From: Chiloscyllium plagiosum
Lineage: Eukaryota
Assembly: GCF_004010195.1 (NCBI RefSeq)
Contig: NC_057753.1
Span: forward strand, 14,649,366-14,700,361
Length of the DNA stretch: 50,996 nucleotides
Direction of reading: 5' to 3'
The notes beneath the pieces were generated by a model, which was given only the letters and a program-made list of their open reading frames with translations, was not told where the DNA came from and searched no databases. Positions 1 to 50,996 of the stretch are shown here, one piece after another (the first letter of the stretch is position 1; every line of letters starts with the position of its first letter). Made by a program: the position numbers and the translations under genes.

Positions 1-25
1 GGGACAAAGTTAACCGTGGTGCCAA
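1..25 (+). CDS. TRAJ: J0, family-B J segment cut by the window edge (...GTKLTVVP)
   Basis: GGGACAAAGTTAACCGTGGTGCCAA|GTAGGT. Confidence 0.8.
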
Positions 26-182
26 GTAGGTATTCAGAAACACCTCTATACTGTTGATGTCTATTATACGAGCGTCTTGTGTGTATAATTTCCTCTTTGT
101 AAAGCATCCACTGAGATCTCCACAGATGAAATTCATGTTGAATATCAAGCGTTTCCTGCCCCTTTGCTTTATAGAGTATAGA

Positions 183-208
183 GGAGAAAGTGAGGACTGC
201 AGATGCTG
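183..208. mobile_element. 26-bp truncated Penelope-like terminal fragment with 9-bp target-site duplication
   Basis: GGAGAAAGTGAGGACTGCAGATGCTG flanked by GAGTATAGA at 174-182 and 209-217; same sequence as the start of the 34204 insert. Confidence 0.7.
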
Positions 209-934
209 GAGTATAGACGCTACAGTGTCTGAGGCGATTAGTCTGTGTGGACTGAAATGAGGATTGCCTGGAGTTCATGGATGAAGGGGAATGGTTCAGG
301 GGGAAACGCAGGATAGAATCGGAGAGCTCAGGCAAGTGAGTTATCAAAGCAGTATCACTATCTAGTTTGAAAGAGCAAGTTGCTTCCACTGGGATGATTT
401 CAATTGACATTATCCTGATCTTCTCATTAATTCCTGAGTGCCAAGTTGATGTGTGTGAGTTCTGTCAATATGAACTGATGCCTGGACATCTCTGAGTATC
501 CCAGGTCCACACTTGTCCAGGTCACACTCAACACACTGAGATATGATTCATTAACCTGGCACTTTGATAGATTGGGGCCAGAGAGGAAGAGAGTGAGGAG
601 AGTGTCTCTGTGTTCAATGGAGGGACGCTACCTTAGATTGTTAACAGCAAATCTCACAGACTAATAACCGACTCTCGGAGTTTGGGTCAGACGGTGTGTG
701 AATATTGCGAAAGGGAAGGTAATTTTTGGAGGTCAGTCATGATTGAGGCTGGAGCACAGTGAGTGTTGGGTTCTGAGTGGACGACTTCAGGAAACTAACT
801 CCAACTCACGAAAATTGACTCTCATGAGTAACGTACATAACATGTGTGTCGTTTCATCCAAATGTTATTGGTGGGAGAGGGAAATAACAGTCACTAACTG
901 GGAGAGGGTTTTTGTCAGGAAGTGTAGGGTTTTT

Positions 935-993
935 TAAAAATAGCAGCGACAAGCTTATCTTTGGTGGTGGGACCAGACTGATTGTGGAGCCAA
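935..993 (+). pseudogene. TRAJ: J1, family A, KNSSDKLIFGGGTRLIVEP, heptamer destroyed
   Basis: Nonamer 907-915, 12 spacer, heptamer position reads GGTTTTT; donor GTCAGT. Confidence 0.8.
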
Positions 994-1364
994 GTCAGTG
1001 TTGGGGATTTTCACAGAATAATGTCCATGGGCTTGTGTTGGATAGTGACCACGAGTAGGTCAGCAGAGATAATAATTCCCCAGACCACAGATACGGTACA
1101 GCAAGGGATACCGTACTCAGGGTAAAATCCCCAGATTATCGGTGGGACTGACCCACCAGGCTCTCTGCTCTGAGTCAGGATCAAGATAATCCTTTTCTTT
1201 AGAAAAACAGATTCACATCAGTGCTCCTTTAGAAAATACTTCCACATTGTTAGTGTCTGTATCACAGCATTGAAAAATGGCATAGCATGTGCCCCAAGTG
1301 TACCCATCAGAGAATAAAGATCACTCCGCTGGGGTGGGTTTTTGCTGGGGGACGCAGTGCTGTG

Positions 1365-1430
1365 TGAATGCTGGAGGTGCTGCATATAAGCTTATCTTTG
1401 GAAAGGGGACAAAGTTAACCGTGGAACCAA
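1365..1430 (+). pseudogene. TRAJ: J2, family B, NAGGAAYKLIFGKGTKLTVEP, canonical donor lost
   Basis: RSS 1337-1364 intact; CCAA|TAGGTG lacks the G of GT. Confidence 0.75.
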
Positions 1431-1809
1431 TAGGTGTTCGGAAGCAATTCGACACTGCTTGTGTCTACTATGTTAGGGTGTTTTTTTACAAAGCATCTGC
1501 AGAGATCTCACATGTGAAATTCACCTTCAATATCAGACAGTTTCTGTCTCTTTGCTTCTTAGAGAACAGGTCTTACGACGTCTGTGGCAATTGGCCTGTG
1601 TGGATTGAAGTAGGACTTTTTCTGAGTTCCTGGGTGAGTGGGAAGGGTTTAGGGCAGACCCGGGATAGAATTGGATTGCGAAGTGGAGCAGTTCCACAAA
1701 GCAGCAGCCGTCCATTTGGACTGAGAAAGCTGCTTCCAGAGAGTACATTATTTCAATAGAACTTGTCTGGAGGTTCTCATTAATACCTGAGCTCCAAATT
1801 GATGCGTGT

Positions 1810-2570
1810 CATAGCCATAGAGTCATAGAGATATACAGCTTGGAAACAGACCCTTCAGTCCAAATTGTCCATGCTGACCAGATATCCCAACCCAATCTCA
1901 TCCCACCTGCCAGCACCCAGCCCATATCCCTCCAAACCCTTCCCATTCCTGTGCCCATCCAGATGCCTCTTAAATGTTGCAATTGTACCAGCCTCCACCA
2001 CTTCCTCTGGCAGCTCATTCCATCCACGTACCACCCTCTGCGTGAAGAACTTGCCCCTTAGGTCTCTTTTAGATCTTTCCCCTCTCACCCTAAACCTATG
2101 TCCTCTAGTTCTGGACTCCCCCACCCCAGGGAAGTGACTTATCCTATCCATGTCCCTCATGATTTTATAAACCTCTATAAGGTCACTCCTCAGCCTCCGA
2201 ATCTCCAGGGAAACCAGCCCCAACCTGTTCAACCTCTCCCTGTGGCTCAAATCCTCCAACCCTGGCAGCATCCTTGTGAATCTTTTCTGAACCCTTTCAA
2301 GTTTCACAACATCTTTCCGAAAGGAAGGAGACCAGAATTGCACGCAATATTCCAACAGTGGCCCTAACCAATGTCCTGTACAGCCGCAACATGACCTCCC
2401 ACCTCCTGTACTCAATACTCTGACCGATAAAGGAAAGCATACCAAACGCCGCCTTCACTATCCTATCTACCTGCGACTCCACTTTCATGGAGCTATGAAC
2501 CTGCACTCCAAGGTCTCTTTGTTCAGCAGCACTCCCTAGGACCTTACCATTAAGTGTATAAGTCCTGCCC
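1810..2570 (-). mobile_element. CR1/HER1-type LINE, 3' fragment (RT C-terminus + 3' UTR)
   Basis: ORF 1855-2445(-) PLLEYCVQFWSP...LERVQKRFTRMLPGL is a typical CR1 ORF2 end; interrupts the cassette spacer. Confidence 0.9.
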
Positions 2571-3044
2571 TGATTTCTCTAAATATCAATAGAGGCCTTA
2601 AAATCGCCTTTTTGAAATATCCGTGTGTCCCAGGTCTGCCCTTGTCCAGGCCACAATCAAACCTGAGATATGGTTCATTAATGGGGTTAGCTGGATAGAG
2701 GGAGCCAGGAAGAGAGTGAGGAGAGCCTATCTTTGTTAAATGGATACACTCTACCTTGGATTGCAACAGTAAATCTCACAGAATAAGAACTGACTCTGGT
2801 GGTTTGTGTGTGAATATTGTGAGGAGGAAGCCAGTTTTTGGAAGTTGACCATGAATTATTATGAAATCCAGTGAGTGGTAGTTTTTTTTTAAAATGTACA
2901 TCTTTAGGTAACTGATTCCAATTGATGAAGGGAATGTCATATGTAATGTGCGTAAAATGGGTGCTGTCTGCTTGAAGCAGCATCGATGGTCCAAAGAACA
3001 GACACTAAATGGGAAGGGTTTTTGTTAGGCAGTGTAAGGGTGTG

Positions 3045-3104
3045 TGAATGATGGCACCTACAAGCTTATCTTCGGAGGTGGGACCAGACTGATAGTGGAG
3101 CCAA
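3045..3104 (+). CDS. TRAJ: J3, family A, NDGTYKLIFGGGTRLIVEP
   Basis: RSS 3017-3044 (heptamer GGGTGTG); donor GTAAGT. Confidence 0.85.
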
Positions 3105-3460
3105 GTAAGTGTTGGGGATTGTCACAGAATAATATCCATGGGCTTGTGTTGGATAGTGATCACGGGTAGGTCAGCAGAGATAATAATACCCCAGACCACA
3201 GGTAAGGTACAGCAAGGGATATCATACTTGGGGTAACATCCCCAGATTATCTGTGGGAATGACACACCAGGAGCTCAGCTCTGAGTTGGGAAAAAGCAGA
3301 TAGTCCCGATTTCACATCAACGCTGGATTCGAAAATGCTTACAGAGAGTTAGTGTCTGTATCACAGCACTGCAGAAATGGCATGGAGTGTGCCCAAGTGT
3401 ACCCACCAGAGAATAAAGATGGCACTGGGGTGGGTTTTTGTTGAGGGGCGCAGTGCTGTG

Positions 3461-3520
3461 TGAATGTTGGAGGTACTAAGCTTACCTTTGGAGAGGGGAC
3501 AAAGTTAACTGTGGAACTAA
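3461..3520 (+). CDS. TRAJ: J4, family B, NVGGTKLTFGEGTKLTVEL
   Basis: RSS 3433-3460; donor GTAGGT. Confidence 0.88.
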
Positions 3521-4396
3521 GTAGGTATTCACTAACACTATCACACATCTCACGTATATTGTGGGAGTTGGTGTGTATGTGTATTTTGTTTTCAGTATAA
3601 AGCATCCACTGAGGTCTCCCGACTCGAAATTTATCTTGAATATGGTCTGTTTCTGTGTCTTTGCTTTGTAGAGTATAGACGCTACATTTTCTGAGGTGAT
3701 TAGCCTGTGTGGATTGAAATGGGAATCTTCCTGAGTACCTGGATCAGGGGGAAAGGTTCAGGGGAAACCCAGGATAGAATTAGAGACACCGATAAGCCCC
3801 TCAAAGCAGCCAGTCGGACAGAGGAAGCTGCTTCCACGGCGTGCATTATTTTAATAGAAATTACCATGATGTTCTCATTCATTCCTGAGCACCAAGGCGC
3901 ATGCATGTGATTTCTGTAAATCCGGAATGACGCCCGGAAATCTCCGTGTGTCCCAGGTCCACACTTGTCCAGGGCACACTCAAACCATTCAGCTAAATTT
4001 TTAGCAGTGTTATCAGATAGACAGTGGGGTCCAGAGAGGGAAGGAGGGAGTCAGGGGAGTCTATTCGTGTTAAGTGAATCAGCTATACCTTATGTTGGAA
4101 CAGTAAATTTCACAGAATGATCACTGACTCTGGGAGTTTGGGTCAGACTGCTTAAGGATGTGTGCGACTGTTACGAGTGGGAATTTTAGGAAGGCAGTCA
4201 TAATTGAGAGTGGGATCCAAGGGATGTTGTGTTCCATGTGGATAAATTTAAAAAAAAATACGATTCGAACTCGTGTAAGCAAAGTCTTAAGGAATTAACG
4301 TGAAATGGGTGCCATCTGGTTGAAATTGCTTTGGTGTACAGACAGAGAACAGTCACTAACTGGGAGAGAGTTTTTGTCAGGAAGCGTAAGGATGTG

Positions 4397-4453
4397 TGAA
4401 TGCTAACAGCAAGCCTATCTTCGGAGGTGGGACCAGACTGATAGTGGAGCCAA
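4397..4453 (+). CDS. TRAJ: J5, family A, NANSKPIFGGGTRLIVEP
   Basis: RSS 4369-4396 (heptamer GGATGTG); donor GTAAGT. Confidence 0.85.
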
Positions 4454-4822
4454 GTAAGTGTTGGGGATTGTCACAGAATAATGTCCACAGACTTTGTGTT
4501 GGATAGCGAAAACGAGTAGGTCAGCAGAGATAATAATTCCCCAGACCACAGGTATGGTACAGCAAGGGATACCGTACCTAGGGTAACGTCCCCCAGATGG
4601 TGGGGCTGACACACCAGGAGCTCTGCTCTGTGTTGGCATCAGGAGAACCTGATTTATATATTAACAAAACAGGCCCTAATTCACTGTTTTAGAAATTAAT
4701 TGCACAGGGTTAGCGTTTGTGGGACAGCTTTAAAGAATGGTATGGCATGTACCCACTAGAGATTAAAGACGGTAATGATCACTCCACTAGGGTGGGATTT
4801 TGCTGAGGGGCGCAGCGCTGTG

Positions 4823-4885
4823 TGAATGTTGGAGCTGGTAATAAGCGTATCTTTGGAGAGGGGACAGAGTTAACCGTGGAAGCAA
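4823..4885 (+). CDS. TRAJ: J6, family B, NVGAGNKRIFGEGTELTVEA
   Basis: RSS 4795-4822 (GGATTTTGC / CGCTGTG); donor GTAGGT. Confidence 0.85.
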
Positions 4886-5675
4886 GTAGGTATTCAGTAA
4901 TACCTTTACACTGCTTATGTACATTATGTGAGTGCGTATCTCTGCAAAAAGCACCTCGACGTAGATTATGCCTCTTTGTTGTACAGAGTGTAGACCCTAC
5001 AATGTCTGAGGTCATTAGCCTGTGCGGACTGAAATGGTAATCCTCGCGAGTACCTGGATCGGGGGAAAAGTTCAGGACAAACCCAGGATAGAGTTAGGTA
5101 GTGAAACCTAGGTGGCTCGTCAAAGCAGGAACACTGTCCAGTTGGATAAAGAAAGCTGATCCCGCAGAGTACATGTTACAATAGAAATTATTGTGGGGTT
5201 CTCATTAATTCCTGAGCAGCAAATCGATGCGTGTGGTATCTGTAAATAGACAACAGTAGAAATCCCCAGGTCTGCCCTTGTCCAGGCCACACTCAAACCA
5301 CTGAGATATGATTCATTAATGTCGTTAGGGGGATAAAGGAAGCCAGAGAGGGAGGAGAGTCTATCTGTGTTAAAGGCATACACTCTCCCTTAGACTGCAA
5401 CAGTATATCTCACAGAATAATAACTGACTCTGGGAGACTGTTTAGGAACGTGTGTGTATATTGTGAATGGGAAGCAATCTTTTGGTATTCAATCCTGATT
5501 GAGTATGGAATCCACTAAGCGTTTAATTCTGAGTGGACAGCTTTAGGAAACTGATTCCAACTCATGAAAATAATGTCTTGATCAATGTATGTAAAATGGT
5601 GTACCCATCAGAGAATAAAGATGGTAATGATCACTCCTCTGGGGTGGGTTTTTTGCTGAGGGGCGCAGTGCTGTG

Positions 5676-5738
5676 TGAATGATGGAGCTGGTTATAAGCG
5701 TATGTTTGGACAGGGGACAAAGTTAACCGTGGAGCCAA
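5676..5738 (+). CDS. TRAJ: J7, family B, NDGAGYKRMFGQGTKLTVEP
   Basis: RSS 5648-5675; donor GTAGGT. Confidence 0.88.
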
Positions 5739-6360
5739 GTAGGTATTCAGAAACACCCCGACACAGCTTATGTCTACTATGAGGGTTTGTGTGTGTCTCC
5801 TCTGTCTGTGCAAAGCATCCATTAAGATCTCCTCATCTCAAATTCATCCTGAATGTCAGTCAGTTTCTGCCATTTTGCTTGATAGAGCATAGACCCTACA
5901 ATGTCTGAGGCGATTAGTCTGTGTGGACTGAAGTGGGAATCTTCCTGAGTACCTGGATCAGGGGGAATAATTCAGGGGAAACCCAGGATAGATAGCGAAG
6001 CTGAGAGGCAACTCAAAGCAGGAACACCGTCCAGCTGGATAGAGAAATCTCATACATTCATTGAAAAGAAATTATCGTGATGTTCTTAGGTAGAGCAGAG
6101 TAACATCCCCAGATTAGCGGTGCGGCTGACTCACCAGGCACCCTGCTTTGAGTTGGGAATGGAAGATTTTTTTTCTATTCAACATAAAAAGCCTTAATTC
6201 ACATCATCACTTGTTTAGAAAGTACTTCCACGGGTTTAGGGCCTTAAACACAATATTGAAGATTGGCATAGCGTGTGCCCCAAGTATACCCACCTGAGAA
6301 TACAGATGGTAATGAACGCTCCCACTGGGGTGGGTTTTTGCTGAGGGGCGCAGTGCTGTG

Positions 6361-6423
6361 TGAATGCTGGAGGTGCTACTAAGCTCATCTTTGGAGAGGG
6401 GACAAAGTTAACGGTGGAGCCAA
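6361..6423 (+). CDS. TRAJ: J8, family B, NAGGATKLIFGEGTKLTVEP
   Basis: RSS 6333-6360; donor GTAGGT. Confidence 0.9.
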
Positions 6424-7109
6424 GTAGGTATTCAGTAACGCCTCCAGCCCGTCCACTTTCTGATCCATTTTTTTTTATGGTCCCTATCCTGCCTGCAACG
6501 GTCCTCTCGATTTTCCCACCAGTGTCTTGATTTTTTTTCTCTCTCTCTCTCTCTCTGAGGCGAGGGGGACTGGCTAAGACGTACAATACCAGGCGAGTCG
6601 GGATTGGAGGGGATCCTGTATGAGCTTTAGCGGGATATTTGAGGGGAATGGAATGAGAGAGTTGGATGAAGAGAGCAGCAGACTTGCACTGAGAGGCGTA
6701 AATACTGGAGCTGACCGGTCGGAGTGAGAGACCTCTTTCCATCGTGTGAGTTATTTTCATTATCCACCGCCTTTTGACAAATCCCTCGACATCTGAGAAA
6801 TATTAGAGGCAGGTGGTGATTTCCGCTGACGTTTAGCAATCCTCGATCTTTTCCCATCTCCATACCATTTCCTGTGGAGGAGACAGAGGACTAAGATGTT
6901 TCTCTTTTTTTTTTCCAATATGATTTGTACAGTTATGACATGTGGAAGAAATACTGTATTGGAGGCAGTTGAGTGGAGGGTGACTCAGTTGATGCCAGAC
7001 ATGAGTCGGTTTTGTCTTAAGGTGGGAGACAGACTGGATTCGGCCCAATGGTGGTGGCATTGAATAATAAGATAAACTCTCAGTGATGTTAAAGGGGGGG
7101 GGGGGGGGG

Positions 7110-7127
7110 NNNNNNNNNNNNNNNNNN
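7110..7127. other. Assembly gap (18 N) next to a poly-G run
   Basis: Run of n. Confidence 1.
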
Positions 7128-7420
7128 GGTTATAGTTCCAGGATAAGGGGAAACGCAACTCGGAAGCAGAGACTGGGAGTAATGACTTCCCTCAAAGGGT
7201 GAATCTGTGGAACTCACTCCCCCCCCCCCCCCCTCTCCCCGGAGTGTGTTAGGTGCTGGGACGTAAAACAAATGTAACGCTGGACAGATTCTGGAACAGG
7301 AGGGTGATGGGGACATGGCAGGGAGAGCGGAGTTATGGCCTGGATGAAATTCGGCACAAACGCATGGAATGCAGGAGCAGGTGTGAGGGGCTGAATGGCC
7401 TCCTACTGCTCCTATGTTCT
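7128..7420 (+). mobile_element. Old CR1-type LINE 3' end fragment
   Basis: GTGAATCTGTGGAACTCACT...GGGCTGAATGGCCTCCTACTGCTCCTATGTTCT resembles a CR1 3' end; paralogous copy at ~20640-21020. Confidence 0.6.
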
Positions 7421-7466
7421 GTGTACCCACATCGGCTGGGTTTTTATGAAGGCCTGTCAGGCTGTG

Positions 7467-7529
7467 TGAACTATGGAGCTGGTACTCAGCTTATCTTTGG
7501 AGAGGGGACAAAGTTAACCATGGAGCCAA
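7467..7529 (+). CDS. TRAJ: J9, family-B-like, NYGAGTQLIFGEGTKLTMEP
   Basis: Distinct RSS 7439-7466 (GGTTTTTAT-gaaggcctgtca-GGCTGTG); donor GTAAGT. Confidence 0.85.
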
Positions 7530-7707
7530 GTAAGTATTCAGCAACAGCTTTCCCCGGCTTATACTTGTTACAGGAGTTGGCATTTTTTCAGCACAAAGAA
7601 GTCCTCAAGTGAAATTCATCTCTAATATCAGACTGTCTCTGCCCCTTTGCTGTGTAGAGTGCATTCCCTACAACGTCTGAGTCGATTAGCCTGTGTGGAT
7701 TGAAGTG

Positions 7708-8036
7708 TACAATGTTAAAAATCACACAACACCAGGCTATAGTCCGACAGGTTTAATTGGAAGCGCTAGCTATCGGGGCGCCGCTCCGTCATCAGGTGGC
7801 ATATATTGAAAGAGACCGGATTGTTAGTTAACTTTCAATATATCATTTCAGTTCTATCACACCGTAAACTTTTGCTATAAATTCTGTGTCTTAAAATCTT
7901 ATTCTCCACTGCCACCTGATGAAGGAGCGGTGCCCCGATAGCTAGCGCTTCCAGTTAAACCTGTCGGACTATAACCTGGTGTTGGGTGATTTTTAACTTT
8001 GTCCACCCTAGTTCAACACCGGCATCTCCAAAATCA
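7708..8036. mobile_element. Penelope-like insert with ~93-bp inverted arms and 12-bp TSD
   Basis: Arms 7708-7800 and 7911-8002 are reverse complements; TGGATTGAAGTG at 7696-7707 and 8037-8048; each arm holds a hammerhead-like core. Confidence 0.8.
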
Positions 8037-8717
8037 TGGATTGAAGTGGGAATCTTTCTGAGCTCCTGAATCGGGGGAAAGGTGCAGGGGAAATCAAGTT
8101 TAGAATTAGATAGTCAAACAGAGAGGCTCCACAAAACAGGAATACTGTCCGGTTGGAGACAGAAACCTGCACCAGCAGAGTACACTATTTCCCTAGAAAT
8201 GATCATGAATTCCTCATCCAATTCCTGAGCACCAAATCAATGCACGTGATTTCTGTAAATGTGAACTGGGCAATTAGAAATATCCAGGTCCTCCCTTGTC
8301 CAGGTCATTCTCAAACTACTAAGGTATGATTGATTAATGCCGTTCTATAAATAGAAGAGGCCAGAGAGGGAGAGAGGGTGGAGAGTCTATCTCTGTTAAA
8401 TGGAGAGACTTTACCTTCGGTTACAACAGTAAATCTGACAGAGTAAACAGCTGACTGGGTCAGGCTGTTGCAGGCTGAGTGTGTACTTTGCGAAGAGGGA
8501 AGCTAATTTTTGGAAGTGGGTTGTGATTGAGGACGTAACCCAGTGAGAGTTGGATTCTGAATGGACAACTTTAGGACCAATAATTCCAACTCATCAAAGC
8601 AATCCATTAGTACTGTACGGAAAATGGGTGCCATCCCAGGGAGACATCACAATGGTGGGGCAGACAAAGACCACCAGTAATTCGGAAAGGGATTTTGTCA
8701 GGACGTCTAGGGCTGCA

Positions 8718-8748
8718 TGAAACAGGCTTTTCTTCGGAGGTGGGACCA
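8718..8748 (+). pseudogene. TRAJ: J10, family-A relic (..LFFGGGT), 3' half and donor deleted
   Basis: Degenerate RSS 8690-8717 (heptamer GGCTGCA); joined directly to downstream spacer sequence. Confidence 0.75.
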
Positions 8749-8995
8749 TTGGTGGGACTGATACACCAGGCACTGCTCTGAGTTGGGACCAGGAAGACAT
8801 TTATTTCATAAACAGCAGATAGGCTCTAATTGACATCCATGCTGCTTTAGGAAGTATTTCGATAGGGTTAGTGTCTGTGGGACAGCATTGAAGAATGGCA
8901 TAGCAGGTGCCCCAAGTGTAAGCACCAGAGAATAAACACCAGAGATAATGATCACACCATTGGGGTGGGTTTTTGCTGAGGGACACAGTGCTGTG

Positions 8996-9058
8996 TGAAT
9001 GCTGGAGTTGGTCATCAGCTTATCTTTGGAAAGGGGACAAAGTTAACCGTGGAAGCAA
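8996..9058 (+). CDS. TRAJ: J11, family B, NAGVGHQLIFGKGTKLTVEA
   Basis: RSS 8968-8995; donor GTAGGT. Confidence 0.9.
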
Positions 9059-9102
9059 GTAGGTATTCAGTAACACCTCTACACTGCTTACATCCATTAT
9101 AT

Positions 9103-9142
<40 letters not shown>

Positions 9143-10006
9143 TTTATGTCTGTAAAAAGAATCTGCTGAGATCTCCACGTGCGAAATTCAAACTGTGTGT
9201 GTGTGTGTGTGTGTGTGTATTTTATGTCTGTAAAAAGAATCTGCTGAGATCTCCACGTGCGAAATTCATCTTGAAAATGGGACGGTTTACGCCTCTTTGC
9301 TTTATAGAATGTAGACCCTACAATATCTGAGGGGATTCACATTGTGTGGATTGAAGTGGTAATCTTCCTGAGAACCTGGATAAAGGGGATATGATCAGGA
9401 GAATCCAATGATACAATTAGATAGCTCATCCAGGAGAGGATTCTCCAAGCAGGGACATTACAGGACATTATTTCTATAGAAATTATCGTGAGCTCCTTAC
9501 TACGTCTGGAGCACCAAAGCGATGTGTTGATTTCTTTAAATATGTCCTTGAAATCTCCATGGGTCCCAGGCCTGCCCTTGTCCAGGCTACACTCAAACCA
9601 CTGAGAGATGGTTCAATAATATGGTTAAGGGGATAGAGTAGGCCAGAGAGAGAGACAGAGAGAGAGTGAAGAGAGTCCATCTGTAACAAATGGAGAGACT
9701 CTACCATAGATTGTAACAACAAATGTCCCAGAATAATAACTGACTCTGGATGTTTGGGTCAGAAGGTTTTTAGAACGTGTGTGAATATTGTGAGAGAGAA
9801 ACAATTTTTGGAAGTCGTTTCCAAACCAGAAGGGACTGCACTGACTTTTGCTTCTGAGTGGACAGCTTCAGGAAACTGATCAGAACTCTTGAAAGCAATG
9901 TCATGGGTAATGTAAATGAAGTGGCTGCCTGGCTGCAATCACATTGGGGGGGGACAGACACAGAACTAACTCAGAGAGGGTTTTTGTCAGGAAGTGTCAG
10001 GCTGTG

Positions 10007-10063
10007 TGAGTGGTAACTTCAAGCTTATCTTCGGAGGTGGGACCAGACTGATAGTGGAGCCAA
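10007..10063 (+). CDS. TRAJ: J12, family A, SGNFKLIFGGGTRLIVEP
   Basis: RSS 9979-10006; donor GTAAGT. Confidence 0.9.
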
Positions 10064-10429
10064 GTAAGTGTTGGGGATTGTCACAGAATAACGCCCACGG
10101 GCTTGTGTTGGATAGCGACCATGAGTAGGTCAGCAGGGATAATAATTCCCCAGACTGTAGATACGGTACAGCATCCCCAGATTATCGGTGGGGCTGACCC
10201 ACCAGGAGCTCTGCCCTCAGTAGGGATCCAGAGAATCTTTATTTCAAAAACGGCAGTTCTGCTATAATTCACATCCATGCTGCTTTAGGAAGTATTTCGA
10301 TAGCGTTAGTGTCTGTGGGACAGCATTAAATAATGGCATAGTATGTGCCCCAAGTATATCCACCAGAGAATAAAGATGGTAATGATCACTCCACTGGGGT
10401 GGGTTTTTGCTGGGGGACGCAGTGCTGTG

Positions 10430-10492
10430 TGTATGCTGCAGCTGGTAATCTGCTTATCTTTGGAAAGGGGACAAAGTTAACCGTGGAGCCAA
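10430..10492 (+). CDS. TRAJ: J13, family B, YAAAGNLLIFGKGTKLTVEP
   Basis: RSS 10402-10429; donor GTAGGT. Confidence 0.9.
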
Positions 10493-11376
10493 GTAGGTAT
10501 TCAGAAAAAAAACCCTACACAGCTTATGTCTATTTTGTGACTGTGTATGTGAGTGAGAGAGAGTGTGTGTGAGACTCTGTGTGTGTGTGTGTCTGTCTGT
10601 CTGTCTGTGTTTTATCTCTCTACAGAGAATCTGCTGAGATCTCCACGTGTGAAATTCATCTTGAAAATGGGACGGTTTACAATGTAGACCCTACAATATC
10701 TGAGGGGATTCACATTGTGTGGATTGAAGTGGTAATCTTCCTGAATGTCTGTATAAAGAGGATATGATCAGGAGAATCCAATGATACAATTAGATAGCTC
10801 GTCCAGGAGAGAATTCTCCAAGCAGGGACATTGCAGGACATTATTTCTATAGAAATTATCGTGAGCTCCTTACTACGTCTGGAGCACCAAAGCGATGTGT
10901 TGATTTCTTTAAATATGAACTAAGTCCTTGAAATCTCCGTGGGTCCCTTGTCCAGGCTACACTCAAACGACTGAGAGATGGTTCAATAATATGGTTGGGG
11001 GATAGAGTAGGCCAGAGAGAGAGAGACAGAGAGAGAGTGAAGAGAGTCCATCTGTAACAAATGGAGAGACTCTACCGTAGATTGTAACAAGAAATGTCCC
11101 AGAATAATAACTGACTCTAGAATTTTGGGTCAGAAGGTTTTTAGAACGTGTGTGAATATTGTGAGAGAGAAACAATTTTTGGAAGTTGTTTCCAAGCCAG
11201 AAGGGACTGCACTGACTTTTGCTTCTGAGTGGACAGCTTCAGGAAACTGATCAGAACTCTTGAAAGCAATGTCATGGGTAATGTAAATGAAGTGGCTGCC
11301 TGGCTGCAATCACATTGGGGGGGACAGACACAGAACTAACTCAGAGAGGGTTTTTGTCAGGAAGTGTCGGGCTGTG

Positions 11377-11436
11377 TGAATACTGGCTACGACCAGCTTA
11401 TCTTCGGAGGTGGGACCAGACTGATAGTGGAGCCAA
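11377..11436 (+). CDS. TRAJ: J14, family A, NTGYDQLIFGGGTRLIVEP
   Basis: RSS 11349-11376; donor GTAAGT. Confidence 0.9.
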
Positions 11437-11812
11437 GTAAGTGTTGGGAGATTTTCACAGAATAATGTCCACGAACTTGTATTGGATAGCAACCACGAGT
11501 AGGTCAGTAGGGATAATAATTCTCCAGACCATAGATACAGTATAGCAAGGGATGCTGTACCCCCAGATTATCGGTGGGGCTGACCCACCAGGCTCTCTGC
11601 TCTGAGTCAGGATCAGGATAACATTTATTTAAAAAGAAAGATCAGCCCTAATTCACATCAGCGCTGGTTCAGAAAACACTTCCACAGGGTTAGTGTCTGT
11701 ATCACAGCATCGCAGAATGGCATAATGAGTACCCCAAGTGCACCACCAGAGAAGAAAGGTGGTAATGAACACTCCACTGGGGTGGGTTTTTGCTGAGGGA
11801 CGCAGTGCTGTG

Positions 11813-11875
11813 TGAATGCTGGAGTAGCTAATCAGCTTATCTTTGGAGAGGGGACAAAGTTAACCGTGAAACCGA
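11813..11875 (+). CDS. TRAJ: J15, family B, NAGVANQLIFGEGTKLTVKP
   Basis: RSS 11785-11812; donor GTAGGT. Confidence 0.9.
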
Positions 11876-12000
11876 GTAGGTATTCAGTAACATCTCTGCA
11901 CTCTTTATCGCTGGTGTGTGTGTGTCTGTGTGTGTGTGAGTGTGAGTGTGTGTGAGTGTGTGAGAGAGAGAGTATGTGTGTGAGAGAGAGAGAGAGAGAA

Positions 12001-12184
12001 CAATCCACTGGAATGTCTGAATTACTCCCGGTGCAACGTGGAAAAGAGGTAATGATTAGGAAGGTGGTATAGTTCAACACGTGGTTAAAGAACTAGTACG
12101 GGGACAGAGTTTCAACTTTTGGATCATTCGGTTCTCTTCCAGGGCAAGTGAGAGCTTTCAAAAATGGACAGGTTGCATCTTAAC
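12001..12184 (+). mobile_element. Degenerate CR1 ORF1 (SGNH esterase-like) fragment inside a (TG/AG)n tract
   Basis: Translates, with stops and frameshifts, as SELLPV..FNTWLKN..LDH..LFQGK..MDRLHLN. Confidence 0.55.
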
Positions 12185-12401
12185 GTGTGTGTGAGAGTGA
12201 GTGTGTGTGAGAGAGAGAGAGTGTGTGTGTGTGAGAGAGAGTGAGTGTGCGTGTGTGAGTATTTTTCTCTGCACAAACCATCCACTGAGATTTCCAGATG
12301 TGAAATTCATCATCCAACCTGGACATCTGGACGGTTTTTGCCTCTTGTTTTATAGAGTACAGACCTGGCAATATATGAGACGATTAGTGTGTGTGTGGCT
12401 A

Positions 12402-13192
12402 AGACCATAACACCATGAGACGTAGGAGCAGAAATCAGGCCATTCAGCCCATCGAGTCTGCTCCTCCATTCAATCATGGCTGATAAGTTTCTCAACCACA
12501 TTCTCTATGTAACCCTTGATCCCCTTGATACTCAAGAACCTATCTATCTCAATCTTAAATATACTCAGTGACCTGGCTTTCATAGCCTTCTGTGGCAATG
12601 AATTCCATAGATTCACCATTCTCTGGATGAATAGGTCTCTCTGTATCTCCCGTTCCAAAAGGTCCAACCCATTACTCTAAGGCTGTGCCCTCGGTTCATA
12701 ATCTCTCCTACCAACAGAAACATCTTCCCAACATCCAATCTGTCCAGGCCATTCAGTATTCCCTGTGTTTCAATCTGATCCCCCCTTATCCTTCTAAACT
12801 CCATCGGGTATAAACCCAGAGAGCTCAAATGTTCCTCATATGTTAAGCTTTTCATTACGGGTACCATTCCCATAGAGCTCCCCTGAACACGTCCCAAAGC
12901 CAGTACATCCCTCATGGGATACGGGGCTTAAAACCACACACAATACTCCAAATGTGGTCTGACCAGAGCCTCAGAAGTACATCCCTGCTTTTATATTCAA
13001 GTCCTCTCAAAATAAATGCCATCGTTGCATCTGCCTTCCTAATTACTGACTCAACCTGCAAGTTTACCTTGGGAGAATTCTGAACTGGAATGCCCAAGTC
13101 TCTTTGAACTTCAAACTTCCGAATTTTCTCCCCATTTGGAAAAGTGTCCATGCCTCTATTCTTCCTGCCAAAGTGCATCACCTCACACTTTC
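12402..13192 (-). mobile_element. CR1-type LINE 3' fragment
   Basis: Minus ORFs MHFGRKNRG..RGLEYKSRDVLLRL and LGRVQ..LGLYPMEFRRIRGD. Confidence 0.88.
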
Positions 13193-13866
13193 TCTGTGAA
13201 ATGGGAATCTTCCTGAGTACCTAGAACGGGAGACTGTTTGAGGGGAAAACCAGGATAAAACTAAATAGCGAAGCTAAGAGGTTTCTCAAAGCAGATACTT
13301 TGCCGAGTTGTACAGATAAAGCTGCTTCCACAGAGAACATTATGTGAAATTATCGTGAGGGCGTCATTAATTCCTGAGCATCAAAGTGATGTGTGTGATT
13401 ACTGTAAATTGAAGTGACCCATTGACGTTTACGTGCGTCCCAGGTCTGCCCTTGTCCGGGACACACTCAAACTATTGAGATATGATTCATTCATGTGGTT
13501 TGGGGGATAGATGTGGCCAGACAGAGACAGAGTGAGGAGAATGTGTCTATGTTAAATGGACAGACTGTACCTTAGTTTGCAACAGTAAATCTCACGGAAT
13601 AATAACTGATGAATTTTGGGTCAGACTGTTGAAGAATGTGTACGAATATTGTGAGAGGGAAGCTATTTTTTGGAGGGTGGTAGTGATCAAGAGTGAAATC
13701 CAGTGAGTGTTATGTTCCCGAATGGACAACTTTAGGAAAATAATACCAACTGACGAAAGCAATGCCATGAGTAAAGTGTGAAAAATGGGTGCCATCTGCT
13801 TCAAATACCAGACAAAGAACAGTCACTAACTGGGAGAGAGTTTTTGTCAGGAAGTGTAGGACTGTG

Positions 13867-13923
13867 TGAATACTAACGTCAAGCTTATCTTTGGAGGTGG
13901 GACCAGACTGATCGTGGAGCCAA
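13867..13923 (+). CDS. TRAJ: J16, family A, NTNVKLIFGGGTRLIVEP
   Basis: RSS 13839-13866 (heptamer GACTGTG); donor GTAAGT. Confidence 0.9.
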
Positions 13924-14362
13924 GTAAGTGTTGGGGATTGTCACAGAATAATGTCCACTGGCTGGTGTTGGATAGCGATCACGAGTAGGTCAGCAGAGAT
14001 AATGATTCCCCAGACCACAGATACGGTACAGCAAGGGATACGGTACTCGGTGTAACATCCCCAGATTATCGGTGGGACTGACACACCAGACGCACTGCTT
14101 TGGGTTGGGATCAGGAGGGTTTTTATCAAAAAAAAGATAGGCGCTGGATTAGAAGTACTTCCACAGGATTAGTGTTTGTATCACAGCATTGAAGAATGGC
14201 ATAGCGATTCCCCAAGTCTACTGACCAGAGAATAAAGATGGTAACAATGAGTTAGTAATGTTCGTAAAGCGGGTGCCATCTGGTTGCAGTGGCATTGGGG
14301 GGTACAGACACAGAACAGGCACTAACTGGGAGAGAGTTTTTGTCAGGAAGTGTAGGGCTGTG

Positions 14363-14422
14363 TGAATGAGAACACCTACAAGCTTATCTTTGGAGGTGGG
14401 ACCAGACTGATAGTGGAGCCAA
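14363..14422 (+). CDS. TRAJ: J17, family A, NENTYKLIFGGGTRLIVEP
   Basis: RSS 14335-14362; donor GTAAGT. Confidence 0.9.
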
Positions 14423-14686
14423 GTAAGTGCTGGGGATTTTTACAGGATAATGTCCACGGGCTGACCCACCAGGCAGAGCCTGGATCAGGAGAATTTTTAT
14501 TAAGAAAAGCAGTTCGGCTCTAATTCACATCAGTGTTGGTTTAGAAAGTACTGTGATAGGGGTGAGTGTCTGTGGGACAGCATTGAAGAATGGCATAGCA
14601 TGTGCCCCAAGTGTACCCACCAAAGAATAAAGATGGTAATGATCACTCCACTGGGGTGGGTTTTTGCTGGGGGATGCAGTGCTGTG

Positions 14687-14749
14687 TGAATGCTGGAGTT
14701 GGTAATAAGCTTACCTTTGGAGAGGGGACAAAGTTAACTGTGGAACCAA
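14687..14749 (+). CDS. TRAJ: J18, family B, NAGVGNKLTFGEGTKLTVEP
   Basis: RSS 14659-14686; donor GTAGGT. Confidence 0.9.
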
Positions 14750-15616
14750 GTAGGTATTCAGTAACACCCCAACACAGCTTTGTCTGTTATGTGACTCTGT
14801 ATGTGTGTCTGTGTGTACATATGTGGGAGAGAGTGTGTATTTTATCACTGTACAAAGAATCTGAGATCTCCACATGTGAAATTCATGGGACGGTGTACGC
14901 CTCTTTGCTTTATAGAACGTAGACCCTACAATGTCTGAGGGGATTCACATTGTGTGGATTGAAGTGGTAATCTTCCTGAGAACCTGGATAAAGGGGAAAT
15001 GTTCAGGAGAATCCAAGGCTACAATTAGATAGCTCCTCCAGGAGAGAAATCACCAAGCAGGAACATTAGAGTACATTATTTATATAGAAAATATTGTGAG
15101 CTCCTTATTACGTCTGGAGCATCAAATCATGTATTCATTTCGTTGAATTTGAACACCTTGACATCTCCGTATGCCCCAGGTCTGCCCTTGTCTAGGGCAC
15201 TCGCAACCCACTGAGATATGGTTCACTAATATGGTTAGGGGGATAGAGGGGGGCAGAGAGAGAGTCAAAGAGAGAGGGAGTGAGGAGAATCTTCCTGTGA
15301 CAAACAGAGAGACACGACCTTTCATTGCAACAGAATAGTAACTGATTCTGGCAGTTTGGCTCAGATGGCTTAAGGAAGGTTGTGAATGTTATGAGAGGGA
15401 AGCGAATTTTGGGAATCTGTTTCCAAATCAGAGGAGAATGCATAGACTTTTATTTCTGAGTGGACAACTTCAAGAAACTGACTACAACTCTTAGAAGCAA
15501 TGTCATGCGTAATGTAAATAAAGTGGCTCCCGTCTGGTTGAAATGGCATTGGGTGGTACAGACACAGAACAGGCACTAACTCAGACAGGGTTTTTGTCAG
15601 AGAGTGAAAGGCTGTG

Positions 15617-15673
15617 TGAGTGATAACGTCAAGCTTAGCTTCGGAGGTGGGACCAGACTGATAGTGGAGCCAA
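15617..15673 (+). CDS. TRAJ: J19, family A, SDNVKLSFGGGTRLIVEP
   Basis: RSS 15589-15616; donor GTAAGT. Confidence 0.9.
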
Positions 15674-16036
15674 GTAAGTACAGAATCATGTCCATGGGCT
15701 TGTTTTGGATAGTGATCACGAGTAGGTCAGCAGGGATAGTTAATTCCCCAGATCGCAGGGATACCATACTCAGGGTAACAACCCGAGTTTATCGGTGGGG
15801 CTGACACACCAGGCACTCTGCTCTGAGTTGGGATCAGAACTTTTATTTCAAATAAAAAGCAGACGGGGCCTAATTCACATCAGTGCTGGTTTAGAAAATA
15901 CTTCCACAGGGTTAGTGTCTGTATCACAACATTGAAGAATGGCATAGCGTGTGTCGCATGTGTACCCACCAGAGAATAAGGGTGGCAATGAGCATTCCCA
16001 CTGGGGTGGGTTTTTACTGAGGGGCACAGAGCTGTG

Positions 16037-16099
16037 TGAATGCTGGAGTTGCTAATCAGCTTATCTTTGGAGAGGGGACAAAGTTAACTGTGAAACCGA
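16037..16099 (+). CDS. TRAJ: J20, family B, NAGVANQLIFGEGTKLTVKP (same peptide as J15)
   Basis: RSS 16009-16036 (GGTTTTTAC / AGCTGTG); donor GTAGGT. Confidence 0.87.
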
Positions 16100-16139
16100 G
16101 TAGGTAGTCAGATACACCTCTGTCCTGTTTACCTCTGTT

Positions 16140-16174
<35 letters not shown>

Positions 16175-16399
16175 TGTCTGTATATATGTGTGTGTGTGCA
16201 TGCGTGTGTATGTGCAAGCATGCTTGTGTGTGTGTGCGTCTGTGTGACTGTGTCTGTGTGTGTGTGTATGTATTTTTCTTTGTACAAACCATCCACTGAG
16301 ATTTCCACGTGTGAAATTCATCACCAAATCTGGACGGAATTTGCGGATTTTGTTTTATACAGTACCTGACAATATATGAGGCGATTAGGGTGTGTAGAT

Positions 16400-17035
16400 T
16401 AGATCATAACACCATACGCCATAAGAGCAGAAATTAGTCCATTCAGCCCATCGAGTCTGCGCCTCCATTCAAGCATGGCTGATAAGTTTCTCAACCCCAT
16501 TCTCTACATGACCATTGATCCCCTTGATACTCAAGAACCTATCTGTCTCAGTCTTAATTTTACTCAATGACCTGGCCTCCACAGCCTTCTGTAGCAATGA
16601 ATTCCAATGATTCACACTCTGTGGCTGAAGACGTTTCTCATCTCCATTCTAAAAGGTTTTCCGTTTACTCTAAGATAGTGCCCTCGGGTCCTAGTCTCTC
16701 CTACCAATGGAAACATTTTCCCAGCATCCACTCTGTCCAGGCCATTCTCTGTGTTTCAGTCAGATCCCCCTCTCATCCTTCTAAACTCCATTGGGTATAA
16801 ACCCAGAGACCTTAAACCTTCTTCATATGTTAAGCTTTTCATTCCTGGGAGCATTCTCTGAACACACGCCAGGGCCAGCACATCCCTCCTGAGATGTGGG
16901 GCCCAAATCTGTGCTCATTTCTACAAATGTGGTCAGACCAGAGCCTTGGAGAGCCTCAGAAGTACATCCCTGCTTTTATATTCAAGTCCTCGCAAAATAA
17001 ATGCGATCATTACATTTTCCTTCCTAACTACTGAC
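16400..17035 (-). mobile_element. CR1-type LINE fragment, duplicated copy of the 12402 insertion
   Basis: Colinear with 12402-13050 and at the same host position. Confidence 0.85.
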
Positions 17036-17124
17036 CAATCTCTGCTTGAAATAGCATTGGGGGATACAGACACAGAACAGGCACTAACTCAGACAGGGTT
17101 TTTGTCAGGAAGTGTAGGGCTGTG

Positions 17125-17184
17125 TGGATGCTAACACCGGCAGGTTCATCTTTGGCGGTGGGACCAGACTGATAGTGGAGCCAA
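17125..17184 (+). CDS. TRAJ: J21, family A, DANTGRFIFGGGTRLIVEP
   Basis: RSS 17097-17124; donor GTAAGT. Confidence 0.9.
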
Positions 17185-17623
17185 GTAAGTGTTGAGGATT
17201 GTCACATAATAATGTCCATGGGCGTGTGTTGGATAGTGACCATGGGTAGGTCAGCAGAGATAATAATTCCCCAGAGCACAGGTAAGGTACAGCAAGGGAT
17301 ATCATACTTGGGGTAAAATCTCCAGATTATTGGTGGGCTAACACGCCAGGCGCTCTGCTCTGAGTTGGGATCCGGAGCCTTTTATCCAAAAAAAAAAGAT
17401 AGACCCTTATTCACATCAGCACTGGATTAGAAAGTATTTCCACAGGGTCAGTGTCTGTATCACAGCATTGTAGAGTAGAGCCGTGTTTCCCCAAGTCTAC
17501 TGACCAGAGAATTAGTAATGTTCGTAAAATGGGTGCCATCTGTTTGAAATTACATTGGGGGGTTACAGACACAGAACAGTCACTAACTCAGACAGGGTTT
17601 TTGTCAGGACGTGTAGGGCTGTG

Positions 17624-17683
17624 TGGATGGTAACGCCGGCAGGCTCACCTTTGGAGCTGGGACCAGACTGATAGTGGAGCCAA
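17624..17683 (+). CDS. TRAJ: J22, family A, DGNAGRLTFGAGTRLIVEP
   Basis: RSS 17596-17623; donor GTAAGT. Confidence 0.9.
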
Positions 17684-18063
17684 GTAAGTGTTGGGAATTG
17701 TCACAGTACAATGTCCACGGGCTTGTGTTGGAGAGTGACCACGAGTAGGTCAGCAGAGATAATAATTCCCCAGCGCACAGCTACAGCACAGCAAGGGATA
17801 CCGTACTCGGGGTAAAATTCCCAGATTATCGGTGAGGCTGACCCACCAGGCAGAGTCTGGATCCGGAGAATTTTTATTAAGAAAAGCAGCTCGGCTCGAA
17901 TTCACATCAGTGTTGGTTTGGAAAGTACTGTGATAGGGTTAGTGTCTGTGGGACAGCATTGAAGAATGGCATAGCATGTGCCCCAAGAGTATCCACCAGA
18001 GAATAAAGATGGTAATGAACGCTCTCACTGTGGTGGGTTTTTGCTGGGGGACGCAGTGCTGTG

Positions 18064-18126
18064 TGAATACTGGAGCTGGTTATAAGCTTATCTTTGGAAA
18101 GGGGACAAAGTTAACCGTGGAGCCAA
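18064..18126 (+). CDS. TRAJ: J23, family B, NTGAGYKLIFGKGTKLTVEP
   Basis: RSS 18036-18063; donor GTAGGT. Confidence 0.9.
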
Positions 18127-18992
18127 GTAGGTATTCAGTAACACCTCGAAACTGCTGATATCTGTTATGTGACTATCTGTGTGTGTGTGCACGTGTGTGT
18201 GTGCATTTTATCTCTGTACGAAACATCTGCTGAGATTTCCACATGTGAAATTCATCTTGAAAATGGGATGGTTTACGCCTCTTTGCTTTATAGAATGTAG
18301 ACCCTACAATGTCTGAGGGGATTCACATTGTGTGGATTGAAGTGGTAATCTTCCTGAGCGCTTGGATAAAGGGGAAATGTTCAGCAGAATCCAAGGATAC
18401 AATAAAATAGCTCATCCAGGAGAGGATTCTCCAAGCAGGAACATTAGAGGACATTATTTCTATAGAAATTATTGTGAGCACCAAATTGATATGTTCATTT
18501 CTTTAAATATAAACTTACACCTCGAAATCTCGTTGTGTCCCAGGTCTGCCCTTGTCTAGGCTACACTCAACCCACTGAGATATGGTTCATTAATATGGTT
18601 AGGGGGATAGAGGGGGGCAGAGAGAGAGAGAGAGAGAGAGAGTCAAAGAGAGAGGGAGTGAGGAGAATCTCCCTGTGACAGAGAGACACGACCTTTCATT
18701 GCAACAGAATAGTAATTGATTCTGGCAGTTTGGCTCAGATGGCTTAAGGAAAGTTGTGAATGTTGTGAGAGGGAAGCGAATTTTGGGAATCTGTTTCCAA
18801 ATCAGAGGAGAATGCATAGACTTTTGTTTCTGAGTGGACAACTTCAAGAAACTGATTATAACTCTTAGAAGTAATGTCATGCGTAATGTAAATAAAGTGA
18901 GTGCCATCTGGTTGAAATGGCACTGGGCGGGGGACAGACACAGAACAGGCACTAACTCAGACAGGGTTTTTGTCAGGAAGTGTGGGGCTGTG

Positions 18993-19052
18993 TGAGTGAT
19001 AACACCGGCAGACTCATCTTTGGCGGTGGGACCAGACTGATAGTGGAGCCAA
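18993..19052 (+). CDS. TRAJ: J24, family A, SDNTGRLIFGGGTRLIVEP
   Basis: RSS 18965-18992; donor GTAAGT. Confidence 0.9.
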
Positions 19053-19428
19053 GTAAGTGTTGGGATTGTCACGGAATCATGCCCACGGGCTTGTGTTGGA
19101 GAGCGATAATGAGTAGGTCAGCAGAGATAATAATTCCCCAGACCACAGATACAGTACAGCAAGGAATACCGTACTCAGGGTAACATCCCCAGATTATCGG
19201 TGGGGCTGACACACCAGGAGCTTTGCTCTCAGTTGGGATCAGGAGAACATTTATATATAAAAAGCAGATATGCCCTAATTCACATAGAAATTACTCCCAC
19301 AGGGTTAGTGTCTATATCACAGCATTGCAGAAGGGCACAACATGTGGCACGAATTTACCCACCAGAGAATAAAGATGGTAATGATCACGCCACTGGGGTG
19401 GGTTTTTGTTGTGGGGCGCAGTGCTGTG

Positions 19429-19491
19429 TGTCTGGTGGAGGTTTTACTCAGCTTATCTTTGGAGAGGGGACAAAGTTAACGGTGGAACCCA
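19429..19491 (+). CDS. TRAJ: J25, family B, SGGGFTQLIFGEGTKLTVEP
   Basis: RSS 19401-19428; donor GTAAGT. Confidence 0.9.
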
Positions 19492-19708
19492 GTAAGTATT
19501 CCTGGAGAATGTAGATGGTCAATCTATTTTCAGGCTGGAGCGTTCGCTTTCAGTCTTAATTCCCGACAAAAAAAAATGATAATTCTGCACGTTGACATAT
19601 CCTTGATAATTGGAACCCTTATGATTTCTCGATTATTCCTTTGTGGTTGAGGTGTGGCGTCAGTACAGATATGAAATCGGTTTCTTGAGTAAGCAGAATA
19701 TAATGGCA

Positions 19709-19911
19709 GTCAAAATGTGTGGTGCTGGAAAAGCACAGCAGGTCAGGCAGCATCCGAGGAGCAGGAGAGTCAGCGTTTAAGGCATAACGTTATTCCTGAT
19801 GAAGGGTTCATGCCCGAAACATTGACTCTTCCGCTCCTCGGATGCTGCCCTAACCAGCCTCCTCGCGTTTTTGACTCTGATCTCCAGCATCTGTAGCCCT
19901 CACTTTCTCCT
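19709..19911. mobile_element. Palindromic Penelope-derived short insert with hammerhead-like core
   Basis: CAGCATCCGAGGAGC...GCTCCTCGGATGCTG arms; CTGATGA 19796-19802, GAAA 19816-19819. Confidence 0.75.
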
Positions 19912-19968
19912 AGGATATAATGGCAGCTGGTCGAAGGCTGGGTTTTTGTTGTGGGGCGCAGTGCTGTG

Positions 19969-20031
19969 CGTATGCTGGAGCTACTGGCAAGCTTACCTTT
20001 GGAGAAGGGACCAAGTTGACCGTGGAGCCAA
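19969..20031 (+). CDS. TRAJ: J26, family B, YAGATGKLTFGEGTKLTVEP
   Basis: RSS 19941-19968; donor GTAGGT. Confidence 0.9.
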
Positions 20032-21065
20032 GTAGGTATTCAGAAACAGCTCCTGGCTGTCCACGTCCTGATCCATCTCTCTGTTCCCTGCCCACAATTC
20101 ATCTCTCAGCGTTCAATGGCTCCTGGGGTGTCTCCAGACTTTATTCTCTGGAGCGAGGGACTGGCTAGAATATAGAATACGAGATGAGTCTTGATTTGAG
20201 AGGATTCTGGGTGAGTGTTGGGATTAGAGTCAAATATATCAGGGGAGCAGCATGACAGTAAAAGATTTCCCTTGAGAGGAGCTGACCGGCCGGAGTGAGA
20301 GACTAGTTTCTCTGGCCTTATTTCTAATCCCAATCATGATGATGTTGTGATGAATTCCTGGACGTTGAAAGAAATATAAGAGGCAGGAGCTGATTTCTGC
20401 TGATGCGTAGCACTCTCTCAATACATTCCTATCTCCGTATCACTTTCTGTGGAGAATACCGAGGACTGAGATGATTATTCCAGTCTATTGTGTGCAGTTA
20501 TAAGCTGAGGAAGAATGTAGCTGGATTAGAGGCAGAGGATGGTTACCCAATTCTTCCAAACGATGAGGAGGTTTGTCTTGTGAAAGGTGATGGAGCACGC
20601 TAGGTCCATTCTTTCTGTGGTTTCCCAAGATTGAGAGGAGATCGCATTGATGTTAAAGGGGGGGGGGGGGCGTCTCACAAAGCAGGTGCAGAGGGGATGG
20701 CCCCTGACATAGAGGCGAAATCTAGAATGAGAGGGTTATGGGTCCAGGATAAGGCCGAAAACACAGACGGGGGGAAATGACTTCTCTCAAAGGCTGTTGA
20801 ATGCGTGGACCTCACGCCCACAGACTGCAATGGGATGCTGGGACATTGAGTAAACGTAAGGAGGAGAGAGAGAGACTGATTCTGAATGAGGAATGGGTTA
20901 AAGGGTGATGGGGAGAGGGCTGGAGAGTGAGGTGGAGGTGGAGGTGAGGTCAGTCACGATACTGTGGAATGCCAGAAGAGGTTAGAGGGGCTCCATGGGC
21001 CTCCCGCTGCTTCTGCATTCCATGCTTCAAGAGGCTGGGTTTCTGCTGTGGGGCGTATTGCTGTG

Positions 21066-21128
21066 TGAATGCCGCAGGTGGATATAAGCTTACCTTTGGA
21101 GAAGGGACAAAGTTAACTGTGAAGCCAA
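21066..21128 (+). CDS. TRAJ: J27, family B, NAAGGYKLTFGEGTKLTVKP
   Basis: RSS 21038-21065 (nonamer GGTTTCTGC); donor GTAGGT. Confidence 0.87.
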
Positions 21129-21249
21129 GTAGGTATTCAGTAACACCTCAGCACTGTTTACATCTAGTGTGTGTGTGTGTGTGTGGGTGTGGGGGTGTAT
21201 GTGTGGGTGTGGGGGTATATGTGTGCGCGTGTGCGTGTGTACGCGTGTG

Positions 21250-21635
21250 ATAATCCCAGAGTCCTTAAACCTTCCTCATATGTTAAGCTTTTCATTCCTG
21301 GGACGATGCTCATGAACCTGCTCTGAACACGCTCCAGGGCCAAGTACATCCCTCCTGAGGTATGAAGCCCAAAACTGCACACAATACTCCGAATGTGGTC
21401 TGAGCAGAGCCTTTTAGAGCCTCAGAAGTGCATCCCTGATTTTATATTCAAGTTCTCTCGAAATAAATGCCGCCACTGCATTTGCCCTCCTAATTACTGA
21501 CTCAACCTGCAAGTTTATCTTGTGAGAATCCCGAACTGGGATGCCCAAGCCTCTTTGCACTTCAAACTTCTGAACCTTCTCCCCATTTGGAAAATAGTCC
21601 ATGTTTCTATTCTTCCTGCACGACCTCACGCTTTC
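21250..21635 (-). mobile_element. CR1-type LINE fragment, third copy of the 12402 insertion
   Basis: Same right-hand junction CCTCAC(A/G)CTTTCT(C/G)TGTGAAAT as at ~13190. Confidence 0.82.
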
Positions 21636-22263
21636 TGTGTGAAATTGGAGTCTTCCGGAGTACCTGACTCAGGGGAAACAGTTCAGGGGTGAGCAAGGAT
21701 AGAATGAAATAGCCTCTCAAAGCAGAAACGCTGTTGAGCTGGACTGAGAAAGTTATTTCCACAGGGAACATTGTTTCAATACAAGGTAGCAAGACATTCT
21801 CATTAATTCCTGAGCACCAAGTCAATGCGTGCAATTTCTGTAAATATGAACTGCTGTCTTGAAATCTTATTCAGAACAGACACAAACCACTGAGATATGA
21901 TTGGTTGTTGTGGTTAGGAGAATTAAGGGGGCCAGAGAGTGAGGACAAGCTGAGATGGATAGAGTGTACGTTAGTTTGCAACAGTAAATCTCACAGAATA
22001 ATACATAATCGTTGAAGTTTGTGTCAGACTGTTTCAGGATGTGTCGTACTTATTGTGAGAGGGAAGCTAATTTTCCGAAGTTGATTGAGAGAGGGATCCA
22101 GTGAGCGATGTGTTCCGAGTGGACAACTTTGGGAAAATGAGACCAACAATGTCATGAGCAATGTGTGTAAAATGGGTGCCATCTCGTTGAAATTGCATTG
22201 GAGTTGCAGACACAGAACAGCAGTAACTCAGAGACTGTTTTTGTGAGGAAGTGTAGGGCTGTG

Positions 22264-22323
22264 TGAGTGATATCACCAACAAGCTTATCTTTGGAGGTGG
22301 GACCAGGCTGATAGTGGAGCCAA
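22264..22323 (+). CDS. TRAJ: J28, family A, SDITNKLIFGGGTRLIVEP
   Basis: RSS 22236-22263; donor GTAAGT. Confidence 0.9.
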
Positions 22324-22699
22324 GTAAGTGTTGGGGATTTTCAGAAAATAACTTCAACGGGATTGTGATCACGAGTAGGTCAGCAGAGATAATAATTCCC
22401 CAGACCACAGATGCGGTACACCAAGGGCTACCCTACTTGGGGTAACATCCCCGGATTATCGGTGGGGTTGACGCACCAGATGCACTGCTCTGAGTTGGGA
22501 TCAGGAGGGTTTTATCAAAAAAGAAGATAGGGCCTATTTCACATCAGCACTGGCTTAGTAAATACTTCCACAGAGTTAGTATCTGTATCACAATATTTAA
22601 AAATTGCATAGCCTGTACCCTAAGGGTACCCACCAGAGCATAAAGGTGGTATTGATCACTCCACTGGGGTGGGTTTTTGCTAAAGGGTGCAGTGCTGTG

Positions 22700-22762
22700 T
22701 GAATGATGGAGCTGGTTATAAGCTTATCTTTGGAGAGGGGACAAAGTTAACCGTGGAGCCAA
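22700..22762 (+). CDS. TRAJ: J29, family B, NDGAGYKLIFGEGTKLTVEP
   Basis: RSS 22672-22699; donor GTAGGT. Confidence 0.9.
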
Positions 22763-23627
22763 GTAGGTATTCAGAAACACCCCGACACAGCTTATGTCTA
22801 TTACGAGAGTTTGTGTCTGTCTATTCTGTCGATGCAAAGCATCCATTAATATCTCAGCACGTGAAATTTATCTTGACTGTCAGTCGGACTCCACCTTTTT
22901 ACTTTATAGAGTATACACCCTACAATGTCTGGGGCAATTAGCCAGTGTGGATTGAAATGGGAATTTTCCTCAGCTCCTGGATCGGGGAATGGTTCAGAGG
23001 GAAACCTAGGATAGAATTAGATCGTGAAGCCGAGAGGGTCCTCAAAGCAGGAACATTGTCCAGTTGGACAGAGGAAATTCCTTCCACAGAGTACATTATT
23101 TCAATAGAAATTATTGTAATGTTGACATTAATTCCTGAACATCAAATCAAAGTGTTTGATTTCTGGATATATGAACCCATGCTTTGAAATTTACGTGTAA
23201 ATTAGGTCTGCACTTGTCCAGGTCACAGTCATACCATCTATGAATGCAGTTAGGTGGATGGAGACGGGTGGAGAGGGAGACAGTGAGGAGAGTCTATCTG
23301 TGTTTATGGCACAGGCTCTAACTTAGAGTACAACAGTAAATCTCACAGAATGATAACTGACTCTGGGAGTCTGGGTCAGACTGTTTCAGGATGTGTGCGA
23401 ATATGGTGAGAGGGAAGGTATTGTTTGGAAGTTGGTCATGATTGAGATTGGAATCCAACGAGTGTTCATTTCTGAGTGGACATCTTTAGGAAACTGATTC
23501 CAACGCACGAAAGTTATTTCACGGATAAAAATGAGTGCCATCTGCTTGAAATATTTATGGTAGTCCAGACACAGAACAGTCACTAATTGGGAGAAGGTTT
23601 TTTTTTGTCAGGAAGTGTAGGGCTGTG

Positions 23628-23684
23628 TGAATGAAGGCTTCAAGCTTATCTTTGGAGGTGGGACCAGACTGATAGTGAAACCAA
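23628..23684 (+). CDS. TRAJ: J30, family A, NEGFKLIFGGGTRLIVKP
   Basis: RSS 23600-23627 with expanded T run in nonamer; donor GTAAGT. Confidence 0.87.
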
Positions 23685-24070
23685 GTAAGTGTTGGGGATT
23701 GTCACAGAATAATGACCACGGGCTTGTGTTGGAGAGCCATCATGAATAGGTCAGCAGAGATAATAATTCCCCAGACTGCAGATATGATACTGCAAGGGAT
23801 ACCCTACACGGAGGAACATCCCCAGATTATCGGTGGGGCTGACACACTGGGCACTCTGCTCTGAGTTGGGACCAGAAGTTTGTTAAAAAAAAAGGAGGTA
23901 GACCTTAATTCACATCAGTGGTGGCTAAGCAAATACTTCCACAGTGTTAGAGACCTTATCACAGCACTGAACAACTCCATAACCTGTACCCCAGGTGTAC
24001 ACATCAGAGAATAAAGATGGTAATGATCACTCCTCTGGGGTGGGGTTTTGCTGAGGGGTGCAGTGCTGTG

Positions 24071-24134
24071 TGAATAATGGAGCTGGTTATAAGCTTATCT
24101 TTGGAGAAGGGGACAAAGTTAACCGTGGAGCCAA
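24071..24134 (+). pseudogene. TRAJ: J31, family B, +1 frameshift at FGEG
   Basis: TTTGGAGAAGGGGACAAAG; 64 nt instead of 63; could be a base-calling error; RSS 24043-24070. Confidence 0.75.
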
Positions 24135-24994
24135 GTAGGTATTCAGAAACACCCCGACACAGCCTATGTCTATTATGAGAGTTTGTGTGTGTCTATTCTG
24201 TCGATGCAAAGCACCCATTAAGATCTCAATATGTGTAATTCATCTTGACTTTCAGTCAGCTTATGCCTTTTTACTTTATAGAGTATAGACTCTACAGTGT
24301 CTGAGGCGATTAGTCTGTGTGGATTGAAGTGGGAATTTCCCTTAGCTCCTGGGTGAGGGAGAATGGTTCAGGGGAAACCCAGGATAGAATTCAATAGCGA
24401 AGTCGAGAGGCTCCTCAAAGCAGGAACACTGTCCAGTTGGACAGAGAAAATTCCTTCCGCAGAGTACATTATTACAAGAGAAATTATCGTGATGTTCACA
24501 TTAATTCCTGAGCATCAAATCAAAGTGTTTGATTTCCGGATATATGAACCGATGCTTTGAAATCTCCATGTGGCCGAGGTCTGCACTTGTCCAGGCCACA
24601 GTCAAACCATCTATTAATGCAGTTAGGTGGATGGAGACGGGTGGAGAGGGAGACAGTGAGGAGAGTCTATTTGTGCTAACGACATATGCTCTACCTTTGA
24701 TTGCAACAGTAAATCTCACGGTGTAATAAGTGACTCTGGGAGTCTGGGTCAGACTGTTTAAGGATGTGTGTGAATATGGTGAGAGGGAAGGTAATATTTG
24801 GAAGTTGGTCATGATTGAGATTGGAATCCAATGAGTGTTCGTTTCCGAGTGGACAACTTTAGGAAACTGATTCCAACGCATGGAAGTAATTTCATGGATA
24901 AAATGGGTACCATCTGGTTGAAATGGTCATAGCGGTCCAAACACAGAACAGACACTAACTGGGAGAGGTTTTTGTCAGGAAGTGTAGGGCTGTG

Positions 24995-25051
24995 TGAATG
25001 ATGGCTTGAAGCTTATCTTTGGTGGTGGGACCAGACTGATAGTGGAGCCAA
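24995..25051 (+). CDS. TRAJ: J32, family A, NDGLKLIFGGGTRLIVEP
   Basis: RSS 24967-24994; donor GTAAGT. Confidence 0.9.
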
Positions 25052-25436
25052 GTAAGTTTTGGGGATTTTCACAGAATAATGTCCACGGGCTTGGGTTGGA
25101 TAGTGCTCATGAGTAGGTCCGAAGAGATAATAATTTCCCAGGCCAGCGATACGGTACAGACGGGATGCCATATTCAGAGTAACATCCCCAGACTATCGGT
25201 GGGGCTGATACACCGGGCACTCTGCTCTGAGTTGAGATCAGAAGTTTTTTTTTAACAAAATAGGAGGTAGACCCTAATTCACATCCGTGGTGGCTAAGAA
25301 AATACCTCCACAGTGTTAGAGACCTTGTCACAGCATTGAACAGTTGCATAACCTGTACCCCCAAGTGTACCCATCAGAGCATAAAGAGGGTAATGATCAC
25401 AGCACTGGGGTTTTTGCTGAGGGGTGCAGTGCTGTG

Positions 25437-25502
25437 TGAATGCTGGAGCAACTGGTTATGGACTTATCTTTGGCGAGGGGACAAAGTTAATTGTGGAGCC
25501 AA
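25437..25502 (+). CDS. TRAJ: J33, family B, NAGATGYGLIFGEGTKLIVEP
   Basis: RSS 25409-25436; donor GTAGGT. Confidence 0.9.
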
Positions 25503-26393
25503 GTAGGTATTCAGAAACACCCCGACACAGCTTATGTCTATTATGAGAGTTTGTGCCTGTCTATTCTATCTGTGCAAAGCATCCATTAAGATCTCCTCAT
25601 GTGAAAGTCATCTTGAATATCAGTCAGTTTCTTTTGCCTTATAGAGTATAGACTCTACAGTGTCTGAGGCGATTAGTCTGTGTGGACTGAAGTGGGAATC
25701 TTCCTGATCTCCTGGGTGAGGGGGAATGGTTCAGGGGAAACCCAGGATAGAATTCAATAGCGAAGCTGAGAGGCAACTCATAGCACCAACACCGTCCAGT
25801 TGGATAGAGAAATCTATCCAATGAAACGAAATTATCGTGATGTCTTTATTAATTCCTGAGCTGAGAAAAAAATTATCGTGATGTTTTAATTCATTCCTCA
25901 GCATCAAATCAAACTGTTTGATTTCTGGATATATAAACTGATGCCTTAAAATGTCTGTACAGCCCAGGTCAGAACCTCTCCAACGGACACTCACACCACT
26001 GAGATAGGATTCATTAATGGGGTGGGTGGATGAGACGGGCAGAGAGGGAGGCAGTGAGGAGACTCTAGCTGTGTTAAAAGCATACACCCGACCTTAGTTA
26101 GCAAATGTATATCTCACAGAATAATAACTGACTCTGGTAGTCTAGGTCAGATTGCTTACAGACATTTGTGAATATTATGAGAAGGAAGGTAATTTTTTGG
26201 AGGTGGGTCGTGATTTCGAGTGGAATCCGTGAGTTTTGGTTTCTGAGTGGACAACTTTAGGAAACTGATTCCACTACATGGAAGTAATTTCATGGATATA
26301 ATGGGTGTCATCTGGTTGAAATGGTTATGGTTATCCAGACAAAGAACAGACACTAACTGGGACACGGTTTTTGTCAGGAAGTGTAGGGCTGTG

Positions 26394-26453
26394 TGAGTGA
26401 TGGTACCAACAAGCTTATCTTCGGAGGTGGGACCAGACTGATGGTGGAGCCAA
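26394..26453 (+). CDS. TRAJ: J34, family A, SDGTNKLIFGGGTRLMVEP
   Basis: RSS 26366-26393; donor GTAAGT. Confidence 0.9.
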
Positions 26454-26840
26454 GTAAGTGTTGAGGATTGTCACAGAATAATGTCTATGGGCTTGTGTTG
26501 GATGGCGACCATGAGTAGGTCAGCAGAGATAATAATTCCCCAGACCACAGATATGGTACAGTAAGGATATCATACTTGGGGTAACATCCCCAGGTTGGCA
26601 GTGAGGCTGACACACCAGGAGCTCTGCTCTGAGTTGGGACGGAGGTTTCCTTTTTAAAATAGGAGGTAGACCCTAATTCACATCAGCAGTGACTAAGAAA
26701 TGACTTCCACAGTGTTAGAGACCTTATCACATCATTGAAAAATTTACATAACCTGTACCCCCAAGTGTACCCACCAGAGAATAAAGATGGTAATGATCAC
26801 GCCACTGGGGTGGGTTTTTGCTAAGGGGTGCAGTGCTGTG

Positions 26841-26906
26841 TGAATACTAGAGCAGTTGGTTATGGACTTACCTTTGGCAAAGGGACAAAGTTAACCGTGG
26901 AGCCAA
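26841..26906 (+). CDS. TRAJ: J35, family B, NTRAVGYGLTFGKGTKLTVEP
   Basis: RSS 26813-26840; donor GTAGGT. Confidence 0.9.
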
Positions 26907-27759
26907 GTAGGTATTCAGAAACACCCCTACACTGCTTATGTCTATTATGAGAGTTTGTGTGATCTATTCTATCTGTGCAAAGCACCCATTAAGATCTCAA
27001 CATGTGAAATTGATCTTGACTGTCAGGCGGACTCTACCTTTATACTTTATAGAGTATAGACCCTACAGTGTCTGAGGCGATCAGCCTGTGTGGATTGAAG
27101 TGGGAATTTTCCTGAGTACCTGGATGAGGGAGAATGGTTCAGGGGAAACCCACGATAGAATTCAAAAGCAAAGCCGAGAGGCTCCTCAAAGCAGGAACAC
27201 TGTCCAGTTGGACAGAGAAAATTCCTTCCGCAGAGTACATTATTACAAGAGAAATTATCGTGATGTTCACATTAATTTCTGAGCATCAAATCGAAGTGTT
27301 TGATTTCCGGATATATGAACTGATGCCTTGAAATCTCCGTGTGGCCGAGGTCTGCACTTGTCCAGGCCACAGTCAAACCATCTATTAATGCAGTTAGGTG
27401 GATGGAGATGGGTGGAGAGGGAGACAGTGAGGAGAGTCTATCTGTGTTAATGGCACAGGCTCTAACTTAGAGTACAACAGTAAATCTCACGGTGTAATAA
27501 GTGACTCTGGGAGCCTGGGTCAGACTGTTTAAGGACCTGTGCGAATATGGTGAGAGGGAAGGTAATTTTTGGAAGTCGGTCACGATTGAGATTGCAATCC
27601 AATGAGTGTTCGCTTCTGAGTGGACAACTTTAGGAAACTGATTTCAAAGCATGGAAGTAATTTCATTGATAAAATGGGTGGTGAAAGTGGTTATAGTGGT
27701 CCAGACACAGAACAGTCACTAACTAGGAGAGGGTTTTTGTCAGGAAGTGTAGGGTTGTG

Positions 27760-27816
27760 TGAATGATGGCTTCAAGCTTATCTTTGGAGGTGGGACGAGA
27801 CTGATAGTGGAACCAA
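27760..27816 (+). CDS. TRAJ: J36, family A, NDGFKLIFGGGTRLIVEP
   Basis: RSS 27732-27759 (heptamer GGTTGTG); donor GTAAGT. Confidence 0.86.
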
Positions 27817-28206
27817 GTAAGTTTTGGGATTTGCACAGAATAATATCCATGGGCTTGTGTTGGATAGCGATCATGAGTAGGTCAGCAGAGATAATAATTC
27901 CCCAGGCCACAGATACGGGACAGCAAGGGATATCATAATCGGGGTAACATCCCCAGATTATTGGTGGGGCTGAACCACCAGGCACTCTGCTCTGAGTTGG
28001 GAACAGAAGTTTTTGTTTCACAGAAAGTAGGAGGTAGACCCTAACTGACATCAGTGGTGGCTAAGAAAATACCTCCACAGCATTAGAGACCTTATCACAG
28101 CAGTGAACAAGTCCATATCCTGTAACCCAGGTGTACCCATCAGAGAATAAAGATGGTAATGATCACTCCTCTGGGGTGGGTTTTTGCTGAGGGGCGCAGT
28201 TCTGTG

Positions 28207-28269
28207 TGAATGCTGAAGCTGGTTATAAGCGTATCTTTGGAGAGGGGACAAAGTTAACCGTGGAGCCAA
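28207..28269 (+). CDS. TRAJ: J37, family B, NAEAGYKRIFGEGTKLTVEP
   Basis: RSS 28179-28206 (heptamer TTCTGTG); donor GTAGGT. Confidence 0.87.
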
Positions 28270-29114
28270 GTAGGTATTCAGAAACACCCCGACACAGCTT
28301 ATGTCTATTATGAGAGTTTGTGTGTGTGTTTTCTGTCTGTGCAAAGCATCCATTAAGATCTTCTCATCTCAAATTCATCCTGAATGTCAGTCAGTTTCTG
28401 CCATTTTGCTTGATAGAGTATAGACCCTACAATGTCTGAGGTGATTAGTCTGTGTGGACTGAAGTGGGAATCTTCCTGAGTACCTGGATCAAGGGGAATA
28501 ATTCAGGGCAAATCCAGGATAGATAGCGAAGCTGAGAGGCAACTCAAAGCAGGAACCCCGTGCAGTTGGATAGAGAAATCTCATACATTCAGTGAAAAGA
28601 AATTATCGTGAGGTTTTTGTTCATTCCTGAGCATCAAATCAAAGTATTTGATTTCTGGATATATAAACGGGTGCCTTAAAATGTCTGTACAGCCCAGGTC
28701 AGAACCTCTCCAGCAGACACTCATACCACTGAGATAGGATTCATTAATGGGGTGGGTGGGTGAGACGGGCAGAGAGGGAGGCAGTGAGGAGACTCTATCT
28801 GTGTTAAAGGCATACACCCGACCTTAGTTTGCAACAGTATATCTCACAGAATAATAACTGACTCTGGTAGTCTAGGTCAGACTGCTTACAGACATTTGTG
28901 AATATTGTGAGAAGGAAGGTAATTTTTGGAGGTGGGTCGTGATTTCGAGTGGAATCCATGAGTGTTGGTTTCCGAGTGGACAACTTTAGGAAACTGATTC
29001 CACTACATGAGAATAATTTCATGAACAAAATGGGTGCCATCTGTTTGAAATTTTTTGGTGGTGCAGACAAAGAACAGACACTAACTGGGAGAAGGGTTTT
29101 GTCAGGAAGTGTAG

Positions 29115-29162
29115 GCTATAAGCTTATCTTTGGAGGTGGGACGAGACTGATAGTGGAGCCAA
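29115..29162 (+). pseudogene. TRAJ: J38, family A, heptamer and 5' codons deleted (..YKLIFGGGTRLIVEP)
   Basis: Nonamer + spacer 29094-29114 run straight into GCTATAAGCTT. Confidence 0.82.
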
Positions 29163-29565
29163 GTAAGTGTTGGGGATTCAACTGAATTTAATTCAATTCA
29201 CTGAATCACTTCCACGGGCTTGTGTTGGATAGCGATCACGAGTAGGTCAGTAGAGATAATAATTCCCCAGACCGCAGATGCAGTACAGCAAGGGATACCG
29301 TACTCAGAATAACATCCCCAAATTATTGGTGGGGCTGACCCACCAGGCGCTCTGCTCTGTGTTGGGATCAGAAGTTTTATTAAAAATAGGAGGTAGACGC
29401 TACCCAACATCAGAGGTGGCTATGAAAATACTTCCACAGCGTTAGAGACCTTGTCACTGTATTGAATAATTGAGGAGCCTGTACCCCAGGTGTACCCACC
29501 ACCGCATTAAGATGGTAATGATCACGCCACTGGGGTGGGTTTTTGCTAAGGGGTGCAGTGCTGTG

Positions 29566-29628
29566 TGAACGATGGAGCTGGTTATGGACTTACCTTTGGA
29601 CAGGGGACAAAGTTAACCGTGGAGCCAA
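29566..29628 (+). CDS. TRAJ: J39, family B, NDGAGYGLTFGQGTKLTVEP
   Basis: RSS 29538-29565; donor GTAGGT. Confidence 0.9.
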
Positions 29629-30480
29629 GTAGGTATTCAGAAACACCCCAACACAGCTTATATACTTTATGAGAGTTTGTGTGTGTCTATTCTATCTATG
29701 CAAAGCATCCATTAAGATCTCCTCATCTGAAATTCATCTTAAATCTCAATCAGTTTCTGCCGTTTTGCTTCATGGAGTATAGATCCTACAGTGTCTGAGG
29801 CGATTAGTCTGTGTGGACTGAAGTGGGAATCTTCCTGAGTACCTGGGTCGGGGGAAGGTTTTGAGAGAAACCCAGGATAGAGTTAGGTAGCGAAACTGAG
29901 GGGCAACTCAAAGCAGGAACATCGTGCAGTTGGATAGAGAAACCGCGTACATTCATTGCAAAGAAATTATGATGATGTTCTCATTAATTCGTGACCATCA
30001 AATCGAAGTGTTTGATTTCCGGATATATGAACCGATGCTTTGAAATCTCTGTGTGGTCGAGGTCTGCACTTGTCTAGGCCACACTCAAACCATCTATGAA
30101 TGCAGTTAGGTGGATGGAGACGGGTGGAGAGGGAGACAGTGAGGAGAGTCTATTTGTGTTAACGGCACAGGCCACAGCTTAGAGTACAACAGTAAATCTC
30201 ACAGAATGATAACTGACTCTGGGAGTCTGGGTCAGACAGTTTAAGGATGTGTGTGTGAATATGGTGAGAGGGAAGGTAATTTTTGGAAGTTGGTCATGAT
30301 TAAGATTGGAATCCAATGAGTGTTCGTTTCTGATTGGACATCTTTAGGAAACTGATTCCAACGCATGGAAGTAATTTCATGGATAAAGTTGGTGCCATCT
30401 GGTTGAAATGGTTATGGGAGTACAGGCAAAAAACAGACACTAACTGGGAGAGGGTTTTTGTCAGCAAGTGTAGGGCTGTG

Positions 30481-30537
30481 TGAATGATGCCTACGGCTTT
30501 ACCTTTGGAGATGGGACCAGACTGATAGTGGAGCCAA
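30481..30537 (+). CDS. TRAJ: J40, family A, NDAYGFTFGDGTRLIVEP
   Basis: RSS 30453-30480; donor GTAAGT. Confidence 0.9.
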
Positions 30538-30925
30538 GTAAGTGTTGGGGATTGTCACAGAATAATGTCCACAGGTTTGTGTTGGATAGCGACTATGAGT
30601 AGGTCAGCAGTGATAATAATTCCCCAGACCATGGATACAATACAGCAAGGGGTACTGTACTCGGGGTAACATCTCCGGATTATTTGTGGGGCTGACACAC
30701 CAGACACTCTGCTCTGAGTTGGGATCAGAAGGTCTTTTTTGAAAAAGTAGGAGGTAGACCCTAATTCACTTCCGTGGTGGCTAAGAAAATACCTTCACAG
30801 TGTTAGAGACCTTATCACAGCACTGAACAACTGCATAACCTGTACCCCAAGTGAACCCAGCAGAGCATAAAGATGGTAATGATCACTCCACAGGGGTGGG
30901 TTTTTCTGAGGGACGCAGTGCTGTG

Positions 30926-30988
30926 TGAATACTAGAACTGGTTATAAGCTTATCTTTGGAGAAGGGACAAAGTTAACCGTGGAGCCAA
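30926..30988 (+). CDS. TRAJ: J41, family B, NTRTGYKLIFGEGTKLTVEP
   Basis: Heptamer 30919-30925; nonamer altered (GGGTTTTTC); donor GTAGGT. Confidence 0.82.
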
Positions 30989-31060
30989 GTAGGTATTCAG
31001 AAACACCCCAACACAGCTTATGTCTATTATGAGAGTTTGTGTCTGTCTATTCTAGCTGTG

Positions 31061-31368
31061 GGTGGCACGGTGGCACAGTGGTTAGCACTGCTGCCTCACA
31101 GCGCCTGAGACCCAGGTTCAATTCCCGCCTCAGGCGACTGACTGTGTGGAGTTTGCACGTTCTCCCCCTGTCTGCGTGGGTTTCCTCCGGGTGCTCCGGT
31201 TTCCTCCCACAGTCCAAAGATGTGCAGGTCAGGTGAATTGGCCATGCTAAATTGCCCATAGTGTTAGGTAAGGGGTAAATGTAGGGGTATGGGTGGGTTG
31301 CGCTTCGGCGGGTCGGTGTGGACTTGTTGGGCCGAAGGGCCTGTTTCCACACTGTAATGTAATGTAAT
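31061..31368 (+). mobile_element. Full-length HE1-type (V-SINE) elasmobranch SINE
   Basis: tRNA-like head TGGCACAGTGG...GGTTCAATTCC; V-domain TGCGTGGGTTTCCTCCGGGTGCTCCGGTTTCCTCCCAC; (TGTAA)n tail; CTGTG on both sides. Confidence 0.9.
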
Positions 31369-32161
31369 CTGTGCAAAGCACCCATTAAGATCTCCTCATC
31401 TGAAAGTCATTTTGAATGTCAGGCAGTTTCTACAGATTTGCTTTATAGAGTATAAACCCTACAGTGTCAGAGGTGATTAGTCTGTGTGGACTGAAGTGGG
31501 TATCTTTCTGAGTACCTGGGTCGGGGGGGAATGGTTCAAGGGAAACCCAGGATAGAGTTAGATAGGGAAGCTGAGAGGCAACTCAAACCAGGAATACTGT
31601 GCAGTTGGATAGAGGAACCTCGTACATTCATTGCAAAGAAATTATCATGATGTTCTCATGAATTCCTGAGCATCAAGTCAAAGTGTTTGATTCCTGGATA
31701 TATGAACTGCGGCCTTGAAGTGTCAGTACAGCCCAGGTCAGCATCTCTCCAGGGCACACTCACACCACTGAGATAGGATTCATTAATGGGGTAGGTGAAT
31801 GAGACGGGCAAAGTGGAGGCAGTGAGGAGAGTCTATCTGTGTTAAAGGTCTACAATCTACCTTAGATTGTAACAGTAAATCTCACAGAATAATACCTGAC
31901 TCTGGGAGTCTGGGTCAGACTGTTTAAGGACGTGTGTGAATATTGTGAGAAGGAAGGTAATTTTTGGAAGTGGATCACGATTGAGAGTGGAATCCAATGA
32001 GTGTTCGATTCTGAGTGGACAACTTTAGGAAACTGATTCCACTGCATGGAAGTAATTTCATGGATAAAATGAGTGCCGTCTGGTTGAAATTGCATTGGTG
32101 GTACAGGCAAAGTACAGACACGAAGTGGGGAAGGGTTTTTGTCAGGATGTGTAGGGCTGTG

Positions 32162-32218
32162 TGAGTGATGGCTACACCTTTATCTTTGGAGGTGGGACCA
32201 GACTGATAGTGGAGCCAA
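32162..32218 (+). CDS. TRAJ: J42, family A, SDGYTFIFGGGTRLIVEP
   Basis: RSS 32134-32161; donor GTAAGT. Confidence 0.9.
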
Positions 32219-32567
32219 GTAAGTGTTGGTACTTGCACAGAATAATGTCCATGGGCTTGTGTTGGATAGCGATCACGAGTAGGTCAGCAGAGATAATAAT
32301 TCCCCAGACCACAGATACGGTACACCAAGGGATATTGTACTCGGGGGAACATCCCCAGATTATGTTGGGGCTGACACACCGGGTGCTCTGCTCTGAGTTG
32401 GGATCAGAAGTTTTATTTAAAGTGGGAGGTAGACCATAATACACATCAGTGGTGGCTAAGAAAATACTTCCGCAGTGTTAGAGACCTTATCACAGCATTG
32501 AATAATTGAGTAGCCAGTACCCCAAGTGTACCCACCAGCGCATTAAGATGGCAATGATCACTCCACT

Positions 32568-32672
32568 GATGGAGTTGGTTATAAGCATATCTTTGGAGAG
32601 GGGACAAAGTTAACCGTGGAGCTGGTTATGGACTTGTCCTGGGAGAAGGGACAAAGTTAACCGTGGAGCCAA
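32568..32672 (+). pseudogene. TRAJ: J43, RSS-less out-of-frame fusion of two family-B Js (DGVGYKHIFGEGTKLTVE / GAGYGLVLGEGTKLTVEP)
   Basis: CTCCACTG joined to ATGGAGTT with the whole RSS missing; two FR4 copies overlap at TGGAGC. Confidence 0.85.
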
Positions 32673-33531
32673 GTAGGTATTCAGAAACACCCCGACAAAG
32701 CTTATGTCTATTATGAGAGTTTATGTGTGTCCATTCTGTCGATGCAAAGCATCCATTAAGATCTCAACATGTGTAATTCATCTTGACTTTCAGTCAGCTG
32801 CTGCCATTTTGCTTTATAGAGTATAGACTCTACAGTGTCTGAGGCGATTAGTCTGTGTGGATTGAAGTGGGAATTTTCCTTAACTCCTTGGTGAGGGGGA
32901 ATGGTTCAGTGGAAACCCAGGATAGAATTCAATAGTGAAGCCGAGAGGCTCCTCAAAGCAGGAACACTGTCCAGTTGGACAGAGAAAATTCCTTCCACAC
33001 AGTACATTATTACAAGAGAAATTATCGTGATGTTCACATTAATTCCTGAGCATCAAATCAAAGTGTTTGATTTCTGGATATATGAACCGATGCTTTGAAA
33101 TCTCTGAGTGGCCGAGGTCTGCACTTGTCCAGGCCACACTCAAACCATCTATTAATGCAGTTAGGTGGATGGAGACGGGTGGAGAGGGAGACAGTGAGGA
33201 GAGTCTATTTGTGTTAACGGCATAGGCTCCAGCTCAGAGTACAACAGTAAATCTCACAGAATGATAACTGACTCTGAGAGCCTGGGTCAGACTGTTTAAG
33301 GATGTGTGCAAATATGGTGAGAGGGAAGGTAAGTTTTGGTAGTCGGTCACGATTGAGATTGCAATCCAATGAGTGTTCGATTCTGAGTGGACAACTTTAG
33401 GAAACTGATTTCAAAGCATGGAAGTAATTTCATTGATAAAATGGGTGCCATCTGGTTGAAATGGTTGTGGTGGTCCAGACAAAAACAGACAGCAACTGGG
33501 AGAGGTTTTTGTCAGGAAGTGTAGGGCTGTG

Positions 33532-33588
33532 TGAGTGATGGCTTGAAGCTTATCTTCGGAGATGGGACCAGACTGATAGTGGAGCCAA
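33532..33588 (+). CDS. TRAJ: J44, family A, SDGLKLIFGDGTRLIVEP
   Basis: RSS 33504-33531; donor GTAAGT. Confidence 0.9.
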
Positions 33589-33975
33589 GTAAGTGTTGGG
33601 GATTGTCACAGAATAATGTCCCTGGGCTTGTGTTGGATAGTGACCACGGGTAGGTCAGCAGAGATAATAATTCCCCAGACTACAGATACGGTACAGCAAG
33701 GAATACCGTACTCAGGGTAACATCCCCAGATTATCGGTGGGGCTGACACACCAGGAGTTCTTTTCTGAGTTGGGATCAGGAGAATTTAAAACAAAAAAGC
33801 AAATAGGCCCTAATTCACATCAGCACTGGTTTAGAAATTACTTCCACATTGTTAGTGTCTATATCACAGCATTGCAGAATGGCATAGCGTGTGCCTCAAG
33901 TGTACCCACCAGAGATTAAAGATGGTAGTGATCACGCGACTGGGGTGGGTTTTTGCTGTGGGGCGCAGTGCTGTG

Positions 33976-34038
33976 TGTATGCTGGAACTAATTATAAGCT
34001 TATCTTTGGAGAGGGGACAAAGTTAACCGTGGAGCCAA
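33976..34038 (+). CDS. TRAJ: J45, family B, YAGTNYKLIFGEGTKLTVEP
   Basis: RSS 33948-33975; donor GTAAGT. Confidence 0.9.
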
Positions 34039-34203
34039 GTAAGTATTCAGATACACCCCAACGCAGCTTATGTCTATTATGTGAGTTTGTGTGTGTCTAT
34101 TTTATCTGTACAAAGCATCAACTAAGACTTCCACACTTGAATTTCCTCTTGAATGTCAGACTATTTCGGCCTCTTTGCTTTATACAGTGTAGACCCTACA
34201 ATG

Positions 34204-34389
34204 GAGAAAGTGAGGACTGCAGATGCTGGAGATCAGAGCTGAAAATGTGTTGCTGGAAAAGCGCAGCAGGTCAGGCAGCATCCAGGGAACAGGAGAATCA
34301 ACGTTTTGGGCATGAGCCATTCCTGAAGAAGGGCTCATGCCCGAAACGTCGATTCTCCTGCTCCTTGGATGCTGCCTGACCTGCTGCGC
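34204..34389. mobile_element. Palindromic Penelope-derived insert with 14-bp TSD
   Basis: TAGACCCTACAATG at 34190-34203 and 34390-34403; arms AGCGCAGCAGGTCAGGCAGCATCCA / TGGATGCTGCCTGACCTGCTGCGCT. Confidence 0.85.
34318..34356 (+). ncRNA. Minimal type-I hammerhead ribozyme motif (Penelope-associated)
   Basis: CTGAAGA-A-GGGC-tcat-GCCC-GAAA-CGTC; core intact, stem I weak, stem III minimal. Confidence 0.6.
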
Positions 34390-34976
34390 TAGACCCTACA
34401 ATGTCAGAGATTATTAGCCTCCGTGGATTGAAGTGGGAATCTTCCTGAGTAACTGGATCAGGGGTTCCCATTCATTCCTGAGCATCAAATCGAAGTCTGT
34501 GATTTCCATAAATAGGAACTGACACCTTGAAATCTCCATGTGTCCCAGTTCTGCACTTGTCCAGGCCACACTCACGCCACTGAGATATGGTTCATTAATG
34601 TGGTAAGGTGGATAGAAACGGGCTGCAGGGGAGACAGTCTCTTTTTGTGAAATGGATAGGTCTACCTTCGATTACAATAGTAAATCCCACAGAATAATAA
34701 CTGAATCCGGGAGTTCTGGGTCAGACTGTTTAAGAACTTGTGTGAATATTGTCAGAGGGAAGCAAATTTTTGGAAGTTGGTCACGATTGACAGCGGAATC
34801 CAATGAGTGTTGGACTCCGAATGGACAACTTTAGGAAAGTAATTTCAACACATAAAAGTAACGTCATGGGTAAAGTGCATAAAATGGGTGCCATCTGGTT
34901 GAAATAGCATTGGTGGTACAGACACAGAACAGTCACCAACTGGGAGAGGGTTTTTGTCAGGAAGTGTAGGGCTGTG

Positions 34977-35033
34977 TGAATATCAACTTCAAGCTTATCT
35001 TCGGAGGTGGGACCAGACTGGTAGTGGAGCCAA
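34977..35033 (+). CDS. TRAJ: J46, family A, NINFKLIFGGGTRLVVEP
   Basis: RSS 34949-34976; donor GTAAGT. Confidence 0.9.
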
Positions 35034-35429
35034 GTAAGTGTTGGGGATTGTCACAGAATAATGTCCATTTGCTTGTGTTGGATAGCGACCACAAGTAGGT
35101 CAGCAGACATAATAATTCTCCAGACCACAGATACAGCGCAGCAAGGGATACCGTACTCAGGGGAACATCCCCAGATTATCGGTGGGGCTGACCCACCAGG
35201 CGCTCTGCTCTGAGTTGGGATTAGGAGAATTTTTAATTTAAATATAACCAGGAGATAAGGCCCAATTCACATCATTGCTGGTTTTGAAAGTACTTGAACA
35301 GGGTTAGTGTGTGTATCACAGCATTGTCGAATTGCAGAGCGTGTACTTCTTGTTTACCCACCAGACCATAAAGGTAGTAACAATCAAGGCGGGAGGGGTG
35401 GGATTTTTGCTGAGGGGTGCAGTGCTGTG

Positions 35430-35492
35430 TGAATGATGGAACTGGTTATAAGCGTATCTTTGGTGAGGGGACAGAGTTAATCGTGGAACCGA
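35430..35492 (+). CDS. TRAJ: J47, family B, NDGTGYKRIFGEGTELIVEP
   Basis: RSS 35402-35429; donor GTAAGT. Confidence 0.87.
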
Positions 35493-36499
35493 GTAAGTAT
35501 TCAGTTACACCTCCATACAGCTTACGCCAGCACGTGTGTGTGTATGTGTGTGTGTGTGTGAATTTTGTCTTTACAAAGAGATGTCCACATTTGACATTCA
35601 TCTTTAATGTCAGATGGTTTCTGTCCCTTTGCTTTACAGAGTATAGACCCTACAGTGTCTGAGGGGATTAGCCTATAGGCATTGAAGTGGGAATTTTCCT
35701 GAAGTCCTGGATCACGGGGAAAGGTTCTGGGGAAACCCAGGATAGAATTAAATAGTGAAGCCGAGAGGTTCCTCAGAGCCGGAACACCGCTCAGTTGGAC
35801 AGAGAAGGCTGCTTTCACAGACATCATTATTTCAATAGAAACTATTGTGTGGTTCTCATAATTCCTGAGCACCTAATCAATGGGTGTGATTCCTGTAAAT
35901 AGGAGCTGATGCCGTGAAATCGCCGTGCGTCCCAGAGCTGCACTTGTCCAGGCTATATTCAAACTGCACATTGCTCAGAATGGACACAACGTGTCCATCA
36001 CGCTGCACTAACCTTTCACACCCAATGTCTTATTGATGAGGGAAAGGGACGGTAGAGAAGGAAGGAAAAGGAAGCAAATCCTGCTCTCCCCATGCCACTA
36101 ACTCTTGGAACATTCTTTCCCACTGTCATATGATACATTCATGTGTTTCGGTGGACACAGGGACAGACAGACAGTGTTAAATGGATAGACTCTCCCTTAG
36201 ATTGCAACAGTAAATCTCACAGGATAATAACTGATTCTGGGAGTTTGGGTCAGACTATTTGAGGACGTGTGTGAGTATTGTCAGTGGAATGCAAATTTTT
36301 GGAAGTTGGTTGTGGTTCAGGCTGGAACCCAGTGAGTATTGGATTCTGAATGGACAACTTTAGGAAACTGATTCCAACTCATAAAAACAATGTCGTGAGG
36401 ATTGTACAGCTAATGGGTGCCATCTGCTTGAAATAGCATTGGTGGTACAGACACAGAATAGTCTGGGAGAGGGTTTTTGTCAGGAAGTGTAGGGCTGTG

Positions 36500-36556
36500 T
36501 GAATAACAACTTCAAACTTATCTTCGGAGGTGGGACCAGACTGATAGTGGAGCCAA
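36500..36556 (+). CDS. TRAJ: J48, family A, NNNFKLIFGGGTRLIVEP
   Basis: RSS 36472-36499; donor GTAAGT. Confidence 0.9.
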
Positions 36557-37011
36557 GTAAGTGTTGGGGATTGTCACAGAATAATGTCCACGGGCTTGTG
36601 TTGGATAGCAACCATGAGTAGGTCAGCAGAGATAATAATTCCCCAGACTGCAAACACGGTACAGCAAGGGATACCGTACTCGGGACAACATCTGTGTTAA
36701 AGGCAACCATTTTGCCTTAGATTGCAACAATAAATCTCACAGAATAATACCTGACTCTGGGGGTCTGGGTCAATCTGTTTAAGGATGTGTGTGAATATGG
36801 TGAGACGGAAAGTAATTTTTGGAAGTTAGCCGCGATTGAGATCGCAATCCAATGTGTCTTCGATTCTGAGTGGACAACTTTAGGAAACTGATTCCATGGA
36901 AGTAATTTCATGGATAAAATGGGTGCCATTTGGTTGAAATGGTTGCAGTGGTCCAGACACAGAACAGTCACAAACTGGGAGAGGGTTTTTGTCAGGAAGT
37001 GTAGGGCTGTG

Positions 37012-37068
37012 TGAATAACGACTTCAAACTTATCTTCGGTGGTGGGACCAGACTGATCGTGGAGCCAA
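37012..37068 (+). CDS. TRAJ: J49, family A, NNDFKLIFGGGTRLIVEP
   Basis: RSS 36984-37011; donor GTAAGT. Confidence 0.9.
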
Positions 37069-37445
37069 GTAAGTGTGAGGGATTGTCACAGAATAATGTC
37101 CACGGGCTTGTGTTGGATAGCGATCATGAGTAGATCAGCAGAGATAATAATTCCCCAGACCACAGATACGGTACAGCAAGGGATGCCGTACTCAGTGTAA
37201 CATCCCCAGATTATCGGTGGGACTGACCCACCAGGCACTCTGCTCTGGGTTGGGATGACACTTTTATTTAATGGGAGGTGGACACTAATTCACATCAGTG
37301 GTGACTAAGAAAATACCTACACAGTGTTAGAGACCTGATCACAGCATTGAACAGTTGCAGTACACCCAAGTGTACCCACCAGAACATAAAGGTGGTAATG
37401 ATCACTCCACTGGGGTGGGTTTTTGCTGAGGGACGCAGTGCTGTG

Positions 37446-37508
37446 TGAATGATGGAGTTGGTTATAAGCATATCTTTGGAGAGGGGACAAAGTTAACCGT
37501 GGAGCCAA
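37446..37508 (+). CDS. TRAJ: J50, family B, NDGVGYKHIFGEGTKLTVEP
   Basis: RSS 37418-37445; donor GTAGGT. Confidence 0.9.
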
Positions 37509-37837
37509 GTAGGTATTCAGAAACACCCTGACACAGCTTATGTCTATCATAAGAGTTTGAGTTTGTCCACTCTATCTGTGCAAAGCATCCATTAAGATCT
37601 CCTCATCTGAAATTCACCTTGACTGTCAGGCGGACTCTACGTTTTTATTTATAGAGTATAGATCCTACAATGTCTGAGGAAATTAGCCTGTGTGGATTGT
37701 AACGGGAATTTCCCTGAGTACCTGGATTAGGGGGAATGGTTCGGGGGAAACCCAGGATAGATTTTGATAGCAAAACAGAGAGGCTGCTCAAAGCAAGAAC
37801 ACTGTCCAGCTGGACAGAGAAAACTCCTTCCACAGAG

Positions 37838-37852
37838 TGATAGCGGAGCCAA
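37838..37852 (+). pseudogene. TRAJ: J51, 3' stump of a family-A J with intact donor
   Basis: TGATAGCGGAGCCAA|GTAAGT fused to spacer sequence; RSS and most of the J deleted. Confidence 0.75.
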
Positions 37853-38204
37853 GTAAGTGTTGGGGATTGTCACAGAATCATGTCCATGGGCTTGTGTTGG
37901 ATAGTAGGTCAGCAGAGATAATAATTCCCCAGACCACAGCTACAGCACAGCAAGGGATACCGTACTCAGGGTGACATCCCCACATTATCGGTGGGACGGA
38001 CATACCAGCAGCTCTGCTCTGAGTTGGGATCAGGAGATGGGCCCCCTAACTCACATCAGTGCTGGATTAGAAAGTATTTCCACAGGGTTAGTGTTAGTGG
38101 GACAGCTTTGAGGAATGGCATAGCAAGTGTACCCACAAGTGAATAAAGATGGTAATGATCACGCCGCTGGGGTGGGTTTTTTTGCTGAGGGGCGCAGTGC
38201 TGGG

Positions 38205-38267
38205 TGAATGCTGAAGGTGCAAATCAGCTTATCTTCGGAGAGGGGACAAAGTTAAGCGTGGAGCCAA
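38205..38267 (+). pseudogene. TRAJ: J52, family B, NAEGANQLIFGEGTKLSVEP; open frame but heptamer TGCTGGG
   Basis: The essential terminal GTG (CAC) is mutated at 38198-38204. Confidence 0.72.
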
Positions 38268-39136
38268 GTAGGTCTTCAGGTATACCCCTACACAGCTTAT
38301 GTCTATTCTGTGAGTTTGTGTGTGTCCATTTTATCTGTACAAAACATCCACTAAGACTTCCACATGTGAAATTCCTCTTAAATATCTGGCTGTTTCCGTC
38401 CCTTTGCTTTAGACAGTGTAGATCCTATAATGTCTGAGGTGATTAGCCTTTGTGGGACTCATTCTGAGTACCTGGATCAAGGGGAAAGGTTCAGGAGAAA
38501 CCCAGGATAGAGTTAGATACAGACACTAATAGGCTCCTCAAAGCAGGAACACTGTCCAGTTGGACAGAGAAAGTTGCTTCCACAGAATACATTATCTGAA
38601 TACAAGTTATCACAAAGTTCTGATTAATTCCTGAGCACCCAAATCAATGCACGTGATTTCTGTAACGTGAAATCTCCATGTGGCCGGGTCCGCGCTTATC
38701 CAGTCCACAGTCAAACCACTCAGATATGATTGATTTATGTAGGTAGGTGGGTAGCAGGGACCAGAGAGAGAGAGAGAGAGAGAGAGAGTGAGGAGAGTCT
38801 ATCTCCGTTAAATGGATGCACTCGACCTCAGATTGCAAAAGTAAATCTCACAGAATAGTAGCTGACTCTGGAAGTATGGGTCAGACTATTTAAGGATGTG
38901 TGTGAATATTGTGAGAGGGAAGCAGGTTTCTGGAAGTTGTTCGTGACTGAGAGTGGAATCCAATGATTGTTACATTGTGAATGGACACCTTTTGGAAACT
39001 GATTTCAACTGATGAAAGCAATGTCATGAGTAATATCCCCAAAATGGGTGCCATCTGGCTGAAATGGTACCAGGGGTACTGACAAAGAACACTCACTAAC
39101 TCAGTGATGGTTTTTGTCAGGAAGTGTAGGGCCGTG

Positions 39137-39196
39137 TGAATTATGATAGCTACAAGCTTCTCTTTGGAGGTGGGACCAGACTGATCGTGCAGCCAC
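39137..39196 (+). CDS. TRAJ: J53, family A, NYDSYKLLFGGGTRLIVQP
   Basis: RSS 39109-39136 (heptamer GGCCGTG); donor GTAAGT. Confidence 0.85.
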
Positions 39197-39429
39197 GTAA
39201 GTGCTCACGGAATAATGTCCACAGGTTTGTGTTGGATAGCGATGATGAGTGACCAATCCTGGGAGAACGTGGAGTAAACTTTGGAAGGGAAATCTCTTAC
39301 GCTCAACAATGTTCATCTTTCCCCCATGGGACGAGACAGGCAGATGGTTTCACGAAATTAGGAAACCATTAGTGGCCCTAGCGTCCAGGCTATTAGATTG
39401 GAGATGCATCTATTATGAGATAAACTTTC

Positions 39430-39750
39430 ACCAGTCCATGCCGAACATAATCCCAAACTACTCTAGTCCCTCCTGCCCATTCCTGGCCCGTATCCCTCCA
39501 AACCTTTCCTACTCATGCCTCCATCCAAATGTCGTTCAAACGTTGTAATTGTACCCATACCCATCACTTCCTTAAGAGGTTCATTCGACACGTGCACCAC
39601 TCCCTGCGTTAAAAAATTCCCAACATGTCCCTTTTGAATCTTTCTCCTCTCACCTTAAAAGTGTGGCCCCGTCTCTTGAAAGCCCACACGCCCTAGGGAA
39701 AGCACTCTGCCATTCACCTTATCAATTCCACGCATGATTTTCTAAAACTT
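39430..39750 (-). mobile_element. Old CR1/HER1-type 3' fragment
   Basis: Similar to 1870-2170 (TATCCCTCCAAACC...TCTCACCTTAAA...ATGATTTT). Confidence 0.65.
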
Positions 39751-39804
39751 CGATGTCATTAGCACCGGATGTAACGTGGTGGGCTGCCCGCTTTTAAATT
39801 GCTC

Positions 39805-40800
39805 TGAATTGAATTGAATTGAATTTACTGCCGAGCGCACAATGAAAAGCTTTGTCTTGCGAGCAATACAGGCAGATCGCGGAGTTAATTAGCGTAGAGA
39901 AGTAAGTAATAGGTCAACAGCGGCAAACGCCAAAACACAGGCACAGGTGAAGGTTAAGAGTTTGTGAGCCCATTCAGTATTCTAACAACAGTAGGGGAGA
40001 AACTGTTTTGAAACCGGCTGGTGCATGTGTCCAGGCTTCTCCCCGATGGTAGAGGTTGTAGGAAAAACATTGCCGGGGTGGGATGGATCTTTGAGAATGC
40101 TGGTGGCCTTTCCTTGACAGCGGGGCCTGGTAGGTGGATTCTATAGATGGGAGATTGGGCCTTTGTGATTATCTGGGCCGAGTTCACCACTCTCTGTAAC
40201 CGCCTCCGGTTTTGGTTGCCATACCAGGGAGTGATACACCCAGACAGAGTGCTCTCGATGGCGCACCTATAAAAGTTGGCAAGGGGGATTCACCGTCATG
40301 CCCAAATTTCCTCAGCTGCCCGAGGAAGAAGAGACGTTGTTGGGCCTTTGTAACCAGTGCGTCCACATGAAGAGTCCGAGAAAGCATGTTGTGGATGACC
40401 AGTCCACTCGTTGCTGTTAATGTGTAGGGGGATGTAACATCCCGCCGAAAGTCAATAATGAGTTCCTTGGATTTGCCGGCATTGAGAGCTAGGTTGTTCT
40501 CAGGGCACCATTTTTCCAGGTCTTCCACCTCCCGGCTGTAGTCTGTTTCATCGCTATCTGAGATTCGACCAGTGGTGGTGTCAACAGAGAACTTGTAAAT
40601 GGCATTAGTCTGGTATTTGGCGACGCAGTCATGGGTATACAGTGAGCACAGTAGGGGGCTGAGTACGCACCCCTTGGGGGGGGCTCCAGTGTTGAGTGTT
40701 AGTGAGGATAAGCTACTGTCCCCAATCTTCACTGATTGTGGCCTGTGGGTCAGGAAACTGAGGGTCCAGTTGGCGAGAGTGGGGCTTAGTGCGAGATCAC
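39805..40800 (-). mobile_element. Rex1/Babar-like LINE 3' fragment
   Basis: ORF 40184-40822(-) [36 protein letters not shown]; (TGAAT)n tail at 39805-39825. Confidence 0.8.
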
Positions 40801-40866
40801 TGGAAGTACAGATAAAGAACAAGGACTAACTCAGAGAGGGTTTTTGTCAGGAAGTGTAGGGCTGTG

Positions 40867-40926
40867 TGAATGTTGGCATCAACAAGCTTATCTTTGGAGC
40901 TGGGACCAGACTGATAGTGAAGCCAA
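40867..40926 (+). CDS. TRAJ: J54, family A, NVGINKLIFGAGTRLIVKP
   Basis: RSS 40839-40866; donor GTAAGT. Confidence 0.9.
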
Positions 40927-41117
40927 GTAAGTGTTGGGGATTTTCACACAATAATGTGGGTTTGATGAACAGAATGACCCTCAGTGAGACAGCAGAGGTA
41001 ACTCGGGAAGCGTTGAGGTGAAATGAAGCCAGTGTAATGAGGGTAAGGGCTGTGTTAGTGCTGGGAGATTGGGAAATGGGCCCACCTTGAGTTCTCGTTC
41101 AGGGATGAGACACTGTG

Positions 41118-41178
41118 TGGGATTCAGGAAGCTTTAGTAAGCTGGTGCTTGGAGCTGACACCAAGCTGACAGTAAGAG
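41118..41178 (+). pseudogene. TRAJ: J55, divergent J, WDSGSFSKLVLGADTKLTVR (LGAD instead of FGxG)
   Basis: Canonical heptamer CACTGTG 41111-41117, weak nonamer AGTTCTCGT 41090-41098, weak phase-1 donor GTCAAG. Confidence 0.65.
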
Positions 41179-41473
41179 GTCAAGAACGGCTAGCAACAAG
41201 TGGTCACGTCAGGTCACTCTCAGCCCAATCATTGAATTAGTGTCCGGTTGGTACACAGACGACAGGCACACCTCAGAACAATCGATCTGCAAGTTAATAG
41301 CAGCACGAAGGCGTTAGAATGATTTCTTTTTTAAGAAAATTGATTGAGATGAGATGGGGAAATGCAAAGGTAGGCACCAAGATTGAGTAATGTGTGGATG
41401 TGACATTCAGTGGTGGCCATGTGAAGTCAATACGCCTGGTATCAGGATTTCAGCCCTGTTCTGCTATGCTGTG

Positions 41474-41531
41474 GGTAATAACTCCAAAAAGACCACGTTT
41501 GGATCTGGAACCAGACTAAACATGGGACCCG
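41474..41531 (+). pseudogene. TRAJ: J56, divergent J, GNNSKKTTFGSGTRLNMGP, donor GG
   Basis: Heptamer TGCTGTG 41467-41473, poor nonamer, G|GGAAGT. Confidence 0.68.
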
Positions 41532-41849
41532 GGAAGTGAAATCCCCTTCCGCATTTTTCCAGGGACCGTTATTGTCCTTGAAATGAAGTGTCGTTACTGA
41601 CTCTGGTCAGAAATTAGCATCTGAGAACCCGAATCAGCAAAGACCTTACATCCAGAGACTCTTGCGTCTTCAAAGCCGAAGACTGAGGAGTTAACTCAGA
41701 GAGAGCTTTTTCATCTTTTAGTTGGTTTTGACAAAGAGGAAGTTTGTTTTTACAGTCCCCAATTACGGAATATCGAGTCAGGGGGAAATTTGGATGAGTT
41801 GCCTGGATCCAGATAATATTTCTACGGGGGCAGTTCAGAGGAAGCTCAC

Positions 41850-42225
41850 TTATGGGAGGGATTGCTTTCCGAAGAAAGATTGAACAGTTTGTGACTGCAC
41901 TCCAGGGAGTTGTGGAGAATGAGAGGTGATCTCATTGAAAAATACCTGATTTTTCAGGGGTGTGAGAGGGTCAATGCTGAGAGGGATTCCCTCTCATGGG
42001 TGAGTCCAGGACCAGAGGGGCACAGGTTCAGAATAAAGGGGCACCAATTTCAGAGTGAGATGGGGAGGAATTCCTTTTTGCCAAAGGGTGGATCTCTTTA
42101 GCTCTTGACAGCTGTGGGAGTAGAGTCCTTGTGTACATTTAAGGCCGAGGCAGAGAGATCCCCAGCCAGTTGGGGAATCCGGGCAAAGAACAGGAAGGTG
42201 GAGATGAGGAATGTCAGACTAGCCA
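41850..42225 (+). mobile_element. Old CR1-type LINE 3' fragment
   Basis: ORF 41910 WRMRGDLIEKY..GHRFRIKG..RNSF. Confidence 0.7.
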
Positions 42226-42815
42226 CAATCCCATTTCTTATCGCGATGAAAGGTTTTAAAACTCGTTTCAGAGTGTCAGGTATAGAATGAAATTACATAC
42301 TGAAACAGAGCAGCTGCATTGAGAGACCTGTTTCTTTGGTGTAAGCTATGTTAACACGTTATTGTAATCGTATGGTCAATTCTCAAACTATCAATAAACG
42401 TGCTTATCCAGGGGCCGTTAGACACTGACGATCTAATACGTTTGTGTCTCTGTACATCACCGACATCATTCAGACATTAAAGTGAGAGAGGGATAGAAAT
42501 GGGAACAGGCACAGAGAGAGGGGGGAGAGAAGTAATTCTACATTTAATAAGTGAATGAGTGCCTTTGTAGGCTGGAACAGGAAAATTCCCTGCCTCTGGG
42601 CGATTGTGTGTGGGACCGTTTCGAGAATGTTATGAGAGGGGAGCTCATTCATGGGTGTGAAGGTTGGGACCATTTCGCGTTCAAAATCCCAGGGAGAGCA
42701 TTCTGAGAATTGTCAGGAAATGGTGGATGTGGGACGGGAGCCTGGTCATTTCCATTTGCCTTGGTTGGGTTGGACTGACTCAGAGAGGGTTTTTGTCAGG
42801 GAGGGAAGGGCTGTG

Positions 42816-42875
42816 TGTATACTGCTACTGATGCCCTTGTATTCGGCGGTGGGACCAAACTCCTCGTGGAACCCA
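42816..42875 (+). CDS. TRAJ: J57, divergent A-related J, YTATDALVFGGGTKLLVEP
   Basis: RSS 42788-42815; donor GTAAGT. Confidence 0.9.
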
Positions 42876-43022
42876 GTAAGTCCTGGATTTTCAACGGGCA
42901 GGCTCGATTTTAAGAAATTATTGCCAACAGTTTCGCAGAAATGACAGTGAGACTAGGTCAGTGTGTATCTCGCTGTCTCATAAGCCCAGCTTGAGTTTTT
43001 GTTGAGGGGATGAGACACTGAG

Positions 43023-43085
43023 TGGATGCTGGGACCCTTGGTCAATTGGCATTTGGAGATGGCACCAAACTCATTGTCCGCCGTG
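43023..43085 (+). other. TRAJ: J58, divergent J ORF, DAGTLGQLAFGDGTKLIVRR; RSS questionable
   Basis: Nonamer AGTTTTTGT 42994-43002, 13-nt spacer, heptamer CACTGAG; donor GTAAGA. Confidence 0.75.
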
Positions 43086-43413
43086 GTAAGAGTTTCTCAA
43101 GTGGCTGTGGAGTTTAGTGTTGAGGCTAGTGCTAGATTCTGGTCAAGGCGAGGAATGTGTGGGGAGATGAGGAAGCCATGTTCAGTGATTTTCTTCCTAT
43201 TGTTGACAGAATGCTGGCCCAGAATGCACCTGTGCAACGTGTAGAAATAATCGATTAGTTCCCTGGGTGGGTGAATTTACAGCCAGGGTTGGGGGTTTGG
43301 GGGTGTTAATTGAAAAGGATAGACCCTCACAATCTGTTTTTGGAATAAAGTACTTGCATATACACTTGAAGTGTCACAGCATTCAAGAACTTGAGGCTGA
43401 GTGCCGGAGGATA

Positions 43414-44183
43414 GGGTCACGGTGACTCAGTGGTGAGCACTGCTGCTGCACAGCGCCCGGGGCCCAGGTTCGATTCCAGCCTCGGGCGACTGCCTGTGTG
43501 GAATTTCTGGTGGACTGGCCGTGCTAAATTGTCCCATAGAGTCCAGGGATGTGCAGGTTAAGGTGGATTGGCCGTGCTAAATTATCCATAGTGTCCAGGG
43601 ATTTGCAGGTTAGGGTGGATTGGCCGTGCTAAATTATACATAGTGCCCGGGGTGTGCAGGTTAGGGTGGATTGGCTGTGCTAAATTATCCATAGTGTCCA
43701 GGGATTTGCAGGTTAGGGTGGATTGGCCGTGCTAAATTATCCAGTGTCCAGGGATGTGCAGGTTAGGGTGGATTGGCCGTGCTAAATTATCCATAGTGTC
43801 CAGGGATTTGCAGGTTAGGGTGGATTGGCAATGTGAAATTACCCATAGTGCCCAGGGGTGTACAGGTTAAGGTGGATTGGCCATGCTAAATTACCCATAG
43901 TGCCCAGGGATGTGCAGGTTAGGGTGGATTAGCCGTGCTAGATTACCCATAGTGCCCAGGGGTGTGCAGGTTAGGATGGATTGGCTATGCTAAATTACCC
44001 ACAGTGCCCAGGAATGTGCAGGTTAGGGTGGATTGGCAGTGCTAGATTACCCATAGTGCCCAGGGATGTGCAGGTTAGGGTGGATTGGCCGTGAGAATTA
44101 GAGGGATTGGATGGGATGCTCTTCAGAGGGTCTGTGTGGACTCGATGGGCCTAATGGCCTGCTTCCACACTGTAGGGGATTCT
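43414..44183 (+). mobile_element. HE1-type SINE with internal ~11 x 52-bp tandem expansion
   Basis: tRNA-like head; unit TGGCCGTGCTAAATTATCCATAGTGTCCAGGGATGTGCAGGTTAGGGTGGAT; LINE-like tail. Confidence 0.88.
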
Positions 44184-44275
44184 GCGAGGGTGGGGGGAGA
44201 CTTGGTGGCCCTCCAGTCAGTGTGTTGCCTGAGCACTGAGTACAGAGGGTTTCTGCATGGGGGTGTAACGCTGTG

Positions 44276-44335
44276 GGAGTTATGATGCTGGCAAGCTCAC
44301 CTTTGGCTCTGGGACCAAACTCATTGTGCAACCGA
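44276..44335 (+). CDS. TRAJ: J59, 3'-most J, SYDAGKLTFGSGTKLIVQP
   Basis: RSS 44248-44275 (GGTTTCTGC / CGCTGTG); donor GTAAGT. Confidence 0.88.
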
Positions 44336-44814
44336 GTAAGTGAATCGCAGTCTTGTTTTATCACACTGAGAATGAGATTTATTGCCTCTAGTATTGTTCA
44401 AACTTTCCTCATAGCTGTCGGGAAACACTGGGCATGAAAGCCAGCAAAGAGGTTTGATCGATATGTCAATGGGAGGTGCTGGCGGAAGAGCCTTGGGTAT
44501 CATTAATATCAAGAGTTCCTGACACATTTAACACAAAATTCAGGATAAGCCTAGATACAGGCTTGAGCAGTTAGCCCTCATTTGTCCCGCATTGCCCCGG
44601 GCAGAGATACCAAGCTATTTTAATTCAAGGATGATGATCGAACAGTTTTTGAATTGTGTGTATGTCTGTCAGTCATTATTAAGCTGCTGATAATAATTTG
44701 CCTTGTTCTGATAACCGGCCCATCTGATAATGCCTCAGCCTATGCCCTCAACTCTAAAATGGATGAGGGTTCAGATTTCCGTCTCCACTAGATCTTGCTC
44801 TCATTTTTCTTAAG

Positions 44815-45620
44815 TCACAGAATCAGAGAATCCCCACAGTGTGGAAACAGGCCCTTCGGCCCAACAAGTCCACGCCAACCCTCCGAAGAGTAACCCACCC
44901 AGACTAATTCCCCTCTACCCTATATTTACCCCTGACTTATGCACCTAACCTACACATCCCTAAACACTATGGGCAACTTAGCATGGCCAATTCACCCTAA
45001 CCTACACATCCCTGGGCACTATGGGTAATTTAGCACGGCCAATTCACCCTAACCAGCACATCCCTGGGCACTGTGGGTAATTCAGCACGGCCAATCCACC
45101 CTAACCTGCACATCCCTGGACGCTATGGGTAATTTAGCACGGCCAACCCACCCTAACCTGCACATCCCTGGGCACTGTGGGTAATTTAGCGTGGCCAATC
45201 CACCCTAACCTGCACATCCCTGGGCACTATGGGTAATTTGGCACAGACAATCCACCCTAACCTGCACATCCCTGGGCGCTATGGGTAATTTAGCACGGCC
45301 AACCCACCCTAACCTGCACATCCCTGGGCACTGTGGGTAATTTAGCACGGCCAATTCACCCTAACCTACACATCCATGAACACTATGGTTAATTTAGCAT
45401 GGCCAATCCACCCTAACCTACGCATCCCTAAACACTATAGGTAATTTAGCACAGCCAATCGACCCTAACCTGCACATCTTTGAACTTAAAGAGGAAACCG
45501 GAGCAAACCCACGCAGATACGGGGAGAATGTGCAAACTCCACACAGACCAAGGCTAGAATTGAACCCAGGTCCCTAGCGCTGTGAGGCAGTGGTGCTAAT
45601 CACTGAGCCGCCATGCCATC
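44815..45620 (-). mobile_element. HE1-type SINE, inverted, with ~10 x 52-bp tandem expansion
   Basis: Reverse complement of the same unit at ~44945-45480; head at ~45555-45620. Confidence 0.88.
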
Positions 45621-46076
45621 TCACCCCAAGTGCTAGGAAATGGGATTAGAACAGGGAGGTGTATGCTTCTGGCTAGCACAAACCTGATGGGCTGAAGGGT
45701 AATTTTCTTGTGTTTTCTCTGACTCCCTTTGTTGATAGACAGAAAATCAATGCCTCGTCATTTAGTCAGAGGGTTTTACAAAATAATATTTCGAATCTTA
45801 TCTGTCAGACCCATGCTTGCGATAACCTGAGTACTACCGTCAGGGGAACTACAGAAAGTACAGAGATTTGGTTACAGGAGGATAACTGATGGTGATGTTG
45901 CCGAGCGGTTGGGCAGGGGAATAACTGAGGGAACAGCGGGGTGCGGAGAAATCACACATTAGCCCAGTTGTGAAAACCAAGTAAGCATTGTTTGTCATAG
46001 GAAAAGTCTAATGGCACATGAGAGATTAGCCCTGGCTCTCTCCACAGATGCTGCCAGACTTGCTGAGTTTCTCCAG

Positions 46077-46111
<35 letters not shown>

Positions 46112-46527
46112 CGATCTCTGCTTGTGCATTTGTTTGGGAGTTCAAGCATCCCTTGGTGTTCACACTCGGCACAGGAAAGGGGTGACAGGTTTTTTGTACG
46201 CTGCATGTGGAGTTGTATATCTCAGCCATACGATACACAGTCCTGCATTGTGTGATAGAGAGAGAGAGAAAAAAAAACAGAGTGGGGCACTCTCAGAAGC
46301 AAGTTAGGATCATAAGAGGTAGAGTCAATGATAAAGTCCCTCTGTCAAGACCGAGAGACACTCAATCCTGGGAGGGAGGGAGGAGGGGGTGTGAAGGAAA
46401 TTCACTGGGATGTTGCCTGAGATGGAGCATAGGCTCAGAGTATTTGGAACAGACTCAGCTGGCAAAGTAGCCTTTGCTGTACTGTGATAATGTCACTGTT
46501 AAAGGCTTGGCTGAAGCCAAGGGTTTG

Positions 46528-47027
46528 NNNNNNNNNNNNNNNNNNNNNNNNNNNNNNNNNNNNNNNNNNNNNNNNNNNNNNNNNNNNNNNNNNNNNNNNN
46601 NNNNNNNNNNNNNNNNNNNNNNNNNNNNNNNNNNNNNNNNNNNNNNNNNNNNNNNNNNNNNNNNNNNNNNNNNNNNNNNNNNNNNNNNNNNNNNNNNNNN
46701 NNNNNNNNNNNNNNNNNNNNNNNNNNNNNNNNNNNNNNNNNNNNNNNNNNNNNNNNNNNNNNNNNNNNNNNNNNNNNNNNNNNNNNNNNNNNNNNNNNNN
46801 NNNNNNNNNNNNNNNNNNNNNNNNNNNNNNNNNNNNNNNNNNNNNNNNNNNNNNNNNNNNNNNNNNNNNNNNNNNNNNNNNNNNNNNNNNNNNNNNNNNN
46901 NNNNNNNNNNNNNNNNNNNNNNNNNNNNNNNNNNNNNNNNNNNNNNNNNNNNNNNNNNNNNNNNNNNNNNNNNNNNNNNNNNNNNNNNNNNNNNNNNNNN
47001 NNNNNNNNNNNNNNNNNNNNNNNNNNN
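46528..47027. other. Assembly gap (500 N)
   Basis: Run of n. Confidence 1.
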
Positions 47028-47139
47028 ATCAATCTGTTCAAGAGATGTTATTACACACACCTTTCAGGAGTAGTGGGGGGACTCGGAGCTGGGTTTACCT
47101 AGTTCAGAAGTAGGGGCAGTACCACTACACCACCATAGG

Positions 47140-47835
47140 CCTCCCAGTATGTAGGGAGACCAAACCTGCACGCGATATTCCTGGTGAGGGCTCACCAAGC
47201 CTCTGTTTAATCTGCAGTAAACTTACACAATAGGTGCAGACAAAGGGCAGTTGGCCCCATTGATACAATCGTGGTGGATCATCGAACTCCTTAACCTGTT
47301 CATGGATTTTGTCCGTGCCCTATGATCCCCTTCACCCAAGGCGCTATAACCAACTCCTTCTGGAAATCAAGCAATGCTTTGGCCTTGGCTGTTTGGTGGT
47401 GAATTCTGCACCCTCCCCACTCTGGGCGAAGACATCCCTTCTCAGTCCGAAATGATTTACCCGCTTTGCTTGAATTTGACCCCCTGGTATTGGGACATCC
47501 CCCTGTCCCCTTCCCCCAAACCGGGAACATCCTTCACGCCTTGTCTTGTTCTGTTAGTATCTCTCAGGTTTGTAAGCAACTCCATTCTCTATAAACTCCA
47601 GTGAATATCGTCCTAACCGATTCAGCCTATCCTCTTTTGTCAGCCCTGTCATCCCAGCAATCAGTCCGGGTGAACGTTCACTGCACTCCCTCTTTAGCAA
47701 GAATAAGGAGAGCAAAACTGCGCCCAGTGTTCCAGGTGTGGTCCCACCAAGGCCCCTGTACGATTGCAGCAAGACATCCCTGCTCCTGTATTATAATCCT
47801 CTTACTATGAAGGCCAATGTGTGCGTTCCTAATCG
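47140..47835 (-). mobile_element. Degenerate CR1-type LINE fragments
   Basis: Minus ORF GLIAGMTGLTKEDRLNRLGRYSLEF. Confidence 0.65.
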
Positions 47836-48952
47836 CCTGTTGAACCTACTGCCCCCTGACTCCCTATCTCCTTTGTGCCTTTATTAGACTTTGCATCCGA
47901 CATACATAATAATGTTCAGTCGACAACTGCTTGTGTGAGTGAACCTTGCAGCCTCACTGCTCTCTGGGAAAAGACATTGACCCGGAATTCCTGATTGGAT
48001 TTATTATCTTCCAGAGCAGATTATTTGTTTTCCTCAATCATAGGATTTGAACCCTTATCCTCAGGACATAAGTTTGAGCCTTTGGATGACTGGACATTAT
48101 CACGGCGTGCCCTCGGAATTCTTTACCCAGTCCAGCCTCTCATTGTGCTTAACGGTGGACTCTTAAATGCCCTCAGAAATGGTCTGGCAAACTGCCCAGA
48201 GCAATTGTGGATGTGCAGTAACTTCCAATGATCTTCCGGTGAATTAATTTTTCCCGATCTGCCACTGGCTCCAATCTCACTCCCATCCTTTGTCTGGTAC
48301 AGAGCCCCGAGCCAGGCCCCTAAGCGGGATTCACTACAAGTTCTAACAACCTCTCTGCCTCTTGATTCTATGTAGCTGGAATCGAAGTGGTTGTGCGTTG
48401 TTATCGAAACGTTCCGAGAGATTGAAAGCGTCTTGTCACTTTTTCTCTTCGCCACCTTCGCTCCAACGAGAGTTGCCTTCCAGGCTGTCTTTCTGACCCT
48501 CTGCCCAGAGGCCAGTGCGTGGTCCACTGTTGAAGACATTGAGATTGAGATTGGACCTTCAGGGCCAATGGGCGTGGGATGGTGACCGCGATCATACGGA
48601 GTCTTGTTCAATTTTTTTTGTTGTTGTGAATCTACTGCCATATGACAAATGAAATGGTTAACGGAAGAAGATCAAGTCTCCTGCGATAATAAAAATGAAG
48701 CAAGGGTGGGAAGAGAGGACGAGGACTAAATTAAAATGGGGATGTGGAAAGGGGGAAATAACTCCGAACCCCTGGTTTGTGAAAGCTGGTGTGAATTTGG
48801 TGAGCGTGTATGATTTCCTGCTGTTTGGTGATTTGTGTATCTCAAACATCCCCACCCCCACAACCAAATCTCTCAGTAGATCCGATACCATTTGTTGCCA
48901 GCTGCATCTTCTGGGAATGATGCACCCAGATATTTGGGAGGGCTGTCTTTTA

Positions 48953-49665
48953 CAGAGCTGGAAAAGCGCAGCAGGTCAGGCAGCATCCGAGGAGCAGGAG
49001 AATCGATGTTTCAGACAAGAGCCCTTCTTCAGGAATGAGGAGGGTGTGCCAAGCGGGCTGAGATAAAAGATAGGGAGGAGGGACTTGGGGGAGGGGCGTT
49101 GGGAATGCGATAGGTGGAANNNNNNNNNNNNNNNNNNNNNNNNNNNNNNNNNNNNNNNNNNNNNNNNNNNNNNNNNNNNNNNNNNNNNNNNNNNNNNNNN
49201 NNNNNNNNNNNNNNNNNNNNNNNNNNNNNNNNNNNNNNNNNNNNNNNNNNNNNNNNNNNNNNNNNNNNNNNNNNNNNNNNNNNNNNNNNNNNNNNNNNNN
49301 NNNNNNNNNNNNNNNNNNNNNNNNNNNNNNNNNNNNNNNNNNNNNNNNNNNNNNNNNNNNNNNNNNNNNNNNNNNNNNNNNNNNNNNNNNNNNNNNNNNN
49401 NNNNNNNNNNNNNNNNNNNNNNNNNNNNNNNNNNNNNNNNNNNNNNNNNNAGGTGAGGGGGGAGGTGTGGGCGCAAGTCTTGCACCTCCTGCGGTTGCAG
49501 GGGAAGGTGCCGGGAGTGGAGGTTGGGTTGGTGGCGGGGGGTTGTGGACCTGACGAGGGAGTCGCGGAGGGCGTGGTCTTTTCGGAATGCTGATAGGGGA
49601 GGGGAGGGAAATATATCCTTGGTGGTGGGGTCCGTTTGGAGGTGGCGGAAATGACGGCGGATTTT
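48953..49665 (-). mobile_element. Penelope-like element 3' part (pre-GIY-YIG region + terminal repeat with hammerhead-like core), interrupted by a gap
   Basis: IRRHFRHLQTDPTTKDIFPSPPLSAFRKDH..RDSLV; PGTFPCNRRRCKTCAH; CTGAAGA at 49026-49032(-) and GAAA at 49009-49012(-). Confidence 0.82.
49120..49450. other. Assembly gap (331 N)
   Basis: Run of n. Confidence 1.
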
Positions 49666-50483
49666 ACAGTGGCACATTTGTAAGGAGAAAGCTCTCTGTC
49701 TCTACCTTGGCTCCTGGACTCGACTGTAGCTGAAAATCGCCCTTCAGCCGACTCCACTTTGTTTCATAATTTAAAAAGAATCACGTGGATTTGTCCAGTC
49801 ATTATGTCGCGGCTTGTAGGAGAGTAGGAACCAGCCACTGTCTTTCCTGTGTTAACTGCAGGGTGGGAACTGAAAGGATGACTTCATTTGGACTGCAACG
49901 TGCTTCCGAGATGCACTGGAATGGCGATCAGCGCTATGTGAATGAAAGCTTTTTTTTCTTTCTCAGTATATATTTATTGTACATTGACAATTCCGTCTTC
50001 CCCCATGTATGTCCCCACGTTAATGCAATAAACTGTGAATCGATCCAAAGCACTATTCGCCATATCGTCCTGATGAAACCCCCACTGCGGCTGTGTAGAA
50101 TTTATTGGTGTTTGTGCTGTAATGTGAGACTTCTCCCAGCTGCCCTTGCATCTCTGTTGACCAATATCTTCCTGATCCCTGACCGTGCACGATGGCCGAG
50201 CCAGCGACGTCCAGAAAAGAATCATGTTAGAGACAAAAGCACCTGTATTTTGTCATCTCCACGTGACGGATGTCAGAAACAGGAGTTGCTCTGCCATTCA
50301 AGAGGATGAGAGGTGATCAGCAATTCTCACATCTACTGTGGCCTTTTGCCCAGAAAACTTCAAACACTGACTAATCGAGACGGATGTGTTCCCCTGTAAA
50401 CAGACAGGCAGCCAGCAGATAATTTGATTTTCTTTTTACCCCATTTCCACACTACTGCCTAGCTGCGGTACTGCTTATATTTC

Positions 50484-50545
50484 GAGGAGAAAGTGAGGAC
50501 TGCAGAGGCTGGAGATCAGAGCTGAAAATGGGTTGCTGGAAAAGC
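50484..50545. mobile_element. Short Penelope-like terminal fragment
   Basis: GAGGAGAAAGTGAGGACTGCAGAGGCTGGAGATCAGAGCTGAAAATG matches the start of the 34204 insert. Confidence 0.65.
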
Positions 50546-50678
50546 TTGTATTTCCCCCAGCACCGTGTTGTGTCTTTGCAGGCAGACGATGTGATGCGGA
50601 CCAGTGATGCCCTTTTCCTGATTCTTGTTATCGATAAATGTAGGAGTTTCCAAAAAAGAGTAGTACGCTCTGCAAGAT

Positions 50679-50996
50679 GAGCGGGTGCTGTCGGAGGGTC
50701 AGTGCTGAGGGAGCGGGCACGGTCGGAGGGTCAGTGCTGAGGGAGTGGGCACTGTCGGGGGGTCAGTGCTGAGGGAGTGACCACTGTCGGAGGGTCAGTG
50801 CTGAGGGAGCGGGCCCTGTCGGAGGGTCAGTGCTGAGGGAGCGGGCACTGTCGGAGATCAGTGCTGAGGGAGTGGGCCCTGTCGGAGGGTCAGTGCTGAG
50901 GGAGTGGGCCCTGTCGGAGGGTCAGTGCTGAGGGAGTGGGCACTGTCGGAGGGTCAGTGCTGAGGGAGTGGTCACTGTCGGAGGGTCAGTGCTGAG
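50679..50996. repeat. 32-bp minisatellite, ~10 copies, running off the window end
   Basis: Unit GTCGGAGGGTCAGTGCTGAGGGAGTGGGC(A/C)CT. Confidence 0.95.

Follow-up and report, generated by a model that had tools for sequence, protein, structure and literature searches.

The TRAJ cluster of Chiloscyllium plagiosum consists largely of copies of a 1.37-kb cassette

We analysed a stretch of 50,996 bp from Chiloscyllium plagiosum (the window) and consider it highly probable that the T-cell receptor alpha J (TRAJ) cluster consists mostly of copies of one 1.37-kb unit, comprising a dead J, a J of family A and a J of family B, that was multiplied, patched by gene conversion and shaped by selection. The identity as TRAJ, the unit, its colinearity with a related species, the mosaic make-up of the units, the slow change of RSS and FR4 and the fast change of CDR3 codons were observed directly. 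Jawed vertebrates carry tens to more than 100 J-alpha segments. To our knowledge, the spacers between them are too old to align in most studied species, so that neither array growth nor selection on germline J tips can be read directly there. In the shark array, approximately 35 co-duplicated spacers provide a built-in, near-neutral clock and the dead Js serve as controls, and J birth, death, conversion and CDR3 selection become measurable.

A BLAST catalogue with natural J copies as queries comprises 27 A and 28 B loci in positions 1–40960, one B being truncated by a gap at the window start. A low-score hit at 707 and two low-score upstream 'A' matches were excluded because they are copies of the fossil third J. 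Neighbouring loci alternate between A and B in 45 of 54 cases (shuffle mean 27.5; none of 100,000 shuffles reached 45). The A starts at 22264, 23628, 24995, 26394, 27760, 29115 (a pseudogene) and 30481 give a mean period of 1369.5 bp. A first-pass annotation had described this alternation, the period of ~1.37 kb and the alignable spacers, and its A starts agree with ours. Its A-to-B distance of ~440 bp was borne out (20 of 22 gaps within 410–460 bp, median 436 bp), whereas its ~930 bp from B to the next A holds for only 12 of 23 gaps (890–960 bp; median 947 bp), the remainder containing insertions or deletions. The features are as follows (window coordinates).

1..40960, + strand: 3' portion of the TRAJ cluster's A/B cassette block, which starts ~30 kb upstream of the window
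21955..31060, + strand: most regular run of complete cassettes, within the younger sub-clade
24741..24836, + strand: example of the fossil J 'C', with a decayed 12-RSS and a KxIFGS-like frame, ~230 bp before A
24967..25051, + strand: example of a family-A J, with 12-RSS heptamer GGCTGTG, a 57-nt J (NDGLKLIFGGGTRLIVEP) and a GT donor
25058..25214, + strand: example of tract E1 behind the A donor; TAGGTCA has one mismatch in this copy
25409..25502, + strand: example of a family-B J, with 12-RSS heptamer TGCTGTG, a 66-nt J (NAGATGYGLIFGEGTKLIVEP) and a GT donor
22700..22762, + strand: B J that a contig of run X19 (organism C) shows joined, at its 3' end, to the first exon of TRAC
935..993, + strand: pseudo-A, heptamer lost, frameshift
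8718, 29115 and 37787: further pseudo-A loci
24071..24134, + strand: pseudo-B with a 1-nt frameshift
1365, 32588 and 38205: other non-intact B loci, with donor lost, RSS deleted and heptamer changed, respectively
19502..20031, + strand: spacer of the B-B' sub-module with its B' J (19969); seven other spacer copies lie upstream of the window
6443..7529, + strand: B'' J (7467); its ~1-kb non-cassette flank recurs (67%) at 20049–21032 and in one upstream copy
5598..6080, + strand: exchange tract holding a B J, 95.7% identical to 28130–28611, 22.5 kb away
1..1176, + strand: third copy of a 2.8-kb dimer of recent origin; a stretch 5.1 kb upstream is 96% identical
41091..44340, + strand: older non-cassette Js 3' of the block, at 42816, 43023 (heptamer CACTGAG) and 44276
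near 41119 and 41475, + strand: probable pseudo-Js within 41091..44340

The majority line of the cassette (1389 bp) covers 79% of positions 1–40960 and 98% of 21500–31050; its matches in the flanking old J region are almost exclusively J exons and RSSs. The whole block extends from -30 to +41 kb and contains 94 loci, approximately 72% of the ~131 TRAJ segments. The tandem amplification of a ~1.37-kb unit proposed by the first-pass annotation is thus supported, whereas its 'just two founder Js' is not: the unit also holds the dead third J (23 hits in the window; glycine lost, stop or donor lesion), the B-B' sub-module (8 copies) and the B'' flank (3 copies) have non-cassette spacers of their own, and about 37 older, unrelated Js lie on the flanks of the block. 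Judged by a heptamer ending in GTG, FGxGT, an open frame and a GT donor, 46 of the 55 loci in the window are intact (A 23/27, B 23/28), and 16 of the 94 across the block are not. The intact Js differ from one another in DNA in 78 of 78 cases and in peptide in 77 of 78. We discounted a cryptic CACAGTG in spacer S1, since the majority reads CACAGGG and CACAGTG occurs in only 5 of 35 copies. An Rfam scan of 21900–31000 gave no match at E ≤ 1. The + strand of the window is G-skewed.

The array is a TRAJ cluster, as the first-pass annotation had supposed. Upstream of it lie V genes on the - strand (-132 to -298 kb), then a 12-RSS/D/23-RSS element at -97.2 kb, followed by about 10 Js (TRDJ) and a C exon. 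This exon, at -80 kb, carries the published TRDC signature, is 54% identical to a TCR-delta-type chain and has a TM exon at -78 kb; by the signature and tblastn with stored chains we identify it as TRDC, and the J array lies 3' of it. TRAC (CLATDYF) is located on an unplaced contig, C93099, with one terminal J 2.4 kb upstream, and is 74% identical to H. ocellatum TRA (TM exon 94%). The C exon to which B22700 is spliced in the related shark is TRAC, 18 of 20 loose letters matching the exon start; this evidence is a single contig of organism C from X19, a run that we assumed, as a guess, to be RNA. B-type and A-type Js also precede C-alpha in database alpha chains, and C. punctatum has its colinear Js 5' of TRAC. 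The Js have a 12-RSS 5' of the coding end with a nonamer near the consensus and a heptamer GGCTGTG (A) or TGCTGTG (B) rather than CACTGTG, an FGxG motif and 34 nt from F to the GT donor. No Ig-like ORF was found inside the block; the unit is J-only and therefore not a V-(D)-J-C minicluster. On the window scaffold, phmmer and motif scans found no TRAC or other C exon in the 90 kb downstream, the Pfam profile PF09291 had no match in the genome, and a C1-set profile had none near the window among the matches listed (150 of 625 candidates scored). A TM-like motif at +58.4 kb was rejected as an in-frame chance occurrence within a retroelement.

An assembly expansion of the whole array is extremely unlikely. 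The assembly is fragmented, with N gaps within the block, no single contig spans the compared stretch 21500–31100, and an unplaced contig of 1.56 kb matches the dimer at the window start with 96–99% identity. Against it, the units differ from each other by 16–27%, and in the read comparison, which covered 21500–31100, DNA runs X3 and X10 covered all 30 bins, with position-specific pieces at 99% (X3) and 95% (X10). Eight X3 pieces among the matches listed differ at 30 of 2831 bases. An independent C. punctatum assembly has the same spacing pattern, and 77 of 88 C. punctatum Js, placed by their published TRAJ coordinates, form a colinear chain (score 186.9, compared with 55–77 in 12 shuffles). 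With ~24% divergence between units, their presence in an independent animal and this colinearity, we regard an assembly expansion as refuted for the entire array, except for the number of copies of the 96–99% dimer near the window start.

The spacers differ between units by a median of p = 0.24 (JC 0.29), compared with 0.054–0.063 to positional matches in two related organisms. The expansion is therefore not the recent one that had been suggested; by this yardstick the age of the main burst is estimated at about five times that of the split from the related sharks. For the yardstick the longest pieces among the matches listed were used (8 per run, likeness at least 90%), some of which could be paralogues, and a first spacer matrix, inflated by insertions, was replaced with a projected alignment. 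Absolute dating with the pedigree rate of the epaulette shark, 7e-10 per generation in the available extract of PMC10587355, gave an implausible 100–200 million generations, so that only relative ages are used. The deep tree of units is star-like, and monophyly of A and B is weakly marked over 97 columns (B 1 change, support 45/81; A 2 changes). Of the proposed unit-by-unit reconstruction, the sub-clades resolve, among them a younger one of 8 units (starts 21955–33204, spacer p 0.11–0.23), but basal supports are 6–58% and the units are mosaic. Published counts are 156 and 84 Js in two Hemiscylliidae, whereas nurse shark has 63, zebra shark 73 and catshark 66 (PMC10322711, Suppl. Table 4). Cassette amplification offers an explanation for the high counts, and the early burst probably occurred in the lineage of the bamboo-shark family. 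Part of the expansion may predate the family, because B-type and A-type Js occur in alpha chains of other sharks. Duplicates, pseudogenes, the fossil C and lineage-specific gains and losses make the array a variant of the known birth-and-death of Js; relative to C. punctatum, units are skipped on each side, some of which may be explained by assembly gaps.

The cassette units are mosaics. Incompatibility was lower between near sites than between far ones (0.264 versus 0.280 with E1 and E2 left out, p = 0.0005; 0.304 versus 0.409 in the young clade), and clonal simulations (n = 5) did not reproduce this gap. In spacer S2 alone the recombination test was not significant (p = 0.95). The similarity of units did not decay with distance (Mantel rho 0.08, p = 0.21, on an alignment that included non-homologous insertions), which counts against simple duplication of neighbours, since similarity would then fall with distance. 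The identity between 5598–6080 and 28130–28611 is best read as a recent non-adjacent exchange. Behind each A, the 160-bp tract E1 appears homogenised: its distances are 0.136 within the young clade, 0.127 between young and old and 0.115 among old units, and none of 158 sites is clade-diagnostic, whereas other spacers differ by 0.15–0.18 within and 0.25–0.29 between clades. Array-wide conversion of a tract consisting of A-FR4 and E1 would account for this. Tract histories thus differ from those of their flanks; this concerted evolution is only partial, the spacers still being ~24% diverged.

RSS and FR4 evolve slowly, while CDR3 codons, which encode the antigen-contacting tips of the Js, outpace the spacers. 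In CDR3, pN is 0.30–0.35, compared with a flank p of 0.18–0.23 and an FR4 pN of 0.02–0.05, and omega is 2–3 in germline CDR3 codons and 0.1–0.2 in FR4. The corresponding tests are modest (2dL 3.4, 4.8 and 7.3) and were calculated on trees of the flanks, which can inflate omega because the units are mosaic, with copies of other length excluded (27 of 46 intact B used). An excess of pN over pS is not secure for A57 or B66, and for B only 93% of spacer windows lie below the CDR3 window. In a neutral expansion the CDR3 excess would instead reflect mutation bias through AID-type hotspots, short tandem codon slippage or alignment error. CDR3 is indeed rich in WRCY/RGYW (11–13 per 100 nt versus 6.5–7 under synonymous recoding), its length varies in codons, and spacer WRC/GYW sites are slightly more variable (pi 0.30 versus 0.27, p = 0.04). 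This hotspot effect of 13% is, however, too small for a 1.5- to 2.3-fold parsimony excess, and in three of four groups synonymous CDR3 sites (pS 0.16–0.21) do not rise above the flanks, with non-synonymous values about twice as high. Moreover, only 18% of spacer indels are multiples of 3, whereas 79 of the 82 J loci whose heptamer is usable are in frame. We therefore judge mutation bias alone to be improbable; diversifying selection on germline CDR3-alpha is likely.

Tract E1 has low divergence across the array, lacks clade signal and is exclusive to it (all 38 hits on contigs C44 or C48232). Of 35 copies, 31 contain TAGGTCA and 27 contain AGATAA; we take these to be RORE-like and GATA motifs, and ACCACA to be RUNX-like. 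The cassette might double as a regulatory module, with E1 being an element of RORgamma-t and GATA type, under purifying selection, that acts locally as a germline promoter or controls accessibility; this we put forward tentatively, as a minority reading. Equally doubtful is its corollary that each duplication copied the Js along with their own switch. In favour, E1 is nearer to the majority than other spacers in 34 of 34 units, those with a dead A included, and the retention of TAGGTCA exceeds that of all 955 background 7-mers and is joint first among 151 E1 7-mers. Among the old Js, TAGGTCAG occurs four times on the + strand, 69–417 bp before the next J. Local promoters at mouse J-alpha segments and TEA (PMC3005232, in the available extract) are a possible parallel by analogy, and a title in the reference list of PMC2213269 has RORgammaT binding the TEA promoter. 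On the other hand, the missing clade signal fits conversion better than a slower rate, ACCACA does not surpass the median E1 word in retention (rank 78 of 152), cross-species pieces including E1 are not less diverged (26/309 and 17/233 versus 3–5% elsewhere), and the G-skew of the + strand biases motif counts. Less probable still is the full chain in which bamboo sharks approximately doubled their J-alpha repertoire by amplifying a self-contained module of two Js and their own RORgamma-t-type accessibility element, with conversion keeping element and framework uniform and positive selection rewriting the CDR3 tips. If true, the array would document for the first time at sequence level how a large set of J-alpha segments is built up together with its stepwise promoters; a promoter role of E1 would also tie the growth of the array to the regulation of serial J-alpha rearrangement.

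Based on the array and its spacers we propose the following history. The unit was likely multiplied by unequal crossing-over, a misaligned exchange between units out of register, in an early burst; local sub-bursts would have come later, with units still being gained and lost. Gene conversion would then have patched the units, including A-FR4 plus E1 array-wide. Selection, meanwhile, is likely to have conserved the recombination signals and the framework and to have driven diversification of the CDR3 tips. By analogy with TRA in other vertebrates, where this is established, a larger J set would allow a greater number of V-J combinations and additional rounds of secondary rearrangement.

As far as the available extracts of the cited papers go, the cluster shares with the vertebrate TRA/TRD translocon and shark TRAJ (Giorgetti et al. 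2023, PMC10322711) the order 5'-TRDC-(TRAJ)n, probably followed by TRAC, the 12-RSS, in a primordial phase with a TG start, FGxG and the 34 nt from F to the donor; J number and spacing resemble C. punctatum. That source gives coordinates and counts, and a repeated cassette, a fossil J, spacer homology and selection on J CDR3 are not among the features described in its extracts. In Atlantic salmon (PMC8559430) J number was likewise raised by duplication, with many near-identical J pairs, but the extracts report no alignable multi-J unit in tens of copies. Cartilaginous-fish Ig miniclusters (V-D-J-C, PMC12227049) also grow by copying a multi-element block, whereas the shark unit contains no V, D or C and lies inside one translocon in which all Js presumably share one C. 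Germline J-encoded CDR3-alpha residues are also under selection in human TRAJ37 (PMC13396459), there as allelic balancing selection on one gene, here as divergence of ~80 paralogues measured against co-duplicated spacers. A motif search found no J sequences in the nurse-shark eLife supplements or Nature supplement 15. In the matching range of C. punctatum, 42 of 69 Js are labelled F in the published table.

Positions 1–40960 of the window are organized in a repeated unit of ~1.37 kb (the cassette) with two J families, A and B. Self-comparison revealed diagonal repeats at multiples of ~1.37 kb with identities of 68–84%. A scan for RSS plus FGxG detected J segments on the + strand only, all with 12-bp spacers. 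The similarity catalogue, from which one weak match at 707 was left out, contains 27 A and 28 B loci within positions 1–40960. Neighbours belong to different families in 45 of 54 cases (27.5 on average after shuffling, none of 100,000 shuffles as high), with A to B distances of 410–460 bp in 20 of 22 cases and B to A distances of 890–960 bp in 12 of 23. The counts, alternation and coordinates of the first-pass annotation are correct. By an RSS, frame and donor rule, 46 of the 55 window loci are intact. The whole A/B block extends from −30 to +41 kb (upstream and downstream of the window start) and comprises 94 loci, 78 of them intact. Together with 30 listed old Js (unrelated Js flanking the block), six found via a profile and one on an unplaced contig, this amounts to ~131 TRAJ, with an A/B share of ~72%. 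The old Js are for the most part single-copy, with few pairs, and their heptamers are mostly close to consensus (14 of 30 read CACTGTG); the heptamers of the cassette families are GGCTGTG (A) and TGCTGTG (B).

In the source assembly, the flanks examined reach 300 kb to the 5' side of the window and 90 kb to its 3' side.

Features around the window (kb relative to the window start)
−132 to −298 kb, − strand: TCR-type V exons
−97.2 kb: D with 12- and 23-RSS
97–87 kb upstream (flanking pieces L001–L002): ~10 Js between D and constant exon
−80 kb: constant exon with a CLxxxFxP signature, 54% identical to a delta-type chain
−78 kb: TM exon of the upstream constant region
−58.4 to +44.3 kb: J run

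CLxxxFxP is the signature given for TRDC (PMC10322711). No C exon 3' of the J run was found in the 90 kb downstream on the window's scaffold. Using a database alpha chain, we located TRAC on the unplaced contig C93099 (74% identity to H. ocellatum C-alpha), where one J precedes it by 2.4 kb. A contig from run X19 (organism C, a related shark) departs from the window precisely at the end of the B segment starting at 22700, and its next 20 letters match the TRAC exon start at 18 positions. Because of this join and the TRDC-signature exon upstream, the window Js are TRAJ, as the first-pass annotation had it, and no C exon of another kind came to light in the 90 kb 3' of the window; TRAC itself lies on C93099, apart from the window's scaffold. 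The V exons (L021–L037, ~132–298 kb upstream) are opposite in strand to D-J-C, so joining would be by inversion; this orientation could be a scaffolding effect. One of them, at ~−297.7 kb, is VH-like. The ~10 TRDJ after a single detected D exceed the number in many vertebrates.

The median p between the projected spacers of 29 units is 0.239 (5–95%: 0.163–0.269), and each of the 30 bins of 21500–31100 is covered in two DNA runs. Among the eight longest pieces listed per run, the difference from this stretch is 1.1% for X3 (organism A), 5.4% for X10 (organism B, also a related shark) and 6.3% for X19. In C. punctatum, TRAJ gaps are 449, 898, 453, 931, 453, 922, 451 and so on (PMC10322711 supplement 15, part 1). 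A chain alignment of gaps and J lengths with J11–J100 of that list, minus J86 and J87, matched 77 of 88 rows with a score of 186.9, compared with 55–77 for 12 shuffles. One unit of the regular run and several elsewhere are partnerless in these rows, which may reflect true gain or loss or assembly gaps. Since the units are diverged, two DNA runs cover those of 21500–31100 and the C. punctatum TRAJ are colinear, the array is no artefact of assembly expansion, the rival raised in the first-pass annotation. Copy number is uncertain only for a 96–99% dimer around the window start.

The expansion had been described as recent. The unit-to-unit JC distance of 0.29, however, is ~5 times the 0.055–0.066 to organisms B and C, which does not support that description. 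Absolute dating by a pedigree mutation rate yielded implausibly large ages, and no date is given. Pattern-based J counts in supplement 17 of PMC10322711 (H. ocellatum 156, C. punctatum 84, nurse shark 63, zebra shark 73, catshark 66) point to an expansion at family level. A wholly family-specific origin is counted against by differing B-type Js on two of four alpha chains with distant C-alpha and by A-like Js on zebra-shark and catshark models. In the catshark model P0010 the translated read-through 5' of J, ..AVWGCVN.., is as expected from an A-type RSS (heptamer GGCTGTG), hinting that this non-consensus heptamer is ancient. Older small duplications appear as tree pairs and trios in the upstream old-J region (−56.5/−54.1 kb, −56.1/−51.5 kb, −45.4 to −39.3 kb), which suggests that this process had already run in earlier rounds.

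The units are mosaic. The closest relative of a unit shifts along its length, and tracts of 95–96% identity link units 22–43 kb apart. Compatibility between neighbouring sites exceeds that under permutation (p = 0.0005 when the low-divergence tracts E1 and E2 are left out); the excess is not significant within the spacer S2 alone, and clonal simulations gave no such gap. The spacer tree is star-like, with internal branches making up 19% of its length. The earlier expectation of a history readable unit by unit stands for the supported local clades (22–30 kb plus 36.7 kb; 9.7–17.5 kb; −25 to −18 kb; one 2% pair) and fails at the base (supports 6–58%); because the units are mosaic, such a reconstruction will require tract-level methods.

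In 34 of 34 units, including those with a dead A, E1 (the 160 bp 3' of the A donor) has diverged less than the other spacers. As it lacks clade signal, conversion across the array, starting from the nearly identical FR4, fits better than slow evolution. The best-kept word in E1 is TAGGTCA (31 of 35 copies), alongside AGATAA (27 of 35); the two are putative ROR and GATA sites. Local promoters are known for mouse J-alpha segments (PMC3005232), and a title cited in PMC2213269 reports RORgammaT binding at TEA. A promoter role of E1 is a putative and rather doubtful lead. The second tract, E2, lies ~45–75 bp 5' of each B RSS (e.g. 25360–25408), also without clade signal. It contains AATAAA in 26 of 40 copies and is retained even where the remaining cassette is deleted.

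The proposal of just two founder Js is too simple, since the unit contains a third J and B occurs in extra spacer contexts. A decayed J (fossil C) ~230 bp 5' of A was detected with a profile from old Js alone, its single scores being weak (reversed control up to 7.5 bits). The majority sequence of 39 upstream flanks, VNIVRGKLIFGSWS*LRVESN, found its best match in the old J located at −37.8 kb, with a score of 98 versus a shuffle maximum of 61. Fossil C has 35 matches in the block, 23 of them in the window, and changes at the spacer rate; the FGSG frame is open in a single copy out of 32, which has no donor. Lesions common to the copies (TGA in 18 of 33, TGG for GGG in 10 of 34, a degenerate nonamer) suggest that it died before the amplification or early in it. 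The B-B' module (eight copies) and B'' flank (three copies) have their own spacers, and the module partly matches DNA adjoining a B-like old J located at −33.7 kb.

Per-column diversity is 0.05–0.09 in nonamers, heptamers and FR4 and 0.20–0.28 in spacers. The 5' CDR3 part reaches 0.45 (A) and 0.34 (B), values attained by 0.4% and 6.9% of spacer windows, respectively. In four equal-length groups of 15, 17, 36 and 7 Js, CDR3 pN is 0.30–0.35 and pS 0.16–0.31, flank p is 0.18–0.23 and FR4 pN 0.02–0.05; CDR3 pN exceeded the flank in 150 of 150 bootstraps in every group. Codon models on flank trees gave an omega of 0.1–0.2 for FR4 and of 3, 2 and 2 for CDR3 (2dL 3.4, 4.8 and 7.3; 15, 16 and 27 Js). 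Diversifying selection on CDR3 is probable, a grade we do not raise because mosaic trees can inflate omega. AID hotspot words are enriched over synonymous recoding in the CDR3 portions of the A, B and old Js, although the copies do not count as independent. The enrichment is notable, as TCR-alpha of the nurse shark undergoes hypermutation (PMC5931798).

Based on these results we propose that units would be copied by unequal crossing-over and patched by conversion, with purifying selection acting on RSS, FR4 and frame and diversifying selection on CDR3. The benefit may lie in combinatorial diversity and secondary rearrangement. The cassette array is real and is a form of known J birth-and-death. 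Large TRAJ clusters, J duplication and the J counts of these sharks are already published. In the literature searched, no title or abstract describes the cassette, which may nonetheless have been mentioned before.

Short deletions at the RSS or J account for the pseudogenes at 29115, 32588 and 8718; at 29115 and 8718 the deletions seem to be bounded by short direct repeats, consistent with slippage. A 3-nt insertion within the A segment at 23628 (position 23640) is present in both X3 and X10 contigs and may be an allele that differs in CDR3 length or a misplaced paralogue. Minisatellites of 52 and 32 bp occur in common repeats beside assembly gaps (43509–44093, 44944–45478, 50679–50996). A C2H2 zinc-finger ORF lies 116 kb downstream, and a LINE-like element is found on the − strand (L017 5390–6472; L011 5400–7500).

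Follow-up and report, generated by a model that had tools for sequence, protein, structure and literature searches.

In the tandem J-segment array described here, amino-acid-changing substitutions in the CDR3 codons have accumulated at about twice the rate of the neutral flank while silent substitutions have not, and the most likely explanation is selection in favour of duplicates whose CDR3-alpha loop is new. The array lies in the window, i.e., the whole stretch of 50,996 nt of Chiloscyllium plagiosum DNA that was analysed, and is built from a cassette of approximately 1.4 kb carrying a dead J (family C), a J of family A and a J of family B (Table 1). Across 22290-30504 the cassettes are spaced at 1346-1402 nt, and their amplification is evident. 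A total of 53 copies were catalogued, of which six were classed as broken and excluded, leaving 47 intact Js (23 A and 24 B) that were co-amplified with one dead J per cassette. The short form of one broken A J (29094..29162) is also present in the organism B contigs, two of which cover 28864-29279 with just 2 gap letters. The variable CDR3 codons were defined as J nt 3-14 and 3-17 in the 57-nt and 60-nt classes of family A, and as J nt 3-20 in the 63-nt class of family B.

Table 1. Features of the J array (positions counted from the first letter of the window)
Feature	Position	Strand	Remarks
Tandem J array	1..40926	+	Repeated cassette; partial deletions and insertions
3' end of an additional B J	1-44	+	
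Family A, intact Js (23)	3045-3104, 4397-4453, 10007-10063, 11377-11436, 13867-13923, 14363-14422, 15617-15673, 17125-17184, 17624-17683, 18993-19052, 22264-22323, 23628-23684, 24995-25051, 26394-26453, 27760-27816, 30481-30537, 32162-32218, 33532-33588, 34977-35033, 36500-36556, 37012-37068, 39137-39196, 40867-40926	+	57 or 60 nt; FGGGTRLIVEP type
Family B, intact Js (24)	3461-3520, 4823-4885, 5676-5738, 6361-6423, 7467-7529, 8996-9058, 10430-10492, 11813-11875, 14687-14749, 16037-16099, 18064-18126, 19429-19491, 19969-20031, 21066-21128, 22700-22762, 25437-25502, 26841-26906, 28207-28269, 29566-29628, 30926-30988, 33976-34038, 35430-35492, 37446-37508, 38205-38267	+	60, 63 or 66 nt; FGEGTKLTVEP type
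Family C, dead J (23 copies)	699..38962	+	Nonamer absent; stop codons in many copies; splice donor mostly gone
Family C, F-codon positions	725, 2837, 4186, 5481, 8509, 9807, 11178, 13669, ~15420, ~18794, ~22082, 23424, 24797, 26196, 27568, 28925, 30282, 31963, 33335, 34769, 36298, 36818, 38929	+	
Broken A J	935..993	+	Heptamer gone
Broken B J	1365..1430	+	66 nt; splice donor gone
Decayed A J relic	8665..8748	+	
Near-identical tract	9575..10009	+	96.8% over 437 nt to 10945-11379; terminates at an A CDR3 start
Broken B J	24071..24134	+	FR4 frameshift of 1 nt
Broken A J	29094..29162	+	About 16 nt missing (heptamer and CDR3 start)
Two tandem broken B J pieces	32577..32672	+	RSS absent

Judging from the sequence features of its Js, the array likely belongs to a TCR-alpha locus; the attribution to a shark follows the initial annotation and a resemblance of the interspersed repeats. 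A 5' RSS with a 12-nt spacer was found at all 47 intact Js (11-13 nt being permitted in the test), and each family A J is flanked by a 28-nt RSS (nonamer, 12-nt spacer and heptamer) on its 5' side and by GT on its 3' side. The strict FGXGTX[LV]X[VI] motif and the fish-type 5' TG each occur in 46 of the 47, and a GT donor lies at +34 from the start of FGXG in 50 of the 53 catalogued copies. The same 34-nt distance and initial TG, together with a fixed RSS phase, J lengths in whole-codon steps and many Js per cluster, are described for the TRAJ clusters of cartilaginous and ray-finned fish in the available text of Giorgetti et al. (2023, PMC10322711). In the form given by that paper's plain text, which sums to 33 nt, the TRAJ nucleotide pattern gave no match; with one T restored to reach 34 nt, the restored T being our own supposition, it matched 41 of the 47 Js and nothing on the minus strand. 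When a 20-aa B J was compared with PDB (one query), TCR alpha chains made up most of the best 60 matches, although E-values were weak and delta and light chains were also among them. No constant exon was recognised by eye among the ORFs of 44300-50996, no reads matched in RNA run X22 (approximately 6% of the run sampled), and the J motifs of the array were absent from four supplementary files of PMC5931798 and from files 1-11 of 19 of PMC10322711.

The initial annotation had described, between 3045 and 40926, CDR3 codons that differ in nearly every copy between an almost fixed RSS spacer and FR4. This observation is partly confirmed: it is real but overstated. Its limits coincide with the start of the first and the end of the last intact A J, and the peptides it quoted were located (NDGTY at 3045, NANS at 4397, SGNF at 10007, NTGYDQ at 11377, NENTY at 14363 and SDITN at 22264). 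The variable peptide differs in all 23 A copies and in 21 of the 24 B copies, and pairwise CDR3 divergence (p 0.35-0.38 in A and 0.24-0.27 in B) exceeds that of the spacer (0.11-0.14 and 0.16-0.22, respectively), so the observation stands. The spacer is almost fixed in part for A (ML rate 0.6x flank, CI including 1) but not for B (0.8x flank), and FR4 is invariant at the amino-acid level only, its synonymous sites evolving at 0.6-0.9x flank. The whole-codon length classes of 57, 60, 63 and 66 nt also hold, all 47 lengths being divisible by three, and are attributable to the microhomology-guided joining published for fish TRAJ (PMC10322711, available text) rather than to a new process.

Purifying selection acts on the heptamer, nonamer, 5' TG and FR4 (omega 0.15-0.31), and much of the visual contrast between CDR3 and RSS/FR4 comes from it. 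The proper yardstick for CDR3 is the neutral flank rather than these constrained elements, with a pairwise p of 0.19-0.21 (about 0.2), a divergence somewhat lowered by the masking of flank windows below 62% identity. On this scale the ML rate of CDR3 was 1.9x, 2.3x and 1.4x flank in three J sets, the last not significant alone, and pairwise pN was 0.29-0.44 versus a pS of 0.08-0.20. The per-site diversity falls on codon positions 1-2, while third positions are quiet (0.6x flank). In addition, the residue alphabet is restricted to G, A, S, T, N, D, Y, V and F, with 8 of 45 derived states lying outside the small/polar set versus 24 of 59 in simulation.

The ML rate tests covered 38 of the 47 intact Js in three sets, their 15 codon columns stemming from two ancestral Js. 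The nonsynonymous CDR3 rate was 2.17, 3.12 and 1.84x flank (each CI above 1), and the synonymous rate, in the same order, 1.01, 0.26 and 0.35x. Jointly, the nonsynonymous rate was 2.21x flank (1.74-2.76) and the synonymous rate 0.47x (0.17-0.97), a significant difference (LRT 19.5, p=1e-5) with an omega of 4.7, part of which is supplied by the low synonymous rate (null P 0.08). On worst-case trees weighted by CDR3 the joint values were 1.52 (1.17-1.95) versus 0.31 (p=3e-5), and the excess also persisted on star, upstream-only and downstream-only trees. None of 20000 draws of pseudo-codon windows from the flank attained the joint LRT or rate. Tree-free allele counts exceeded flank at positions 1+2 in all three sets (P 0.002-0.01) and at position 3 in none. 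Among 22 pairs that are nearest on both flanks, a synonymous CDR3 codon difference occurred in one, and in the 4 nearest pairs 17 of 63 CDR3 nt differed versus 60 of 636 flank nt. Codon-shift misalignment was rejected as a source of the excess, since the third-position register is preserved and the excess stays when three shift-suspect A copies are removed; CpG decay was likewise set aside, only 2 of 45 CDR3 sites being CpG.

The dead J, which resides in the same cassette and was used as an internal neutral control, evolves neutrally there: its CDR3-equivalent runs at 0.89x flank (nonsynonymous 1.01x; omega 1.7, not significant), and its FR4 has an omega of 1.04. Of the two processes that the initial annotation had offered, diversifying selection is thus supported by a nonsynonymous excess over flank, without a synonymous one, next to a neutral pseudo-J, and a targeted germline diversifier is not, as detailed below.

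The signal is uneven among sets. Set A57 alone had an omega of 2.1 that was not significant (LRT 1.6) and was attained by 18.6% of null windows. The nonsynonymous rate of family B fell to 1.11 (0.74-1.62) on the CDR3-weighted tree and to 1.31 (0.83-1.94) without two divergent copies; the B signal is fragile, and in these two sensitivity runs it is compatible with neutrality relative to flank. Such values would be expected if constraint on CDR3 were simply relaxed, with neutral drift in CDR3s that are older than their conversion-homogenised flanks and with constrained silent sites; the mosaic cassettes and the synonymous rate below 1 fit as well. We regard this account as unlikely, however: older CDR3s should carry more silent differences too and they carry fewer, FR4 silent sites do run at the 0.6-0.9x given above, the tree-free counts exceed flank, and the joint rate stays above 1 even on the worst-case trees. 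Silent-site constraint could reflect kept AID hotspots or splice signals. Compared with synonymous recodings, WRC/GYW motifs are over-represented on the CDR3 side and under-represented in FR4, but for individual Js this does not reach significance (median P 0.16-0.65), and retention of AID hotspots for somatic mutability, resting on two ancestral sequences, is suggestive only.

A very improbable reading is that AID-type hypermutation leaks into the germline and is aimed at the ~20 nt that follow the RSS. In shark TCR-alpha, somatic hypermutation with a G:C bias, a preference for hotspots and tandem changes is reported in the available text of PMC5931798, and AGCT, which the initial annotation had seen in many Js, is present in 36 of 47 (approximately 0.2 per J being expected from the window density). 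It sits mostly at the K-L codon pair, where it changes at 0.83x flank hotspots. Hotspot G/C sites at CDR3 positions 1-2 run at 1.5x other G/C sites (p 0.24), but non-hotspot CDR3 sites, at 2.1x flank, are as raised as hotspot sites, so the mutation spectrum at WRC/GYW did not bear out the proposal. Tandem changes (31 of 95 versus 22.7 expected, P 0.065; ratio 1.37) show a larger excess in the flank (410 versus 244; ratio 1.68), and 13 of 17 doublets fall on codon positions 1+2. Changes from G/C make up 42 of 95 (44%) in CDR3 versus 864 of 1662 (52%) in flank, and transitions 56% in both. Finally, the fit of a rate increase that ignores the reading frame is poorer by 9.7 log-likelihood units, third positions lie below flank and the dead J is not elevated. 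An AID-type germline process is largely refuted.

It is scarcely credible that RAG cleavage at the J RSS in germ cells, followed by resealing (open-and-shut joints), alters the coding end. The accessible part of PMC2193156 reports RAG-like germline joining of shark Ig light chains, and one conversion tract stops 2 nt past a heptamer; the dead-J control does not bear on this reading, as the RSS of that J is dead. The coding end, however, is conserved more strongly than any other part (46 of 47 Js have TG, and J positions 1, 2 and 5 hardly vary), length changes lie inside CDR3 and comprise whole codons, and trimmed or N-extended ends are absent among intact copies. Just as remote is an artefact of somatic mutations in the sequenced animal or of assembly errors, despite N gaps in the window: errors would ignore codon position, and contigs of run X5, a different sample code that may not be independent of the source, cover three Js with few or no other letters: none across 30481-30537, no more than 2 across 22264-22323 and no more than 3 across 25437-25502. 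Among 40 of the 522 differences in the contigs of organisms A (for polymorphism) and B (for orthologs), those in CDR3 at 23635, 23641 and 26408 were excluded because they may reflect paralogs, many contigs fitting two places.

Exchange among copies has probably also shaped the array. Upstream and downstream flank distances in A correlate poorly (rho 0.24), indicating mosaic cassettes and thus flank-scaled rates that can be inflated, and the near-identical tract in Table 1 appears to be a conversion or crossover tract. Short-patch conversion that recombines existing codons, with in-frame indels and little need for selection, would account for the two-base switch between AAC and GGC at A codon 3 (4 events required on the flank tree), for 5 A and 3 B changes of length class on flank trees (versus <1 three-base indel expected from flank counts), for neighbouring A copies (17125, 17624 and 18993) that have a common CDR3 end yet are not flank sisters, and for the tract that stops at an A CDR3. 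As the main driver it is improbable: it yields homoplasy, not new alleles, whereas the rise in allele counts is confined to positions 1-2; it would move silent and replacement differences equally; and the excess survives removal of shift-suspect copies. Templated shuffling is probably a contributor rather than an alternative. Less probable still is a germline templated diversifier in which breaks at or near the J RSS, made by RAG, whose activity in shark germ cells is known, start cassette conversion whose tracts stop at or patch CDR3, shuffling whole codons; if true, the inherited CDR3-alpha repertoire would be built by a germline equivalent of chicken-type gene conversion, with selection acting on it afterwards.

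Under selection for new loops, a fresh J duplicate would be redundant until its CDR3 differs, so that ordinary point mutations and in-frame codon indels creating a new loop would be retained, while frameshifting or bulky/charged changes would be purged. The RSS phase would be maintained by TG-microhomology joining, as the available text of PMC10322711 suggests; there, fish TCR-alpha joining is guided by short microhomologies, and much of CDR3-alpha is therefore inherited in the J segments. Gene conversion or unequal crossing-over may homogenise the flanks and shift short CDR3 patches among copies, with the differences not erased. The need for germline CDR3 variety is weakened, however, by N/P nucleotides in most nurse-shark alpha joins (PMC5931798, available text). 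That locus (Ott et al. 2018) is of the same type and has AID hotspot motifs on the J CDR3 side, but its process, as far as described there, operates somatically, favours G:C and hotspots, is rich in tandem changes and affects silent sites too, none of which is seen in the germline differences here. In humans, the accessible text of PMC13396459 presents CDR3-alpha as largely J-determined and reports that TRAV codons are under diversifying selection throughout the gene group and that balancing selection acts near TRAJ37, a segment with alleles that encode different CDR3-alpha residues; that J signal is allelic and population-level, whereas ours is a substitution-rate excess among young paralogs with an internal pseudogene control. 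PMC10322711, in its available text, treats RSS phase and microhomology, with no paralog dN/dS, whereas two J families and a dead J recently co-amplified here permit a rate test. In mouse strains, the J-alpha cluster is reported to be without major rearrangement (bioRxiv 10.1101/2024.09.05.611428, in part). No published dN/dS among TRAJ paralogs was found in searches of the open-access literature, and nothing on J paralog divergence was found in the available parts of PMC13433984 and PMC12227049. Our data speak against germline leakage of shark T-cell hypermutation.

Ig and TCR V families evolve by birth and death, with their CDR codons under positive selection. The array resembles them in duplication, pseudogenisation, dN > dS at antigen-contacting codons and purifying selection on the framework, and differs in that J segments are concerned. 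The birth-and-death model is also mentioned in the available text of the bioRxiv preprint cited above. Since it is already well known that antigen-contacting codons of birth-and-death families come under positive selection, the value of the array is that of an unusually clean example rather than of a new mechanism. Such selection is rarely measurable in J segments because they are short and usually old; here, recent amplification with a co-amplified dead J provides a built-in neutral control. The array illustrates how a J set is likely to be built, by cassette duplication followed by selection of duplicates with different CDR3 residues.

Six-frame motif scanning together with ungapped and BLAST searches revealed a plus-strand J array in the window. 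Its unit is a ~1.4-kb cassette, repeated along the array, to which families C, A and B each contribute one J-derived element. The catalogue comprises 25 A and 28 B copies; six broken ones (lost heptamer, donor or RSS, frameshift, or deletion) were left out, so that 23 A and 24 B Js count as intact. A 12-nt-spacer RSS and a length that is a multiple of three are common to all 47, and TG start and FGXGTX[LV]X[VI] motif are each present in 46. The same traits define TCR-alpha J segments and are described as conserved across cartilaginous and ray-finned fishes (PMC10322711). In a PDB search with one J as query, the best 60 matches were mostly TCR-alpha chains, with weak E-values. By their RSS, length, TG and FGXG features, the array Js are likely of TCR-alpha type. 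The whole-codon length steps emphasized in the initial annotation are real; they represent a property already described for fish TRAJ, in which TG microhomology between V end and J start steers joining and fixes the RSS phase (PMC10322711). A few copies of family C, the dead J (e.g., that with the F codon at 31963), are open through the FGSG motif, yet have neither nonamer nor donor.

Features of the J array and its 3' surroundings
Feature	Position	Strand	Remark
J array	window start to 40926	+	repeated cassettes
Dead J (family C)	699-38962	+	23 copies; amplified with every cassette
Near-identical tract	9575-10009 vs 10945-11379	+	437 nt, 96.8% identity; shared by the adjacent cassettes that end in Js 10007 and 11377
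Broken copies	32577-32672; 29094-29162		arose by short deletions and a partial tandem duplication, close to short repeats
Five single-copy Js 3' of array	41085-44336		near 41120 and 41498, apparently broken (FG replaced by LG or RSS weak, GT donor missing); near 42842, 43052 and 44302, intact and predating the A/B amplification
Tandem ~45-nt and ~33-nt units	43500-44090; 44930-45480; 50690-50996	both	3' of J cluster; accompany interspersed repeats

The peptides, lengths and coordinates quoted in the initial annotation were all correct on this catalogue. The variable peptide is distinct in 23/23 A and 21/24 B Js, AGCT occurs in 36 of the 47, and CDR3 divergence (pairwise p 0.35-0.38 in A, 0.24-0.27 in B) exceeds that of the spacer. 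The near-fixity ascribed to RSS spacer and FR4 applies to FR4 (p 0.05-0.10) at the amino acid level, only in part to the A spacer (0.11-0.14), and not to the B spacer (0.16-0.22). Purifying selection acts on RSS and FR4, which makes them the wrong yardstick, and rates were scaled to the neutral flanking DNA (pairwise p 0.19-0.21). Trees were built from flank, RSS and FR4, with branch lengths refitted to flank alone and flank windows of <62% identity masked; the fits cover 38/47 intact Js, six with <200 nt of alignable flank and three B copies of other lengths being excluded. The CDR3 codons evolved at 1.9x the flank rate in the 57-nt A set (A57), 2.3x in the 60-nt A set (A60) and 1.4x in the 63-nt B set (B63; CI 0.96-1.87), compared with 0.22-0.45x for FR4 and 0.14-0.34x for heptamers.

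This excess is specific to amino acid replacement. In a flank-scaled codon model, the nonsynonymous and synonymous CDR3 rates were 2.17 and 1.01 (A57), 3.12 and 0.26 (A60), and 1.84 and 0.35 (B63), and the joint fit gave 2.21 (1.74-2.76) and 0.47 (0.17-0.97), with an omega of 4.7 and an LRT of 19.5; the joint LRT or rate was reached in none of 20000 draws of flank pseudo-codon windows. Omega was above all null windows in A60 and B63 (231 and 254, respectively), while for A57 alone it was unremarkable, 18.6% of 318 windows reaching it. Per-site diversity is concentrated at codon positions 1 and 2, with third positions quiet; without any tree, alleles per column exceeded flank at positions 1 and 2 in all three sets and at position 3 in none. 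The CDR3 excess persisted on star, upstream-only and downstream-only trees, and on trees weighted for least CDR3 homoplasy the joint nonsynonymous rate was 1.52 (CI 1.17-1.95); family B alone was weaker, at 1.11 on the homoplasy-minimising tree and 1.31 once two divergent copies were dropped. The dead J, carried in the same cassettes, served as control: its CDR3-equivalent evolved at 0.89x the flank rate and showed no pattern by codon position, with a nonsynonymous rate of 1.01x and a nonsignificant omega of 1.7. For the dead-J FR4, omega was 1.04, at a somewhat raised 1.37x flank, versus 0.15-0.31 in intact Js. Derived CDR3 residues lay mostly within a small set (8/45 outside G, A, S, T, N, D, Y, V and F, versus 24/59 simulated), so that diversification goes together with purifying selection on the type of residue. 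The low silent rate possibly reflects kept AID hotspots or splice signals. CDR3 third bases are C/T in 98/102 A codons and T/A in 141/145 B codons.

The initial annotation had also invoked AID-type germline targeting. Hypermutation of nurse shark TCR-alpha is described as G:C-biased and hotspot-linked, with many tandem and also silent changes (PMC5931798), whereas the germline CDR3 differences here are without these listed traits. Changes from G/C numbered 42/95 in CDR3 versus 864/1662 in flank, and transitions made up 56% in both. The K-L AGCT changed at 0.83x the flank-hotspot rate, non-hotspot CDR3 sites changed at 2.1x their flank counterparts, and hotspot G/C sites at 1.5x other G/C sites in CDR3 (p 0.24). 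Tandem changes (31/95 versus 22.7 expected, P 0.065) showed a larger excess in flank (410 versus 244), and 13/17 CDR3 doublets fell on codon positions 1 and 2. RAG-like activity has been reported in shark germ cells (PMC2193156), which would favor RAG as the driver, but conservation of the J coding end is not what an open-and-shut joint would leave. We therefore regard germline AID or RAG targeting as a highly improbable cause of the divergence. Relative to synonymous recoding, hotspot motifs were over expectation on the CDR3 side and under it in FR4, a contrast drawn from two ancestral sequences only and not significant per J, which may reflect selection for somatic mutability.

Conversion is a further candidate. 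Upstream and downstream flank distances correlated with rho 0.24 around A (183 pairs) and 0.69 around B (120 pairs), and the cassettes are mosaic. The near-identical tract ends sharply, 2 nt into the A J; beyond it, the CDR3 of the two Js differs at about half the bases plus one codon, and the downstream flanks are ~15% apart. It is the one instance here of a conversion or crossover tract ending at an RSS/J border. On flank trees, length class changed five times in A and three in B, and one two-base codon switch took four events. Given the mosaic cassettes, the shared tract and these repeated switches, conversion shuffles flanks and probably CDR3 patches too. The resulting homoplasy can inflate flank-scaled rates; an excess of replacement over silent change, or of alleles per site, should not arise in this way, and conversion is therefore best viewed as a contributor. 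Of the two leading alternatives to selection, relaxed constraint combined with conversion is an unlikely explanation of the CDR3 excess, and templated shuffling as the main driver of CDR3 variety is less likely still. That germ-cell RAG-type breaks near the RSS start templated codon shuffling, on which selection then acts, draws on the same conversion evidence and seems very improbable.

Other sequencing runs bear on whether the Js are inherited. Sampled words of 22100-31100 were found at 27-52% in nine runs of organism A and at ~12% in a relative, organism B, whose flanks are about 93-96% alike. No read aligned from the roughly 6% of RNA run X22 that was sampled. Contigs of one run, X5, cross the Js at 30481-30537, 22264-22323 and 25437-25502 with 0, ≤2 and ≤3 differing letters, respectively; this nearly letter-for-letter match argues that the three are inherited sequence. 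The short form of the broken A copy at 29094-29162 is common to organism B. Among the 40 of 522 differences listed, organism B contigs (two runs) have a CDR3 replacement and a 3-base insertion at 23635 and 23641, where X5 equals the window; the species may differ here by an in-frame length change, or the contigs may derive from a paralog.

Taken together, recently duplicated Js show a real, moderate (~1.5-2x) and amino-acid-specific acceleration in their germline CDR3 codons. We found no paper measuring such acceleration among TRAJ paralogs in the open literature, searched mostly at listing level; for human TCR-alpha germline genes, selection has been reported, a J among them (PMC13396459). 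Diversifying selection is the best and a fairly probable explanation, and would act on the CDR3 codons of recently duplicated Js.
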